Virus record (IMG/VR): IMGVR_UViG_3300025030_000045
DNA from: a virus
Length of the DNA stretch: 64,000 bases
Direction: 5' to 3' (one strand)
Below, one piece after another: positions 1-64,000 of this stretch; the first letter of the stretch is position 1; each line of letters begins with the position of its first letter. The notes beneath the pieces were generated by a model. The model was not told the DNA's origin. It saw only the letters and a list, made by a program, of their open reading frames with translations, and did not search any database. Made by a program: the position numbers and the translations under genes.

Positions 1-2028
1 ACTTATATCTTCTGTGAAGACGAAAAGGATTTGATTATCAAGTTCGTTGATTTCTGGTCGTCTGCGTATCCTGATATCTACACCGGGTGGAACACTGAGG
101 GATTTGACATACCATACATCGTCACTCGTATCAACAAGATTATGCCGACGAATTATGTTCTTCAACTTTCACCGATTCGGAAAGTATCGGCGCATAAGTA
201 TACCGACAACTTTGGTAACGAGCAGATCGGTTACTCAATTGAGGGCATCGTTCATTATGATTACAAAAACCTCTATGAGAAATTCTGTGTTGAACCAAGA
301 GAACAGAAGTCTCTGTCATATATTGCAAAAGTTGAATTAGGCGATGACAAGTTAGACTATGACGGGCCACTGAACGAGTTGTATGAAAATGATTTTCAGA
401 CATACATGTCATACAACATCAAAGACGTTCGGTTGGTGACAGCGATTGATAAGAAGCGTAACTATCTTGCACTTGCTATCACGATGACCTACATGGCGAA
501 ATGTGATTTCAAGGACGTCTTTGGTACAGTTGGTATCTGGGATGCATATCTCTACAACATTCTGCTGTCAAAAAAGATTCTTGCCCCACCGAAGAAATCA
601 AACATCAAAGGTCAGTTCCCTGGTGGATTCGTTGAGGACCCAAGACGTGGCCTTAACTACTGGGTTATGGTACGAGATATCGCATCTTCATATCCAAACT
701 CTATCATCACATATAACATGTCTCCAGAGACAATTGTTGATGAATCAATTCTACCAGATGAACTCAAGAACATCGCCATGCAGTTCGGTAATATTGAAAG
801 CTGTCTTGACCCCGATGTTCTTATGGAAAGAGTACAACCCGTCTTGGACAGATATGATGTCTGTATGGCACCAAACGGAACATTCTATCGTCGTGACAAG
901 ATCGGATTCATTCCAGAAATCGTTGCTGAAATTTTCGCTGGTCGTAAAGGTGCAAAGAGATCAATTAAGGAACTTGATGTATTAGAGAAGACACCTGACA
1001 TTAAGAACCAAATTGCTTCACTTGATGCAATTCAGGGAGCATTTAAGGTATTCATGAACAGTCTTTACGGTGCGATGTCAAACGAATGGTTTAGATATTT
1101 TGACCTTCGTATCGCCGCCGCCATTACATCAGCAGGTCAGACATCCGTTCGTGGTGCTGCAAGATACATTGAAAAGAAACTCCCGGATGTCAAAAACATT
1201 TACACAGACACCGACTCCGTTTTCCTTGACATGGTTCCGACTCTTAATAAACGTTTTGGGGATGAACTACCAGACAATGAAACGGTCGTACACTTCCTGT
1301 TGAAATATAGTGACATGGTTCTTGATCCTGTCCTCAAGGAGTTCTTCAACAAGTTGACGGATGGTCTTAACACAAAACAGAAGACTCTGACGATGGAGCA
1401 TGAATCTATCTCAAACGTCTGCTTGTTCCGTGAAAAGAAAATGTATGCCATGCGGTTGCTTGAGAACGAAGGTACATTCTACTTCGACAAAACGAAACTG
1501 AAGATCAAAGGCATCGAAGTGGTGCGGACATCAACACCGCAATTTGTTCGTGATGCCCTTAAACGAACACTTGAGTTAATCTTCGAAACGGCCGATCAGA
1601 AAGCCGTTAAGGATTATCTTGATTCACAACATGTTATCTTCAAGACATTGCCATTTGAGAAGGTTGCATTCCCTCGTGGTGTCAACGAATTCAACAAGTA
1701 CATTGGTCAAACGAAAGGTGTTCCGTTAGCACCAAGAGCCGCCATTGTCTTTAACAAATTCGTTAAGATGATGAATCTTGAAGATAAGTATCAACTGATA
1801 CACGAAGGCGATAAAGTTAAATACTGCTATCTCAAAGAACCAAATCGAGTTGGCTCTAATGCCATTGCTTGTTTAGATAAGTTCCCCGTTGAGTTTGATC
1901 GAATGTGTCCGATTGATTATGACCTTCAGTGGGAGAAGGCTTATATGAATCCAATGGAGAAGATCTTTGAACTGATCGGTTGGTCAATGAATAATAAAGC
2001 AGTCAGTTTAGAAGATTTTTTCTCCTAG
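1..2028 (+). CDS. 43: Family B DNA polymerase, T4 gp43-like (5'-truncated by window edge)
   Basis: ExoII GWNTEGFDIPY, ExoIII YNIKDV, motif A DIASSYP, motif B KVFMNSLYG, motif C YTDTDS, KGIEVVR; frame open back to base 1; C-terminal SLEDFFS clamp-binding-like tail. Confidence 0.97.
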   Translation, partial: TYIFCEDEKDLIIKFVDFWSSAYPDIYTGWNTEGFDIPYIVTRINKIMPTNYVLQLSPIRKVSAHKYTDNFGNEQIGYSIEGIVHYDYKNLYEKFCVEPREQKSLSYIAKVELGDDKLDYDGPLNELYENDFQTYMSYNIKDVRLVTAIDKKRNYLALAITMTYMAKCDFKDVFGTVGIWDAYLYNILLSKKILAPPKKSNIKGQFPGGFVEDPRRGLNYWVMVRDIASSYPNSIITYNMSPETIVDESILPDELKNIAMQFGNIESCLDPDVLMERVQPVLDRYDVCMAPNGTFYRRDKIGFIPEIVAEIFAGRKGAKRSIKELDVLEKTPDIKNQIASLDAIQGAFKVFMNSLYGAMSNEWFRYFDLRIAAAITSAGQTSVRGAARYIEKKLPDVKNIYTDTDSVFLDMVPTLNKRFGDELPDNETVVHFLLKYSDMVLDPVLKEFFNKLTDGLNTKQKTLTMEHESISNVCLFREKKMYAMRLLENEGTFYFDKTKLKIKGIEVVRTSTPQFVRDALKRTLELIFETADQKAVKDYLDSQHVIFKTLPFEKVAFPRGVNEFNKYIGQTKGVPLAPRAAIVFNKFVKMMNLEDKYQLIHEGDKVKYCYLKEPNRVGSNAIACLDKFPVEFDRMCPIDYDLQWEKAYMNPMEKIFELIGWSMNNKAVSLEDFFS

Positions 2029-2041
2029 CAGTATTTTTTAA

Positions 2042-2070
2042 TTGACATAGCCTCTTGATGATTGTATTTT
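2042..2070 (+). promoter_or_regulatory. sigma70-like early promoter
   Basis: TTGACA-17bp-TATTTT upstream of AGGAGG RBS and ATG 2107. Confidence 0.55.
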
Positions 2071-2106
2071 GCATCTGCGAATTACAATTCATCAGGAGGC
2101 TTTTTA

Positions 2107-2526
2107 ATGTCACTTGAAAAAACATTTGGTGTTTTGCGTTTTGAGATTAAGCGAGATGATAATGATCAAGATTTTGGTGGGATTTATACTTCTCGTTGCC
2201 ACCATGACGAAGTTCGATCTTATATGTCCAACAGCCCCCATATTTTTGCCCACCCGGAACCATACCGTGATATGCTCAGTGATATGGAAGAAGATGACTT
2301 TTGTGGATTTATTTCACCACAGCAGCTTTTCGATTGGTTCTATCCGAAGGATGTCATGTTCTTTAGTAGAGTCGGTGGGGTTTTTCTTAGTCAATACGAA
2401 ACCGATATTGCTCCGCGGGTTGGGCAGATGCAGACTCTTTTCAAAAAGAATGAATCGACCCTTAAACATCGATGCCAACTAGGATGTATGTTGGGTCAGC
2501 ACCAAAAAGATATGGAAGAGGAATAA
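2107..2526 (+). CDS. Hypothetical phage protein
   Basis: ORF with AGGAGG RBS before ATG 2107 (track start 2062 is an upstream TTG). Confidence 0.75.
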   Translation: MSLEKTFGVLRFEIKRDDNDQDFGGIYTSRCHHDEVRSYMSNSPHIFAHPEPYRDMLSDMEEDDFCGFISPQQLFDWFYPKDVMFFSRVGGVFLSQYETDIAPRVGQMQTLFKKNESTLKHRCQLGCMLGQHQKDMEEE

Positions 2527-2531
2527 AGTTG

Positions 2532-2560
2532 TTGACAAGTGATGATAAATGTTATAAAAT
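2532..2560 (+). promoter_or_regulatory. sigma70-like early promoter
   Basis: TTGACA-17bp-TAAAAT in intergenic region. Confidence 0.75.
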
Positions 2561-2595
2561 AAACACTTTGTCGATGATTGCCTTTAAGGAGAACA

Positions 2596-2931
2596 ATGAA
2601 GAATAAAATTAGAGAATTCTTGAAGACGTTGAGTATTGAGGAAATCAATATGATACCGTCATTGATCACCGAAGGATTAAATGAACGCCTTCTCGCCGAC
2701 CTTCAACCCGGAATGGATGTTATCACTCTCTGTTCTGGTTTCAGTTGTGGTGCGGGTCGCAGGTGTAAATTCATGGGTTTTGTAAAACAAGGGGAACCGA
2801 CTGACCGTGATTCTGTTTGGGGCGATGATTACGCCACATTCGGTGACGGTCATCGTGTTCAGTGGTTAGTAACACCAGATAAATTGAGTTCCAAGATCAA
2901 AATTTATCTCACTAACAAAGAAAAGGAGTAA
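2596..2931 (+). CDS. Hypothetical protein
   Basis: AAGGAG RBS, ATG 2596. Confidence 0.7.
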   Translation: MKNKIREFLKTLSIEEINMIPSLITEGLNERLLADLQPGMDVITLCSGFSCGAGRRCKFMGFVKQGEPTDRDSVWGDDYATFGDGHRVQWLVTPDKLSSKIKIYLTNKEKE

Positions 2932-2939
2932 CATCACGT

Positions 2940-4259
2940 ATGCTGTCAAAACAAATCAGTAGTCCAAAAGTCGGTCTCATCGTACAAGGTCGCAACGGAA
3001 TTCGGGAGGTCGTGCGGGTCTTTGACGGGATTAGCACAAACAGAGTTCCAACCCATTTCATCGATTACAAACAGAACGGCGTTGTCAAGTGCATCAGTCG
3101 CGAGTCATGGCAGGATTGGTGCCGCAAGAACAACGTCAACATCGTTTCCCAAAAGATTTCGGTCAATCCGACGACAATCAAGGAGTTCACCGACCCGGCT
3201 CAGATAAAAACGGCCCCGATTGGTATGGGTACCGGTGCTAAGAAGACGCACATTGCATTCTGTCTTGATGAGAGCGGTTCTGTTGCAACCATTAAGCGTG
3301 CACTTATTGCGGCCTACAACATCAATGTGGTCGGCATCCGCAATGCTGTCATGAATGAGGGACAGGAAGCGACAATGTCGGCATATGCTTTCGGCGATCG
3401 CTATCTCAAGCATCGTACCATTTATGAAGGAGTCCAGGTTCAAACGGTTCGCAGTCTCAATGACAATGATCTTAAACCCTCAGGGATGACCCCTCTGTTC
3501 GATTCCGTTCACCGCGCCATCCGCGCACTCGAGAAACTTGACGACGGTAATCCTGATACTGTTTTCATCATCACAGCCGTAACGGATGGTGATGAAAATG
3601 ATTCGCGTAGTCCCGGTGTCGCCGAGACACAGCGTCTTATTCAAGAAAAGGTCGGCTCTGATCGTTGGACCTTCACCTGGCTGGTTCCCAATAAGTACGT
3701 TAACTCATTTTGCAGTAAATATAAAATCAACCGCGGCAATATTCTTCCCTGGGATGAAACCAGCGATATGGGAACCGAGCAGGCTTTCCAAACAAACACC
3801 GAGGCATATTCCTCATTCTTTTCCGCCCGTTCGGCCGGCGCTAAATCGACCAACACCTTCTATTCCAATGTCGCCAATGTCTCCAAGGAAGAGGTTAAAC
3901 AGAAACTCGTTGATATTACTAGCGAGGTCTGCATCCTTCCGATCAACTCCACCGTCGAGATTGCGCCGTACATCGAAAGCGTTACTCGTAAAGCCTTCGT
4001 CAAAGGCAGTGCATTTTACATGCTCATGAAGGCCGAAAAGGAAGTTCAGGATTACAAAAAGATCGTCATTCGTGATCGTACCACCAAACATGTTTATACC
4101 GGTGGCGGTGCTCGCCAACTCCTCGGACTCCCTGCTTTCGGAACCGTCCGTCTTGTTCCCGGTGACCACGGTGACTTCGATATTTTCATCCAATCGACTT
4201 CGCTGAATCGCAAACTGCTGCCCGGTACCTTCGTCCTTCACTGGCCGACCGTGCGTTAA
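2940..4259 (+). CDS. von Willebrand factor A (vWA) domain protein
   Basis: MIDAS-like FCLDESGS, GMTPLFD, VTDGDEN. Confidence 0.85.
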   Translation: MLSKQISSPKVGLIVQGRNGIREVVRVFDGISTNRVPTHFIDYKQNGVVKCISRESWQDWCRKNNVNIVSQKISVNPTTIKEFTDPAQIKTAPIGMGTGAKKTHIAFCLDESGSVATIKRALIAAYNINVVGIRNAVMNEGQEATMSAYAFGDRYLKHRTIYEGVQVQTVRSLNDNDLKPSGMTPLFDSVHRAIRALEKLDDGNPDTVFIITAVTDGDENDSRSPGVAETQRLIQEKVGSDRWTFTWLVPNKYVNSFCSKYKINRGNILPWDETSDMGTEQAFQTNTEAYSSFFSARSAGAKSTNTFYSNVANVSKEEVKQKLVDITSEVCILPINSTVEIAPYIESVTRKAFVKGSAFYMLMKAEKEVQDYKKIVIRDRTTKHVYTGGGARQLLGLPAFGTVRLVPGDHGDFDIFIQSTSLNRKLLPGTFVLHWPTVR

Positions 4260-4268
4260 CAAAGAACA

Positions 4269-4299
4269 TTGGCGGTGCTGATATTATCAGCACCGCCAA
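4269..4299. terminator. Near-perfect palindrome, possible terminator or RNA-processing hairpin
   Basis: TTGGCGGTGCTGATA-T-TATCAGCACCGCCAA directly after vWA stop; no U-tract. Confidence 0.55.
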
Positions 4300-4319
4300 A
4301 TCATGAAAGGAACTAATTA

Positions 4320-4499
4320 ATGAAAAAAACGTCCAAGGCTAATTTCGTAGTCCTTCTCGGTATTGCAGCAATTATGAGCGGTTGTGGGGCAAGTGCTGCG
4401 GAGAAGCAGCGGGCATTGGTGTTCGTGAAGACGACACCGCCATCACCAAGAACACCAGTCGCTATGTACCCCACCTCTTTCGTTAAGGAGACAAAATGA
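4320..4499 (+). CDS. Small lipoprotein (59 aa, not in ORF track)
   Basis: MKKTSKANFVVLLGIAAIMSGC: basic N-terminus, hydrophobic core, lipobox-like MSGC; stop overlaps next ATG (ATGA). Confidence 0.65.
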   Translation: MKKTSKANFVVLLGIAAIMSGCGASAAEKQRALVFVKTTPPSPRTPVAMYPTSFVKETK

Positions 4500-5080
4500 A
4501 ACACTTTATTCTTTCGGTCATTCTCGTTCTCTCCCTTGTCTCTTCTGCATGGTGCTTGGGAGCAGAAACTGTTAGTTCGGCAGGATTCGGCGACTTAACC
4601 GTCGAGCAGCAGGCCGATGTATTAAAAAACATTGCATCGATGAAGGCTGCTTCTGTTACAGCAAAGACAGAACTATCAACAGCAAAGCAGGCCGAGGAAT
4701 GGGTTGATCTCGGACAGAAAGTTGGTAGTGCTCTCGGTGGCGCAGCAAGAGAACTTGGTGTTGCGGCGAATGATTTTGTGAAGACACCGGTCGGCAAGAT
4801 GGCGATGTTCATCATCATCTGGAAATTTGCGGGTCACAGCGTCGTCATGGTCTGTGCCGGATTTATAATTCTTATCTGTGGCATTTCTGTCATTACTTAC
4901 TGTATGCGGCGATCTAACCCATCCATCGTTGAATATGAAGCAAGTGGCCGAAAAATTTTCGGGTTTGAATTACGGACAGTTAAAAAGAGAAATAAACCAG
5001 CAGTAGATAATATTCTCGGGTGGGTTCTTTTGTATGGGTGTGTTCTCGTTGCATCCGTGATCCTCTTTGCCAACGCATAA
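4496..5080 (+). CDS. Membrane protein with signal peptide
   Basis: N-terminal signal peptide, 2-3 hydrophobic helices, AAGGAG RBS. Confidence 0.75.
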   Translation: MKHFILSVILVLSLVSSAWCLGAETVSSAGFGDLTVEQQADVLKNIASMKAASVTAKTELSTAKQAEEWVDLGQKVGSALGGAARELGVAANDFVKTPVGKMAMFIIIWKFAGHSVVMVCAGFIILICGISVITYCMRRSNPSIVEYEASGRKIFGFELRTVKKRNKPAVDNILGWVLLYGCVLVASVILFANA

Positions 5081-5110
5081 TAACCGCTTCACTTTAGATC
5101 GGATGACATC

Positions 5111-5284
5111 ATGACAACATTCATATTCATAATGATGATTGTGTGGACAATGGTTCATCTTTATGTGACACCATCAAATTATGGCCCGATTGAAGGTATT
5201 TTGAACAACCTATTATATCATGGCAGTTTGCTTATTGTTATAATCTGTTGGGTATTATTGATGTTCTTTTACAAATATCTTTAA
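5111..5284 (+). CDS. Small two-TM membrane protein (57 aa, not in ORF track)
   Basis: MTTFIFIMMIVWTMVHLY...SLLIVIICWVLLMFFYKYL fills the gap between genes. Confidence 0.5.
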   Translation: MTTFIFIMMIVWTMVHLYVTPSNYGPIEGILNNLLYHGSLLIVIICWVLLMFFYKYL

Positions 5285-5300
5285 GAGAGCGAGTGAGATC

Positions 5301-5594
5301 ATGGAATTATCTTCAACAAAAGCAAAAGCAATTATTTGGATGGCAAAAATGAATTTCCAAAAGGCCGTCGATGACTACAGCAAAGTCAGGGAAGAGATTG
5401 CCGGTATTGAAATAAGACGAATGATATATGATGCCAACAACAGAGATGATGGATTTGGTCCGGTGAGCAATCGTCCTGATGTCAGCCAATACCTCAAGGA
5501 CAAAGAAGTTCAAATGCTTGAGAAAAAGAAAGAGGCCGAAGCAATCTACGATTATGCCATCGAAGTCTTTCTCTTGAAACTGGATGACAAATGA
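5301..5594 (+). CDS. Hypothetical protein
   Basis: ORF in tightly packed operon. Confidence 0.65.
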   Translation: MELSSTKAKAIIWMAKMNFQKAVDDYSKVREEIAGIEIRRMIYDANNRDDGFGPVSNRPDVSQYLKDKEVQMLEKKKEAEAIYDYAIEVFLLKLDDK

Positions 5595-6109
5595 AAAAGC
5601 TTGATACACTAATCCACTTCTTCGATGACCCTTGTGATGATCTTCTCATCAAGGTTAACCCCGTCATTGACTACACCGTCAGGGCGCTATGTGTTGAACC
5701 TTATGAAGCTCATCCCAAGGGTTGTCCGAATGTTGGGAAGTGCGATCGGTGTCCACCAGAAGCACCACTGTTCGATCGTTTCTTTGATACATCAAAGCCG
5801 ATCTATGCAATCGTCAATGAGTTCGATCTTGGTTCACATGTTGAGCGACTGAGAGTGAAGCACCCCGATTGGAGTGAAAGACAACTACGATGTGTTCTCT
5901 ATTGGCAGGGAACAGCAAGGAAACAACTCAGGGAGAAAATCGGATACGCCCTTGCTTCTGAGAAATGTCAAGGATATGTTGCAACATGGTGTCCCGAAGG
6001 AATGGGTGTTAATGTTTCTGAGACTCTCGTTGAGGTTGGTATTCATCTCGAATGGCCCCCAACAAAAATCGCCCGGCAGGTTGCCTTCGTCGGTGAAAGG
6101 GCAAAGTGA
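5591..6109 (+). CDS. Predicted metal-binding protein (DUF2284-like)
   Basis: C...GCPNVGKCDRCPP and CPEGMGVNVSETL motifs. Confidence 0.65.
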   Translation: MKKLDTLIHFFDDPCDDLLIKVNPVIDYTVRALCVEPYEAHPKGCPNVGKCDRCPPEAPLFDRFFDTSKPIYAIVNEFDLGSHVERLRVKHPDWSERQLRCVLYWQGTARKQLREKIGYALASEKCQGYVATWCPEGMGVNVSETLVEVGIHLEWPPTKIARQVAFVGERAK

Positions 6110-6441
6110 TGGAATTCTTTACTGATGAACTGATTAAACTGAAAGAGCAAGAACGTGTTATCAAGAGACAACACCTAGACATCGAGGAAAAGATTCGGGC
6201 GATAGAGGATTTAAATTACCTCATAAAGACGTTTGGTATTGTCTGTGATTTCTTACCTCCATCTTTAGAGGACTGGACCCACTTTGAACACATGTTCGAA
6301 CGTTATGACGGAACAACACTTATCATCAATTATGATCGCCGTTGGGTTGGTTTTCATGAGTTAAGCGAATATGACCATATGCAGGAATTTATTTTGCCGC
6401 GATGGTACGAATTTAAAAAGGATGAGGACACAACAAAATGA
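6106..6441 (+). CDS. Hypothetical protein
   Basis: Overlapping start/stop with neighbours. Confidence 0.6.
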   Translation: MMEFFTDELIKLKEQERVIKRQHLDIEEKIRAIEDLNYLIKTFGIVCDFLPPSLEDWTHFEHMFERYDGTTLIINYDRRWVGFHELSEYDHMQEFILPRWYEFKKDEDTTK

Positions 6442-6674
6442 GTATGAGCGAGATCGAAGGAAAGGATGTCCACTGCGACATTTGTAAAAGACACGTTGGT
6501 CGCATCCGCGAAGGCAGTAAGTTGATGAAGGGAATGGTTTGCCTTTGCCCAACATGCAATGTCACAGAACAGTCAAGACGGATGCGCGATGATATGACTC
6601 GTAATGGCGTGAAGAAATCAGAACCAGATTTTAGTAGTATTTTCGGTGATGTGTTCAGTGGAAAAAATGATTAA
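6438..6674 (+). CDS. Small zinc-ribbon protein
   Basis: CDIC and CPTC pairs, GAGG RBS. Confidence 0.6.
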   Translation: MSMSEIEGKDVHCDICKRHVGRIREGSKLMKGMVCLCPTCNVTEQSRRMRDDMTRNGVKKSEPDFSSIFGDVFSGKND

Positions 6675-6682
6675 TATTTTTG

Positions 6683-6711
6683 TTGACATGGTCTTCATCT
6701 TGTGTTAAAAT
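6683..6711 (+). promoter_or_regulatory. sigma70-like early promoter with extended -10
   Basis: TTGACA-17bp-TAAAAT with TG one base upstream of the -10. Confidence 0.8.
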
Positions 6712-6738
6712 TGTTTCAAATCACAAGAGGAGATCAAG

Positions 6739-6972
6739 ATGAAATGCCCGGAATGTGGTAAGAACCATCGTTCAGAAGATTTGAAGTATCACTGCTACAT
6801 CAAGATCGAAAATCTGTGGGTACATTACATCATTCTCTGTTCAAACTTACCCGGCGGTGTTACCGAAGAAAATCTACTGTCGTATACGCAGCCGACCAAC
6901 ATTGAGTTTTACCGGGAAGTCAAGGCGCGCCGGGAAGCGATGGCGCTATATTACAAACCACAGGAAGGCTAA
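6739..6972 (+). CDS. Hypothetical protein (CxxC N-terminus)
   Basis: GAGGAG RBS. Confidence 0.65.
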   Translation: MKCPECGKNHRSEDLKYHCYIKIENLWVHYIILCSNLPGGVTEENLLSYTQPTNIEFYREVKARREAMALYYKPQEG

Positions 6973-7323
6973 GTGATGGAACACGACATTGATTCAATCA
7001 TCGCCCACATCATAGAGCTAACGAACCGGGTAGACAGAAATTTTGATGTATCTCCCGTTGAGATTCTGAATGCTTATACGATGGTGATCACCCATATCAT
7101 CATGACGAACCCTGTCATTGAAGATGGGTTGACTGAGACTGTCCCGAAAGCATTGATGATCATCAACCACAATATTTGGTTGACACGGTGGAAGTACGAA
7201 CAGTCTTTTGATTTTAAGAATCGGCGAATCGGTGATCATAACAAAGCGTATCACATTAGTCAGTTGAACTTTATGTTATCAAAATGCGAAAAGATTAAGA
7301 TTATCGAGGGGTTAAAGAAATGA
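6973..7323 (+). CDS. Hypothetical protein
   Basis: Packed ORF. Confidence 0.6.
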   Translation: MMEHDIDSIIAHIIELTNRVDRNFDVSPVEILNAYTMVITHIIMTNPVIEDGLTETVPKALMIINHNIWLTRWKYEQSFDFKNRRIGDHNKAYHISQLNFMLSKCEKIKIIEGLKK

Positions 7324-7694
7324 AAACTCGTTTAATAGAAGCATGCATTGATTGCGTTGGTAATGTCTATATCAGGAATCAGAATCGTGGGTGTTTATCA
7401 CGCGTTTGTGTTGACGCTAAACGTATATTTTCTGATATTGTTGACATCATGCAGGTCGGGAAAACTTACACCATCGAGGTTAAGATTTCGAGTCTTCCTG
7501 TACTGTCTAAAACTGATGGTGTAACATTACATCGTGATGGCGCGTTTTGGGGACTCTCGAAAAACAACTATCGTACTAGTCTCACGGGTGCTCATGAAAG
7601 GATTCTTAACATCAGTCTAAAGTATGGTGGGTTTAATCCTTACCATATTTTCAAACGGAGAGTCACCGCAACAGTGATATCGGTAACCGAATGA
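7320..7694 (+). CDS. Hypothetical protein
   Basis: ATGA overlap with previous gene. Confidence 0.6.
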   Translation: MKTRLIEACIDCVGNVYIRNQNRGCLSRVCVDAKRIFSDIVDIMQVGKTYTIEVKISSLPVLSKTDGVTLHRDGAFWGLSKNNYRTSLTGAHERILNISLKYGGFNPYHIFKRRVTATVISVTE

Positions 7695-7927
7695 GTACAT
7701 CAGCCTGGCAAAGTTCTATGGATGATGCAAGAGAAGTTAAACAGATTCATGCCAATAAGAAGAACCGATGTTCAAATTGGCGATGTTGGTCAGCCGACGT
7801 CTTCGTTGTCAACATCCTTTTTCACCATTCACTCGTCACCTTTAAATGTTCGTGTTGTGGAAATATTTTCCAACTGAATCGTTTTAAAGCATTGAACAGA
7901 AAACCTTATGTCTGGGAAAAAAGTTAA
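7691..7927 (+). CDS. Small Cys-rich hypothetical protein
   Basis: ATGA overlap; CSNWRC and CSCC. Confidence 0.55.
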   Translation: MSTSAWQSSMDDAREVKQIHANKKNRCSNWRCWSADVFVVNILFHHSLVTFKCSCCGNIFQLNRFKALNRKPYVWEKS

Positions 7928-7994
7928 TGCAAAGATTGCTGACGAATTAGATAAGATTTTCTGATCTTATCCCAAAACATAAATAAACACATCA

Positions 7995-8036
7995 AGGCGG
8001 ACCGAAAGGTTGGATGAATTCGGTCCGCCTACTTTT
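7995..8036 (+). terminator. Intrinsic terminator-like hairpin upstream of Thg1-like gene
   Basis: AGGCGGACCGAA / TTCGGTCCGCCT 12-bp stem followed by ACTTTT. Confidence 0.65.
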
Positions 8037-8055
8037 GTCTTAAGGAGAATGAATT

Positions 8056-8781
8056 ATGTCAACCAAAGATAGTCTCGGAGATCGTATGAAAGGCTTCTAT
8101 GAAGCCAGGTCAAAAACATATTTAGCTCGAAGAACACCGGTCATCCTGCGTCTTGATGGGAAAGCATTCCACACGTTCACTCGTGGTTGTGTGAAACCGT
8201 TTGATGAACGCCTACAAGGTGCAATGGAAGCGACTGCAAGATTTCTTTTAGAAAACATTCAAGGGGTCAAGTTGGCATACACCCAGTCTGACGAGATCAC
8301 CCTGCTGTTGACTGACTATGATCGTCTTGAGACAGACGCCTGGTTTGATTACAATGTGCAGAAGATGTGTTCGATTGCCGCGAGTATGGCGGGCGTTAAG
8401 TTCACGTTAGAGTATGCAGATGATGACACTCATTTGTGTGATGTCGACCCAGCATACTTTGATTGCCGCGCATTCAACATTCCGAAAGAAGAAGTCAGCA
8501 ACTGTTTTTATTGGCGGTGCCTTGACTGGGAACGGAATTCGGTTCAGATGTTGGCACAGGCTCACTATTCGGCTAAACAACTTCATGGCGTATCATGTGC
8601 AATGGCAAAGGACATGTTAATCTGTCAGAAGAATATCAATTGGAATGAATTGGCCGATAAGTGGAAGTATGGTTCATTCATTCAACGTGATGAATTCGGT
8701 GATGTATCAATATCATCGGTTAACCTCAAGAATGATCGTTCATGGATTGACGAACTCGTAAACAGAGGTGAATATGTTTAG
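8056..8781 (+). CDS. thg1: tRNA(His) guanylyltransferase Thg1-like protein (3'-5' nucleotidyltransferase)
   Basis: RLDGKAFHTFT, YTQSDEITL, QKMCSIAAS, FDCRAF, YWR...RNS motifs. Confidence 0.92.
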   Translation: MSTKDSLGDRMKGFYEARSKTYLARRTPVILRLDGKAFHTFTRGCVKPFDERLQGAMEATARFLLENIQGVKLAYTQSDEITLLLTDYDRLETDAWFDYNVQKMCSIAASMAGVKFTLEYADDDTHLCDVDPAYFDCRAFNIPKEEVSNCFYWRCLDWERNSVQMLAQAHYSAKQLHGVSCAMAKDMLICQKNINWNELADKWKYGSFIQRDEFGDVSISSVNLKNDRSWIDELVNRGEYV

Positions 8782-9154
8782 TTGGTGGAAGAAAGAAAAG
8801 AAAGAGGTCGATGAAAAGCCGATCCAACAGAATCATATTGCCATCGTAATTGAGGAGCCGACGCTGTTGGAATTGGCAACCGTCGCCTCTCGTGCTTTTG
8901 AATTTCGACGTGGTGGCTTTACAATAAAACAAAGAGCAAAATCCCAACGCAATTCAGATGAAGCCTGTAAAAAATTCTTTGATGCATTTTATGCGGTCTA
9001 TCCTTGGCCCGGCTACATATATCTGCGCCGCCTTCATTATGGTCAGAAGGCAACATATGTGGCCATTGTCACTAGTGTTTTACCCGAGTCACCAATAAAA
9101 CATGATGGGCGATTGGCGCGTATTGAATGTATCAGCGATACTGAGATAAAATAA
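8768..9154 (+). CDS. Hypothetical protein
   Basis: GAGGTG RBS near ATG 8774. Confidence 0.6.
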   Translation: MNMFSWWKKEKKEVDEKPIQQNHIAIVIEEPTLLELATVASRAFEFRRGGFTIKQRAKSQRNSDEACKKFFDAFYAVYPWPGYIYLRRLHYGQKATYVAIVTSVLPESPIKHDGRLARIECISDTEIK

Positions 9155-9155
9155 A

Positions 9156-9252
9156 CTCTATCATTCCTGGTCTTTCCTCTGGATTCATCAAATTCTTTAA
9201 ACATAAATACTATCACAACAAATTTAAAGTCCTAACAGAGGAGGAATTAGAG
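9156..9252 (+). promoter_or_regulatory. Late-promoter variant (CATAAATA, 9202-9209) inside a predicted RBS-sequestering hairpin
   Basis: CTCTA/TAGAG, ATTCC/GGAAT, TCCTCTG/CAGAGGA and CTTTAAA/TTTAAAG complementary blocks flank CATAAATA and cover the GAGGAGG RBS. Confidence 0.5.
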
Positions 9253-9253
9253 A

Positions 9254-10666
9254 ATGTCTCTTTTTACACCAACGAATATCCAACCGCTTGATCCAACGAA
9301 AGAAAATGTCGTCTGCTTCATCAATAAGAATGCAGAGAATTTTAGGGATCATTGGGGATTTGCATTTCCGATCATCGATGCGCTGAAGGAAAAGTACAAC
9401 CTGCTTTTTGTTGTGCTCAATGATCGGACATTCCCAACTCTTTATCCTAACTGCTTTGTGTTTAACAACAAAGAGTTAACCCGCATCAATGAAACCGAAT
9501 TTAAGCGAGTAAAGGAATCAGACAATTCTCGTGATCATAATCAATCAATCCTAGAACGGGAGTTCGAACACTCGTTTGGGCAATTCAAAATTCACCGCAT
9601 CATTCTGCTCCAAGATTATATGTTTGCACTTCCGTTGATTCCGTATGTCCCCGCCAAAAAGCACCGAGAACTCCATGATATGCAAAACGAGTACTTTGAT
9701 TATGTTGGTGACGACAACGAACGAATGAATATCATTGATGAGACGAATGCATCAATCGTAGAAAACTTCAACGAACGTGTCAGCGTCATCGCATTCTCAA
9801 TGTGGGATAAGAACCTCTTTTCCAACCTTGTGTTGTGGATGTACAAGAAAAATAAAGAACACTTCAAGATGCTCTATACATCAATCATCGATCCCGGCAT
9901 CTTCTTCGCATTCTTTGAGATGAACGGAATTCCACTCACAAATTATTACTTCGTAGATGACAAACGTGGCACCCGTAATCTTTCGGCATTTCCTTTGGCT
10001 GAACTTCAACATCTTGTCTATGAAGAACCAATAAAGGATGATTTTGATTTCTTCGGAGCATCGCTACCAACTGAAATCGAAAAGGACAAAGATTTCATTT
10101 TCTTCGGTTCGATCTTTTATGAAAAGGGTCCACGTTTGACAATGTGGGACACCTTTCTTCGCGACCTTGATGCATCAAATGCCGAACTCTATATACCGCT
10201 CAAAGCAAACGGTGTGTACTACGGAAAACTTCAACAAGGTTGGCTGGACAAAGCAAAGACGATCGGTGGGCGTGTTTATGATGAAGTTGTCAATCATCCG
10301 TGTTATAAGGGTTACCTCCACCCAGATAATCTTTATGCACAGATTCAACGCTTTAAGTATTCGCTTATCCTACGATGCGTGTCGACATTTGATTCGTTGA
10401 ACTTCCGCCCCGTACTTTATGCCAAGTACAACATCCTTCCTTTCTTTGATGTTGGGTATGATCCTGAATATCTTCAGATTCCAAAGGAGATTCAAGATAA
10501 GCTTATCGTAAAGAATTCCGTTGACATTATGGCGAAAATGGATTATTATAACAGTCACGATGCCGAACGGCTCGCCCTCCTCAAATCCCTCCGCGATCAT
10601 TTCAATGTAGACTTTTGGCTCAATAGACAATGGAGTAATGATGACATCACAAAATACTATTCTTAA
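9254..10666 (+). CDS. GT-B glycosyltransferase, T4 beta-glucosyltransferase-like (GT1)
   Basis: C-terminal half follows the T4 BGT pattern by eye: DFIFFGS..R, YKGYL, KYSLIL, LNFRPV, ILPFFDVGYD, LIVKNSVDIMAKMDYYNSHDAERLALL. Confidence 0.65.
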   Translation: MSLFTPTNIQPLDPTKENVVCFINKNAENFRDHWGFAFPIIDALKEKYNLLFVVLNDRTFPTLYPNCFVFNNKELTRINETEFKRVKESDNSRDHNQSILEREFEHSFGQFKIHRIILLQDYMFALPLIPYVPAKKHRELHDMQNEYFDYVGDDNERMNIIDETNASIVENFNERVSVIAFSMWDKNLFSNLVLWMYKKNKEHFKMLYTSIIDPGIFFAFFEMNGIPLTNYYFVDDKRGTRNLSAFPLAELQHLVYEEPIKDDFDFFGASLPTEIEKDKDFIFFGSIFYEKGPRLTMWDTFLRDLDASNAELYIPLKANGVYYGKLQQGWLDKAKTIGGRVYDEVVNHPCYKGYLHPDNLYAQIQRFKYSLILRCVSTFDSLNFRPVLYAKYNILPFFDVGYDPEYLQIPKEIQDKLIVKNSVDIMAKMDYYNSHDAERLALLKSLRDHFNVDFWLNRQWSNDDITKYYS

Positions 10667-11288
10667 CCTCTGGGACTTTGACGGTACGCTTTTTGATACC
10701 GAACCAGCCCTCTATAAGGTATACAGTCAGGCCCTCCGAGAAGTCACCGGACATATACTTACACCCGAAGTGTGGCAAAGTATTTTTGGAAAAAGTGCAT
10801 ATGCACTTGAAGAACATTACGGCATCTCGCATGAAACGATGGTGAAGGTCCGTGATCGTAAATACGAACTCTATCCACACACACTGTACGATGGCATTTT
10901 CATGATCAATCATGTCAGGCAATTCTGGGATCACCCATTGGCGCTGAATTATGTTTGTACACATACCAATCCTGATGTTGCCGAGACGATACTCGATAAG
11001 TTCGAGATTCGCCCTTGGTTCAAACGTGTCTATGGGCTCAAGGATGTCGGTCATAAGGCAAAACCAGACCCCGCTATGTATCTCTTGGCGATGGGTGTTG
11101 GTATCATCGAGTCGCATGGAATTATCAAACACATAAATATTTTTGAAGATTCGGACTTTGGTCTGGGGGCTGCGGCGAATACGAAAAATGCATTTGATGA
11201 AGAACTCTACAAAGCATTTCCACCCGAGACTAAACTGACAATTTATAAAGTCACCAATGAAGGTATTAATGAATATGAAGCTCCTTAA
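10638..11288 (+). CDS. HAD-superfamily phosphatase / phosphomutase-like
   Basis: Motif I DFDGTLFDT, motif II CTHT, motif III KPDP, motif IV FEDSDFG. Confidence 0.9.
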   Translation: MMTSQNTILNLWDFDGTLFDTEPALYKVYSQALREVTGHILTPEVWQSIFGKSAYALEEHYGISHETMVKVRDRKYELYPHTLYDGIFMINHVRQFWDHPLALNYVCTHTNPDVAETILDKFEIRPWFKRVYGLKDVGHKAKPDPAMYLLAMGVGIIESHGIIKHINIFEDSDFGLGAAANTKNAFDEELYKAFPPETKLTIYKVTNEGINEYEAP

Positions 11289-12249
11289 AGGCGGGTCAGC
11301 CTCATCCGTTTATTTAGATGAAATACATAATGAAATCCTTAAGACCGTTAGAGTTACCGACACTAACGGTTTTAATCATCTTCGTGACCAGCACTGCTGG
11401 ATGGCCTATCACAAAGAAGCCCTCCCTAACTATTTTCCGCATATAGGCGACGACTTCTTCAAAGATGGTCTGTATTGCTATCGGATGGAATTTGTTGAGG
11501 GTAAAACTCTCGACAAGATGCTTGATAATAAATTCATCGCAAGAAATTTACTTGAAGATGTAATGCACACCGTGGTGAGTATATCAGACATTGATTTCAT
11601 TCCAAAAGGAAACACGACATTCACGACATACATTGATCGACTCAAGGGTCACCTCCGCCGTCTGAAGAAAGAGACGATCTTTGTTGATATGTTGATGAAA
11701 AAAGAATTTATCCTCGTAGAGAACGGTGTTGAGAAAGTCATACCAAACATTGACTTTATTAAATTCATTTCTATGTTGACATCAATGACATCGTACATGG
11801 ACAAGCAGTACTCAAACTGCCACGGCGACCTCACTCTTGAAAACATAATCATAAACGAGTATGAAGATTTTGGCTGCAACCGCATCAAGTTCATTGATGA
11901 CAACTTTATCTTCAACGGGTGGAATTCATATCTGCTTGATTATTCAAAAATATTTCAAAGTCTTCATTTTAATTATGAAGAAACATTTTCTGATTCGTCG
12001 TCGTTAATCATTGACGATGGTAAATATTTGTTGACTTATAACACAGAAAATGTTAAAATTAAAGAATACTTATTTGGACATGGTTGTGGATTTTTTACCG
12101 ACGCCGTTCGTGATGCGTCACTCGTACTTGAGGTAACGCATTACATTCGTATGCTTATCTATAAACTCGCCATCAGTCAAAAGGATTTCATCGTTGCATA
12201 TATTCGCACCTGCCAAGCCTATCACGAATTAAAGAAAAGAGGATCATAA
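11269..12249 (+). CDS. APH/choline-kinase-like phosphotransferase
   Basis: Gly-rich LKGGSAS, YRMEFVEG hinge, Brenner motif HGDLTLENI, KFID, DYSKIFQS. Confidence 0.85.
   Translation: MNMKLLKGGSASSVYLDEIHNEILKTVRVTDTNGFNHLRDQHCWMAYHKEALPNYFPHIGDDFFKDGLYCYRMEFVEGKTLDKMLDNKFIARNLLEDVMHTVVSISDIDFIPKGNTTFTTYIDRLKGHLRRLKKETIFVDMLMKKEFILVENGVEKVIPNIDFIKFISMLTSMTSYMDKQYSNCHGDLTLENIIINEYEDFGCNRIKFIDDNFIFNGWNSYLLDYSKIFQSLHFNYEETFSDSSSLIIDDGKYLLTYNTENVKIKEYLFGHGCGFFTDAVRDASLVLEVTHYIRMLIYKLAISQKDFIVAYIRTCQAYHELKKRGS
12031..12059 (+). promoter_or_regulatory. Internal sigma70-like promoter upstream of radical SAM gene
   Basis: TTGACT-17bp-TAAAAT with TG extension, same architecture as the intergenic early promoters. 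Confidence 0.5.
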
Positions 12250-13152
12250 ATGGAAGATATCAAATATCTAATGTTATCACCAACAAGCAGGTGCAACCTT
12301 GCTTGTGAGAAGTGTAACAGAAAAGGTTCGGGAACCGATTTCCCCTGGGATGATTACAAGGCCATTATTTTTTCATCCTTCCCCAACTTGAATTTTGCAA
12401 AACTTCAAGGAATGGGCGAACCATTCATGGCCAAGGACCTCGGTCGGATGGCAAAAGAACTTAAGGATCATTATCCAGGAATCAAGACTCTCACAATCAC
12501 CAACGGAACTCTTAATTACAATGCTCCGGCATTTGATGATGTCTATAAGAATCTTGATATGCTTTATGTCTCGATTGATTCTGTGAACAATATCAGCGAA
12601 ACGATCGGCGCTCATGCCGTTCTTGCAACGCTTTTTGAGAAGTCAAAGGAGTTTGGGTTCCAACTATATGTCAACACTATTCTTTTTCCGTGGAACCTCA
12701 AGTGCATTGCCGATGTGAAGAGGCTTGTTCAAGAGTATCCTGGTGTGAAGATGCGTGTCCAACATCAACAATGTTGGAATGATGTATCAAACATCGAATC
12801 AGTGGACATCGAAGTCTTCAATAAATTCGTTGCACCGTTGTTTGATGATGTTATGGAATACATCGGCCGTGATGATTTTTATTATACCGAATGTGATTGG
12901 AATACTAAGCGGATTCAGATTGACGAGCTCGGTAACATCCGTCTCTGTTGTCTGAAAACTGATAACTCTATCATCGGTCAAATCACCGATCTTGGACTAT
13001 ATAAAGCTGTTGCTGAACGGATCAAAGCAAGAATATCTGTTGATGCGTGGCCGATGGTGATTCGTCCACATTTTGGTCTTTGTGAGACATGCACATTCGT
13101 TCAGCTGAACCCAATTAACAAACAGATCTTGAAGATTTTGGAGGAAAGATGA
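12250..13152 (+). CDS. Radical SAM enzyme with C-terminal SPASM/twitch-like Cys cluster
   Basis: CNLACEKC (CxxxCxxC), QGMGEP, ITNGT, VSIDS; C-terminal C..IDELGNIRLCC..CETC. Confidence 0.9.
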   Translation: MEDIKYLMLSPTSRCNLACEKCNRKGSGTDFPWDDYKAIIFSSFPNLNFAKLQGMGEPFMAKDLGRMAKELKDHYPGIKTLTITNGTLNYNAPAFDDVYKNLDMLYVSIDSVNNISETIGAHAVLATLFEKSKEFGFQLYVNTILFPWNLKCIADVKRLVQEYPGVKMRVQHQQCWNDVSNIESVDIEVFNKFVAPLFDDVMEYIGRDDFYYTECDWNTKRIQIDELGNIRLCCLKTDNSIIGQITDLGLYKAVAERIKARISVDAWPMVIRPHFGLCETCTFVQLNPINKQILKILEER

Positions 13153-13856
13153 TTCCAAAGGCTGCTCTTATTCTTGCGGCGGGCGCGTCAACCCGCTTCG
13201 GAAAAAATAAACTTCTTACTAAGATCGGCGACAGAACTCTTCCACAGCAATGTGTTGAGTTTGCGATCAATAACGGTATGGATGACGTCTATGTCACGAT
13301 CAGTAAAAGAGATTTCTTTTTCCTCAACGATCATAAGACATTGACACATCCAATAATCGAATCATTGTCTCCATATGATTGCCTTATTAACCTTCACTAC
13401 CAATTCCAGAATGAAGAGGAGAAGGGGCCGGGAGCCGCTATCAAGGTTTGGCAAGGTATCATAAATAAACCTTTCGTTTGTCTGTTCGGTGATAACTATT
13501 ATTCGGGTTCTCTTCCTTACATGGATTTCAATGAATATGATTGCTTTGTGAGTTATCGTGAACTTGAAAAGAATTCGCGGAACTTACAACTTGCATATCT
13601 TGACGGTAACATCGTCATCGAGAAGCCCCATGCATTCACCGAAGGAAAGTTCTTCTGCGGCTATACGGCATTCAGCGAAAAGGTGTTTGACCAACTCAAT
13701 AACTGCCTCATATCTGGACGCGGCGAATATGAAATCACTGATCTGATTAACTTTATGGATCGGAGATGTTTCCTTTTCAATAGTCTCGTGTGGGGTGACA
13801 TTACTTTTGCTGGAGATGAAGCAAAAATCGTTGATATGATTGGAGGAAAGAAATGA
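13149..13856 (+). CDS. Sugar-1-phosphate nucleotidyltransferase (RmlA/GalU-like)
   Basis: ALILAAGASTRFGKNKLL, FGDN, IEKP, SGRGEYEITD. Confidence 0.9.
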   Translation: MIPKAALILAAGASTRFGKNKLLTKIGDRTLPQQCVEFAINNGMDDVYVTISKRDFFFLNDHKTLTHPIIESLSPYDCLINLHYQFQNEEEKGPGAAIKVWQGIINKPFVCLFGDNYYSGSLPYMDFNEYDCFVSYRELEKNSRNLQLAYLDGNIVIEKPHAFTEGKFFCGYTAFSEKVFDQLNNCLISGRGEYEITDLINFMDRRCFLFNSLVWGDITFAGDEAKIVDMIGGKK

Positions 13857-13996
13857 ATTTTTGGCAATTTTTAAATCTGAGACCTGTACTATCATTCTTT
13901 ATTATTTTTATCTTTTGTGCAACCATTATTGATGTCGTGCATTCACTTTCTACGAAAACAGTAGAATGCAAGCATGGATGGGTGGTGCCCAAGTGA
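13853..13996 (+). CDS. Small membrane peptide (47 aa, not in ORF track)
   Basis: GGAGG RBS; ATGA and GTGA overlaps couple it to both neighbours; one hydrophobic helix. Confidence 0.5.
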   Translation: MNFWQFLNLRPVLSFFIIFIFCATIIDVVHSLSTKTVECKHGWVVPK

Positions 13997-15282
13997 AAGT
14001 TGGATATGGGAAAATAGGCAAGAGCATTCTTTTTAATGAATCGCTGTGGGCAGCGATCGGCGGAGACTGTGAGGCGCCGGCCGTCATCACCTCTGTTGCT
14101 CGCTATAACCCCGATGACACTTTCTATCTGATCGGTAAGTCTGACTTCTCTCGATTGTCAGATGCTAAACGAAAAGAGGTTGCACCGAATAACAACATCA
14201 TTGATGTTTGGGGTGATTTCCGCCGTGGAGATAATGTCACTGACTTTGTCGTCAATTGGTTTGAGAAGAATAATGTCAAACTTGACACCGCATTCTTTTA
14301 TGGTGGCCCAGCCGGTAATGCAAACATGCCTGATAAGATCAAGACGGTAAAGGGAGATCGGATTGCTAAGGTTCTTGAGTGCTTTGAGAACTATGTCGGT
14401 CCTATCGCTCACTATCTGAACGTATCTGGGATTGACTATTTTACTCTAACGCCGGACCCGCGATATCATCCTATTCGTGCACGAGACCTCTACAATATCT
14501 CGAAGTTTGCACTGTCTCAATTCAATTCAAAGGACATGCAAGTCAAGCATATCGTCAACTATGAGGATCAGTCATATCTGTTCTCTAAGGTGCCGACATT
14601 CTATACCGCGCTTGAAACGGTGTTCCTCATTGATAAAAAGAAACCCGACCTTCTTGAACTTGCCAAACATAAAAAGAAGAAGTTCATGGTGGTGTTGAAT
14701 GAGGGCGGCAACGGTGGATTGAGCCGCGGTCCTGAGCTTAAGCGCTGGGTACTCAATCACCTTGAGGACGTTGACATTTACGGTAAGTGGTCTGACGAGT
14801 GGATGAAGGATACTCGATTCAAAGGATCGGTGAAATTCCAAACTCTTCAGGATATGTTGCCTGATGTTAAATACACCTTCATCATACCGATTCAGCGTGG
14901 TTGGGCAACGATGAAGTTCTGGGAAGTATTACAATATGGCATCATTCCGTTTATGCATCCTTGGTACGACGAGCAGATGAATCTTGATGTTCCAGAATTC
15001 ATTCGTGTGGAAACTCCCGAAGAACTATTTGAAAAAATTGAGTTTTTGGAGAACAACCCGGCTGAATACACCGCCCTTCTCGAGAAACTTAACCAAGTTC
15101 TCAAGAATAAATATTACACCGGTGAACATATCAACAACCTCATCATGAAGTCGTGCTACAGGGTTGCCGGAAAAGATGCCAGTTTATATGAATTAACCTC
15201 CGAGAAAATGTTGCAGATTGATTCTGGTCTATCGGTGAAGATGAAAGCCGAAGGAACCGATCTGTCTGACTTCTTCTCCTAA
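13993..15282 (+). CDS. GT-B glycosyltransferase, T4 beta-glucosyltransferase-like (GT2)
   Basis: Probable GTG start 13993; N-terminal KIGKS..IGGDCEA, DPRY, VDIYGKW, FKGSV, KYTFIIP, TMKFWEVLQYGIIPFMHPWYD, IRVETPEELFEKI; ends DLSDFFS. Confidence 0.7.
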   Translation: MKVGYGKIGKSILFNESLWAAIGGDCEAPAVITSVARYNPDDTFYLIGKSDFSRLSDAKRKEVAPNNNIIDVWGDFRRGDNVTDFVVNWFEKNNVKLDTAFFYGGPAGNANMPDKIKTVKGDRIAKVLECFENYVGPIAHYLNVSGIDYFTLTPDPRYHPIRARDLYNISKFALSQFNSKDMQVKHIVNYEDQSYLFSKVPTFYTALETVFLIDKKKPDLLELAKHKKKKFMVVLNEGGNGGLSRGPELKRWVLNHLEDVDIYGKWSDEWMKDTRFKGSVKFQTLQDMLPDVKYTFIIPIQRGWATMKFWEVLQYGIIPFMHPWYDEQMNLDVPEFIRVETPEELFEKIEFLENNPAEYTALLEKLNQVLKNKYYTGEHINNLIMKSCYRVAGKDASLYELTSEKMLQIDSGLSVKMKAEGTDLSDFFS

Positions 15283-15905
15283 TGAAAGGATGCTCAATGT
15301 CAAAAATTTTTACAGATGCATATGGCCAGGAAATTTCGATTGGTGATCTCATTTTCCATTCACCAAGAACAAAATACGGCCGGGCACGTATTGGTGTTGT
15401 CATTAGTACTAATATGCACGGTGTACGATATGTTAAAGCCAACGTAATTCAAGAACCGGGCTTACCCGACAACTTTAGTATTTCTTCTTGTAAGAGATCA
15501 CGTAACTGTATTGTGATGAAATTCGACAGTATTTCAAATCAGAACAGCAAAGAGATGACAACACTTGCTGGGTTAGTTGAACATGCTGTTGGGTTGATTA
15601 ACAAAAGAGAAAAGTTCAATCACAAAGACCAACTCGGACAAGACATTAATGTCGGTGACTTCGTTGTTTATGGGGCGAGTGCTTTTGGTGGTGGAGCGGT
15701 GACCCGTTGTGGCATCGTTACAAAGCTTAACCAAACATCCATTACTTACTTGACGATGATGCTCAAGTGGACCGGAAGAGAGTATAAAAATAAACCCAAA
15801 CTCACCTGTGCTTTTGCCCCCGGGCAAGCCGTCATCATCAAGAATAAAGAGTATGACACCCCAGAATTAAGGGCCCTCAAGGAGGCATTCAAAAATGTCA
15901 AGTAA
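15282..15905 (+). CDS. Hypothetical protein with internally duplicated small beta-barrel-like domain
   Basis: DAYGQEISIGDLI..RIGVV and DQLGQDINVGDFV..RCGIV repeats. Confidence 0.65.
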   Translation: MKGCSMSKIFTDAYGQEISIGDLIFHSPRTKYGRARIGVVISTNMHGVRYVKANVIQEPGLPDNFSISSCKRSRNCIVMKFDSISNQNSKEMTTLAGLVEHAVGLINKREKFNHKDQLGQDINVGDFVVYGASAFGGGAVTRCGIVTKLNQTSITYLTMMLKWTGREYKNKPKLTCAFAPGQAVIIKNKEYDTPELRALKEAFKNVK

Positions 15906-17142
15906 AAAGAAGAATATCAAATGGGCGTCGATCATCCCTCTCGCCGGCGGTATGTCAATCGGTATGGAACAGGCAATCGGTCACAAACCAGAATTCATCA
16001 TTAGCTTCCCGGGTTTCCAGGCTAATGATGCTCACCTTCGTAACTATTGGCCGGATGTCCCTTATCATATCATCGACGAGAACTTCGACAAGGGTGCGGT
16101 ATTCAAACCGGGCAGTATTGACATCGTAAACTCCGTGTGTCCCTGTGCAGGACTTTCGATGTTGAACACAGGTGGCAACAAAAATTCTGGTAAAGCTCGT
16201 GGATCAGATGCCGTCCAAAATCAGCATATGTACAATTCATCTCGCTATGTTCTTGAGCATATCCAACCGAAAGTTCTGTTCGGTGAAAACGCCCCGGGAC
16301 TTATCACCAAGATCGGTGAAGGCGTTCAGGCTGAACTCTACAAGATTGCTGAAGAATTCGGTTATTCATTCTCGATTGTCAAGACGAGCACCAAGTATCA
16401 TGGCATTCCCCAGAATCGTATTCGTACATTCTTCTTTTTCTGGAAAGCGGACTCTGCACCGATCCTCAATTACTACGATCGCACGAAAGAGACCAAGAAC
16501 ATCGTTGATTATCTCAAGGACATCCCTGCAGATGCTTCTTATCAGGACACCAATGATGTCCTTCGTGAAAAGATGTTCAAGAACTACACCTTCCTATTCA
16601 TGCGGGACAAGTACGGCGCCGACAATTGGCGAGAAGTCATGTGGAAAGAGAACAGCAAAACAGTCTGGGCTCATGTCTGTAAGAACAATCTCGTCGAAGA
16701 ACTGAAGGAATTCTCCTACAAGATCAATGACCGTCGTGGTATCAAAGAGACCGAACATGCGATCAAAAAGTTTGCTGCTGGACTCGGTATCTGGGATGGT
16801 TCTGTTCATCTGTTCAAAGACGAGATCAATGCTGTCGTCGGTCGTAACATGGCTGACTCTATTCACCCGACAGAAGATCGTTATATGAATGCCCGTGAAT
16901 ATCTCCACCTCATGGGACACCCTCATGACTATGAACTCACTGACATCAAGTGGCAACACCACCTCACACAAAATGTCCCCACCTGCACATCAAGAGATTG
17001 GACATATGAGGTTATTAAATTTATCGAAGGTAAACTTCCTTTCTCTGGTGTCAGGGACCTTCGTCAGGATAACATCAAGCAGTGCATCAACACAAAAGGT
17101 GTCAATGTCGAGAACGAGTTCTCATCTGACTTTTTTGCTTAA
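15895..17142 (+). CDS. DNA cytosine-C5 methyltransferase-like protein
   Basis: Motif IV CPCAGLS, VI GENA, VIII HGIPQNRIRTF, IX AREYLHLMGHP, X QNVP; motif I atypical (IIPLAGG). Confidence 0.85.
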   Translation: MSSKKKNIKWASIIPLAGGMSIGMEQAIGHKPEFIISFPGFQANDAHLRNYWPDVPYHIIDENFDKGAVFKPGSIDIVNSVCPCAGLSMLNTGGNKNSGKARGSDAVQNQHMYNSSRYVLEHIQPKVLFGENAPGLITKIGEGVQAELYKIAEEFGYSFSIVKTSTKYHGIPQNRIRTFFFFWKADSAPILNYYDRTKETKNIVDYLKDIPADASYQDTNDVLREKMFKNYTFLFMRDKYGADNWREVMWKENSKTVWAHVCKNNLVEELKEFSYKINDRRGIKETEHAIKKFAAGLGIWDGSVHLFKDEINAVVGRNMADSIHPTEDRYMNAREYLHLMGHPHDYELTDIKWQHHLTQNVPTCTSRDWTYEVIKFIEGKLPFSGVRDLRQDNIKQCINTKGVNVENEFSSDFFA

Positions 17143-17149
17143 ATCAAAA

Positions 17150-17181
17150 TCGGCGATGGTCTATGATTAGACCATCGCCGA
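17150..17181. terminator. Hairpin closing the modification cluster
   Basis: TCGGCGATGGTCTA-TGAT-TAGACCATCGCCGA 14-bp stem; no U-tract on +. Confidence 0.55.
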
Positions 17182-17196
17182 GAAAGATGTAACATT

Positions 17197-17415
17197 ATGT
17201 TTAAACGCGGAACAATGATAATAAAATGCAAATTTGGTCTAACATGTTCAATCAAGAGATCATCTGATGGGAAGTGGGCACATGATGGAGAAACTGTTAG
17301 ATTTTTCAAGATCATTCCTTATAGCAAAGGGAAACCGCCCCACGATAATAAATGGATAGCAGGTCTGATCTGTTGGGAAATAGCAATTATGATTGCGGGT
17401 TATACTAAAGACTAA
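17197..17415 (+). CDS. Hypothetical protein
   Basis: ORF track; weak RBS. Confidence 0.45.
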   Translation: MFKRGTMIIKCKFGLTCSIKRSSDGKWAHDGETVRFFKIIPYSKGKPPHDNKWIAGLICWEIAIMIAGYTKD

Positions 17416-17443
17416 ATGTTTATCAATGAAAGCGAGGTAATGC

Positions 17444-17719
17444 ATGGATATCGAGCATGAATTTGTTGATGTTATGAAAGTACCACGTCTTAAGCGGCGC
17501 CATCACCGCGATCGCTTGAAACGTAAACGGCGCTATCATTGGGGACACGACAGAGATCTGTCTCTTGAACCAGAGATACTTGCAAGGGCGGTCAATACAC
17601 CAACACCCTGTTCTTGTTGGATGTGTCGTAATAATCGTGAAAAGACTCGTAAGGAACGTGAATCGGAACTACTTCTTATTGAAGGACTTGAACTATTAAA
17701 GGATGGTGACAACGAATGA
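17444..17719 (+). CDS. Small basic Cys-motif phage protein
   Basis: Arg-rich N-terminus and TPTPCSCWMC motif; GAGG RBS. Confidence 0.65.
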   Translation: MDIEHEFVDVMKVPRLKRRHHRDRLKRKRRYHWGHDRDLSLEPEILARAVNTPTPCSCWMCRNNREKTRKERESELLLIEGLELLKDGDNE

Positions 17720-17857
17720 CTCTAAGACAATTGATTAAAAGATCGACACAACGGAGAAATGATGTTAACAATTTCAGACTCTTCGGAAATAACATACGTG
17801 AGGCAAAAGAAATCATTTTAGATTTCATTAAACTAATCAAACGGAGGATGAAAAAGA

Positions 17858-18544
17858 ATGAACAGAATAAAGGTTAATCTGATAGCGCATTCTGACCCAA
17901 CGGCTGTCATCAATGCAATGGGCAAGCCGTATAAAAATGAAAAGGTCACAACGGAACTCATCAAGAGAATCTGTCTCGGTGAGAAGCTTGCAGAACGACA
18001 TGGTTCTGTTCTTGAACATATTACTCTAACATGGGAGGTTCTCGGTTCATCTCGTCTTGAACTCCAAGAACACATGCGACACCGCATTGCATCTCCGACC
18101 GTCGAGAGCACTCGTTATGTTCTTGATAAGATGATGCTGCAGTATGAAAATCGCGGTTGGGCATTTGCTCCGGTCAAAGATTACTTCGTGTTTCCTGACC
18201 TATCAAACACCGATTGGTCAGACGAGAAGAAGGCTAAGTTCGATGAGATGTATGCCGAGAAGTGTCGGGCTAATCTCGACAGCATTTATGCTTTCTTCAA
18301 AACATTTTACACCACGAAGAAAGATAACGACACGATCAAGTATGTCCTTCCTGAAAACCTCCGGACGAACTTCACATTTACTTTGAATTTTAGATCATTT
18401 ATCAACTTCATTCGGCTGCGCAACTCTTCAGCCGCACACTTTGAAATACGATACATAGCCAGATTGATGTTAGAAGAACTTAAACAGACATGGTTGTGGG
18501 AATTGATCGAAGATCAGTTTGACGAGGATCTTTGTCCCAAATAA
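17858..18544 (+). CDS. thyX: FAD-dependent thymidylate synthase ThyX
   Basis: HGSVLEH, QEHMRHRIASPTVESTRY (RHRx7S), LP..T, NFRSFINFIRLR, AHFEIR. Confidence 0.93.
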   Translation: MNRIKVNLIAHSDPTAVINAMGKPYKNEKVTTELIKRICLGEKLAERHGSVLEHITLTWEVLGSSRLELQEHMRHRIASPTVESTRYVLDKMMLQYENRGWAFAPVKDYFVFPDLSNTDWSDEKKAKFDEMYAEKCRANLDSIYAFFKTFYTTKKDNDTIKYVLPENLRTNFTFTLNFRSFINFIRLRNSSAAHFEIRYIARLMLEELKQTWLWELIEDQFDEDLCPK

Positions 18545-19409
18545 ACCACCCGACTGTGTTATGACCTTCCTGACTAATTCGAGTTGCTTTATCTGACAGA
18601 GAAATTTTACCTTTGTTTAAATTTGATTTTAGCATGGTCATAGATAGATTATTATTTTTCACAAAATCAGAAAAGCCATAGTGTACTATATGAAATTCTG
18701 AATTCGGGTCTATTAGATACCATGTTTTCTTTTTACCCGAATTCATTTTCATTTTATCACGACATTCCCCGGTTCTCTTTTTACCTTTGTTCGCGGCAGC
18801 AAGTTTCATTTTTGTTTCATCTGTATGATGTTTGCCGCTCATTGGGTTGTTGATTAACATCCTATTTCGCATATCATCAATTGCTCGCGGGTTCTCGTTT
18901 AGAAATTTCTTTCTACTGTCCGATTGTTTTATTTTTGTTTCTAAACTTCGGTGTTGGCCTCGACGTTTTTCAGCGGCAACTTTCCATGACTGTTTGTCAC
19001 GTAATGCGGTGGTACACTTGATTCTCTTAATGATGTCGTCTCTATTTGGATGATTGCTGATTGTGTCTCCACCATCGCCACCTTCGGTTATATTGAGGAG
19101 AGGACCATTATCACAAATTCTTCCTATATGTAATATCATAAATTTTTCATACTCTAGTGCAAGCTTTGATGAATTTCTATTTAATATGACCACATATGAA
19201 AGTGGGTCATATTTTTCTTTTATAATTTTCTTTATTTTTGCACGTTTCTTTGAATTTGGAAAACTGTCTACATATAGCGTATGATGTTTCCATCTGTTTG
19301 CCGTACCTTTACCAACGTAAAATGGTTCGAATAAAAATGACACATCAAGGCCATCATAATCGAATTTTCCCGGGCGTCTTGGGTCCACATAAACATAATT
19401 GTAATTCAT
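18480..19409 (-). mobile_element. Free-standing GIY-YIG homing endonuclease (Seg-like) with NUMOD3-type repeats
   Basis: YVYVD..PFYVGKG..R..H..E..LLNITEGGDG; NPMSGKHHTDETK; AAGGAG RBS; antisense to flanking genes. Confidence 0.85.
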
Positions 19410-19475
19410 AAAAACTCCTTTATTTTATTTATTTTCAACTTTTGAATTATCTTAAATTCTTGTGTAAATAATTAG

Positions 19476-19526
19476 TTGACATTGTTGGACATCTTTGTTA
19501 AAATAATACCAACAAAGATGTCCAAC
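19476..19526 (+). promoter_or_regulatory. sigma70-like promoter overlapped by 16-bp inverted repeat
   Basis: TTGACA-17bp-TAAAAT; GTTGGACATCTTTGTT (19484-19499) / AACAAAGATGTCCAAC (19511-19526). Confidence 0.75.
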
Positions 19527-19537
19527 CTTAACTAGGA

Positions 19538-19855
19538 GTGATCGTGATGGTACACGACTTCGGAACAAACAACGGATTTGATAAAGATCATTTGGTGCAC
19601 ATCGCTGTTACCATTATGATCGAAATCAGCAAAGCGGTCGAATCAAAAATCATCTCCAATGTCAGGTCTGACACAGGTATCATATGGACACTTGAAAACG
19701 GTGTCATCGTTGCATTTCCATTTCCTGACAACGGTGAACCAATTGATTTCTATGTCACCGATGAGATTAGTAATCTCGAGTGGCTTCTTTCATACACCGA
19801 CCATGCAAAGAACAACATGGAAGAACTCGTCGACATAATCAAAAAATTTGCATAG
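19538..19855 (+). CDS. Hypothetical protein
   Basis: AGGAG RBS. Confidence 0.65.
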   Translation: MIVMVHDFGTNNGFDKDHLVHIAVTIMIEISKAVESKIISNVRSDTGIIWTLENGVIVAFPFPDNGEPIDFYVTDEISNLEWLLSYTDHAKNNMEELVDIIKKFA

Positions 19856-19870
19856 GAGTACACTAAAGTT

Positions 19871-20125
19871 ATGTCAGAACAAAAACAGAAGTGCGGGTGC
19901 TCCCATTATATTCTGAAATGGTACGAGCAGTTAAGTGTTATCTTTTTAGTTTTTATGATGTTGGCCACGGCTCTTTACGGTGGTCTTGAAGCTAAAACTG
20001 CATATATAAGTATTAAATATTTTCTGTGTGCGGGTTGTATCTATGCAATTCTTATGTATTATCTTTTAGTACACCTGAAGACGAAGGACGTTTGTCTCGG
20101 GCATGAGGAAGAGGAATATTGGTAA
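19871..20125 (+). CDS. Small two-TM membrane protein
   Basis: AGGAG RBS; two hydrophobic segments. Confidence 0.65.
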   Translation: MSEQKQKCGCSHYILKWYEQLSVIFLVFMMLATALYGGLEAKTAYISIKYFLCAGCIYAILMYYLLVHLKTKDVCLGHEEEEYW

Positions 20126-20146
20126 GTACAGCAGGAGGTGATTCAT

Positions 20147-20188
20147 ATGAGAGTTTCATCGCACCGCCGACCCAATGGTGATGGGTAG
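20147..20188 (+). CDS. Candidate 13-aa micropeptide MRVSSHRRPNGDG
   Basis: Extended SD AGGAGGTGAT just upstream of ATG; followed by a terminator. Confidence 0.4.
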   Translation: MRVSSHRRPNGDG

Positions 20189-20216
20189 TTCAATTTAATT
20201 CGACACGATAATAAAC

Positions 20217-20248
20217 AAAAGGGCGACTCGTAAGGGTTCGCCCTTTTT
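20217..20248 (+). terminator. Intrinsic terminator at early/late boundary
   Basis: AAAAGGGCGA / TCGCCCTTTT stem with U-tract. Confidence 0.75.
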
Positions 20249-20261
20249 GCTTTTGAAAGAA

Positions 20262-20269
20262 TATAAATA
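20262..20269 (+). promoter_or_regulatory. T4-type late promoter TATAAATA
   Basis: Exact gp55 consensus, intergenic. Confidence 0.8.
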
Positions 20270-20303
20270 AAATAAACTCATTCAACATAGGAGTAACCAA
20301 CAT

Positions 20304-20945
20304 ATGCAAGAGGAACTCTTTCAATCATTCAAAAAATTCCGAGTTGGCCAAGTCAACGAAGATTATTATGACAGAGATGAAGAAGAATCAGAAGAGTCAA
20401 CAGCTCAGACTCTGAAGGAGGTCATCGAAATTATTCTTGAAGATGCTTCTGATGACGATGAACTTAGCTTCGGTTTGATTCTTATTGCTGAATATGCTGA
20501 TCGTTTACCGTCAGATGTTGCTGAAGAGATTCTTGACGAGCTTCTAGACTTCTATGATGTCTACGATGATGACGACGACGATGAGGGTGCTGATCTTGAT
20601 CATGATGAAATAGAATCGCTTCAAAGTGAAAGCATCTCAGAAGAGACCGATCGTAAGATGAAGAAGATGCGATTCATCAAGAACAAGCGTAAGCGTGAAC
20701 TTGGTAAACGAGCCGATTCCCTTGAGTTCAAACGTACATATAAGTTTGACACCAAGAAGAAAAAGTTTGTTCGTCGTGAAAAGAAAGTCTCTATGGCTAT
20801 CATCCGCAAGAAGCGTCGTGTCTTAAAGAAAATTGCTCGTAGATCATCGACCAAGATCAAAGCACAACGCACTAAGAGACGTTTGCAGCATGTCAAGGAC
20901 CCGTATGCTCATCCTGAACCACACAAAGCAGAGGGGAGCAAATAA
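20304..20945 (+). CDS. Late protein with acidic N-half and Lys/Arg-rich C-half (possible internal head protein)
   Basis: Poly-D/E stretches then a K/R-rich C-terminal region; late promoter. Confidence 0.7.
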   Translation: MQEELFQSFKKFRVGQVNEDYYDRDEEESEESTAQTLKEVIEIILEDASDDDELSFGLILIAEYADRLPSDVAEEILDELLDFYDVYDDDDDDEGADLDHDEIESLQSESISEETDRKMKKMRFIKNKRKRELGKRADSLEFKRTYKFDTKKKKFVRREKKVSMAIIRKKRRVLKKIARRSSTKIKAQRTKRRLQHVKDPYAHPEPHKAEGSK

Positions 20946-21172
20946 TGAAAAACTTTATCCAATATCTTGAAGAAAATGCCACATTCTCGAAGCTCGTCAA
21001 AGGTAAGTATTACCTATATGACACTTCAAAGAAAATCGTAACCGATGGTCCGTTCAACGCCGAAGACGATCCTAAGTTGATGAAGATTTTAACAAAGGCG
21101 TCTGACTCGGTCGTTCCTATTACAGCAGTTGATGCAGTGAAGGAAAGCGGCGGGAAATACAGCATTAAGTAA
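20945..21172 (+). CDS. Putative internal head protein with capsid-targeting-like N-terminus
   Basis: MKNFIQYLEE resembles the T4 internal protein targeting sequence MKTYQEFIAE. Confidence 0.55.
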   Translation: MKNFIQYLEENATFSKLVKGKYYLYDTSKKIVTDGPFNAEDDPKLMKILTKASDSVVPITAVDAVKESGGKYSIK

Positions 21173-21188
21173 AACCTAAAAACTACAC

Positions 21189-21238
21189 AAAAACCTCCAT
21201 TCGTTATAAATAGCTAAAACGAACGAATGGAGGTTTTT
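21189..21238 (+). promoter_or_regulatory. Late promoter (21205-21212) inside a 17-bp RBS-sequestering hairpin
   Basis: AAAAACCTCCATTCGTT / AACGAATGGAGGTTTTT; right arm contains the GGAGG RBS. Confidence 0.8.
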
Positions 21239-21239
21239 T

Positions 21240-22574
21240 ATGGCTTTTACAAGAACATACGACGACGTCATCTCTCTTACCAACTGCACCATCCTCAAGC
21301 AATTCATTGATACATTCTACAATCTCATCCCAGACCAATCGGTATTTTTCGGCGACGCAAATGCCATCCCTTCTCGATTAAAAATCTTCACGATCAAAAC
21401 ATCAAAAGATAATTACCTTGCTGCCATTCCGGCTCTCAAGTCGAAGTATGACGTGATAGCAGTTGGATCGGAGTATACGAATTTCTCTGTTGGTGATTTT
21501 AAGATTAAAATTTTGATTACACGGAAGACGAAGGCAATATCTTCGCAGGATGCGATGACAACGAAGAAGCAAGAAGAAGCTTCGCTGTTTGCAATCGAGA
21601 TGGGGCTGAAGAACATCCCATTTACAATAGACGACATCAAGCAAATTCATCCTGAGTGTTCATCCAGCTGGTACCAATGTTATATCCAACAGTCTCAGGC
21701 GATAAAGTCCTTTTGGGGACATTTTTCGGGTAAGTATGTTTTCAATCATACTGGTGGGTTCATGGATTTTATCTCTAACAAGGCCCGCGAACTTGGTTAC
21801 AGACAGAAGGATGCATGGAACCCAGCCGATGTTTGGATCATAAGGAAAGACGACGAGACTTTAATCAAGGCAACGATTGACGGCATGGAGAACATTGGTG
21901 AGCTCAACGATTATCTAATCACGCTATTGAATGAAAGAAAGCTTGTTGGTATTTCTCTAAAGAAGACCGGCCTCAATGCAAGAGTTGAGGTGTCAAACAT
22001 CATCAAGAATCAGCAGCATAAGAGTTTTAGTTTTGATCGAATGGTGTGTTCCTTTGAACTTGACTCTGTAAATAAATTGAAGACTGCACAGGGTATGTTC
22101 TTTATCGACGACTACCGATTACAGTGTCGCCAGTTTCCATTCAAGTCAAACTCAAATACACAGTTAGAAATTGCGAGTAGGAAGGCCGAGTCTCGTCTAG
22201 GCAAAGTTCCGAAAGATGGTGTACGGGCCGTTCTTGAACAACACAAATTTACCGTACCGACATGGAGAGTCATCCCAAAGGATAAGCCGGAATTTATGCG
22301 TGACGCCGATCATTGGCTCCGTATATTCAAGACAGTGAATATTGTCGCGGAGACAGGAATAACGAATGATGAATTTATTCCAACAATGCTTCAACTTTTT
22401 GACCACGACGAGCTGTACGTCATGTCCTATGTTAACTGTAAATTACAGGCACTAATGTATGCATATGCATTCGCATTCATATCGCCAGATTCACGCGATG
22501 ATGTGGCAACAAAACTTGTGTACCTTGCAAAAAAGGAAGACATAAATGCTGGGCCGTTCGTAAAGATTTATTGA
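21240..22574 (+). CDS. PD-(D/E)xK-like endonuclease, putative
   Basis: KKQEEAS, WNPADVWI, LVGISLKK motifs; regulated like homing endonuclease genes. Confidence 0.55.
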   Translation: MAFTRTYDDVISLTNCTILKQFIDTFYNLIPDQSVFFGDANAIPSRLKIFTIKTSKDNYLAAIPALKSKYDVIAVGSEYTNFSVGDFKIKILITRKTKAISSQDAMTTKKQEEASLFAIEMGLKNIPFTIDDIKQIHPECSSSWYQCYIQQSQAIKSFWGHFSGKYVFNHTGGFMDFISNKARELGYRQKDAWNPADVWIIRKDDETLIKATIDGMENIGELNDYLITLLNERKLVGISLKKTGLNARVEVSNIIKNQQHKSFSFDRMVCSFELDSVNKLKTAQGMFFIDDYRLQCRQFPFKSNSNTQLEIASRKAESRLGKVPKDGVRAVLEQHKFTVPTWRVIPKDKPEFMRDADHWLRIFKTVNIVAETGITNDEFIPTMLQLFDHDELYVMSYVNCKLQALMYAYAFAFISPDSRDDVATKLVYLAKKEDINAGPFVKIY

Positions 22575-22599
22575 CATTAACACCCCGTTGTGTTATAAT
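22571..22599 (+). promoter_or_regulatory. Consensus sigma70 promoter
   Basis: TTGACA-17bp-TATAAT with TG extension. Confidence 0.85.
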
Positions 22600-22637
22600 A
22601 CTTCACCAAGAATAAATTAACCAAGGAGCAAAATAAA

Positions 22638-23336
22638 ATGATATGTTGGAGTACTAACCTCGAAGGTGTCCTCAAGAACCCAGATTTTGATTGTCAGTTG
22701 TCCTGCTATGATCCGCATGATCCCGTAGAAGATTATTTTACCTACATCACGAAACATAGCTTCCCAAAAAATGTTAAGGTCGTCCACGCGCCGATCAAAC
22801 TAAATGTTAAAGATATACCAACATTTCTCGGTGTTGCGGTTCGTCATTGTAATGCCGTCAATGGTAAGATCGTGTTTCATCCAAATCGCCCGATTCTAAA
22901 TTACTTTGATAATGATTTCATCGGTACTCCCGAAACGAGAGCATTATTTTGTTTTGAGAATTTCCCGGCAAGCAACCGCAAACCTCTTAGAACGCCGCTT
23001 GACATTCTTGCATGGACAAAGGAACGTGGGTTCGGTATATGTTTTGACTATGCGCACGTTGAACCCGAGACAGAACAAATTTGGCGTTCTCCTGCATTCC
23101 TCAAGGATTATCTCCGTTATGTCGATGTCGTGCATTTCTCCGGCAATCGTCACACTCTTATGACAGCCGAGGATTGGACGGCATGGGATGATATAATTTT
23201 CAATGCGCCTAAGGCTGCAACCAATCCGCAATTTTATGTTCTTGAACACAAATCAAAGGAAGATAAAATAAAGGACGGTGATTTGCTTATGAAGAAGTTC
23301 ATCAAGCTTTCTCAGCGGGTAGGTAATAAAGTATGA
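22638..23336 (+). CDS. Xylose-isomerase/AP-endonuclease-2-like TIM barrel protein
   Basis: VHAP, VFHP, FENFP, ICFDYAH, VVHFS, VLEH metal-ligand pattern. Confidence 0.65.
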   Translation: MICWSTNLEGVLKNPDFDCQLSCYDPHDPVEDYFTYITKHSFPKNVKVVHAPIKLNVKDIPTFLGVAVRHCNAVNGKIVFHPNRPILNYFDNDFIGTPETRALFCFENFPASNRKPLRTPLDILAWTKERGFGICFDYAHVEPETEQIWRSPAFLKDYLRYVDVVHFSGNRHTLMTAEDWTAWDDIIFNAPKAATNPQFYVLEHKSKEDKIKDGDLLMKKFIKLSQRVGNKV

Positions 23337-23839
23337 GACAACCAATCACAATCATCATGGGAAAATTCTATCCACCGACGATGGCTCATGTAAGAATCGT
23401 CAAGAAGGCCGTGATAACACACTGGCTCCCGGTTTGTGTTGTTATCATAAAACCAAAACAAGAAGATCGTATTCCGTTTGAGATGACAAAGGAAATTTTC
23501 AGCGAATCACTTGATATTGCCCAAGTGAATGTTATGTTCATGGAACAGAAGAATGGCTTCATTGGAAACATTGTCGAAGCACTCAGAGAAATGAATTTTG
23601 AGCCAAAATTTCTCTACTGCGGCTCAGACAGAAAAGTAACTTATACAAGCCAGATAAATAGATATAAAGATCGGTTGAACCTAGACATAACATTGAAGGA
23701 AATTCCACGTAGGACGCGATGTATATCGGCGACCCGCGTAAGGAATGCCCTCAAGGAAAATGACATCAAAGAATTCAAAAGATGCATGCATAGGTCTCAA
23801 TGGAAAAAATTTGACGAATTGAAAAGGGTCATGGGATGA
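23333..23839 (+). CDS. Cytidylyltransferase-like (HIGH-family) nucleotidyltransferase
   Basis: GKFYPPTMAH, CGSDR, ISATRVRNAL. Confidence 0.8.
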   Translation: MRQPITIIMGKFYPPTMAHVRIVKKAVITHWLPVCVVIIKPKQEDRIPFEMTKEIFSESLDIAQVNVMFMEQKNGFIGNIVEALREMNFEPKFLYCGSDRKVTYTSQINRYKDRLNLDITLKEIPRRTRCISATRVRNALKENDIKEFKRCMHRSQWKKFDELKRVMG

Positions 23840-24120
23840 ATATTAAGGCCAAATTAGCGGGTCATTATAAAAGCAGGTTTAGAACAACCGCTATGATGGA
23901 CGATGATATTAAAAACATCAAAAGGTTAAATGCATTGTTTGCAAAGTTTGAGAAAAATGACAAGGAAATTTATGTCATGGAGATTCTCAATGTTTTGAAG
24001 ACGTTGAATAATATTCTTTATCTTGAAAGAATCATATTGATTATGTATGAGCTTATTGAGATTAAGTATCACCCAATGTTAGACTGCCTTATTCCAAGAG
24101 TGATAGGACGTGATATATGA
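23836..24120 (+). CDS. Conserved T4-like hypothetical protein
   Basis: DDIKNIKRL..ILNVLKTLNNI pattern recalled from T4-like phages. Confidence 0.55.
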   Translation: MNIKAKLAGHYKSRFRTTAMMDDDIKNIKRLNALFAKFEKNDKEIYVMEILNVLKTLNNILYLERIILIMYELIEIKYHPMLDCLIPRVIGRDI

Positions 24121-24632
24121 AGTATCTTTTCAATGAATCTATCGGTGATACCGTCATCGTCTATGCAGTACTGCGGCGACTAGTCAAACCTTGGATCGAG
24201 TGGCCGGCGTATACTGCTGGTATAATTGATGAAAACGGCAAAAAGATCAAGGACCCTGTTAGTTTGAAGGAACGAGAGGCTTGGACCGTTCTTGATCGGT
24301 TTACATACAACATGAAGAAGGTTCTGGAGAAGTTTGTTGGTGGAAGTAAACTTGGTGCATACCTAACAGCCGCATTTCTACTTAAGGAACAATTCAACGG
24401 TGTTATCACCAAACATTTGTTGGAGAATGTTTTTGCTGATGAATTATCAGAAATGACTTTGACAAAACAAAAGAATCTTCATTATATGATGAAGACATTC
24501 CCGTTGAATGTAATACAAGAAAACAAATGTTCTGCTGAGGAAACTATCAACAGTTATAACGAAGCCGTCGAGAAATTCATAAACGAAAACACTGCAGATG
24601 TTGCCGATTTATTTGATTACTCGGAGGATTAA
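24117..24632 (+). CDS. Conserved T4-like hypothetical protein
   Basis: KPW.EWPAY..GIIDENGK..AWT..DR...NMKK pattern recalled from T4-like phages. Confidence 0.65.
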   Translation: MKYLFNESIGDTVIVYAVLRRLVKPWIEWPAYTAGIIDENGKKIKDPVSLKEREAWTVLDRFTYNMKKVLEKFVGGSKLGAYLTAAFLLKEQFNGVITKHLLENVFADELSEMTLTKQKNLHYMMKTFPLNVIQENKCSAEETINSYNEAVEKFINENTADVADLFDYSED

Positions 24633-24923
24633 ATGTCAGATCACATTAAAGAAAATGATGCAGCGTCAATGGCACCAACTGATACTATAATCGGTACCCA
24701 ACGTCGTGCGATAAAACCTGATAGCGAATTCAATGGTCACCCATGTTTTAATATTGATTGCCCACATGAGTATACATCATTTAATAAAGGTGTAAAGGGT
24801 TTTCTCAGATGGTCACAGCATACGAAATCAGAAAAGGTTAGACAGTGGGCAAACACTAACCCAAACAAGAATTTCTATGTAACACATAATGATAACTATA
24901 CGATGATCAATCGTAAGAAGTAA
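24633..24923 (+). CDS. Hypothetical protein
   Basis: GGAGG RBS. Confidence 0.65.
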   Translation: MSDHIKENDAASMAPTDTIIGTQRRAIKPDSEFNGHPCFNIDCPHEYTSFNKGVKGFLRWSQHTKSEKVRQWANTNPNKNFYVTHNDNYTMINRKK

Positions 24924-24946
24924 ACAACACACAAGGAGTTTTAACC

Positions 24947-25150
24947 ATGATTACTACAGTTGACGGCGATATAATGACACTTGAACTCGAAGATCACGAT
25001 GCATTTCAAACATATCGTGCTGGGATCGAGGACAGACGGCAATGGCAGCGCCATCCGGAAACAAAAGAAATGGCTGATACGATTTCCAGCAATAATCGCA
25101 CCTCTAAAATTTTTGTTAAACACGGAGATTTTAATCGGAGGGTTCGATAA
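24947..25150 (+). CDS. Hypothetical protein, possible paralog of upstream gene
   Basis: AAGGAG RBS; shared G..W..H..V.H.D pattern. Confidence 0.6.
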   Translation: MITTVDGDIMTLELEDHDAFQTYRAGIEDRRQWQRHPETKEMADTISSNNRTSKIFVKHGDFNRRVR

Positions 25151-25165
25151 AGAAGAGAGTTATTA

Positions 25166-25909
25166 ATGAACGAATATAGATTCGCACCGTATAGTTTTTC
25201 AAAGATCGCTACACATATTGGTTGTCCAAGAAAATTTAAGTTCGTCTATATTGATAAAGTTCGCGTCAGTATAGACGAACGTTTTTTTGAAAAAGGCAAG
25301 TTCTATCACTGGTTGATAGAACACTTCCCAACACCCCCTCCTGATAAATTCACCTTTACCTTTGCATGCGAATCTGAGCAGAACGATTTCCTGGAGACAG
25401 TGAAGAGATTCATACAGACACCACATGTGAATGACCTGTTAAAAAAATATTCATTGCGTAGAGAATTACCTTTTTTCATATTGCCAGATTTTTCTATTGG
25501 CAAGCAAAGAGAGGGTTCTCTTTTCACGGGATACATTGACTATGTTGGTCAGGAAGAACCCGGATCAGTATTAGTCATCGATTGGAAGAGTAAGAAACAC
25601 GAGAAATTTCCTAACACAGAAGACCAACTCATGGCATATGCTCTGTGGATATTTCTTGCATCCCCGGATATCAATGTCATTGATGCCAGTTTCTATTATA
25701 TCGAGACACCCGAAGAAATCAAATATCGCTACACACGAGAAAATGATATGAATCGGTTGAAAGATTCGCTTATAAATAAAATACAAGTTATCGAAAATGA
25801 TTTTGAATTCCAAAGAAAAATAACCAAGAACTGTAATCGCTGTGAATATTTTAATCAGTGCGAACCGTTCAAAAACATGACGAAGAGGAGAATAACTAAA
25901 GATGAATAA
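25166..25909 (+). CDS. Cas4/RecB-like PD-(D/E)xK exonuclease
   Basis: YSFSK..CPRKF, GYIDYV, VIDWKS, QLMAY, CNRCEYFNQC Fe-S cysteines. Confidence 0.85.
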   Translation: MNEYRFAPYSFSKIATHIGCPRKFKFVYIDKVRVSIDERFFEKGKFYHWLIEHFPTPPPDKFTFTFACESEQNDFLETVKRFIQTPHVNDLLKKYSLRRELPFFILPDFSIGKQREGSLFTGYIDYVGQEEPGSVLVIDWKSKKHEKFPNTEDQLMAYALWIFLASPDINVIDASFYYIETPEEIKYRYTRENDMNRLKDSLINKIQVIENDFEFQRKITKNCNRCEYFNQCEPFKNMTKRRITKDE

Positions 25910-26423
25910 ATTTCAAGTAGTTGCACCAAACGGAATCGATGTTAACGTTAAGATTGGCAGTAAGCGAATCAATTACAAGCATGGTGATATCATCGAGGAA
26001 AAAGAGGGAGTCACTGACATCTATTTTGCAATTTTTCGACCCTGCCCGGCAAATTCGGTACTAACAACCCCGCCAATTCCAGAGTTTACATTTGAACTTG
26101 AAAGCGTAAAGGTTGAAGCAACACGATCATCATTTACATTAGCCGGTTTCGAAGAAACTAAAATTGATGAGCCGAGTGAAAACGAGGAAGAGGTTCCGGG
26201 TGAATCAACTGGAGATGCTGGACTTGATACTCTTGATGAAACGGAACCAGAGAATCTTGATGAATCCACTTTGAACGAGATTCCCGATGCAGCTGAAATC
26301 CTCGAAAAGGAAGTCGTGGAAGAGCTCTTGACAGAAGTTCCTACTGCTGAAGTTGTCATTGAAAAACCTGCTGGAGAGAAACCTTTAGTTGAGAAGAAGA
26401 AGGCCAAACCCGCGAAGAAATAA
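25902..26423 (+). CDS. Acidic hypothetical protein with basic C-terminal tail
   Basis: Glu-rich low complexity; TATAAATA at 25771-25778 upstream. Confidence 0.65.
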   Translation: MNKFQVVAPNGIDVNVKIGSKRINYKHGDIIEEKEGVTDIYFAIFRPCPANSVLTTPPIPEFTFELESVKVEATRSSFTLAGFEETKIDEPSENEEEVPGESTGDAGLDTLDETEPENLDESTLNEIPDAAEILEKEVVEELLTEVPTAEVVIEKPAGEKPLVEKKKAKPAKK

Positions 26424-26445
26424 TTTTTAAGACAGGAATTTGCCC

Positions 26446-27210
26446 ATGGCTTACAACGGAAGAATTATCAAAACTCGTCAAGACCTACGAGACTACATTT
26501 TAAGACAACTCGGTTTTCCGGTTGTCAACGTTGAACTTGATAGCACCCAACTTGAGGACTGCATAAATGATGCCATTTATGAATTCATTCCTTATGCATA
26601 CAGTGCAAGTGAGCAGAGATACTTTATACTTGAAGTTGCCCCGGGCGACAACTCCTTTGAGTTTGATTTTCCTGTCTTGGCGGTCACAAATGCAAAGGCT
26701 CAAAATTCAATCGAGAGTCCTTCGGCATCGGGGGACTTATTCACGATGAATCAATTCGTTGCTATTGATATTATGCGTGGTGGCATGGGAAAGATTGATT
26801 TATTAACATATGAATTGACCATGCAGATGGTTGAGACGATGAAGTTTTATTTTGATAGCGTTCTTGCATTTGACTATAACACAATCAGTAACACAATTCA
26901 TCTGTTTAATAAGTTCGATTACCCAACAAAGATAATGATCGAGTACTATCGTCCGATTGATATCACAGAAGATATTGACGAAGGTAAATTCACCGGCATA
27001 TATGATGTGAAATGGATCAAAGCATATGCCACCGCTCTATCACGACGGCAGTGGGCGTACAACATCATGAAGTATGAGGGATCAACACTCCCCCAGGGAC
27101 TGGCCCTGAACTCGTCTGGTTTGCTTGGGGAAGCAAAAGAAGCCATCGAAAAACTGATGGAACAACTACACACGGAATATGAGCTACCAATTGATTTCCA
27201 AATTGGTTAA
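26446..27210 (+). CDS. 13: Neck protein gp13
   Basis: TRQDLRDYILRQLGFPVVNVEL..QLEDCI; WIKAYATAL..QW..N..KY..LP.G..LN. Confidence 0.9.
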   Translation: MAYNGRIIKTRQDLRDYILRQLGFPVVNVELDSTQLEDCINDAIYEFIPYAYSASEQRYFILEVAPGDNSFEFDFPVLAVTNAKAQNSIESPSASGDLFTMNQFVAIDIMRGGMGKIDLLTYELTMQMVETMKFYFDSVLAFDYNTISNTIHLFNKFDYPTKIMIEYYRPIDITEDIDEGKFTGIYDVKWIKAYATALSRRQWAYNIMKYEGSTLPQGLALNSSGLLGEAKEAIEKLMEQLHTEYELPIDFQIG

Positions 27211-27226
27211 GAAATTTATAGGCAAT

Positions 27227-36584: not shown

Positions 36585-37511
36585 ATGATGAATTTTTATT
36601 TTTGTTTATTTTTTCTATTGAGCTGTTCCTTAGCATATGCTAAGGACGATGCTATTGCAATATTCTCAGGACCCGTTGAACGTCACTTAACCACTGACTC
36701 TAAATACACGATCAAGAAAATAATTTCATATGATGATGTTAAATTTAAATTATTTTTCATTAATGATGTAAACGATAAAGAATATAAATCAATAGGAAGT
36801 AAAATTTCATCGAGAATAAAATACGATGAACTTGATTATGTTTTTGTGTTTGAAGATAATACAACGAGAATAACCAACGAAATGCCACTACCGAAATATA
36901 AGGTTGGTTATTTTTTTCTTAGGAACGAAGACACAATCAAAAGGTTAAACGGATCATTTATTTTACGTAGAGATGATTCTATATCGCAATTATTAAAATT
37001 CATGGATGATAATAATATCAGTCTTGATAATTTCTATTTCATCCGCGACAACAACATGGCCTCGTTCAATGCATCTAACAATATTAAGAATGAGCTTTAC
37101 AAAAAGTGTTCTTGGTTTAATACATCAGATCACATTGTAAGAAATATTCAGGAGCTTAGGTGGGAACTCCTAAAAATCAAGGATCAACCGAAAGGCGTAA
37201 TGATCATTCTATTAAATTCGCTACCGAACCATGATATGAAAACACGATATGAAATCGACCAAGTTTTAAACATCATCGCTGTTAATAATTACAAGCATCT
37301 TGATGTCGTTGTTGGCTTTGATGGAAGCAAAAATGGTATTGGTGTTAGTTTGATTAATGAGCCGATAGATGATAAATTATTTTTAAAATTCGTTGGGCGA
37401 GAAGTTGGTGTTTTTTCATCAGTTCAAGTGATGAAGGTTAATCAACAGAAGATAAGACAGATAATCCACGAGAACCCAATATTGAATGAAAATTATAAAG
37501 AGGAACTATAA
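36585..37511 (+). CDS. Secreted/periplasmic hypothetical protein
   Basis: Signal peptide ending in AYA; GAGGTG RBS; alternating alpha/beta pattern. Confidence 0.7.
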   Translation: MMNFYFCLFFLLSCSLAYAKDDAIAIFSGPVERHLTTDSKYTIKKIISYDDVKFKLFFINDVNDKEYKSIGSKISSRIKYDELDYVFVFEDNTTRITNEMPLPKYKVGYFFLRNEDTIKRLNGSFILRRDDSISQLLKFMDDNNISLDNFYFIRDNNMASFNASNNIKNELYKKCSWFNTSDHIVRNIQELRWELLKIKDQPKGVMIILLNSLPNHDMKTRYEIDQVLNIIAVNNYKHLDVVVGFDGSKNGIGVSLINEPIDDKLFLKFVGREVGVFSSVQVMKVNQQKIRQIIHENPILNENYKEEL

Positions 37512-37512
37512 A

Positions 37513-37767
37513 ATGATAAAGAAAAATGCTGATTTAATTTTTGTTGTTCTTGTATGTGCCGTTATTATTTCGGTGTTAGTGAATCGTAGAATAACCACGT
37601 CGGGTATTATTAATTTTGAGAAGTTCAAAGACATATCAAACATAAGCATGGTGTGTATCGATCAGAAAGAAATAAATGAATGTTTTACAAATAGTGGAAA
37701 TCTAAAAATTTCTATTATTCAGGGAGAAGAGAGCAAAGTACTTAAAATCGAATTACATCAGCAGTAG
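37513..37767 (+). CDS. Small single-TM protein
   Basis: GAGG RBS before ATG 37513; LIFVVLVCAVIISVLV helix. Confidence 0.6.
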   Translation: MIKKNADLIFVVLVCAVIISVLVNRRITTSGIINFEKFKDISNISMVCIDQKEINECFTNSGNLKISIIQGEESKVLKIELHQQ

Positions 37768-37776
37768 GAGTTTACG

Positions 37777-38376
37777 ATGACATATCCAGATTACTTCAAT
37801 TTCATACTATCATCTGACATACTCATTCTTGCTATCGTTTTGGCAGTTGCATTTGGATATGTTTTTTACATTCGCCCTAATCTTCAGAGAAAAAAAGAAT
37901 TAGAAGAACAACTAACAAATTCGATTAAAGTTGTGCCTTCTCTTGAAGCAATGATGCACATGTTTGATGATTTAAAAATTAGTGTTCAAGACAAAATCAA
38001 TGTTCTTTTACAGAATCAGAGTGCCGACACTCTTAAAGAAATAAATATATTAAAGGTAGACCTGAAAGAAACAATAAATGAGGTCGATGAAATTGTCAAG
38101 CAACTAAGTAAGACAGATTCAAAGATCGATGTTATTGATGCAAATATTAAAAGTATGATTCGTTCGATGATGGCACTAACAAATATCATTAATAATGTAA
38201 TCAACGAAATCGAAAAATATGATAAATCTATTTCATTCGATAAAACATCTTTAGATGAAATGAAACGGTGTTTGGAAACATCAAAGATCGATGTTAATGC
38301 CATTATGCATATCGTCCAAGATATTCTCTCCAAGAAATTAGAGAATAATAAAATTGACTGCTTTCTTAATGATTGA
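37777..38376 (+). CDS. Single-TM coiled-coil protein
   Basis: AGGAG RBS; N-terminal TM then long heptad-rich region. Confidence 0.7.
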   Translation: MTYPDYFNFILSSDILILAIVLAVAFGYVFYIRPNLQRKKELEEQLTNSIKVVPSLEAMMHMFDDLKISVQDKINVLLQNQSADTLKEINILKVDLKETINEVDEIVKQLSKTDSKIDVIDANIKSMIRSMMALTNIINNVINEIEKYDKSISFDKTSLDEMKRCLETSKIDVNAIMHIVQDILSKKLENNKIDCFLND

Positions 38377-38384
38377 GGTGTAAC

Positions 38385-39317
38385 ATGAATGCATTGCCGC
38401 TAAATCTTTCTTCAACAATTATCCGGCTCGAATATCAGAAAAAGAAGGTTTTAGATAGCACTAAAACCAAAAATGCAATGTGTTGGTGCAGAAAAAAATT
38501 GCTTGAAAATTATACGTCTATTGTGCAGTTGCTTTTAATGAAACTCGTCAACAGCACATACGAGTTTTATGAAGGTGATGAAACAGACATCGAAGATAAG
38601 GTCCTGCATATTAAGGAGTGGTTTCTGAAAACCGCATACGATTCTCTATACGAGAATAATCGAATCTCTAACCGTATGGTTTTATTTTTCAAACTATTAC
38701 AGACACCGCTTGATGATAAAATTTTCAGTGATTATATTGCGAAGCACAAGGTACTTTCTGATATAAATAGGAATATCGACTGCAGAGAAACTATTAAGAG
38801 TTCATATGAAGAATTTGCTGCTGAAATTGCTGCTGAGATATCGGAGTATTTTGATATCTTCATTATGAATGTCATGTCGGTTCAAGTTGATTGTAAAAAT
38901 GTATGTTCTAACATTCTCGTCAATCATGGGGTACCACACCAAGAATCATGTAAGGGTAATTATAAGGAATGTACATTGTGTAAATATTCTTCCTGTGATC
39001 CGGCATGTTCCTATCATGAGAAATTTGTTAATAATGAGAAGCTACATTACATAGTAACAGAAGAACAACTTGATACTCCGGGGTGGATTGAAAATTATCT
39101 CGGTTTGTTTGAGAACTATCACATCAATATTAAAAATGTAACACTTGTTATAGATTACCAACTGTTCACCGCCTCTCACTCGTATAAACATAGCGATGAT
39201 AGTTTTAAATTCATTCTTCGTGCTAGTAATTTATTCAAAAAGACGAGGATCATTAATCATGAATTTGTAGATTTTGGAAAATTCACCACAAATCTTGCAC
39301 CCATGATCGAGAGTTAA
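38385..39317 (+). CDS. Hypothetical protein with Cys cluster
   Basis: GAGGTG RBS; CKNVC..C..CTLC..C..C. Confidence 0.7.
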   Translation: MNALPLNLSSTIIRLEYQKKKVLDSTKTKNAMCWCRKKLLENYTSIVQLLLMKLVNSTYEFYEGDETDIEDKVLHIKEWFLKTAYDSLYENNRISNRMVLFFKLLQTPLDDKIFSDYIAKHKVLSDINRNIDCRETIKSSYEEFAAEIAAEISEYFDIFIMNVMSVQVDCKNVCSNILVNHGVPHQESCKGNYKECTLCKYSSCDPACSYHEKFVNNEKLHYIVTEEQLDTPGWIENYLGLFENYHINIKNVTLVIDYQLFTASHSYKHSDDSFKFILRASNLFKKTRIINHEFVDFGKFTTNLAPMIES

Positions 39318-39318
39318 T

Positions 39319-39792
39319 ATGAGCACTAGCGAATCAACCAACCATCTTAAATCTGGTAACTTCTCAGTTGTCCTTAAAAACCAAAAGACAATCGAGTTCG
39401 TGGTTCAAGAGGTTAATCTCCCCGGGTTAAATCTTGGCGAAATACAAGTTGGTCATTGGACACAAAATCAAAATCGGCCGGGTGATAACATTACATGGTC
39501 AACATTATCAATGACAATTTTATGTGACGAAGAACTTGCTGCCTTCAAAGAAGCATTCAATCACATCATGTCTCTGAAGGACCCATATGATGGTAAGATC
39601 GAGATACAGAATGCAATTTTCGATGCAACTCTTCTTATCACAACGAACAAGAACAATGTCCAACACCGTGTTCAATTCTTTGATGCATGGATACAATCCA
39701 TAGGTGATATCCAGTTCACCACAACCTCCTCTGAAGAGGAACAAATTGTATTTACGATAGAACTACAATACGATTATTATAAGTTCATTTAA
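39319..39792 (+). CDS. 3: Tail tube terminator/completion protein gp3-like
   Basis: NHLKSGNF, EFVVQEVNLPGLNLG, PGDNITW, CDEEL, DATLLI, F.DAW, F..ELQYDYY. Confidence 0.8.
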   Translation: MSTSESTNHLKSGNFSVVLKNQKTIEFVVQEVNLPGLNLGEIQVGHWTQNQNRPGDNITWSTLSMTILCDEELAAFKEAFNHIMSLKDPYDGKIEIQNAIFDATLLITTNKNNVQHRVQFFDAWIQSIGDIQFTTTSSEEEQIVFTIELQYDYYKFI

Positions 39793-39803
39793 AGGGATAT
39801 TTT

Positions 39804-40727
39804 ATGCTCGGTCAATTAGCAATGGTCAATCTCATTCCACAAGATAACGTAAATGTTTTCTTTAGGGATGGAGAAAGCCCAACATCAAATCTTGTCGAAG
39901 TTTATGATGCGTTGGAAAACGGCGTCATAGTTCAACAACCGCTCATTACTGATGCTAATGGTTTCTTTACCCCCGTGTATGCGGCGGAGGGAATTGTTTG
40001 GATGCACTACGGTGACCGCCATGTAATTCCGCTTACGATCATTGAGCCGATGACACCCGACCAACGCGATGGTTTTAATACAGCTCCTGATGTTAGTGCA
40101 GCAAATAGATTCACCACGATGTCAGATCTTAGCGATCTTGAAGAAGGCATCATTACAGCAACAACGGCGATTAGTTTACAGATTGCAGCGGATGCATTGG
40201 CTGCCGAGACATCTCGTTTACAAACAGCTGATAATGTTATCGTCACAACGGATGATCGTGAACAGACAACCGCCGATAGATTAGCAACGGCCGCGGACAG
40301 AGTACAAACGGGACTTGACCGTGCAGCAACAGCGGCTGACAGAGCACAAACCACCCAAGATATAGAGATAACAACTGATAACCGAATTCAGACGGGCCTT
40401 GACCGAATAGCAACAGCGGATGATCGCGTTCAAACGACTGCTGATGCGATTGTGACGGGTAACGATCGTACACAAACAACAGCAGATGCAATTGCAACGG
40501 CCGCAGACAGAGTACAAACTGGACTTGATAGAGTAGCAACGGGTAACGATCGTACACAAACGGGATTAGATTTAATTGCAACAACATCAAATAGCGAGGC
40601 CGCTGCCCAAAGTGTTGTTGACGCCGCCGCGGTTGTTGAAAATACGTTATCATCGCTGGCTGATTTGGCCGCAAGTATTATAAGAACACAGACTATAGTT
40701 GTTCAGCATCATGCGTTTGGAGAGTAA
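39804..40727 (+). CDS. Tail fibre/adaptor-like protein with TAADRVQTGLDR coiled-coil repeats
   Basis: N-terminal QPLITDANGF anchoring-like motif; long 7/14-aa repeat array. Confidence 0.6.
   Translation: MLGQLAMVNLIPQDNVNVFFRDGESPTSNLVEVYDALENGVIVQQPLITDANGFFTPVYAAEGIVWMHYGDRHVIPLTIIEPMTPDQRDGFNTAPDVSAANRFTTMSDLSDLEEGIITATTAISLQIAADALAAETSRLQTADNVIVTTDDREQTTADRLATAADRVQTGLDRAATAADRAQTTQDIEITTDNRIQTGLDRIATADDRVQTTADAIVTGNDRTQTTADAIATAADRVQTGLDRVATGNDRTQTGLDLIATTSNSEAAAQSVVDAAAVVENTLSSLADLAASIIRTQTIVVQHHAFGE
40180..40590 (+). repeat. Degenerate 21/42-nt coding tandem repeat (D-R-x-x-T heptads)
   Basis: e.g. GCAACGGCCGCGGACAGAGTACAAACGGGACTTGA and GCAACGGCCGCAGACAGAGTACAAACTGGACTTGA. Confidence 0.75.
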
Positions 40728-40732
40728 AAATT

Positions 40733-41374
40733 ATGCCAGTAACTGAACAGCAAATAATTGAATTAATCGCCGCAACAACCGATCTCGTTGCTGAAGTCTC
40801 TACCAAGAAAGTTGTCTTGGATAATGCGGTGATAGCAACAGCAGCCGATCGTGTTCAGACCGCTCTCGATGTTACTGCTACATCAGAAGATAGAATACAG
40901 ACGGCGCTTGATGTCCTTGCCACCACACAATCTGCTGAACAGACTAACCTCGATGCTATCCAAACCGCGGCTGATAGAGTACAAACTGCATTAGATCGCA
41001 TTGCCGTTGCATCACTTATATCAAGTCCTCCTGCTACATGGAAGATAATACTTGGCCAACGTGACACACTCGTCAATGTTACTCCTGTTAATGGCAGTAC
41101 TACTGACCTTGATTATAATGCTGGGAGTTATCATATTGACCTATCAGCTCTAACCAATGCTCATGCCGTTGTGTTCACTTCTAGTAATTGGCCGGGTGGC
41201 ATTGCGGATCGGGGCTTACAGGAGATCTTTCTAAAGGTTGGTGCTACATTACCGCTTATCACCTGGCCCGCTGGTTGGGTAACCGTTATCCCAATAGTGT
41301 CAAAAACAAATAACATCACCGTAGACTCAGTTGGTGCCTCTGCCCCGACAATGGTTGCCGGGAGAACATTCTAA
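40733..41374 (+). CDS. Tail fibre-like protein with the same repeat and a C-terminal beta domain
   Basis: TAADRVQTALD repeats; ITWPAGW motif typical of fibre connector domains. Confidence 0.6.
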   Translation: MPVTEQQIIELIAATTDLVAEVSTKKVVLDNAVIATAADRVQTALDVTATSEDRIQTALDVLATTQSAEQTNLDAIQTAADRVQTALDRIAVASLISSPPATWKIILGQRDTLVNVTPVNGSTTDLDYNAGSYHIDLSALTNAHAVVFTSSNWPGGIADRGLQEIFLKVGATLPLITWPAGWVTVIPIVSKTNNITVDSVGASAPTMVAGRTF

Positions 41375-43089
41375 TGGGATGGTTAGCAAAGAAACTTCAT
41401 GCAATTAGCGATGGTGATTATGTCACACAGGGACGGTATTTTGATGGCATAAATGACTATGCAACTCGTACACCAACCGACCTTGGAATTGGTGAGGGAC
41501 CAACCGGCACACTGAGTGTGTGGATAAAAAGTGCGGTGGACGGAACTCTAGGGGTCATCTTATGTAATGCGGGCAATGCTAACGCTGGTTTGTATTTTGC
41601 TAAATATACAACCAATGTTTTCTATCTACGCCTAAGAAATAGTGGCCCGGCTATAATTGTCAGCGCTGTCGCCGGGCAGATTTTATCCTCTGATGGATGG
41701 GTGCATTTTCTTGCTTCATGGGATACAGCCAATCTTAAATTTCATTGGTATCGCAACGATGTCTCGATATCAACTATCGTCCCGTCATCTACGACCAACG
41801 TTGATTATGACTATGGTACTTGGGCGATTGGGGATGAGAACAATGGTGGTGGGCGCTTTAACGGCGATATGTCGGAGTTGTATTTTTCTACTGATTATAT
41901 TGATCTTACGGTTGAAGCCAATCGACGCAAGTTTATATCTTCTACGAGAAAACCGGTTTCATTGGGTCTCACGGGATCATTACCCACCGGAAATCAGCCC
42001 CTGATTTACTTCCCCTATGGTGATCCAACGGACAATCATGGCACAGGCGGTAACTTCACTATGACGGGTGCTCTTGATGTTTCTTCCTCTTCCCCGAGTG
42101 ATCCAGATGGAATTTGGGAGATAGGAATTACGACTACTGATAGTGCCCAGACATTTGTTATTGATATCTCTGCTGGAATAAATCCATTTATTACTATAGA
42201 CTGGGGAATTGACGACCCACAGGTCTTTACTACAACCGGGATGAAGATGAAAACATATCCTCCAAATAGTAGTTATGTAGTCAAGATCAGCGGATCATTT
42301 ACTAGTGGGGGAAATATTAAGCTCAGTAATCCAACACTACTAAGAAGCACGAGTGTTATTCCGTTTATCGCCGGGCTTTCAAGCTTCTATGGAACGTTTA
42401 ATGGATGTACAAATCTCAAATCGGTTCCGGCCGATCTCTTTCGCTATAACCCACAGGTATCATTTAGCGCATTTCTTTCAACATTTCAAAGTGCGGGAAT
42501 AGAAGAAATACCCGCTGGATTATTTCGGTACAACATTCTTGCATCGACTTCAGGATTTCAGGCAACTTTCCGCTATACATCTATAACATCTGTGCCACCC
42601 GATACTTTTCGATATAACACACTAGTATCATCTGCTGGATTTAAGGATACTTTTGGTGGATGTGGTAGTCTTATTAGTATTCCACCAGATTTGTTCCGAT
42701 ATAACACGGCGGTATCTAACGAAGCCTTTAGTAGCACATTTTTAAACTGTACATCACTCGAAAGCGTGCCTGCTGATCTTTTCCGCTACAATATAGCCGC
42801 AAGCACTTGGGGTTTCTATCGCACATTTCGCGGTTGCAATAAAATTCAGCTTAATCGCAACATTTTCTTTGCTGACGGTGAGGAGACTACCCGCTTCGCT
42901 AGTCCAAAACCAACACCAAACTTTACTGAATTTGCTATGTTTACTAGTACGTTCGAAGGTACTCAAGGAGAAGCTCCTCCTCTATGGAATTGTACCTTTA
43001 ATGGTTCGGCGGTCATTACAGATTGTTTTCACGGTCAGCGCATCGAATCGGTTAGTAACTATGGCGATATCCCAGTAGAATGGATTTAA
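41374..43089 (+). CDS. Putative receptor-binding protein: LamG/concanavalin-like domain, PKD-like domain and BspA-type leucine-rich repeats
   Basis: FDGINDY, TLSVWIK, WVHFLASWD, FNGDMSELY; ITIDWG; five vP.dlFRYN...F..TF repeats. Confidence 0.7.
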   Translation: MGWLAKKLHAISDGDYVTQGRYFDGINDYATRTPTDLGIGEGPTGTLSVWIKSAVDGTLGVILCNAGNANAGLYFAKYTTNVFYLRLRNSGPAIIVSAVAGQILSSDGWVHFLASWDTANLKFHWYRNDVSISTIVPSSTTNVDYDYGTWAIGDENNGGGRFNGDMSELYFSTDYIDLTVEANRRKFISSTRKPVSLGLTGSLPTGNQPLIYFPYGDPTDNHGTGGNFTMTGALDVSSSSPSDPDGIWEIGITTTDSAQTFVIDISAGINPFITIDWGIDDPQVFTTTGMKMKTYPPNSSYVVKISGSFTSGGNIKLSNPTLLRSTSVIPFIAGLSSFYGTFNGCTNLKSVPADLFRYNPQVSFSAFLSTFQSAGIEEIPAGLFRYNILASTSGFQATFRYTSITSVPPDTFRYNTLVSSAGFKDTFGGCGSLISIPPDLFRYNTAVSNEAFSSTFLNCTSLESVPADLFRYNIAASTWGFYRTFRGCNKIQLNRNIFFADGEETTRFASPKPTPNFTEFAMFTSTFEGTQGEAPPLWNCTFNGSAVITDCFHGQRIESVSNYGDIPVEWI

Positions 43090-43538
43090 ATATGAAGATA
43101 AATGATAATGGTATTATCAAAACTCTACCAACGGTTGTTCTTGTTAATGAATGTGAAATTCTAGTTAGCACGCTAGCCCAAGCAGAGAGATTTGGGAGAA
43201 TTGAATATGTACCCCCGGCGCCTTCATTACCAACAGCGGAAGATGTTGAATCACAGAAAAACATATTGTTTACTGCTATATGTGAGGCCGCTAGAGTTTA
43301 TGTCGAGCAAGAGTTTGATGCCGCTGGTATGATTCTCGTTGATCGGATGCTTCGTAGGGACCCACCAAATCAGCGAGCACAGGAATGTGATAACTGGGTT
43401 GCTAGTGTGTATTATGCAGCGGAGTATCGCAAGGCAATGGTCACCGCTGATATGTGGCCCAGTGATCAAGACGTCCTTGATTTTAATTCTTTCGGAAAAA
43501 AACCCCACACGATCGCCCAACTTCTAGCAGAATTCTAA
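43080..43538 (+). CDS. Tail fibre assembly-like hypothetical protein
   Basis: Position after fibre gene; Pro-rich linker then helical domain. Confidence 0.5.
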   Translation: MDLNMKINDNGIIKTLPTVVLVNECEILVSTLAQAERFGRIEYVPPAPSLPTAEDVESQKNILFTAICEAARVYVEQEFDAAGMILVDRMLRRDPPNQRAQECDNWVASVYYAAEYRKAMVTADMWPSDQDVLDFNSFGKKPHTIAQLLAEF

Positions 43539-43606
43539 TCAGCAACTTTGTTTGAACATAATAAATAGTTTTATATAACATTAACTTATAACAGAGGAGA
43601 ATAAAT

Positions 43607-43846
43607 ATGAACAAATTTCCGATCATACCGCAAGACAAGGCAAACCACTTTATCGTTGGCGCCTTGATAGGAACGTCGGCTCTACTCATCGGTGGTTACG
43701 CTAGCATTCCGGTACTGGCTGCTGCCATTGGCAAGGAAGTGTATGATCACTTCCACGGAGGTAGTGTTGAGTTGTATGACACTATCGCCACCACCCTCGG
43801 TGGGGTTCTGAGTGTTGGCCTTGTCATTTTGGCCCGTCTGTTTTAA
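43607..43846 (+). CDS. Small membrane protein (DK..HF / KE.YD motif)
   Basis: GAGGAG RBS; DKANHFIVG, GKEVYD, YDTIATTLGG; three hydrophobic segments. Confidence 0.7.
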   Translation: MNKFPIIPQDKANHFIVGALIGTSALLIGGYASIPVLAAAIGKEVYDHFHGGSVELYDTIATTLGGVLSVGLVILARLF

Positions 43847-43868
43847 TCAAGGTTAATCGGAGCAACTT

Positions 43869-44375
43869 ATGTCCTTAGAACAGAGTATAGCAGATCTATC
43901 ATTGGCGGCTACGGAATTGCTTGAGGCAGTTAACGTTTCTAAGGAATCCTTAGATACCGCGGTTGCGTCTGCTGCCGCCGATCGTGTCCAAACGGGATTA
44001 GATAGAATATCAACCGAAGAGGATGCCGCGGCAGCAGCACTAGCAGCATCCTCGGCCACGACGGTTGCCCAAGATGCGCAGACAGCGATGACCAATTTTT
44101 CGCTGACAACGACAGCGTTGCTTGAAGGTGCGGCCATCTCACAGGCAGCACTCAATGAAATTGTTGTTGATACCGGGGAGGTGCGAGATTTAGCAGAAGC
44201 GGCAATTTTAGAAGCAACTAATCTCCGCGATGAATATATAATTATAAAGGATGATGCTCTTGCGGCCGTGGCTGACATGGGAGAAAGAGCAACACTATGG
44301 GGAACCAAATTAACAACAGGACCCGTTCCCCCGCCGAATCCACTTGATGGTGACATTTGGCTCGAGTTCACTTAA
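43869..44375 (+). CDS. Fibre adaptor-like coiled-coil protein
   Basis: N-terminus similar to 40733 ORF; AADRVQTGLDR; C-terminal GPVPPPNPLDGDIWL motif. Confidence 0.6.
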   Translation: MSLEQSIADLSLAATELLEAVNVSKESLDTAVASAAADRVQTGLDRISTEEDAAAAALAASSATTVAQDAQTAMTNFSLTTTALLEGAAISQAALNEIVVDTGEVRDLAEAAILEATNLRDEYIIIKDDALAAVADMGERATLWGTKLTTGPVPPPNPLDGDIWLEFT

Positions 44376-44390
44376 GGAGAATAATATAGT

Positions 44391-46523
44391 ATGCCTAAGA
44401 TTGCACGTGAACAAATCTTTAATGGAAGTCTGGAGACCTCGGCTGTTTACGATTCGACCAAGATCACCTTGGCGGGGTCGCTGGTTAAGCAGAGAACCGA
44501 AGTCGGCAACCCATCCAACAAGTACCTGGGCGTTGCTCCTGTATCCGCTATTCGTGCTCAGGAACTTTCTGGTTGGAATCCAGGTTCAATGCATATCATT
44601 CGTTACGGGAATAAGCATATTTTGTTCTCTGCTGATGGTGCTACAGGAGCAACTCGTCGTGTAGCCGCCTTTACCTACGATCTTCTAACAGAGGCCATCT
44701 CTTATCTTGGTTTTATCACCCTAACCTTCCCCACCGGTATCACCCAGATCATCCGTGGTGTCCGTGCATCAATCCAGCCCTACACCGCTGGGACTGTTGG
44801 TGTAGAGGGTGCAATCGTTACTGGAGTAGGGACAAGCTGGACCACAGACCGTATGTGTGCAGGGAGTCGGATCGGCTTTGGGACCACAGATGCTCATCAG
44901 GTCGTTACTTGGTATGAGATCTTGTCTGTTGACAATAATGGTCAGATTACTTTAACTGCGCCCGCTGGATCAATTCCTGCTGGAACCTCCTATGTTCTGG
45001 AGGACTTCAAACTTGTTGTCTCTACCACCTCGACGACCGTTACTGCAGGAGGTTTAAACGTCGTCAAGGGGATTCGTCTAGATGGCTTCGGTGCAGGGGG
45101 CATCACTGTCCTTGGGGCAACCAACATTGACAATGTTCGTGCTGTCTATCGCTTGAAGGATGCAGCGCCAATTACTAACCAGCAATCAGACGCCGTAACC
45201 TATTACAAGTTTGTCAACTGGCAGACTGAGTGGATAATCGTCCCTGATGGTAACGCATCTAACCTCAAGCTCTATATGTATAACATTCGAGCCCCTCTGA
45301 CGCATGTTGCAGGTGATGGGGCATTGCTGACAGCAGTAACTGAGTGTGTGACAACGGGTATCCAGGTCGTTACTGGTACACTCATGACTTATAATAATGG
45401 GCGTATCGTCACGGCCAATCACGGACCCGGGTTAGGAGTAGAGAGTTTGTATCTTGCTACAACTACCCGTATTATTCGTATTCCAGTTGCAGCCATCCTT
45501 CAGGGGTCAACGGCATTTATTGAGGATCAGATGATCGAAGTTCCTCTTGGAGGCGCTTCCGGATTACCAGCCACAGGAGCTTTAAACTCCCCGGAATATA
45601 GTGCCTCTCTGGATCGGTTCATCTTCAGTGGATTTACTGCCCCGGGTGGTCGTATCTATGTAACGCCTTATCGTTCAGATGGTGGCCAGTTTGAGAATCA
45701 CTTTGGTATGATTAGTAGTTCTTATGACCAATCTATCGCGAATAATCCACTCTTTCCAAAACTCTTTGCCGCCGCCCAGCTCTGGAGCGAGGATGGGATT
45801 CTCTACTGGACAATCTTCGGTGGTGTCGTTTCTACTACCGGTGTTATCTATATTTTCCCCGGCTTCGGTGCCCACTGGGATTATGCTGCAACCACTGGTG
45901 AACGAGCAATTCTTCCGGCTATGAATCTCGGGAGCTCCCCCACTCGTTTCAATCGAGTCCTCGGTGTAGCTAACACACATATTGAGACACTCCCAGGATT
46001 AGTTAAAGTGGTAGAGCCATATCGTATTCTCTATCGGACCGCTGGTATCGCCGACAATAGTGGTGCTTGGACTATTGCCCCACAAGATGGTGACCTTTCT
46101 GGGTTGGCTCCTGCTCCTCAAATCCAGTTTGCTATTGAATGGCTAACTATGGGTGATGTCTGTGTCGTGGCCCAGGTTAAATCAATCTGTCTGATTTACG
46201 AAACAGAGGACGCTCTTCCTGACACCTTCCAATGGAACTTCGGAGATTCCAATGTTGTTGATGGAACATTCGGATTCACCCAGACCGATGCTCTTACCTC
46301 CTGGCCGGCGGTCTTTACTATCAAGATGTACCGCGCAGATACAGATTCACTTATCCTTGAGCAGTCAAGCGATGGTACTCTTCTCGGAGTATTTGAATAC
46401 TGGGACGGCAACGCATGGGTGGTAGGACTTGGTACAAACACAGCAAATATTCGTCGTCGTTTTGTTCCATCTAGTTCTCTTCCGGGTGGTGTTGACCTTT
46501 ACGCTACTCTTCAGGTGACATAA
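44391..46523 (+). CDS. Large beta-rich virion/tail appendage protein
   Basis: AAGGAG RBS; Gly/Thr-rich; GTV....IVTGVGTSW motif of fibre/spike proteins; FEYWDGNAW. Confidence 0.6.
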   Translation: MPKIAREQIFNGSLETSAVYDSTKITLAGSLVKQRTEVGNPSNKYLGVAPVSAIRAQELSGWNPGSMHIIRYGNKHILFSADGATGATRRVAAFTYDLLTEAISYLGFITLTFPTGITQIIRGVRASIQPYTAGTVGVEGAIVTGVGTSWTTDRMCAGSRIGFGTTDAHQVVTWYEILSVDNNGQITLTAPAGSIPAGTSYVLEDFKLVVSTTSTTVTAGGLNVVKGIRLDGFGAGGITVLGATNIDNVRAVYRLKDAAPITNQQSDAVTYYKFVNWQTEWIIVPDGNASNLKLYMYNIRAPLTHVAGDGALLTAVTECVTTGIQVVTGTLMTYNNGRIVTANHGPGLGVESLYLATTTRIIRIPVAAILQGSTAFIEDQMIEVPLGGASGLPATGALNSPEYSASLDRFIFSGFTAPGGRIYVTPYRSDGGQFENHFGMISSSYDQSIANNPLFPKLFAAAQLWSEDGILYWTIFGGVVSTTGVIYIFPGFGAHWDYAATTGERAILPAMNLGSSPTRFNRVLGVANTHIETLPGLVKVVEPYRILYRTAGIADNSGAWTIAPQDGDLSGLAPAPQIQFAIEWLTMGDVCVVAQVKSICLIYETEDALPDTFQWNFGDSNVVDGTFGFTQTDALTSWPAVFTIKMYRADTDSLILEQSSDGTLLGVFEYWDGNAWVVGLGTNTANIRRRFVPSSSLPGGVDLYATLQVT

Positions 46524-46870
46524 TGCTTCTTGTTGGAAGTCAATCTTTTATAATGACGAAGAGTCCTGGTATTTTCTCAGGACTCTTCGGTATCGTTTCT
46601 CAAAATAGAATAAGACTGCCTGCTATAAATGTTGTCTCACTCCCATATACGTCGCTGATGTCATCAAGCAATGGTACTGTCAGACTTCAACTCAATCTAC
46701 CGAGAGTAAGACGTCTTATGACCGCGTCTGGTGATTCAATATCAACACACGGTAGATTCCTTCAAATAAGAAGTCAAGATACTTGGAAGTCAACTATTCC
46801 ACGCATCTGGGATGGATCGCGATGGTCATCGGCCAAGGTTAAAATTTGGAATGGTTCTTCTTGGTCATAG
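46523..46870 (+). CDS. Hypothetical virion-associated protein
   Basis: TAATG coupling; repeated IWDGSRW/IWNGSSW. Confidence 0.55.
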   Translation: MLLVGSQSFIMTKSPGIFSGLFGIVSQNRIRLPAINVVSLPYTSLMSSSNGTVRLQLNLPRVRRLMTASGDSISTHGRFLQIRSQDTWKSTIPRIWDGSRWSSAKVKIWNGSSWS

Positions 46871-46876
46871 TAAACG

Positions 46877-46927
46877 TTTAGACAAATGGCATGAATACAC
46901 AAAAAGTATTCATGCCATTTGTCTAAA
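46877..46927. repeat. 22-bp perfect inverted repeat (hairpin/terminator)
   Basis: TTTAGACAAATGGCATGAATAC-7nt-GTATTCATGCCATTTGTCTAAA. Confidence 0.85.
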
Positions 46928-46937
46928 TATATTACAC

Positions 46938-46945
46938 TATAAATA
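46938..46945 (+). promoter_or_regulatory. T4-type late promoter TATAAATA
   Basis: Exact consensus. Confidence 0.8.
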
Positions 46946-46964
46946 ATTTTAAGGAGATATTCTT

Positions 46965-47084
46965 ATGAGTGGTGTTATAGTAATAGTCGGTGGCGGTATT
47001 GTTAACTTCCCACCCGAAACTGAAATTTTTGAATATGCCGAAGAACCGCCATGCGCCGCGCTATTCGAACATTCAGAGGAGTAA
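46965..47084 (+). CDS. 39-aa late peptide (not in ORF track)
   Basis: AAGGAG RBS right after late promoter; MSGVIVIVGGGIVNFPPETEIFEYAEEPPCAALFEHSEE. Confidence 0.55.
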   Translation: MSGVIVIVGGGIVNFPPETEIFEYAEEPPCAALFEHSEE

Positions 47085-47088
47085 CGAG

Positions 47089-47643
47089 ATGTCAATTTTT
47101 AAATTTAGACCGAAGGTTCCAACTACTGGGCAGGAACTTGTTCATAAAATTCGTTTAAAGCAAAGACTTACGAATGAAGAGCCGTGGATTCAAGTTGGTG
47201 AGGACATTTTATTGTCTTCACTGTTATATGATGACATTGAAGATAAGTATACAGTGAATGAACCGCTTGCTATCAATACAAAGTTCACGCGCATTACATT
47301 CTTATCAGAAGATGGGGTTGAAGGTCAACCCGTCGACCTACCACCGAAAGACAACAATGTTTCTTTTATCACGTTGTATGTTTTCACCGCGGATATTGGT
47401 CTTGGTGTTATGCCGAGAGTTGACTTTAATGTCTCTACATTGTTTCCGAACACCGCTTCCGCCGGTTCTAAACTGATCATCGATGCAAAAACCGTAAAGA
47501 CGGACGCTAACGGGTATGCATCTATTCAAATACCAGCCGACATCAATAGTGTTCGTATTACCGTTGGTAAAAGCATTAACATTCAAAAATTTGATACCAA
47601 CGGTAAAGGTGGTCAGATGGTGAACATTAAAGATCTGTTATAA
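47089..47643 (+). CDS. Hypothetical virion protein (Ig/beta-sandwich-like)
   Basis: GAGGAG RBS before ATG 47089; KTDANGYASIQIP. Confidence 0.6.
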   Translation: MSIFKFRPKVPTTGQELVHKIRLKQRLTNEEPWIQVGEDILLSSLLYDDIEDKYTVNEPLAINTKFTRITFLSEDGVEGQPVDLPPKDNNVSFITLYVFTADIGLGVMPRVDFNVSTLFPNTASAGSKLIIDAKTVKTDANGYASIQIPADINSVRITVGKSINIQKFDTNGKGGQMVNIKDLL

Positions 47644-48113
47644 TGGGTACTTATAAAATCCAGGATTTTAGAAAATATCTAAAAAATCCACAGAAGTACA
47701 AAACAAATAATGCTAATGCACCTCTTACACTACGCAGCGGTTGGGAGATTCAATTTGCCCAATGGCTTGATAGGAAAGAGGATGTTATAGCATGGAATTG
47801 TGAAGAGGTAATCATCCCTTATATCTATGACGTAGATGGAAAACAACATCGTTATTTCATGGATTTTTGGATGCGGGTTCGTGGGGTCGATGGTGTCTTA
47901 ACAGAATACTTGATCGAGATAAAACCGAATAAGGAAAAGTTTGAACCAAAGATGCCACAAAGAAAAACTGCAAGATATTATAAAGCAGTCGCGACATACA
48001 TCAAGAATCAAAACAAATGGGCAGCAACCGAAAAACTCTGCCAACAGGCAAGGGATCAGGGTAAAAGACTTTTCTTTGAAGTTATTACTGAAAAAGAATT
48101 TCCATTTATATGA
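47643..48113 (+). CDS. 4: Head completion nuclease gp4
   Basis: NPQKY, RSGWE, W..EE..IPY, HRYFMDF, IEIKP, NQNKWAA, VITEKE. Confidence 0.9.
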   Translation: MGTYKIQDFRKYLKNPQKYKTNNANAPLTLRSGWEIQFAQWLDRKEDVIAWNCEEVIIPYIYDVDGKQHRYFMDFWMRVRGVDGVLTEYLIEIKPNKEKFEPKMPQRKTARYYKAVATYIKNQNKWAATEKLCQQARDQGKRLFFEVITEKEFPFI

Positions 48114-48177
48114 TAGTGAATAAATATTAATAGAGCTATTAAATAAATGCATCTAAATATTAACAAAGAGGTTAATA

Positions 48178-48609
48178 ATGGCGCCCAAACTTGAATATAA
48201 GCACATGTACTACTTTCGCTATAATAATCCAGTGACGATCAAGACTATTCATATTTTTGACAAAGCACCCGTTATCATACCGCTTGATATTAAATCAAGA
48301 ACAATGCTGGCAATTAATATCCACTGGTTACACCCAGCAGTTCGTCAAGAATTCATTGACCTCATAATGGATTTATTTGATAGAAAATATATGACAAGCA
48401 AGGGATTAAAGTTTTCGGTTGCTCGTGTATTCTATATGCAAATCAAAAAGGTAAAACGATTACAGTGGGCAATGAAGGCTATCAGAAGATATAGGATTGA
48501 TCGCATTACAAATTTGACTGAAATTCCACAAGAGCAATGGGATGACATACTTCAGACTAAGAGATATCGTGCTCGTTTTGCAAGACGTTCTCGTGGATTC
48601 AAAATTTAA
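48178..48609 (+). CDS. 2: DNA end protector gp2-like
   Basis: YYFRY..P, FDKAP.IIP, LAINIHWLHP..R, IRRY; adjacent to gp4. Confidence 0.75.
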   Translation: MAPKLEYKHMYYFRYNNPVTIKTIHIFDKAPVIIPLDIKSRTMLAINIHWLHPAVRQEFIDLIMDLFDRKYMTSKGLKFSVARVFYMQIKKVKRLQWAMKAIRRYRIDRITNLTEIPQEQWDDILQTKRYRARFARRSRGFKI

Positions 48610-48629
48610 AGAAGATTGGATAAACACAT

Positions 48630-50192
48630 ATGTTTAGTTCTTTGATGGAAATTTTAAAACGACCTATCTATAGCGACAAAGAAGCAGCGATTGAGACAGG
48701 TGGGACGCCGTCTACAACATCTGATCGCGGTGATGTTGAACATGATCATATTTCCTATGATCCGTTTGGCAATTATAGTGCTTCTGGTATTCTCGGTGAA
48801 ACGGAACATAAGGTTAGTATGAGAAATCAACTAATCAGAAAGTGGCGCGGAATCTCCCAGTACCCAGAGGTCGACGAAGCTTTACAGGAGATATGCGGCG
48901 AGGCTATTGTTTATTCTGAATTAGAGAAAGTCATTGATCTTGATCTAAGTGATCTTGAGGTCGGTGACAAGATCAAAGATAAAATCATAGAATCATTTGA
49001 AAAAATTCTATATATGCTAGACTTCAATGTCAACGGCGAAGATCTATTCCGTCAGTGGTATGTTGATGGTTCTTTGAATTTTGAAGTTGTTTATGACAAT
49101 GCAAAAATTCAGGAAGGTATCAAAAAACTAATCCATCTTGCTCCGTTTAACCTCTTCAAATATAAAGACGCCACGACGGGTCAGATGAAATGGTTCATTG
49201 CCAAAAAACCAACTTATAATATTCGTGATGATTATAACAAATCAGAAAAAATCTTTTTAGATGAACAGATTGCCAGCATCAATAGTGGTGTTTATGGAGA
49301 GGATAAAAACATTCCTCTAAGTCACCTTAACAAAGCAGTTAAGTCAATCAATCAGCTTTATTTGATTGAGGATTCCATCGTCATCTTTAGGATCACAAGA
49401 TCACCAGAAAAACGAGTCTTCTACATTGATACCGGCAATCTTCCGAAAACAAAGGCGGAAGAATACATCAAAAATCTTATCGCCAAATATCGTCAGAAGA
49501 AAATCTATAACATTGAAACCGGCACGATTGAGAACAAACATAAATCAATGTCTATTCTTGAGGATTTCTGGCTTCCAAGAACTGCTTCGGGTAAAGGAAC
49601 ACAGATTGATACCCTCCAGGGCACAGGTGGGGGAATGCAAGATCTATCCGACATTGACTATTTTGTTGGTAAGGTGTATCGTGCTCTCAACGTCCCAAAG
49701 TCTCGTGTTAGCGGTGAAACAAAGGTTGTCATCGGCAACACTCTTGATATCGAAAGAGATGAATTAAAATTCTTCAAGTTCGTTCTTAAACTAAGACGGA
49801 AATTTAATAACCTATTCGTCGATCTCCTCAAGAAGGACCTTATCGCAAGAAAGGTTATGACATTTGAAGATTGGTCGTTGATTCAAGAAAAGATTAAATT
49901 TAACTATGCAAATAACAATGAATATGCAGAGATTAAAAGACTACAGATTCTTGAGATGAGGGTTGCAACTGCTGAACGTGTTATTGCATTAGAGGAAGCC
50001 GGTTATTACTCCAAGGAATATGTCAAGAGAAATATCCTTGCACAAACTGACGAGGAAATTAGGGATATCAAGAAACAGAGAAAGAAAGAAGAGAAAGAAG
50101 GAGGATCAGATAAGGGCGATAAAGAGGACGGCGATTACGGCGACGAAGGTGATGAGAAGAAACCAAAGAAAGCTTTAGTCAGTTTTGTCTAA
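48630..50192 (+). CDS. 20: Portal protein gp20
   Basis: PEVDEA..EI..EAI, FRQWYVDG, LIEDSIVIFRITRSPEKRVFYIDTGNLPK.KAE.Y, LEDFWLPR, RDELKF.KF. Confidence 0.97.
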   Translation: MFSSLMEILKRPIYSDKEAAIETGGTPSTTSDRGDVEHDHISYDPFGNYSASGILGETEHKVSMRNQLIRKWRGISQYPEVDEALQEICGEAIVYSELEKVIDLDLSDLEVGDKIKDKIIESFEKILYMLDFNVNGEDLFRQWYVDGSLNFEVVYDNAKIQEGIKKLIHLAPFNLFKYKDATTGQMKWFIAKKPTYNIRDDYNKSEKIFLDEQIASINSGVYGEDKNIPLSHLNKAVKSINQLYLIEDSIVIFRITRSPEKRVFYIDTGNLPKTKAEEYIKNLIAKYRQKKIYNIETGTIENKHKSMSILEDFWLPRTASGKGTQIDTLQGTGGGMQDLSDIDYFVGKVYRALNVPKSRVSGETKVVIGNTLDIERDELKFFKFVLKLRRKFNNLFVDLLKKDLIARKVMTFEDWSLIQEKIKFNYANNNEYAEIKRLQILEMRVATAERVIALEEAGYYSKEYVKRNILAQTDEEIRDIKKQRKKEEKEGGSDKGDKEDGDYGDEGDEKKPKKALVSFV

Positions 50193-50229
50193 TGAACTGA
50201 TAAATAAAATAAACATCGAAGGAGATTTA

Positions 50230-50448
50230 ATGATGGAAAATGAAAATGCTGAAGTACCAAATACAGATGACACCGGTGTTCCTGAAAAAGAAACTCTTGG
50301 AAAAGCAATTGTTGCTGCTGCTGATAAAGACTATGCAACATTCAAGGGTTCTATTGCGGATGTAATTCGTGATCGTGTGTCTGATGCAGTGAAAGATGCC
50401 GCCGATGAGATTCGTCAGAATCTCTTCAAAAAACCAGAGGAGGAGTAA
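50230..50448 (+). CDS. Prohead core protein (gp67-like)
   Basis: Small acidic helical ORF between gp20 and gp21; AGGAG RBS; GATAAATA upstream. Confidence 0.6.
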   Translation: MMENENAEVPNTDDTGVPEKETLGKAIVAAADKDYATFKGSIADVIRDRVSDAVKDAADEIRQNLFKKPEEE

Positions 50449-50451
50449 ATC

Positions 50452-51138
50452 ATGACCAAGGTCGAGCTTCTTAAAGAATGCGTTGACTTTCAATCAGTAG
50501 AGAATCTGATTGAGGGTGGAGAAGCTCTCGAGGAAGGAAAGGTTACACCAAAGAAATACTACATCCAAGGTCCTTATGTAGAAGCGGATGTAAAAAATGG
50601 GAACGGTAGAACGTATCCCTTGAAAGTTCTTGAGAGCCAAGTACAATCTTATGTAAATTCAAGAGTGGCCCAAAATCGGGCAATGGGTGAATTAGGTCAT
50701 CCATCTACAACTGACATCAATCTCGATCGCGTATCTCACCTCATTAAAGAAATGCGAATGGACAAAAATATTGGGTTCGGTAAATCCGTACTGATGAATA
50801 CTCCGATGGGAATGATCGCAAAAAGTCTGATTGATGAAGGTGTTAAATTAGGAGTATCTTCACGCGGTGTTGGTACAATGAAGAACAATGTTGTTCAAGG
50901 TGACTATCGCTTAATCACCGTTGACATCGTTGCTGATCCTTCAGCTCCTTCTGCATTCGTTGAAGGTATTCTCGAGTCTCACCAAGGGAAAGAGTGGGTT
51001 CTTGAAAACGGAATTCTTGTTGAGAGAGAAATCGAACAACTTGAAAACAATCTAAACCAATATGCAAGAGAAGACATCAGAACGGCTACTGTTAAGGTTT
51101 TCCGTGATCTTCTTACCATGATTGGCACAAAACATTAA
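50452..51138 (+). CDS. 21: Prohead protease gp21
   Basis: NGNGRTYP, AMGELGHP, RVSHLI, TPMG, LGVSSRGVG, DIVADPSAPSAFV. Confidence 0.96.
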   Translation: MTKVELLKECVDFQSVENLIEGGEALEEGKVTPKKYYIQGPYVEADVKNGNGRTYPLKVLESQVQSYVNSRVAQNRAMGELGHPSTTDINLDRVSHLIKEMRMDKNIGFGKSVLMNTPMGMIAKSLIDEGVKLGVSSRGVGTMKNNVVQGDYRLITVDIVADPSAPSAFVEGILESHQGKEWVLENGILVEREIEQLENNLNQYAREDIRTATVKVFRDLLTMIGTKH

Positions 51139-51223
51139 AAAATAAGAGTTCTAGATAAATATAATTTTAAAGATGTTTGTTATAGAACTCTTAAATCACA
51201 CACAGGAAAAAGGAGAGCACACA

Positions 51224-51895
51224 ATGCTTGAAAAATTATTCGAGAAAATTTCTGCTGAACTATTGACCGATGATGTCAAACTCGAACTCTCCACGATTTT
51301 TGAAAGTGCAATTAATTCTGCCATTGCCGATAAAGAGCAAAAGCTCGAAGAAGCAAACAAAACAGAGATTGCGGAATTCAAAGCCGAACTCGTGGAAAAA
51401 GTTGATGAGTATCTGACCTATTTTGTCGATGAGTACATGAAAGAAAACAAAGTCGGTATTGCTGAGTCTGTTAAGGTTGAAACTGCTGAGCGCGTTCTTG
51501 GTATTTTCAGTGGCGTAGTCAATGACTTCCACGTTAGCCTTGATGAGAAGGTTGTCGAGGAATCTTCAAAAATTGGTTCGCTTGAAACTACACTCAACAC
51601 TCGTACAGAAGAACTCAGTGAATCTCGTAAAGAAGTTCTGCGTCTCAAATCAGAACGCCTCATTGACGAGAAACTTGCTGGTATTGAAACAGACATGGGT
51701 AAAGAGAAATTCAAGGCACTTGCTGGTACCGTGAAACTTGAAGAAGGCAAAGAAGTTGAATTTGCCGAGAAGTTGAACATTCTTCTTGCCAACGCCATCG
51801 TCACTGTTCCTGCTGTTAAGATCGAAGAGTCAAATGAGGAAGTTCCAGAAACAATCATCCCAGACAGAATGAAGAGTTATATCGACAAACTCTAA
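51224..51895 (+). CDS. 22: Prohead scaffold gp22
   Basis: IFESAI, LVEKVDEYLTYFVDEYMKEN; AGGAG RBS before ATG 51224. Confidence 0.88.
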   Translation: MLEKLFEKISAELLTDDVKLELSTIFESAINSAIADKEQKLEEANKTEIAEFKAELVEKVDEYLTYFVDEYMKENKVGIAESVKVETAERVLGIFSGVVNDFHVSLDEKVVEESSKIGSLETTLNTRTEELSESRKEVLRLKSERLIDEKLAGIETDMGKEKFKALAGTVKLEEGKEVEFAEKLNILLANAIVTVPAVKIEESNEEVPETIIPDRMKSYIDKL

Positions 51896-51920
51896 AATCT
51901 GAAACATTTACACCAGGTTT

Positions 51921-51928
51921 TATAAATA
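51921..51928 (+). promoter_or_regulatory. T4-type late promoter TATAAATA
   Basis: Exact consensus upstream of gp23. Confidence 0.85.
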
Positions 51929-51980
51929 TTTTTAAGAACAACACAAAAACAACATTTCAGTTTAAAGGAGAAACACTGAT

Positions 51981-53447
51981 ATGAATCCACTATTAGAAAA
52001 ATGGGATGGTCTTCTGAAAGCCGAAGGCAAAAAGGCTCCTATTGTTAAAGATATGGAAGCAATGGCCCAAATTCTTGAGAACCAGGAAGGTTACATTACC
52101 GAGACATCTGGTAACGTCGCTGGTGATATGGCACCTTTCTACCCTGTTCTCGTTCCTGCCGTACGTCGTATTTTCCCTCAGCTTCTTGCTAACGAAATCG
52201 TTGGCGTTCAGCCGATGAGTGGTCCTACCGGTTACGCATACGCAATTCGTTATCTTTATGGTTCGGGTGCAAGCGTTACTGGTGCTGATCTTCTTCGCGG
52301 CGACAGTGCAAACGCTCTCGGCTTCAAATCGATGGCGGTTGTTGTTGTGCCGGGTGTTAACGGTACTCCTGGTACCTCTGCTGATAACTTTGGACCGATC
52401 GTTGCTGGTACCCCAGTAGCAATTACCAAATGGGACGGCGTCGATTCGTTTGATGCTTATGCAGGTACTGCTGTTTATGGCGAAAAGGGCAAGTTCCTTT
52501 ACAATCTCAACGGTGCTGCTGCTCTTGCCGTTGGTGATGAAGTCACGATCGGTGGCAAGTCGTACAAAGTTGCTTATACAATCGGTAACGAAGCTGGATT
52601 CAACGTCATCTTCGAGAACTATTCCGGTTCTGTAACAACTGCTGCTGGTGAAGTTCTTGGTTCTGATGGTACTACAAACGAAATGAAGAGCATGAAAATG
52701 CATCTCGAGCGTGTAAGTACCGAAGCTAAGACACGTAAACTAAAAGCCGAGTACACCATGGAACTCGCACAAGACCTTAAGAACGTCCACGGTCTTGATG
52801 CTGAAGGTGAACTCATCAACATCCTTGAGTATGAAATCACTGCTGAAATTGACCGTGAACTCGTTTCCCGTATCAACAACGTAGCAACAAGTGGTCTTGC
52901 TCCTTGGGTTTATGCAATGTCTGCATCTACAATTACCTCGGGTACCAACATTTCCGACGGTCGTTGGGAGCAGGAGAAATTCCGTACCCTGTACACCCGC
53001 ATTGTTAAAGAAGCCAACAACGTCGCTCTTACGACTCGTCGTGGTGCTGCTAACTTCATCGTTGCATCCACCAACGTTGTTACCGCTCTTGAAATGCTTC
53101 CTTCCTTCATGTACTCCGCTGTTCCTGGTACCATTCAGGCAGGCGCAGGTATCGTGAAAGTTGGTACCCTCGATGGCCGTTTCACTGTCTACTGCGACAC
53201 CTTCGCAATGTTTGACTACGTCACCGTCGGTTACAAAGGTGGTTCATCGTTCGATACCGGTATCATCTACTGCCCGTACATTCCGTTGATGATCCAGAAG
53301 GTCGTTGATCCTAACACCTTCCAGCCGAAAGTTGGTTTCATGCAACGTTCCGCTATCGTCGAGAATCTCTACGGTGCAAAGAATTATTACAGAACTTTCC
53401 TTGTCGACTTCACCGGATCAACTCTTGCTGGTAAGTCATTGTTCTAA
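51981..53447 (+). CDS. 23: Major capsid protein gp23
   Basis: LLEKW, ILENQ, GVQPMSGPTG, AKTRKLKAEYTMELAQDLK.VHGLDAE.EL, TRRG, GYKG, YCPYIPL, DPNTFQP. Confidence 0.98.
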   Translation: MNPLLEKWDGLLKAEGKKAPIVKDMEAMAQILENQEGYITETSGNVAGDMAPFYPVLVPAVRRIFPQLLANEIVGVQPMSGPTGYAYAIRYLYGSGASVTGADLLRGDSANALGFKSMAVVVVPGVNGTPGTSADNFGPIVAGTPVAITKWDGVDSFDAYAGTAVYGEKGKFLYNLNGAAALAVGDEVTIGGKSYKVAYTIGNEAGFNVIFENYSGSVTTAAGEVLGSDGTTNEMKSMKMHLERVSTEAKTRKLKAEYTMELAQDLKNVHGLDAEGELINILEYEITAEIDRELVSRINNVATSGLAPWVYAMSASTITSGTNISDGRWEQEKFRTLYTRIVKEANNVALTTRRGAANFIVASTNVVTALEMLPSFMYSAVPGTIQAGAGIVKVGTLDGRFTVYCDTFAMFDYVTVGYKGGSSFDTGIIYCPYIPLMIQKVVDPNTFQPKVGFMQRSAIVENLYGAKNYYRTFLVDFTGSTLAGKSLF

Positions 53448-53471
53448 TCGGTAGATAATAGTTGCATATAC

Positions 53472-53503
53472 AAAAGGGTTGTGATATAATTCACAACCCT
53501 TTT
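53472..53503 (+). terminator. Intrinsic terminator after gp23
   Basis: AAAAGGGTTGTGA / TCACAACCCTTTT followed by a T-rich tail. Confidence 0.85.
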
Positions 53504-53539
53504 ATTTTATTCATTTTCTTTGAAAATTTATTGGGTGCA

Positions 53540-53547
53540 TATAAATA
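53540..53547 (+). promoter_or_regulatory. T4-type late promoter TATAAATA
   Basis: Exact consensus upstream of endonuclease gene. Confidence 0.7.
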
Positions 53548-53574
53548 AATTTAAAAAGATTGGGATTATTTAGA

Positions 53575-55125
53575 ATGGGTATAGAACTGATTTCCTTTAT
53601 TAGGGAAAATATAAGAAAAGAGGGTGGAAGATTTAACATACACGTTGTTAGAAATACACCCGATTGGTTTAAGAAAAGAGGGGCGACTGATAAACTAAAT
53701 GACATTATGGAATCAACAACATTTCTCGACGATGACGCGAAATTTCCAGAAAGAATTCATTGTATATTAAATGGCATAACATCAAAACCAATATGTGTTA
53801 ATCCCAAATGTAATAATTATGTAAATTATCATCAGGGGGAATATCATAACTATTGTTCTAATAAATGTCATTTATCATCAGACGAAAAGAAGGAAAAAAC
53901 TAAACAAACGGTAATCGAAAAATACGGTGTAACTAATGTAAGTAAATCTCTTGATGTAAGAAAAAAATTATCTGAAGCAAACCAAAGAAATAAAAATAAA
54001 ACATCAAAGAAATCTATCGAAACTTCTTATTATAAATGGAAAGACCATGCAGAAGAAAGATATAATGAATTAGCCATTGAACCTGTTTTTAACGGACCAA
54101 TGAAAAGAGAAGATCGAATTTTTAGATGTCTTGTTTGTAATAACGAATTTAAACAAGATGCCTTTATGCTCAGTAATGGCCTCGGAAAACATGGTCTACG
54201 CTGTCCGCACTGTCATCCAAAACGAGAATCGAAAATAGAATTAAAAATCTGCAATTGGTTGGATGAAATTGGGATAAAGTTTTTAAGAAATGACAGAAAA
54301 ACTTTTGGGTTCGAAGTTGACATATTAATTCCTGATAAGAAATTGTGTATTGAGTTAGACGGTGTACTTTGGCATTCGTTCGGACATAGTAAATATCATT
54401 ATATCAACAATGCCGATAGAGAAGATAATAATGTTCATTTAAGGAAAAAAATTGTGGCGGAGAACGCTGGATATTCTCTGCTACGATTCACTGACATTGA
54501 GATACAAAATCAGAAGAAGTTTGAAATTATCAAATCTATCATTCTCGTCAAGTTATGTATGGCCGAGAAGATTTATGCAAGATGTTGTTCCACCAGGGAA
54601 ATTGATTCGGTAGAGTTAAGTCAATTTCTTGAAGAAAATCATCTGATTGGTAAATTGAATTCTTCGAAGAAATTTGGTCTTTTCTTTAATGATATATTAG
54701 TTCAGGTCATCGGATTTGGAAAACCCAGATTTGCTAAAGATCATGATTGGGAACTATATCGTCTTTGTACTGCAAAGAATACATTGGTTGTTGGAGGATT
54801 TTCAAAGCTTCTTAAATATGCAACCAATAATGGGGTTCGAGGAAAAATAAACAGCTTCGTGGATCGGAGATTTTCGGAGGGTTGTGGATATGAAAGTGTT
54901 GGGTTTGAAAGAATTCGTTCTACCCCGCCTAATTATTTTTATTGGCACCAGAAAGACGGTTCTGTTGTAAAGAGATACGAAGCACAGAAACATAAGCTCC
55001 AAAAATTATTAGGAAACGAATTTGACCCTAATAAAACAGAAACTGATAATATGTATGATGTTGGTTTTAGAAAATTTTATGATTGCGGGAATTGGGTTTA
55101 CTCTTTAGAACTCAATTGGGATTAA
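53575..55125 (+). mobile_element. Homing endonuclease-like gene (zinc ribbons, Vsr-like nuclease, C-terminal GNAT/Mom-like domain)
   Basis: YCSNKC, EKYGVTN, CPHC, SKIE, EVDILIP..IELDGVLWH; WELYRLC..GGFSKLL..SFVDRRFSEG..Y...GF. Confidence 0.7.
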
Positions 55126-55128
55126 ATC

Positions 55129-55162
55129 AAAGGCCTACCGATTCATTTCGGTGGGCCTTTTT
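55129..55162 (+). terminator. Intrinsic terminator
   Basis: AAAGGCCTACCGA / TCGGTGGGCCTTT (one G-U pair) with U-tract. Confidence 0.8.
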
Positions 55163-55200
55163 CTTTCTCTAAAAAATAATCATCTATATGAAAAAAGTTA

Positions 55201-55229
55201 TTGACAACGATTTCTTTATTTGTTATTGT
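55201..55229 (+). promoter_or_regulatory. sigma70-like early promoter
   Basis: TTGACA-17bp-TATTGT with TG extension. Confidence 0.6.
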
Positions 55230-55252
55230 TTACTCAACGAATGGAGGTAAAC

Positions 55253-55627
55253 ATGAAAATCACTTTGAAATTTGCTTGCGGTTGTACTGAATTTGTGGAA
55301 TCGCATATCGGTTCTGGTGAATTAGAAGTCAAACATATATGTGCAACCTGCGCTCTTCGTAACATGGAAAGAGAAATTCTTGCCAAAAGAATTTCTGCCT
55401 TTCTTGAAAAATATGGGAAGAGAGATCGTAGCGCCCCCGAATTTTGGAATTCTCCCGATGGTGCTGAAATGGAAATGGCAGCAGGCATTCTTGCCCGCGC
55501 TAAAAATCCTTCACGAGTTCCTTGGTCTGATTGGGGTTCTGGCGGATATGGACCTTATACTTCAGTTGAAGGAAGAACCGAACACGCGGAACTGCTTCGT
55601 TTGATAAAAGAAGTTATCTCTAAATAA
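55253..55627 (+). CDS. Hypothetical protein (Cys pairs)
   Basis: GGAGG RBS before ATG 55253. Confidence 0.65.
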   Translation: MKITLKFACGCTEFVESHIGSGELEVKHICATCALRNMEREILAKRISAFLEKYGKRDRSAPEFWNSPDGAEMEMAAGILARAKNPSRVPWSDWGSGGYGPYTSVEGRTEHAELLRLIKEVISK

Positions 55628-55629
55628 GG

Positions 55630-55878
55630 ATGCTGATCATGGAAGCAACAAAGGCACAACTCGAAAGACTCAATAGAGATCTTAAGGTTATGGCAAAAGG
55701 AGAAGAGATTGCCGTTGAAGAGATCGGCGGCACGTTCTATGCCTTCGGTTCTGAACTCGCGACACTTCGTATCTTTGCAAAATATAACAGCGGCGGTTGT
55801 GTTTACAATGATCGTATCCGGTGTGGATATAGCGAAAACCTCAAAAAATTCTTCGTCTCAATCGAGCCGGCATTCTAA
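55630..55878 (+). CDS. Hypothetical protein
   Basis: AAGGA RBS. Confidence 0.65.
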   Translation: MLIMEATKAQLERLNRDLKVMAKGEEIAVEEIGGTFYAFGSELATLRIFAKYNSGGCVYNDRIRCGYSENLKKFFVSIEPAF

Positions 55879-55890
55879 GGAGAAATCATC

Positions 55891-56157
55891 ATGGCTGACA
55901 CGACAAATGACAAACTCGACGGTGCTATGCGCAATTTAGAACGTGAATTGATTGAACAAGGTATTCCTGTTAATGTTGCCCTTAAATTCCAGGAATCGTG
56001 TCGGCGGATGCAAGAGGCCGTGGCTGCTGCACAAGCAGAGGCTGATTTGTTAATAAAGAATTTGGTGCAAGATGGGATGCCAAGAACAGAAGGCAATAAC
56101 CTTCGGGGATATGCAAATCACGCCATAAAGAACTATTATCTTGACGGGCTTGGTTGA
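55891..56157 (+). CDS. Hypothetical protein
   Basis: AAGGAG RBS. Confidence 0.65.
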   Translation: MADTTNDKLDGAMRNLERELIEQGIPVNVALKFQESCRRMQEAVAAAQAEADLLIKNLVQDGMPRTEGNNLRGYANHAIKNYYLDGLG

Positions 56158-56200
56158 TTGATGATTCCACTAGACAAGCTAGAATGATCTAGAAAGACCG

Positions 56201-56235
56201 ACGGCCCAATTGGACATACAATCCAATTGGGCCGT
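56201..56235. terminator. Hairpin between convergent transcription units
   Basis: ACGGCCCAATTGGA-7nt-TCCAATTGGGCCGT. Confidence 0.75.
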
Positions 56236-56268
56236 TTAGCGTCATGTTTAAAGGAAAGAATTTTTCTA

Positions 56269-56297
56269 TTGACATAATGACGAATTGCTGTTATAAT
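56269..56297 (+). promoter_or_regulatory. Consensus sigma70 promoter pointing antisense into the baseplate operon
   Basis: TTGACA-17bp-TATAAT with TG extension; no sizeable + strand gene downstream. Confidence 0.7.
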
Positions 56298-56334
56298 AGA
56301 ACCATGTTCGCCGCGAGAAAACAATATAGAGGGT

Positions 56335-57360
56335 CTAAGCGGTAACACCACCCACCCCAGGAACATTCTTTAAACGAATAATTCCAGCAGCATATGTGTT
56401 AGCAACCTTCGTTCGAGTCTTAAAGTTTGTTCTGTTGTTTGCTCCGTCTTTAAATGCAATATGAATCCAGGGTCTATTCCCACCCCACTCTAAAATGAGT
56501 TCGCACCATTCGAAAGTATTCTTCATTTCAACACATCTCTGATAATACTGCTCATCTGATAAACCCGGCCACTGAAGATCAACTGCACATCCTTTATTAT
56601 GCCAAGATGACCCAGCACCATGTCGGAAGCCGGAGTTGATTGTTGGTCGGCCATAAAGTATGATGAGCTTCTCGAGAACATTCTCGCTAAGATTCTTAAG
56701 GTTACATGCAATCTCATGGGTAGTCAAACCAACCTGATTCTTGAGAACATAGTTACTAACAGCACACCCGGTTGTTAAATGTTTAACCTTAAAATTTGTC
56801 GTTAATGAATAATCACCAGTGATGACTTCAGGAAACATTCCACAACTTGAAGGAATAGTTTCTTCTATAGGTTCTCGTTCTTCAACATCTTCCTTTATCG
56901 GTGTAGAATCTACAAGTTGATTAGCAGCTATGTCGATGCCAGCACTTACAAAAATAATCTCCTGTGTCGGTGTTAACGGCTCTGAACTATCTTCGTTGAT
57001 CGTTGCGGCAAATTCTCTCAAGGTTACGCCGGGTTGAACATTCGGTGCGACACCACCTTCTCCAGCAAAAACATTATCCGAGGATGACACAATAGTTCCG
57101 ACAGGACAGCCAACAACAGAATCACCGAGACGAGCGGTTGGTGAACCTTCAGTTATGACGATATTCGATCCCGTGACAATTGTTGTTGGATGACCACAAT
57201 CACAAATAGCAATGTCGCCAATTCTAGCGACAGACGAACTATTTGCATTAACCGTAGCAGCACCACTTATAATCGTCCCCATTGTAGGAATGCATGGAAT
57301 TGGTGGGTGGCAACAACAGATGCAAGACACCATATCTCCGATTCTCGCAACACCCGGCAT
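56335..57360 (-). CDS. PAAR spike-tip protein (gp5.4-like) fused to peptidase M15 (Zn-dependent peptidoglycan peptidase)
   Basis: VARIGD/VARIGD/TARLGD repeats with Cys/His; C-terminal INSGFR, SWHNKGCAVD, ILE..WIHI. Confidence 0.85.
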   Translation of the reverse strand: MPGVARIGDMVSCICCCHPPIPCIPTMGTIISGAATVNANSSSVARIGDIAICDCGHPTTIVTGSNIVITEGSPTARLGDSVVGCPVGTIVSSSDNVFAGEGGVAPNVQPGVTLREFAATINEDSSEPLTPTQEIIFVSAGIDIAANQLVDSTPIKEDVEEREPIEETIPSSCGMFPEVITGDYSLTTNFKVKHLTTGCAVSNYVLKNQVGLTTHEIACNLKNLSENVLEKLIILYGRPTINSGFRHGAGSSWHNKGCAVDLQWPGLSDEQYYQRCVEMKNTFEWCELILEWGGNRPWIHIAFKDGANNRTNFKTRTKVANTYAAGIIRLKNVPGVGGVTA

Positions 57361-58163
57361 TATGAATTTACTCCTTCGATTACTAACTCATAGAAGTCAA
57401 GAATGTCCTGCAACTTATATGTAGTGAGAATCATTTCTTTTTGTGTCATTGGATTTATTATCATCTTCGGTTGGGCGTATGTTTGAAACAGCATTCTATC
57501 TCTGAGAGCGGGGGCAATAGAATCACGAAATTCAACCCACATACCAGCATCAACCGTAGCCTTTGCTGGAATAGCAGCAATAGCAGTAGTGAAGACTATA
57601 TTTTGACTCATAGTACCCATGTCTGTTGGATAAGAATTACCCGTCCATATGCCATCTCCCCCCTCGCATGTATTCTTATCAAGGAATTCTGGAAGACTAC
57701 AATAACCAAATTCTTCAGAAATATCAACACTACCTTCTAACGTAAACATCGTTGTGAAATCTGGTAAATCATAACTCCATGCCGCATTTAGTCCTGTTAG
57801 ATTCTGTGGGGTAAGCGATGAAAATATATCTGCAACTCTATCACCAACTGGGTCGGGAATTACGTCACCGTCAATGTTCGTGATGGCCAGCTGCATTCTC
57901 TTCATAGATGCATAAGAGAAAAGTGGTAATAGAGTTCCTTTAATAGCACTATCATCAAAATCATTTATGTAAGTTTCGCAAGCAGTTTCAAACGAATCGA
58001 GCCACTGATTCACGGTTGCTTTTAAGACGGTTGCATTAGAATATGCCGGACCAGGATTGTAGTTGTTATTCTCTATCCACAAAAGATTTTGTGAATTATC
58101 AATCGCCGTTTCCCAGTACTCTCTTGCTTCAGCAGACCAAGTTAAATAATCTTTTAGTTTCAT
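57360..58163 (-). CDS. Hypothetical baseplate-associated protein
   Basis: Between gp5 and PAAR genes, TAATG coupling. Confidence 0.65.
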   Translation of the reverse strand: MKLKDYLTWSAEAREYWETAIDNSQNLLWIENNNYNPGPAYSNATVLKATVNQWLDSFETACETYINDFDDSAIKGTLLPLFSYASMKRMQLAITNIDGDVIPDPVGDRVADIFSSLTPQNLTGLNAAWSYDLPDFTTMFTLEGSVDISEEFGYCSLPEFLDKNTCEGGDGIWTGNSYPTDMGTMSQNIVFTTAIAAIPAKATVDAGMWVEFRDSIAPALRDRMLFQTYAQPKMIINPMTQKEMILTTYKLQDILDFYELVIEGVNS

Positions 58164-58175
58164 TTATTTCATCCT

Positions 58176-58691
58176 TTATGTATTAAGATTAATTACAGCT
58201 GCTGTAACATTTGCAGTGCCAGCGGCAGTGACATCGATATTTCCACCGGCCTCAAGCTTTACATTACCAGTGACGGTTACAATCAGACTGCCTTTAATAA
58301 TTTCATCATGATTTCCGTCAACTTCAAATTTCATGTCACCATGAACAAACTCTAAATGATCACCTTTTATTTCAATATTCCAATTTTTATTATGTAATGA
58401 AATACGATCACCGGTTATCTTTTCGGTCATGTCATTTTTATCTATATTTATGTAAGTTCCGTTTGGGTGAAGTATAAAAATTCTTTCGTTTCCAGGAGTC
58501 TCGTCAAAGAATATTACATGACCGGCCTTAGTTTCCTTGATGACATGTACCTTACTATATTGCCCCCTTTCGGTTGTAAGCGCCTTCTCTGGAATTTTTC
58601 CACCAGCCGTATTCTTCGTGATTCTCGAATCGGGTGTATTGGCAGGAGCAGCCTTAGCAACGTACCCACCACTACCGTTTGGTACATTCAT
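58176..58691 (-). CDS. 5: Baseplate central spike gp5, C-terminal beta-helix part
   Basis: QYSKVHV..TKAGHV..FDETPGNERI...HPNGTY and (V/I).G(D/N) octapeptide repeats. Confidence 0.85.
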   Translation of the reverse strand: MNVPNGSGGYVAKAAPANTPDSRITKNTAGGKIPEKALTTERGQYSKVHVIKETKAGHVIFFDETPGNERIFILHPNGTYINIDKNDMTEKITGDRISLHNKNWNIEIKGDHLEFVHGDMKFEVDGNHDEIIKGSLIVTVTGNVKLEAGGNIDVTAAGTANVTAAVINLNT

Positions 58692-59068
58692 TTGTGCGTA
58701 TGTTGAGACGAAGGCTTCACCCGGTTGAGAGTCTTGAGTGATCCCCTCACAACAGATGAACCAGCAAGATCATTCATTGATCTTATGACGCCAAACCAAA
58801 TGATTACCATAGGGTCTTCTGGGTCAGGAAACATACAGTAAACATATTCGCCTACATCAGGAACGCTGCCGCTTGATCCGCTATCAGAAGGAATTCGGTG
58901 TGACCATACGCCATTGTCACTCGTGACGTTTGTCATACTATGAACACCAAGAACCCTAAGTAAAAGTCTTTCGGCACCTTTTGGGTCTTGATTATCAACA
59001 ACCAATGCAATCTTCATTCCGGTAAGTGTTACGTCTGATGCCTTTGGATCAAATTCTTGACTAAACAT
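58688..59068 (-). CDS. 5: Baseplate central spike gp5, N-terminal OB-fold part
   Basis: VVDNQDP....RL..RV.GVH, W, P.VGEYV...F.D....IWFG. Confidence 0.8.
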   Translation of the reverse strand: MFSQEFDPKASDVTLTGMKIALVVDNQDPKGAERLLLRVLGVHSMTNVTSDNGVWSHRIPSDSGSSGSVPDVGEYVYCMFPDPEDPMVIIWFGVIRSMNDLAGSSVVRGSLKTLNRVKPSSQHTHK

Positions 59069-59071
59069 TAT

Positions 59072-60310
59072 TTACCACTCCATCAGGTCTGTGCGTTTCA
59101 TTTGTTTATATCCGTCAGAACATAAGGTAATTGCCTGAGCATAATCGCCAAACATGAAGACATGTCTGATGTCCCTTATTAGATAATTCCCATCAAACTG
59201 CATATCTTTTTTGGTTGGGTCAAGCTTATAGTCAACCGAAGGAAAGTTGAGTTTGACAATCTGACCGGCTCTCCTCAATGTTGAACCCGGTGCGCCGAGG
59301 TTAATCTTGAATACATCAGAAAAAAGATGTGAGTATCTTGTTCTCAAATGACCAACGAGCAACTCTTCAAGTTCTTTTGAATGTCTCTTTTGGAATGCAC
59401 TATTGATTGATTTCCACATGAACTTCGTTGAAGAATATTTATCGCTCTCGAAGTCTTTTAACATTGGAAAGTAATTACCCAGATGTTCGTGCTTGTATTG
59501 TGTAATGCTTTCATTTGTTGCGATGATCTTGTTGCTGTCGAAATCAAATCCTATGAGGTTTGTTTTTCCCATCCCTTGGTTGGCAAATCTTATCGTGTCA
59601 AAATTTGATTCTAAGGTTAGTTTATTTGTGTTACCCTCATAGACTTGGTTTACGGCATTGAAAGTAATTTCTGATGTGTTATATCCAAGGTCTCCTGCGA
59701 GAAGCTTATTAATCGTTGTGCATATAACTGTGTCAGAGATGATGTCGGTGAACAAAAGATATCCACCGTGACCTTGTGTATCCATCGCGAACTTCATAAG
59801 ATGCCTTATAGAATGCATCGGAGTCCACAATGGAGTAACAAATCTTTCAAGCCGTTGTGATGTTGGTTCGACATAATTTGTCGCCCCGCACTCTTTGAGT
59901 AAATCATCGATTATTTCACTAACACTCTTATTAATATAAGGCTTTGATAATTGGCGAGTAAATGCATCTATGTACCAAGATGAACAGAAATGGAGTTTTG
60001 TTGTTTTATATGTCTGATCACTATACACCTGATCGCCATAAGAACCAAAAACCTTCAAGATAATGTTAATCGGTTTCGTATCAGGAGAAGACCATGAAAT
60101 TTCAACATCATCTCCGGCAAAGATTTCCCCAAGTTCCTTTGCCCCCTGCCAGTCTTTGATCACAACACAACCGGTGATTCCGGGCATCACTATGCTCTCG
60201 AAAATATCAAGCTGAATTATAACACTTGGGTCAATATCGAAACCCCGAATTTTAAATGTATTGAGTGTAAAGTTTGAAGTTTGCTTTACATCAGGGACTT
60301 CTTCTATCAT
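59072..60310 (-). CDS. Baseplate hub protein (gp27-like)
   Basis: LDIFESI..P.ITG, P.WTP...I, PG...RAGQIV.L..P, DGNYLIRDIRH.F; upstream of gp5. Confidence 0.7.
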   Translation of the reverse strand: MIEEVPDVKQTSNFTLNTFKIRGFDIDPSVIIQLDIFESIVMPGITGCVVIKDWQGAKELGEIFAGDDVEISWSSPDTKPINIILKVFGSYGDQVYSDQTYKTTKLHFCSSWYIDAFTRQLSKPYINKSVSEIIDDLLKECGATNYVEPTSQRLERFVTPLWTPMHSIRHLMKFAMDTQGHGGYLLFTDIISDTVICTTINKLLAGDLGYNTSEITFNAVNQVYEGNTNKLTLESNFDTIRFANQGMGKTNLIGFDFDSNKIIATNESITQYKHEHLGNYFPMLKDFESDKYSSTKFMWKSINSAFQKRHSKELEELLVGHLRTRYSHLFSDVFKINLGAPGSTLRRAGQIVKLNFPSVDYKLDPTKKDMQFDGNYLIRDIRHVFMFGDYAQAITLCSDGYKQMKRTDLMEW

Positions 60311-60313
60311 TTA

Positions 60314-60844
60314 TTATTTCCTTTTCTCTTTAATAATTTCAGACCGAAACGCCCACACTATGTTTGATAACATTTCTTTTTTTGGAATAATGATGTTTCT
60401 TCTTTTCTCGTTTTCATCGAAGATAAGATTATAATAAACATCTTTTGGGAATCGACGTTCCGATGTAGATAAAGTGTCGGCGAGATTGATAATCTGTGAT
60501 TCAGTTAGCGGCCAATCGAAAAAAGGATTTTTAATTTCGTTGAAGATATAAATGATCCACCAATAATCAACGGTGTCATAGAATTTATAAGAAACAGTCT
60601 CAACCCGTTCTCCATCGACGATATCATAATTATTAAATGTGCTGATGTCATTTTTGAAATTATTAATGATTTTGAATTGCTCAAAAAGATTCTTGACTTT
60701 AACGATAACCGGTTGTGTGTTATCAAATTTAAGTTCATATTCGTCGGTAGAGAAATAAGACAATAATCTACTGAGATCAATTTCCATGTCGGAGAATTGT
60801 TCAAAGTAACTGAAGTTTTCATATCCTCTTGTTACGTTATTCAT
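60314..60844 (-). CDS. 53: Baseplate wedge protein gp53
   Basis: YFEQF, YDIVDGERVETVSYKFYDTVDYWWII..FN.I.NP..DWP, ENEKRRNI. Confidence 0.88.
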   Translation of the reverse strand: MNNVTRGYENFSYFEQFSDMEIDLSRLLSYFSTDEYELKFDNTQPVIVKVKNLFEQFKIINNFKNDISTFNNYDIVDGERVETVSYKFYDTVDYWWIIYIFNEIKNPFFDWPLTESQIINLADTLSTSERRFPKDVYYNLIFDENEKRRNIIIPKKEMLSNIVWAFRSEIIKEKRK

Positions 60845-60846
60845 GA

Positions 60847-61608
60847 TTATCTCCCCGGGCGAACCGACTTGAATGTTAGCGACATTGTTGCATGCACGGG
60901 AGTGCCATCATTATAATACAGCATGCTGTTGTCCCCGCCGCCATAGGTAACATCAAATGCAATTAACACCATGCCCTGATAACCAAATAGAATGTCTTCA
61001 TTTTTATCTTTCGTCGAGACATATTTTTTATCCTTCGATGTGATATGAATATCAAAAATCTCAGGATATTGAAGATGACTTACTCCGCCTATTGTTTCAA
61101 ATGATGGCGTTGAGTTTCTTTTGAAGTAGTTGATAATTTTCTTAACGGCCAAACCCTCCTCTTCAGAGTTCGGAACCAACTCATATGATAGGTTAAGGTC
61201 ATAGTGAGTTCCACCTTTTAGAATCAACATTTCATTAGGATTGATGATTGTTCCTGTATTGGCGGCATAGATTGCTTGTACCTGTTTACCACCAGGAATC
61301 TTATCAGCCAAACCTTTTACAACGTCGGTCATAAAATTCAAACCGTTTTCAGACGAGAAAACTTTATCAGCCCCGCCACCAGCAAATCGAGGAATTCCCT
61401 CAGTACCCCAATCACCACCGGCACTGTCTTTAATGCCAGCTGGTACATAGAGAGCACATGAAAAACCGGAGGACTTTCTCTGATAAGATGCGGTGTTAAC
61501 ATTCGCTTTTGGAAGTGAATATTTGTAGCCGACGAATTCTATGTGGGCATTATTTGAAATGCCCGGCGGGTATTCTAAAAGTTTTTCATCTGCCATAACA
61601 AACCTCAA
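60847..61608 (-). CDS. 48: Baseplate tail-tube cap gp48
   Basis: LEYP, LYVP, INPN...L.G, YELVPNSEEE...V..II..FK, YP.IFDI, L....VTY, G.PV...MSLTF. Confidence 0.82.
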   Translation of the reverse strand: MRFVMADEKLLEYPPGISNNAHIEFVGYKYSLPKANVNTASYQRKSSGFSCALYVPAGIKDSAGGDWGTEGIPRFAGGGADKVFSSENGLNFMTDVVKGLADKIPGGKQVQAIYAANTGTIINPNEMLILKGGTHYDLNLSYELVPNSEEEGLAVKKIINYFKRNSTPSFETIGGVSHLQYPEIFDIHITSKDKKYVSTKDKNEDILFGYQGMVLIAFDVTYGGGDNSMLYYNDGTPVHATMSLTFKSVRPGR

Positions 61609-61611
61609 AAT

Positions 61612-63708
61612 TTAATAAAAGTCAAATAACCGATGGGCAAAAATTTCTTTATCACCCGTTGTAATAACGCTACCACCATTACTAACACTTCCACTGCTAG
61701 GTGTTTGTTGATTTGATTGTGGTGCTGGTACATTGACTACGATTTTATCTTCAGCTCTTCGTGATTCTTCTAATGATCTATCAATTTTCCCAAGATTACT
61801 TGATTGTGATGAATCATACGCTTTTTTTGTTGATTGAATAACATCAGTTCTTGATTTTGGTTGCTGTTTTGATTCTGATTCTGATTCTAATTCAAGATCA
61901 CGTGCTGGATTAATTGAATTCTGCTTGATGTTCATATTGCTACTAGGAACAACATTACCCTCGACACTTTTATTTAATGGAGCACCCGCGACTGTATACT
62001 TATCAAGTTTCTTCTCGAGCGCATTGACAATTAACTGTGTTCTTTCTTGTGCCTTTCCTTCTTCATCATTCGTCCACACACCGGCTGCATCTTTTTGTTT
62101 TTTCTGAAATTCCTTTGCCTCGGCGAGAGCAGCTTCTGTACTCTTAACATCAACTGCGGAATCCAAGAGTCGCTTTTGTGTTGCCATCTCGTCTTTTCCA
62201 CCGACGGCAATATCATCGCTATCGGAGTGAGTCTTGTCATATACCCAACTGCCCAGTCCACCCTTTTGGCCAAAGAACTCATCGATTTTGTTATTAAGAA
62301 AATCGCCGACCTGGAAAGCAAGATAACCAACAAGAGCAACCGCAAGAGCAGGACCAAGAGCAGCCGCCGCGGTCGTCAAACCACCAATGACCGCGGGTAC
62401 AATTCTAGCAAGGAAATTACCGGCAAACTCTCCGATGATTTCGTTCATCATCGCATTGTTTTCTTCAACCGCAACTTCACTAGAAGGTAATATCGGTGTA
62501 CCTGTTATTAGACCGCTCTGATCATCCGGTCTTTCTAAGGATGCGTCGTGCGCTCTGTCCTGTTCCCATACCAATCTCTGTTGGTCGGTTATTTTCATTT
62601 CTTCAAGAATCGTTCTTATATTAACAAGAGTCTTATTTCGTTCTTCATCATTTTGGAGCTGGAGCTCTGCAGCAGTTTCAAACAGTGCGTCTTCTTTGAT
62701 GTTGACTGGTATTGCATTACCACCAATCCCTTCCATGGATAGACCACCGATTTGACCACTTGTTAATGCAACCGACATACTTCTAGTATGATCGGCAATC
62801 TGACTTAAACTTACTTCGGATGAATCTAGCCCATTTGATGTACCGCCATTTGTCGAATTGCTGTTGTTATTCCGTGGACCTGCCACGGGTGACCCTGGCA
62901 TCCCAGCACCATCATCAAGCACATCATCGTGAAGCATACCAACAGTCTTCTCGAGATGTGCAGCAGCAATAGCGGCATTCTTTTCTTCTACCGCATTACC
63001 AGCTCCGTCGGCCATTGATTTCTCTGCATCATATACTCGGCGGCCACGTTTTGAAATGCCCATCGCCCCCATATTGAATAATGGGTTCTCGGTTGCAAGT
63101 CCGCCGACGTGTAATGCGCCAACCGCCCCTGCCCGTCCGATACCGGCCAAGCCTTTCATGGAGAGAATCTTATCGTTCTCTAGAAGACCGAGCATCTGCT
63201 TTAAACCAACTTTGCTTGAATCTAAAAGCGATCCGCCAATTCCTTTGCCTTCTTCCCGCGCATTTCTAAAGCGTTTTCCCGCTTCATATCCGGTGCGAGT
63301 AAAGGCCTTTGCTTCATAATATGATTCTGGCTTTGCTTGTGATACTTTGTTAGACTTGTTTGCTAGGTCTAATCCTTTTAAAAGTACAGCAACATCATCT
63401 TCTGTTAATTTTGATTTGTGTTTGTTGATTTCTATTTCAGCATTAGCGAGAATTGCTTTGTTTACTTGGGTATTGTCTTTGTTTGAGTCAGATAGAACCT
63501 TAAGGATATCATCAAGTAATGTCTGTGTGACCTTATCACTTGAGGCACCCTTTTTGAGAGCGCTCTTAATCATTTCATTTGATTTATCTTCAATACCTTT
63601 TTTAACCTGGGACTTTCCCTTAAGACTATATAAGGAAGACACCTCGTCTTTGGCCAAACCAATAGCATCAAGTTTATTTAGAATTGAATTAAGTTTTGTG
63701 TTATTCAT
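61612..63708 (-). CDS. Tape measure / baseplate hub gp29-like
   Basis: Long helical low-complexity protein with Ala/Gly hydrophobic segment, between gp51-like and gp48. Confidence 0.65.
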   Translation of the reverse strand: MNNTKLNSILNKLDAIGLAKDEVSSLYSLKGKSQVKKGIEDKSNEMIKSALKKGASSDKVTQTLLDDILKVLSDSNKDNTQVNKAILANAEIEINKHKSKLTEDDVAVLLKGLDLANKSNKVSQAKPESYYEAKAFTRTGYEAGKRFRNAREEGKGIGGSLLDSSKVGLKQMLGLLENDKILSMKGLAGIGRAGAVGALHVGGLATENPLFNMGAMGISKRGRRVYDAEKSMADGAGNAVEEKNAAIAAAHLEKTVGMLHDDVLDDGAGMPGSPVAGPRNNNSNSTNGGTSNGLDSSEVSLSQIADHTRSMSVALTSGQIGGLSMEGIGGNAIPVNIKEDALFETAAELQLQNDEERNKTLVNIRTILEEMKITDQQRLVWEQDRAHDASLERPDDQSGLITGTPILPSSEVAVEENNAMMNEIIGEFAGNFLARIVPAVIGGLTTAAAALGPALAVALVGYLAFQVGDFLNNKIDEFFGQKGGLGSWVYDKTHSDSDDIAVGGKDEMATQKRLLDSAVDVKSTEAALAEAKEFQKKQKDAAGVWTNDEEGKAQERTQLIVNALEKKLDKYTVAGAPLNKSVEGNVVPSSNMNIKQNSINPARDLELESESESKQQPKSRTDVIQSTKKAYDSSQSSNLGKIDRSLEESRRAEDKIVVNVPAPQSNQQTPSSGSVSNGGSVITTGDKEIFAHRLFDFY

Positions 63709-63709
63709 A

Positions 63710-63862
63710 TCACTTTAACCCGCGCTCAGTTTTAATTTGACGAATCGTCATATAGTAAAAAATCTCTAACTCAAACGGTGCCATTTCTTCAATTTCAAAC
63801 GTTGAGAACTGTCCGTATCTCTTCATAAAGAATATAGTGTTAAAAAGGGCCTCTACCCCCAT
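63710..63862 (-). CDS. Baseplate hub assembly protein gp51-like (50 aa, not in ORF track)
   Basis: FFMKRYGQFSTFEIEEMAPFELEIFY matches the M....S..EIE.M.P.E..IY pattern of T4-like gp51. Confidence 0.7.
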   Translation of the reverse strand: MGVEALFNTIFFMKRYGQFSTFEIEEMAPFELEIFYYMTIRQIKTERGLK

Positions 63863-63870
63863 ATCCAACA

Positions 63871-63999
63871 CTAGAATACGAAAAAATCGTATATGTCCTC
63901 GATGTAAATTTTTGTTGTCTTTTTACAAACAGCGCATGCCGATTCGCCCTGAATTGCGACGGAAGAAATGCTGGTAAATAGTTTCACATACAGTTCTCT
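63871..63999 (-). CDS. Baseplate hub assembly protein gp26-like, C-terminal fragment (start outside window)
   Basis: ...CAVCKKTTKIYIEDIYDFFVF*: CxxC then I..I.DFF ending. Confidence 0.65.
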   Translation of the reverse strand, partial: RELYVKLFTSISSVAIQGESACAVCKKTTKIYIEDIYDFFVF

Positions 64000-64000
64000 G

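Follow-up and report, generated by a model that had tools for sequence, protein, structure and literature searches.

In phages T4 and RB69, the C-terminal tails of gp43, gp55 and gp33 bind the gp45 clamp (PMC9690074; PMC6212786), and T4 DNA ligase binds gp45 by an internal loop, EGLDFLFDA (PMC6212786). The T4 reference (NC_000866) has ..SLDFLFG at the end of gp43, ..SLDFLYEAND at the end of gp55 and ..KEQFDIITK at the end of alpha-GT. For DNMT1, a PIP box tethers a C5 methyltransferase to PCNA so that methylation tracks replication (PMC9690074). Phage hypermodification pathways built from MT, 5mYOX (TET) and glycosyltransferase enzymes have been described (bioRxiv 10.1101/2023.12.21.572611), with the clamp/gp45 mentioned only among neighbouring genes. 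The mechanism by which phages reach all target bases of a fast-replicating genome, after its synthesis and before host nucleases act, has yet to be explained. A single physical link to the replisome has been proposed, between T4 alpha-GT and gp45, by which a DNA sugar-transferase would ride the clamp; it is now contested, since the binding was not reproduced in 2025-26 work with C-terminally His-tagged enzymes. Our literature search found no paper describing polymerase-type clamp tails on DNA-modifying enzymes.

We analyzed a 64,000 nt stretch of DNA from an uncultured T4-like phage (IMG/VR record IMGVR_UViG_3300025030_000045), here called the window, for which a preliminary description had proposed that the DNA polymerase, a glycosyltransferase and a C5-methyltransferase (MTase) share a C-terminal DFF tail that tethers DNA modification to the clamp. 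'GT1' and 'GT2' below are gene labels. The features concerned are:

1..2028, plus strand: 3´ part of a T4 gp43-type family B DNA polymerase, with the 5´ end outside the window (Pfam DNA_pol_B, 3e-31)
2005-2028, plus strand: polymerase C-terminal peptide SLEDFFS (2005..2025) and stop, a presumed gp45-clamp-binding motif
9254..10666, plus strand: GT1, a 470-aa transferase-like protein with homologs in metagenomes
10037..10057, plus strand: internal DDFDFFG of GT1 (residues 262-268 of 470), which may bind the clamp from within a variable loop
10638-11288, plus strand: HAD hydrolase, no tail (Pfam/PHROG)
11257-12249, plus strand: kinase-like protein, no tail (Pfam/PHROG)
12250-13152, plus strand: radical SAM enzyme, no tail (Pfam/PHROG)
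13149-13856, plus strand: nucleotidyltransferase, no tail (Pfam/PHROG)
13966..15282, plus strand: GT2, a 438-aa GT-B fold transferase (AlphaFold and fold match)
15259-15282, plus strand: GT2 C-terminal peptide DLSDFFS (15259..15279) and stop, following a linker
15282..15905, plus strand: 207-aa protein between GT2 and the MTase, function unassigned, no tail (C-terminus read from sequence)
15895..17142, plus strand: C5 cytosine DNA methyltransferase-family enzyme (Pfam PF00145, 4e-20)
17119-17142, plus strand: MTase C-terminal peptide FSSDFFA (17119..17139) and stop (read from sequence)

Re-reading the sequence confirmed the four peptides of the polymerase, GT2, the MTase and GT1 at these positions. 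The shared tail motif is real and non-random. A census of 96 non-overlapping ORFs in the window (20,814 residues) gave DFF endings on only three, namely the polymerase, GT2 and the MTase, and of the eight DFF tripeptides in this census, three lie exactly at -4 to -2 from the C-terminus. The number of ORFs expected to have DFF in the last five residues is 0.05 from composition and 0.11 from the proteome-wide DFF rate, and the chance of at least three such ORFs is ~2e-5 to 2e-4. The rarity of these tails on unrelated ORFs also held in complete genomes of two relatives: the strict motif was found only on gp55, the polymerase and the MTase among 227 ORFs of a 170.7-kb genome, and in a 205.6-kb genome with 358 ORFs that uses an LDDW version of the tail, acidic-W ends were found only on the polymerase, MTase, GT2 and two small unknown proteins. 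Looser motifs picked up structural proteins, which we discarded as false positives: the pattern [DE]F[FILMV].{0,2}$ added one match in the window, the tail sheath (NFAEFVGV), and a neck protein (26440-27210) ends ELP.DF..G, as it also does in a related 68-kb T4-like contig, G001.

Of the three, the tail of the MTase departs most from the canonical form, having no Leu at -6 and a Phe at -7 instead. The DFF codons of the three tails are GAT TTT TTC, GAC TTC TTC and GAC TTT TTT, with Leu encoded by TTA or CTG, and no DNA repeat joining the ends of the three genes was found; since the codons differ and no repeat is shared, the likeness is at the level of protein.

The window polymerase is ~36% identical to cyanophage and Melnitz polymerases. 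Its C-terminal 200 aa align by BLASTP with T4 gp43 up to the final residue, and the tail KAVSLEDFFS pairs with gp43 KASLDFLFG, end to end. By this alignment the tail is positionally homologous to the clamp-binding tail of gp43, and the polymerase most likely grips a sliding clamp by this peptide.

On profile and motif evidence, the MTase is a member of the C5 cytosine DNA methyltransferase family: its profile matches in PDB include M.HaeIII, DNMT1 and M.HhaI, and the catalytic-type motifs PC, EN and QxRxR (C84, E131-N132, Q173-R175-R177) are invariant in the alignment. The preliminary label 'GT2', if taken to mean the CAZy family of that name, whose members have a GT-A fold and a DxD motif, was not borne out, as the AlphaFold model (pLDDT 91.7) is GT-B and T4-BGT-like; the database copy (P0121) is the identical protein with a start at 13993 and 429 aa. 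The top Foldseek/PDB match is T4 beta-glucosyltransferase (1qkj, E 2e-9, TM 0.5-0.6, ~10% identity), but other GT-B enzymes score almost as well against the model, so that DNA as the GT2 acceptor is suggested by context. For GT1 and GT2 alike, we infer that the substrate is DNA.

Flexible linkers had been proposed to precede the tails. In the AlphaFold models, both the GT2 and the MTase tails lie beyond the folded core on predicted disordered appendages, with pLDDT dropping below 50 over the final 14 residues of GT2 and the final 9 of the MTase, whose core is confident. Past the core, tailed GT2 homologs continue for 33-63 aa, compared with ~13 aa for untailed ones, an extra linker of ~30 aa. 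Among MTase homologs, 103/120 finish in one of the hydrophobic versions of the tail described below, and the motif is conserved over homologs of 35-60% identity. Homologs have thus kept the tail as a module consisting of a linker of variable length and a short hydrophobic/aromatic peptide.

GT1 had no match in Pfam, PHROG or PDB sequences, though 76 homologs were found in metagenomes, and these adjoin MTase and GT2 homologs at related loci. Alignment of the homologs supports the earlier placement of DDFDFFG in a loop, which is variable, is flanked by the conserved blocks ELQHLVY and FFFAGTIF..KG, spans 10-56 aa and is deleted in some homologs. The loop carries [LFI]D[DEN]W in at least 20/76 homologs, and [IL]DDW in 4/4 genomes with LDDW tails. 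The gp45-binding loop inside T4 DNA ligase provides a precedent, and the GT1 peptide is probably a short docking motif like the C-terminal tails.

The HAD, kinase-like, radical SAM and nucleotidyltransferase proteins (10638..13856), which presumably function in sugar-nucleotide synthesis, end otherwise, as does the 207-aa protein, and the C-termini of homologs of the sugar enzymes bear no likeness to the MTase tail. The proposal that the tail divides the cluster, with DNA-acting enzymes carrying it and sugar-nucleotide enzymes lacking it, held in the window and in relatives.

The region had no megablast match in the phage collection and no exact 40-mer match in viral or metagenome contigs. MTase relatives in viral contigs were found by an alignment-based scan, a single-protein scan having found none. 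These relatives use four tail dialects, and in each the MTase and transferase tails match the polymerase of the same genome. The ..LEDFF dialect of the window occurs at many loci. In the ..LDDW dialect, one genome has SLDDW on the polymerase, ELDDW on GT2 and QSDW on the MTase, and two more genomes are alike. In the ..QLF/K.LF dialect, the polymerase ends RTQLF, and MTases, AGT, GT25 and a sigma factor end K.LF, whereas in the ..S[IT][IF] dialect a polymerase ending YTTSLF occurs with an MTase ending YKVKS[IT][IF]. A permutation over 32 MTase clusters, limited to polymerase matches that cover the polymerase C-terminus and excluding N-terminal pieces of split polymerases, gave p = 0.001 for MTase with polymerase and p = 0.006 for MTase with GT2; GT1, nucleotidyltransferase and kinase C-termini were not significant. 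In four lineages, the tail thus changes along with that of the polymerase encoded by the same genome, although the independent dialects are few (n=4) and mismatches occur, as for a polymerase ending SLEDFFS in the same genome as a distant MTase ending SLQKLNSVL. The homologous MTase or GT genes of S-TIM5, from another genus, have no recognizable tails, and its annotated polymerase also lacks such a tail; the homologous MTase/GT genes of Pseudoalteromonas phage XG4 are likewise without recognizable tails, and no family B polymerase was found in the 26.6-kb stretch of XG4 that was read. Both phages are therefore of little use for judging the tails.

PHROG and Pfam searches of ~60 ORFs in the window gave no clamp; gp45, gp55 and gp33 lie outside it. 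In the window's dialect, gp45 is present in 4/4 long contigs searched, and in gp45-encoding T4-like relatives an L-x-[DE]-F-F tail is common to gp55, the polymerase, the methyltransferase and BGT- or AGT-like transferases. G001, for example, encodes gp45 (phrog_223) and has gp55 ending SDLDEFMK, a polymerase ending ATLEDFFV, a T4 alpha-GT homolog ending ATLEEFFA and an MTase ending LQLDEFMV. The gp55 proteins of two other genomes end GPLNEFFKEDE and GPLTDFFDK, such that the late sigma factor carries the dialect tail in three relatives. In the cultured phage Melnitz, also of this dialect, a Tet/JBP dioxygenase ending NLNDFLGE adjoins a polymerase ending TLEDFFG. The gp33 of Melnitz has no motif at its end, and a gp55-like protein in an LDDW-dialect genome lacks the dialect tail, indicating that not every expected client has it. 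In the LF and S[IT][IF] (II) dialects, no gp45- or beta-type clamp gene (PF09116, PF02916, PF02768, phrog_223) was found, even in a complete 405-kb genome.

The arrangement resembles that of T4 and RB69 in that a short hydrophobic/aromatic peptide follows an acidic or Ser/Thr-rich stretch and stands at the C-terminal end or in a disordered loop of several proteins per phage. Unlike in T4 and RB69, the candidate clients are a C5-MTase, BGT-/AGT-like transferases and, in Melnitz, a Tet/JBP enzyme, none of which is on the T4 client list and whose binding is predicted here from the tails, and the L-x-D-F-F dialect fits the PIP-box core h-x-x-a-a, compared with L-D-F-L-F in T4. A true alpha-GT homolog in a relative (28% identity, PF11440/phrog_2888) bears a polymerase-type tail, whereas T4 alpha-GT lacks this 19-aa extension. 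DNMT1 carries its motif at the N-terminus, for maintenance at hemimethylated CpG, in contrast to the C-terminal phage motif, which probably serves bulk protective modification, and the two have independent origins. As in the described hypermodification pathway, a phage-specific C5-MTase lies by DNA glycosyltransferases and sugar-tailoring genes, with modification after replication, but the window cluster has a radical SAM enzyme instead of a TET/JBP gene. The LF dialect of related huge phages (polymerase ..RTQLF, MTase/GT ..K[SNQ]LF, sigma factor ..NKLF) resembles the bacterial beta-clamp motif QL[SD]LF, which the DFF tails of the window, having no Q and no LF end, do not fit.

We conclude that the C-terminal ..L-x-D-F-F-x of the MTase and the BGT-like transferase, and probably DDFDFFG of GT1, are very probably docking motifs akin to the polymerase tail, with a gp45-type clamp the most likely partner. 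The clamp interpretation of the preliminary description was favored by every check that could be run at the level of sequence comparison. An unlikely alternative is that the shared tail docks on another common hub of replication or late transcription, such as the single-strand-binding protein, the helicase loader, RNA polymerase or a compartment-targeting receptor. This alternative would accommodate the two dialects in which no clamp gene was found and the classical clamp clients without a tail, but the polymerase tail corresponds in position to the gp43 tail, whose partner is gp45, the polymerase and gp55 together are the signature gp45 clientele, and genomes of the window's dialect encode gp45. 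We know of no other T4 hub that recognizes C-terminal LDFLF-type peptides.

We give still less credence to tails that are functional without docking, as a shared degradation tag or a regulatory/auto-inhibitory element timing activity. Short hydrophobic C-termini can serve as degrons, but a degron is unexpected on a replicative polymerase and a late sigma factor and would not be expected to track the polymerase dialect in four lineages or to move into the GT1 loop. Coincidence, or a T-rich terminator or promoter at gene ends that is read as Phe-Phe, is scarcely credible, and we rejected a DNA repeat or terminator origin, against which the codons and the co-variation are all but decisive: GAT TTT TTC does include a run of T, and there is a hairpin after the MTase stop, but the census makes chance improbable, the codons differ, the downstream sequences are unrelated, the LDDW and K.LF dialects behave alike without being T-rich, and the motif persists in homologs as distant as those described above.

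If the tails dock on the clamp, flexible linkers would attach the enzymes to clamps that are loaded at the fork or stay on the DNA after its passage, as T4 tethers gp43, gp55, gp33 and DNA ligase to gp45, and methylation and sugar transfer would be concentrated on newly made phage DNA. DNA not being their substrate, the soluble makers of activated sugar would lack a tail. We infer both the physical binding to the clamp and the timing at the fork. Since the MTase and two sugar-transferases share the polymerase's presumed clamp peptide, the chemical masking of the phage genome is probably coupled to DNA that has just been replicated.

A broader reading, which is possible but which we hold only tentatively, is that many large phages mark their entire clamp clientele with a 'tail code' specific to the lineage, with C5-MTases, Tet/JBP dioxygenases and AGT-, BGT- and GT25-type transferases as regular members beside the polymerase and the late sigma factor. 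Where a huge phage has no recognizable clamp, ..QLF or K.LF tails would then attach its polymerase, sigma factor and modification enzymes alike to the beta clamp of the host or to a phage clamp not yet described.

Canonical polymerase-type tails on the MTase and on BGT-/AGT-like transferases that shift with the polymerase tail in four lineages constitute a concrete and easily testable hypothesis for a prokaryotic-virus counterpart of DNMT1-PCNA. They also warn that tagging a protein at its C-terminus may hide interactions of this kind, and they offer a sequence rule to tell DNA-acting from sugar-making enzymes in uncharacterized hypermodification clusters. If the tail code is true, the tail could predict unknown phage proteins that act on replicating DNA.

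The window comes from an uncultured T4-like myovirus and begins within the gene for a gp43-type family B polymerase (Pfam DNA_pol_B, 3e-31), whose closest phage counterparts, in cyanophages and Methylophilales phage Melnitz, are only ~36% identical. No near-identical record of the sequence was found in the phage collection. The polymerase gene is followed by a block of small genes, a DNA-modification cluster (9254-17142), and T4-type neck, tail, terminase, portal, head and baseplate genes with homing endonucleases interspersed. The features concerned are:

1-2028: gp43-type polymerase, ending SLEDFFS (2005-2028)
8056-8781 (+): homolog of Thg1-like tRNA-His guanylyltransferase (phrog_4717, 1e-83), directly preceding the modification cluster
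9254-10666 (+): GT1, a 470-aa transferase-like protein with an internal DDFDFFG (10037-10057)
13966-15282 (+): GT2, a 438-aa transferase, ending DLSDFFS (15259-15282)
15895-17142 (+): C5 cytosine DNA methyltransferase-family enzyme (MTase), ending FSSDFFA (17119-17142)
17139-17192: terminator-like imperfect inverted repeat (25 nt) beginning at the MTase stop codon, probably marking the end of the modification operon
24117-24632 (+): 171-aa protein (phrog_18642/phrog_2086), ending ADLFDYSED
30549-30992 (+): N-terminal fragment of a split large terminase, with IEDFFEML 14 residues before its end

The preliminary description had reported four DFF peptides, in the polymerase, GT1, GT2 and MTase, and all are exactly at the positions it gave. 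The 96 non-overlapping ORFs of the window (20,814 residues) contain eight DFF tripeptides, three of which occupy C-terminal positions -4 to -2, in the polymerase, GT2 and MTase. Such endings are thus rare among the window's ORFs, at 3/96 against a chance expectation of 0.05-0.11 (P ~2e-5 to 2e-4). Since the codons of the three tails differ and the downstream DNA is unrelated, the likeness is one of protein rather than of a repeated DNA element. The presumed sugar-making enzymes (HAD hydrolase, kinase-like protein, radical SAM protein and nucleotidyltransferase) end otherwise, as had been claimed, and the 207-aa protein of the cluster likewise has no DFF ending. The MTase tail lacks Leu at -6, which weakens the interpretation as a clamp-binding peptide. 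The terminase fragment's IEDFFEML probably has nothing to do with the clamp motif.

The corresponding T4 tails (NC_000866) are KASLDFLFG for gp43, SPSLDFLYEAND for gp55 and KEQFDIITK for alpha-glucosyltransferase (alpha-GT), and the T4/RB69 tails of gp43, gp55 and gp33 bind the gp45 clamp (PMC9690074; PMC6212786). The proposed interaction of T4 alpha-GT with gp45 was not reproduced in 2025-26 work with C-terminally tagged enzymes, which weakens the clamp interpretation. Over its last 200 residues, the window polymerase can be aligned with T4 gp43 up to the final residue, placing KAVSLEDFFS over KA-SLDFLFG. No gp45, gp55 or gp33 of this phage was seen in the window, a further weakness of the interpretation. 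The 171-aa protein, for which PHROG indicates no homology to gp55, has a hydrophobic/aromatic motif followed by acidic residues, a layout like that of T4 gp55 (SLDFLYEAND), and may be another clamp client.

The MTase belongs to the C5 cytosine DNA methyltransferase family (PF00145, 4e-20), with profile matches to M.HaeIII, DNMT1 and M.HhaI. The AlphaFold model of GT2 (pLDDT 91.7) has a GT-B fold, ruling out CAZy family 2, and its top PDB fold match is T4 beta-glucosyltransferase (BGT; 1qkj, E 2e-9). Homologs of this BGT-like transferase, 29% identical, are also present in non-T4-like, 86-kb Enterococcus phages (Planchet, 9183, TJE4; OX422066.1, NC_055907.1). No family match and no PDB sequence match was obtained for GT1, homologs of which accompany MTase and GT2 in related loci. 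The models are confident over the cores, with pLDDT <50 over the last 14 residues of GT2 and the last 9 of MTase. Because tail-less GT2 homologs stop ~13 residues past the conserved core motif whereas tail-bearing ones run on for 33-63 residues, the tail is an appended module of linker plus peptide.

Among the best 120 MTase homologs, 103 end in a hydrophobic dialect, by which we mean a tail type shared within a genome, in support of the proposal. For GT2, 44 of 120 homologs have such an end and 76 do not, suggesting that this tail was gained and lost repeatedly. An alignment-based MTase scan of viral contigs and a second scan, with GT2, collected 160 loci. In these, T4-like relatives end the polymerase in [ST][LI]EDFF[GSV], the MTase in [ST]LE[AEQ]F[FILM]x and a BGT-like or neighbouring transferase in TLEDFF[STAG], GLESFF or DLTHFFG, and essentially no further ORF of these loci fits the pattern. 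On a 68-kb contig (G001) lie genes for a gp45 clamp (phrog_223, 5e-72), a gp55 late sigma factor ending SDLDEFMK (phrog_234, 2e-49), a polymerase ending ATLEDFFV and an MTase ending LQLDEFMV. The contig also encodes a true T4 alpha-GT homolog (L088:2428-3705; phrog_2888, 6e-63), whose alignment with T4 alpha-GT stops at residue 406 of 425 and which carries a 19-aa extension of linker and tail, ending ATLEEFFA, that T4 a-gt (L215:10625-11827) lacks. In two further genomes with gp45, gp55 ends GPLNEFFKEDE and GPLTDFFDK, and in a complete 170.7-kb relative (227 ORFs) the strict motif is found on gp55, polymerase and MTase only. Cultured phage Melnitz (MZ577097.1) has a polymerase ending TTLEDFFG and, directly after the gene for an unrelated, tail-less MTase, a "hypothetical protein" (L002:5208-6194) that is a Tet/JBP dioxygenase (PF12851, 3.6e-11) ending NLNDFLGE. 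Melnitz gp33 has no dialect tail, a point against the clamp interpretation.

The strongest argument for clamp binding is co-variation with each genome's own polymerase. Three dialects were found besides that of the window, and in each the modification enzymes match their own polymerase's tail. In the LDDW dialect, the polymerase, GT2 and MTase end SLDDW, ELDDW and QSDW in one set and ELDDW, GLDDW and EAEQW in another; a third set pairs polymerase NLDDW with MTase QMEEW. Across the 358 ORFs of a complete 205.6-kb LDDW genome (G007), acidic-W ends occur only on the polymerase, MTase, GT2 and two small proteins, of 85 aa (KELEEW; L193:7274-7531, -) and 181 aa (SPSSDW; L191:1471-2016, -). The 85-aa gene adjoins a gp55-like gene and may code for a gp33 analogue. 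In the LDDW-dialect genome, the gp55-like protein carries no dialect tail, which also speaks against clamp binding. In the LF dialect, of relatives of huge phages, the polymerase ends IVRTQLF, and K.[SKNQ]LF is the ending of one or two MTases, GT2, AGT-family transferases, a GT25 transferase and a sigma factor of the sigma-70 family. The II/TF dialect pairs polymerase NLIYTTSLF with MTase KKYKV[KN]S[IT][IF].

In a permutation test that took a single locus from each of 32 MTase clusters (60% identity), same-genome tails were alike for MTase and polymerase (p = 0.001, n = 8) and for MTase and GT2 (p = 0.006, n = 12), with only four truly independent dialects. Homologs of GT1, nucleotidyltransferase and kinase gave no significant result for their C-termini (p = 0.17-0.67). 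Some same-genome pairs were mismatched, which weakens the case for clamp binding.

The sigma-70/ECF-type factors of the LF relatives (NQNKLF, L003:3616-4224; ETNELF, L032:2177-2776) repeat the logic of T4 gp55 in an unrelated sigma family, suggesting clamp-coupled late transcription beyond the gp55 family. A search of LF- and II-dialect genomes G002-G006 (loci L028, L003, L078, L020, L043), among them a complete genome of 405 kb, detected neither a gp45-type nor a beta-type clamp gene, which weakens the clamp interpretation. The tails in these genomes are similar to the bacterial beta-clamp motif QLxLF, and therefore such phages may rely on a clamp of the host or on an undescribed one of their own.

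The DDFDFFG of GT1 is flanked by the conserved blocks ELQHLVY and FFFAGTIF..KG, the latter resembling the point at which the C-terminal Rossmann domain of GT-B/GT4 enzymes begins. Among 76 homologs the intervening loop spans 10-56 residues and is deleted in some. All four LDDW-dialect genomes have [IL]DDW in this loop with unrelated flanks; [LFI]D[DEN]W is present in at least 20 of the 76 homologs and DLFDMF, VDFFDE or DLFDE in many others, and LF-dialect genomes have NLL[DE][DE]F or nothing. T4 DNA ligase binds gp45 through a similarly dispensable internal loop, EGLDFLFDA (PMC6212786). Given this precedent and the LDDW match, the suggestion that GT1 also contacts the clamp is plausible, although what the LF-dialect genomes have in the loop leaves it weaker than that for the two tails.

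Collectively, the modification enzymes are predicted to belong to the clientele of the gp45 tool-belt. With the tail seated in the hydrophobic pocket of the clamp, a flexible linker would give the catalytic domain access to DNA, and clamps at and behind the fork would focus methylation and sugar transfer on newly made phage DNA; the enzymes of activated-sugar synthesis would need no tail. Clamp binding, timing and acceptor base are what we infer. Peptides that interact with clamps are already known, as is a C5-MTase tethered to one (DNMT1-PCNA); full-text literature searches returned no paper describing clamp tails of the polymerase type on methyltransferases, transferases or dioxygenases of phages. 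The extension on the alpha-GT homolog is relevant to the disagreement about alpha-GT binding to gp45, and the tails make a contested idea accessible to simple experiment. Melnitz, with a Tet/JBP tail close to that of its polymerase, offers a cultivable system for testing clamp tethering.

Follow-up and report, generated by a model that had tools for sequence, protein, structure and literature searches.

The window analysed here, a 64,000-nucleotide stretch of viral DNA (IMG/VR record IMGVR_UViG_3300025030_000045), contains a compact run of genes in which two glycosyltransferases and a set of nucleotide-sugar enzymes stand together with a radical SAM enzyme and a protein with the fold of a C5 DNA methyltransferase (MTase). 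What would such a combination modify, and by which chemistry? The phage carries T4-like core genes (DNA polymerase, TerL, sheath, portal and gp23), and we consider it likely that the cluster provides the post-replicative steps by which a T4-like myovirus hypermodifies its cytosine in the manner of T4.

Layout and products of the gene run

The contiguous, mostly overlapping run described in an earlier note was recovered at the same positions: nine co-directional open reading frames (9254–17142), all on the plus strand, abut or overlap by 4–32 nt. Its domain calls also stand overall, with minor corrections to the start of the second glycosyltransferase and to the type of auxiliary domain in the radical SAM enzyme. 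The run opens with GT1, a 470-residue GT-B-type glycosyltransferase (9254–10666), followed by a HAD phosphatase/phosphomutase (10638–11288; HAD_2, PF13419, E 1.5e-15) of the beta-PGM-like subfamily, which matches TIGR02009 with an E-value of 1.8e-9, below the cutoff of that model. The next product, an APH-fold kinase (11257–12249), has no Pfam match and was recognised from Atlas features and structure: its feature score is 0.98 to clusters in which only 10–21% of the members carry PF01636, and its structural TM is ~0.8 to clusters of NT-APH and HAD-NT-APH fusions. Homologues occur in three related contigs (L013, L092 and L099), and the kinase probably acts on a sugar or sugar phosphate. The radical SAM gene (12250–13152; PF04055) separates it from a sugar-1-phosphate nucleotidyltransferase (NT) of the RmlA/GlmU/AglF type (13149–13856; NTP_transf_3, PF12804, E 2.7e-8, and PF00483), which matches TIGR01208 and TIGR03992 at ~2–3e-13, below their cutoffs.

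A 47-residue peptide, whose translation contains a single hydrophobic stretch (13853–13996), is called as a gene, and its 4-nt overlaps are kept in all strain contigs. GT2, the second glycosyltransferase, occupies 13966–15282, with a likely start at 13993 according to the gene callers. A 207-residue hypothetical protein (15282–15905) matches only PHROGs of unknown function; its gene is broken by a 35-nt difference in one strain contig (L004), is missing from most related loci and is thus dispensable or variable. The last gene encodes the MTase-fold protein (15895–17142; PF00145, E 3.7e-20). The closing hairpin reported previously was confirmed as a perfect 14-bp inverted repeat (17150–17181) directly 3' of the MTase stop codon; its T-run is found on the side of the minus strand, which makes it ambiguous in which direction the hairpin would terminate transcription.

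The model of GT2 (pLDDT 92.5) has a GT-B fold for which T4 beta-glucosyltransferase (BGT) is the best match and the closest solved structure across the whole chain, scoring less than 3 Z units above other GT-B enzymes and 5 Z above the HY126 glycosyltransferase. Asp107 (nearly invariant) and Asp164 (invariant) are candidate equivalents of the catalytic D100 of BGT. Neither transferase reached PF09198 (T4-Gluco-transf) in the Pfam scan, which returned only PF13524, a weak match to GT1 below the cutoff. An hhalign comparison of the two families showed homology between the C-terminal, donor-binding half of GT1 and the GT2 family (96.5%, E 1e-9 over 139 columns), and the GT1 family comprises at least 76 metagenomic proteins, several of which share contigs with GT2 homologues. 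The Atlas neighbours of GT1 are viral clusters that include PF09198; they come from a low-confidence Atlas model and are taken as leads only. The description of both enzymes as BGT-like therefore holds for GT2 by structure and in part for GT1, through its donor-domain half and these leads. GT2 is probably the glycosyltransferase of 5-hydroxymethylcytosine (hmC) in DNA, and GT1 would probably be responsible for a second sugar or linkage. What had been proposed in outline, glycosylation of a cytosine derivative in DNA by two related GT-B transferases using a phage-made nucleotide sugar, is very probably correct.

The C-terminal tails of GT2 (DLSDFFS) and the MTase (SSDFFA) resemble that of the gp43-type DNA polymerase encoded upstream (SLEDFFS; 2005–2025, plus strand), which served as the reference. 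Members of the MTase family nearly always end in L-E/D-x-F-x, and the T4 and RB69 gp43 polymerases end in SLDFLFG and SLFDMFDF, respectively. The genome also has an identifiable sliding clamp gene, and a model of the clamp trimer with the MTase tail gave an ipSAE of 0.57, against 0.00 for the best control (with runs agreeing to at least 63% and a partner pLDDT of 52 or more). This is weak support: 58 of 80 solved complexes and two of 110 mismatched pairs attained the mark, but at values of 0.60 or less the passes comprised only seven of the 80 solved complexes together with both of the mismatches. The pass may also reflect memory, since a similar complex, the RB69 clamp with a polymerase peptide, has already been solved. 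The GT2 and MTase tails probably dock on the clamp, in which case both enzymes would work at the replication fork or immediately behind it.

The tails bear on a different reading of the cluster, in which it glycosylates host envelope polysaccharide or virion proteins and the MTase is an unrelated anti-restriction methylase. Around 65% of phage glycosyltransferase contigs have no base-modification neighbour (bioRxiv 10.1101/2023.12.21.572611), and the small membrane peptide would fit such a role; however, the top structural match of GT2 is a DNA enzyme, both GT2 and the MTase carry the polymerase-type tail, and the GT2 homologues stand in replication modules in tight linkage with genes of the gp42-like, dCMP deaminase and MazG-like kinds, which together make a target other than DNA very unlikely.

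A dCMP hydroxymethylase candidate and the synteny of GT2

The earlier note had argued that the chemistry must be new, as it saw neither a TET/JBP dioxygenase nor a dCMP hydroxymethylase. For the window itself the observation stands: no TET/JBP and no ThyA-type gene was found among the window ORFs scanned or in the precomputed Pfam columns, and no PF12851 dioxygenase in the cluster, the other scanned window ORFs or the Pfam columns of the flanking loci, a coverage short of the whole genome. The argument nevertheless fails, because a gp42/MilA-type gene lies on the same contig, outside the window. This ThyA homologue, P0121, is encoded ~17 kb beyond the window end and ~65 kb from the cluster, next to a dCMP deaminase gene. 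Its best PDB matches are MilA (2e-24) and T4 gp42 (2e-21), the highest-ranking true thymidylate synthase following at 8.5e-12, and it is only 28% identical to T4 gp42. The protein contains the motifs DFVCT, with the catalytic Cys, and RSNDIWFGVTYD; it reads RSND...D as T4 gp42 does, with the dCMP-specific Asp at E. coli ThyA position 177 and Asp169 retained. These two residues and the best matches place it in the gp42/MilA branch of ThyA as a predicted dCMP hydroxymethylase, with a hydroxymethyl product more probable than a hydroxy or methyl one. The flavin-dependent thymidylate synthase ThyX (17858–18544, plus strand; PF02511, phrog_85 E 2.6e-29) would supply dTMP, leaving the ThyA-like enzyme free for cytosine. 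No MazG-type dCTPase was detected in the ~105 kb of the genome read, which yielded no more than a dUTPase and a NUDIX hydrolase, so that replacement of C may be incomplete.

The association extends to relatives of GT2, which we collected at 82 loci (80 IMG/VR loci retrieved with the GT2 profile and two from phage isolates). In 56 of these a ThyA homologue lies upstream within ~5 kb, compared with ~65 kb in this genome; all 56 have the dCMP Asp, and several are 48–55% identical to T4 gp42. The GT2 homologues downstream of gp42-like genes thus occupy the slot of beta-gt in T4, where the order is 43...42, b-gt, uvsX, and the GT2 homologue of Enterococcus phage Planchet adjoins a gene that bears the annotation thymidylate synthase/pyrimidine hydroxymethylase. 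Among the 80 IMG/VR loci, 74 contain a kinase and nucleotidyltransferase cassette, 42 UvsX, 41 a dCMP deaminase and 37 a MazG-like pyrophosphatase. Some sister loci carry an NT-kinase fusion with a small HAD. BLAST showed no similarity between the sugar genes of the window and those of the sister cassettes or of RB69. The HAD, kinase, radical SAM, NT and GT2 genes recur together in two distant contigs, L092 (with the MTase) and L099, in both of which the HAD stays adjacent to the kinase.

The same set of donor activities (kinase, HAD and NT) is found in the Afh pathway (PMC13326640), which, like this cluster, occurs in T4-like phages at the hotspot bounded by gene 43 and uvsX. It is therefore conceivable that the ThyA homologue makes 5-hydroxy-dCMP and that the cluster makes UDP-arabinose and arabinosylates 5-hydroxycytosine (5hoC), as in RB69, DLP3 and HY126. 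Asn at position 169 (D169N) is, however, diagnostic of 5hoC synthases (PMC13326640), and the RB69 enzyme (gp48) reads RSQN at the RSND site, whereas P0121 keeps the Asp of T4 gp42. Moreover, BGT stands 5 Z above the HY126 transferase, a tblastn search with GT2 found no RB69-type transferase, the HAD is from a different subfamily, and the cluster has no arabinose-5-phosphate isomerase (API). Neither the cluster nor the other regions read showed a SIS/API domain, with ~65 kb of the genome unread, and a host enzyme could take its place. Taken together, we regard arabinosylation of 5hoC as quite improbable.

The radical SAM enzyme and the methyltransferase-fold protein

The radical SAM enzyme had been described as a radical SAM/SPASM protein. 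The first half of this name holds, as shown by a CxxxCxxC motif (C15/C19/C22); the second fits less well, as the four C-terminal cysteines (C215/C233/C278/C281, all invariant like the motif) point to one auxiliary Fe-S cluster of the twitch type rather than a full SPASM domain. The best PDB match of the family profile is BtrN (E 3.7e-17), with two matched stretches that include the C-terminal domain. These features are those of a BtrN-type twitch dehydrogenase, and from sequence the enzyme probably tailors the sugar. A search of 1.84 billion representatives gave only three proteins at E < 1e-30, that of the window among them. Relatives occur as fusions with APH, SDR and DegT aminotransferase domains, and the gene lies between kinase and NT in three lineages. 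A viperin-like antiviral enzyme was also considered and rejected, as the NCBIfam equivalog model NF038283 gives 35.7 bits where 180 are required and viperins rank behind BtrN in the PDB profile search.

The MTase-fold protein follows GT2 in 79 of the 82 loci. Catalytic motifs IV (PC), VI (ENV) and VIII (QxRxR) of the C5-methyltransferase (PF00145) fold are intact, and in place of the canonical motif I FxGxGG and motif X GN(S/A)V the whole family has the variants P-L-x-G-G and Q-N-V-P. Its profile aligns to solved methyltransferases only from motif IV onward, with the exception of 3g7u. A carboxymethyltransferase like CmoX was rejected: the motif is CPC rather than SPPC, Asn360 is nearly invariant at the position of HhaI Asn304, and the cluster has no CmoA-like gene.

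Could these two proteins generate the glycosylation handle themselves? The MTase would methylate cytosine, the radical SAM enzyme would replace TET by converting 5mC to 5hmC anaerobically, and the glycosyltransferases would act on the product, a new post-replicative chemistry. The adjacency of MTase and GT2, the intact PC, ENx and QxRxR motifs, the lack of TET/JBP in the scanned ORFs and the radical SAM gene within the cluster would all suit it. Yet 79 of the 82 GT2–MTase loci lack that gene, while gp42-like genes are present, and this genome has a gp42/MilA-like enzyme of its own; the best match to BtrN, the fusions of its relatives to sugar enzymes and the kinase–radical SAM–NT order in three lineages further argue against it. 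We therefore judge this route to be highly improbable. The role of the MTase as a 5mC-to-5hmC partner was likewise not borne out, although the protein is truly a conserved neighbour of GT2.

Proposed pathway and comparison with known systems

The best reading, which we hold to be probable, is that 5hmC is made before replication and glycosylated on DNA, with the donor supplied by the phage kinase, HAD and NT as in the Afh arabinose pathway. The gp42/MilA-type enzyme would produce 5-hydroxymethyl-dCMP, while ThyX and dCMP deaminase would provide for dTMP; kinases would convert hydroxymethyl-dCMP to the triphosphate for incorporation by the phage polymerase. GT2, as its fold and synteny suggest, would then place a sugar onto the hydroxymethyl group in DNA, and GT1, which shares the donor-binding half, would supply a second sugar or a different linkage. 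The domains of the APH-fold kinase, HAD and NT are consistent with a route from sugar phosphate through bisphosphate to NDP-sugar, as for AfhE/AfhF and UDP-arabinose, along which the BtrN-like enzyme may oxidise or epimerise the sugar without oxygen or NAD, the role of an NAD-dependent epimerase/dehydratase in some sister cassettes. The MTase-fold protein would act beside GT2, with the tails of GT2, MTase and polymerase docking on the clamp. One point speaks against this reading: a C5-methyltransferase would be without an obvious substrate if C5 is already substituted. The unusual features are the BtrN-like enzyme within a sugar cassette, seen in only three lineages, and an MTase with altered cofactor motifs after GT2.

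Several known systems share parts of this architecture. BtrN (2-deoxy-scyllo-inosamine dehydrogenase, PDB 4M7T) resembles the radical SAM enzyme in size, CxxxCxxC motif and a single C-terminal auxiliary cluster domain, but identity is low and BtrN belongs to an aminoglycoside pathway rather than a phage DNA-glycosylation cassette. CmoX (PDB 8YF3, PMC12783734) is a phage enzyme whose cofactor use departs from SAM-methyl transfer, as that of the MTase may do; it differs from the MTase in having SPPC instead of CPC and Arg350 where the MTase has Asn, and neither CmoA nor a ligase was seen near the latter. The pathways that combine a methyltransferase, a 5mYOX (TET) dioxygenase and a glycosyltransferase, and the ThyS–GT-B contigs, equally offer 5hmC as the handle for GT-B or GT-A enzymes (bioRxiv 10.1101/2023.12.21.572611, PMC8256090), and the survey notes ThyS and GT-B contigs with methyltransferases, APH phosphotransferases, epimerases, a clamp and 'viperin' annotations (bioRxiv 10.1101/2023.12.21.572611). 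Unlike in the former pathways, no dioxygenase was seen among the genes scanned here, so that hmC would be made before replication and the MTase would not play the role it has there.

The Afh systems of RB69 and DLP3 (PMC13326640) are likewise from T4-like phages and combine a ThyA homologue, NT, APH-like kinase, HAD and several DNA-acting GT-B enzymes, and the NT-kinase fusion with a small HAD recurs in the sister loci. Here, in contrast, the ThyA homologue does not have the D169N signature, neither an arabinose-5-phosphate isomerase nor a U32 protein was seen in the cluster, and kinase and NT are unfused; the radical SAM enzyme and the MTase-like protein are further components. T4 itself, with gp42 and BGT (GT63, PDB 1J39/1QKJ), shares the pre-replicative ThyA-family hmC enzyme with its dCMP Asp and, in the relatives, the slot between gene 43 and uvsX. 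GT2 is only ~10% identical to BGT, does not match PF09198, is ~80 residues longer and, unlike BGT, ends in a clamp-type tail; the phage supplies its own donor in place of host UDP-glucose, the hydroxymethylase gene lies ~65 kb away, and the MTase-like partner is conserved. The cluster thus reads as a T4-like system distinguished by a donor that the phage makes itself, with the help of a rare radical SAM enzyme, and by an MTase-like partner.

A nine-gene cluster in a T4-like phage

Genes for a gp43-type polymerase, a large terminase, a tail sheath, a portal and a gp23-type capsid protein were all found, identifying the window as DNA of a T4-like myovirus; the capsid protein is only ~35% identical to that of any cultured phage. 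Contigs of this phage in metagenomes are up to 170 kb long, and walking the scaffold contig by contig beyond the window brought the total read to ~105 kb of a ~170-kb genome. On the plus strand, positions 9254-17142 hold nine co-directional ORFs whose neighbours abut or overlap by 4-32 nt: the glycosyltransferase GT1 (9254-10666; a weak PF13524 match), a HAD_2 hydrolase (10638-11288), a kinase (11257-12249) assigned to the APH fold by Atlas features and structure and lacking a Pfam match, a radical SAM enzyme (12250-13152), an RmlA/GlmU-type nucleotidyltransferase (13149-13856), a 47-aa hydrophobic peptide, the second glycosyltransferase GT2 (13966-15282), a 207-aa hypothetical protein and a C5 methyltransferase-like protein (MTase, 15895-17142). 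A perfect 14-bp hairpin lies 3' of the last stop codon. ORF coordinates, domain scans and the hairpin itself bear out the closed nine-gene run described in the earlier note. Megablast and tblastn searches of cultured phages with the cluster, GT1 and the radical SAM enzyme gave no match. A strain contig with 99.9% identity lacks 35 nt at window positions 15638-15672, which splits the 207-aa hypothetical protein into ORFs of 122 and 68 aa; the gene looks dispensable or decaying in that strain.

Several further genes were observed nearby. Two genes upstream of the cluster lies a Thg1-like tRNA-His guanylyltransferase gene (8056-8781; PF04446; phrog_4717, E 1e-83). At 17858-19409 the 3' end of the plus-strand ThyX gene is overlapped by a minus-strand gene for a 309-aa GIY-YIG/homing-endonuclease-like protein (phrog_314), and positions 21240-22574 encode a 444-aa conserved phage protein (phrog_1462, E 2e-50) without a Pfam family. 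Ahead of the window start, the stretch that separates the genes of the clamp loader from the polymerase gene encodes a dUTPase and a 165-aa protein whose N-terminus is dNMP-kinase-like (L096:5566-6511); the 44-62 pair is broken by a homing-endonuclease-like gene.

The glycosyltransferases and the probable supply of hydroxymethylcytosine

GT2 is predicted to be a beta-glucosyltransferase-like DNA enzyme. Its AlphaFold model, obtained from an alignment with 40 metagenomic homologues, has a pLDDT of 92.5, and in a Foldseek search T4 beta-glucosyltransferase (BGT) ranks first (1qkj, E 1e-9), in agreement with the earlier description of this protein as BGT-like. Sequence searches of the PDB with GT1, GT2 and the kinase returned nothing useful. 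While a scan of viral contigs with the single GT2 sequence found no match, the family profile recovered 80 IMG/VR loci, which together with two phage-isolate loci make 82. A ThyA homologue is encoded 1.5-5 kb upstream of GT2 in 56 of these 82 loci, always with the dCMP-type Asp, and several of these proteins are 48-55% identical to T4 gp42, the dCMP hydroxymethylase. The IMG/VR loci also carry a dCMP deaminase (41/80), MazG-like pyrophosphatases (37/80) and, just downstream, UvsX (42/80). Since this flanking order, with ThyA upstream and UvsX downstream, matches the T4 arrangement 43...42, b-gt, (segA), uvsX, GT2 occupies the slot of the T4 beta-gt gene. In the Enterococcus phage Planchet the neighbours of a GT2 homologue are a gene whose annotation reads thymidylate synthase/pyrimidine hydroxymethylase, a dUTPase gene and two further glycosyltransferase genes. 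The family is large, uncharacterised and BGT-like, and marks hydroxymethylcytosine (hmC) phages in environmental viromes.

The phage under study appears to be no exception. The earlier note had found no hydroxymethylase and had concluded that the base chemistry would have to be new; the absence is true of the window and not of the genome, and the conclusion is not supported, because a 294-aa ThyA homologue is encoded ~17 kb past the window end, directly followed by a dCMP deaminase and close to a thymidylate-kinase-like gene and a NUDIX hydrolase. Among solved structures its best matches are the CMP hydroxymethylase MilA (2e-24) and T4 dCMP hydroxymethylase (2e-21), whereas no true thymidylate synthase does better than 8.5e-12. 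In an alignment with T4 gp42 and RB69 gp48 it has the motif RSND...D, as does gp42, while gp48, the 5-hydroxy-dCMP synthase of RB69, has RSQN, which corresponds to the D169N signature of such synthases (PMC13326640). ThyX, for dTMP, is encoded inside the window, and the ~105 kb read of the ~170-kb genome yielded no MazG-like dCTPase.

GT1 falls into a family of its own, with at least 76 metagenomic members, and several of these are encoded on contigs that also carry GT2 homologues. The earlier proposal that it too is BGT-like is partly borne out, in that the C-terminal part of GT1 shows homology with the GT2 family over 139 columns (hhalign 96.5%, E 1e-9); its Atlas neighbours include T4-Gluco-transf clusters and are leads only, as the GT1 model is poor. 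A 7.7-kb contig, L007, is 100% identical from window position 10037 on and differs upstream, inside GT1 (L007:1-625); it is either a chimera of the assembly or a natural variant in which the N-terminal half of GT1 has been exchanged.

The probable donor-sugar cassette and its radical SAM enzyme

A donor-sugar cassette adjoins GT2 in 74 of the 80 IMG/VR loci and takes two alternative forms. The first (48 loci) consists of a 500-aa nucleotidyltransferase-kinase fusion and a 120-aa PNKP-type HAD protein, the same architecture as AfhE/AfhF (PMC13326640). The second (26 loci) combines a 350-aa kinase with a 150-aa cytidylyltransferase-like protein, accompanied in 13 of the 26 by an NAD-dependent epimerase/dehydratase (SDR), and looks like an ADP-heptose-type route; a 305-aa protein without assigned function is present or absent in these cassettes. 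The cassette in the window comprises the same three activities, but as separate genes that are unrelated by BLAST, plus the radical SAM enzyme. Because tblastn of this genome with the sister-cassette proteins, T4 b-gt and the RB69 Afh-like proteins gave no match at E <=0.01, the equivalence rests on domains and not on orthology.

The radical SAM enzyme is rare: just three proteins, the one in the window included, were found at E < 1e-30 in a set of 1.84 billion representatives. Both of the others are encoded on T4-like contigs, within blocks of HAD, kinase, radical SAM/nucleotidyltransferase and GT2 genes, and in the block of L092, a distant contig, the MTase comes next. In more remote relatives a radical SAM-SPASM protein is joined in one chain to an APH kinase, to an SDR or to a DegT sugar aminotransferase. 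The family retains C15/C19/C22 and four C-terminal cysteines, and its profile matches BtrN best (3.7e-17), with SkfB, viperins and BlsE behind. Assignment as a viperin was rejected, the viperin model scoring far under its cutoff and BtrN ranking ahead of the viperins. We infer that the enzyme modifies the sugar, either oxidising or epimerising it, its substrate and position in the pathway being putative; it would thereby fill the part played by the SDR in some sister cassettes. A radical SAM enzyme replacing the NAD-dependent epimerase in a donor cassette would imply an oxygen-independent route to a new sugar on DNA.

The methyltransferase-like partner and known systems

An MTase homologue follows GT2 in 79 of the 82 loci; in eight loci a 354-382-aa protein without a family is found between the two. 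The catalytic Cys84, ENAP and Q173/R175/R177 are invariant and Pro83 nearly so, motif I reads PLxGG and motif X QNVP across the family, and the profile aligns with solved methyltransferases only from motif IV onward. We rejected an identity as CmoX, as the protein lacks SPPC, has Asn at the position of CmoX Arg350 and has no CmoA nearby. The family also occurs in cultured phages, namely Pseudoalteromonas phage XG4 (vB_Psh_XG4) and members of the cyanophage S-TIM5 group. XG4 combines the MTase with ThyA, a HAD protein, a nucleotidyltransferase-kinase and GT2, and Enterococcus Denvervirus phages have GT2 and no MTase. In S-TIM54 (OP053362.1, 142150-146239) the MTase-like gene is near ThyA and a gene for a 560-aa hypothetical protein, and tblastn found no GT2 homologue, which would make this phage a cultured setting for the MTase alone.

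The polymerase, GT2 and MTase end in SLEDFFS, DLSDFFS and SSDFFA, respectively, and the T4 and RB69 polymerases in SLDFLFG and SLFDMFDF, known clamp-binding tails. An L-E/D-x-F-x end occurs in nearly all MTase homologues and in only a subset of GT2 homologues, and a phage clamp gene is present upstream of the window (L096:2532-3206; phrog_223, 3e-38). When the clamp trimer was folded together with the C-terminal 50 residues of the MTase, the ipSAE was 0.57 against 0.00 for the best control, with runs agreeing to at least 63% and a partner pLDDT of no less than 52. This is weak support: 58 of 80 solved complexes cleared the mark, as did 2 of 110 mismatched pairs, and scores of 0.60 or below accounted for only 7 of those 80 solved complexes and for both of the passing mismatches. 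As a like complex has already been solved, the fold shows likeness at most. If the MTase and GT2 do carry polymerase-like clamp tails, this would account for modification keeping up with replication.

Conservation of an MTase-fold enzyme where C5 should already be occupied is a biochemical paradox. Given substitution at C5 before replication, the protein may either make ordinary m5C from residual cytosine or act chemically on hmC. A possible, if rather doubtful, reading is that the partner, with its rebuilt cofactor pocket and clamp-docking tail, goes beyond simple methylation and attacks C6 of hmC or its glycoside at the fork to yield an undescribed cytosine adduct, while the radical SAM enzyme independently makes a keto, epimeric or deoxy sugar never seen on DNA.

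Phages classically protect their DNA from restriction enzymes and CRISPR by glycosylating hmC, and recent work has extended the diversity of phage DNA sugars far beyond glucose. New DNA glycosyltransferases and modified bases are also of value as epigenetic sequencing tools. A survey preprint (10.1101/2023.12.21.572611) reports that GT-B contigs associate with thymidylate-synthase homologues, with methyltransferases, APH phosphotransferases, epimerases, clamps and 'viperins' nearby, and it follows that the class is known in outline. In the literature searched, which included marine phages, Denvervirus and S-TIM5, we found no characterisation of the GT2-MTase module, nor any paper characterising the GT2 family, its fixed MTase-like partner or the use of a radical SAM enzyme in a cassette for DNA sugars. 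In its predicted working mode the system is like the glucosylation of hmC in T4, and in making its own donor it is like the arabinosyl-5-hydroxycytosine (Afh) system of RB69/DLP3.
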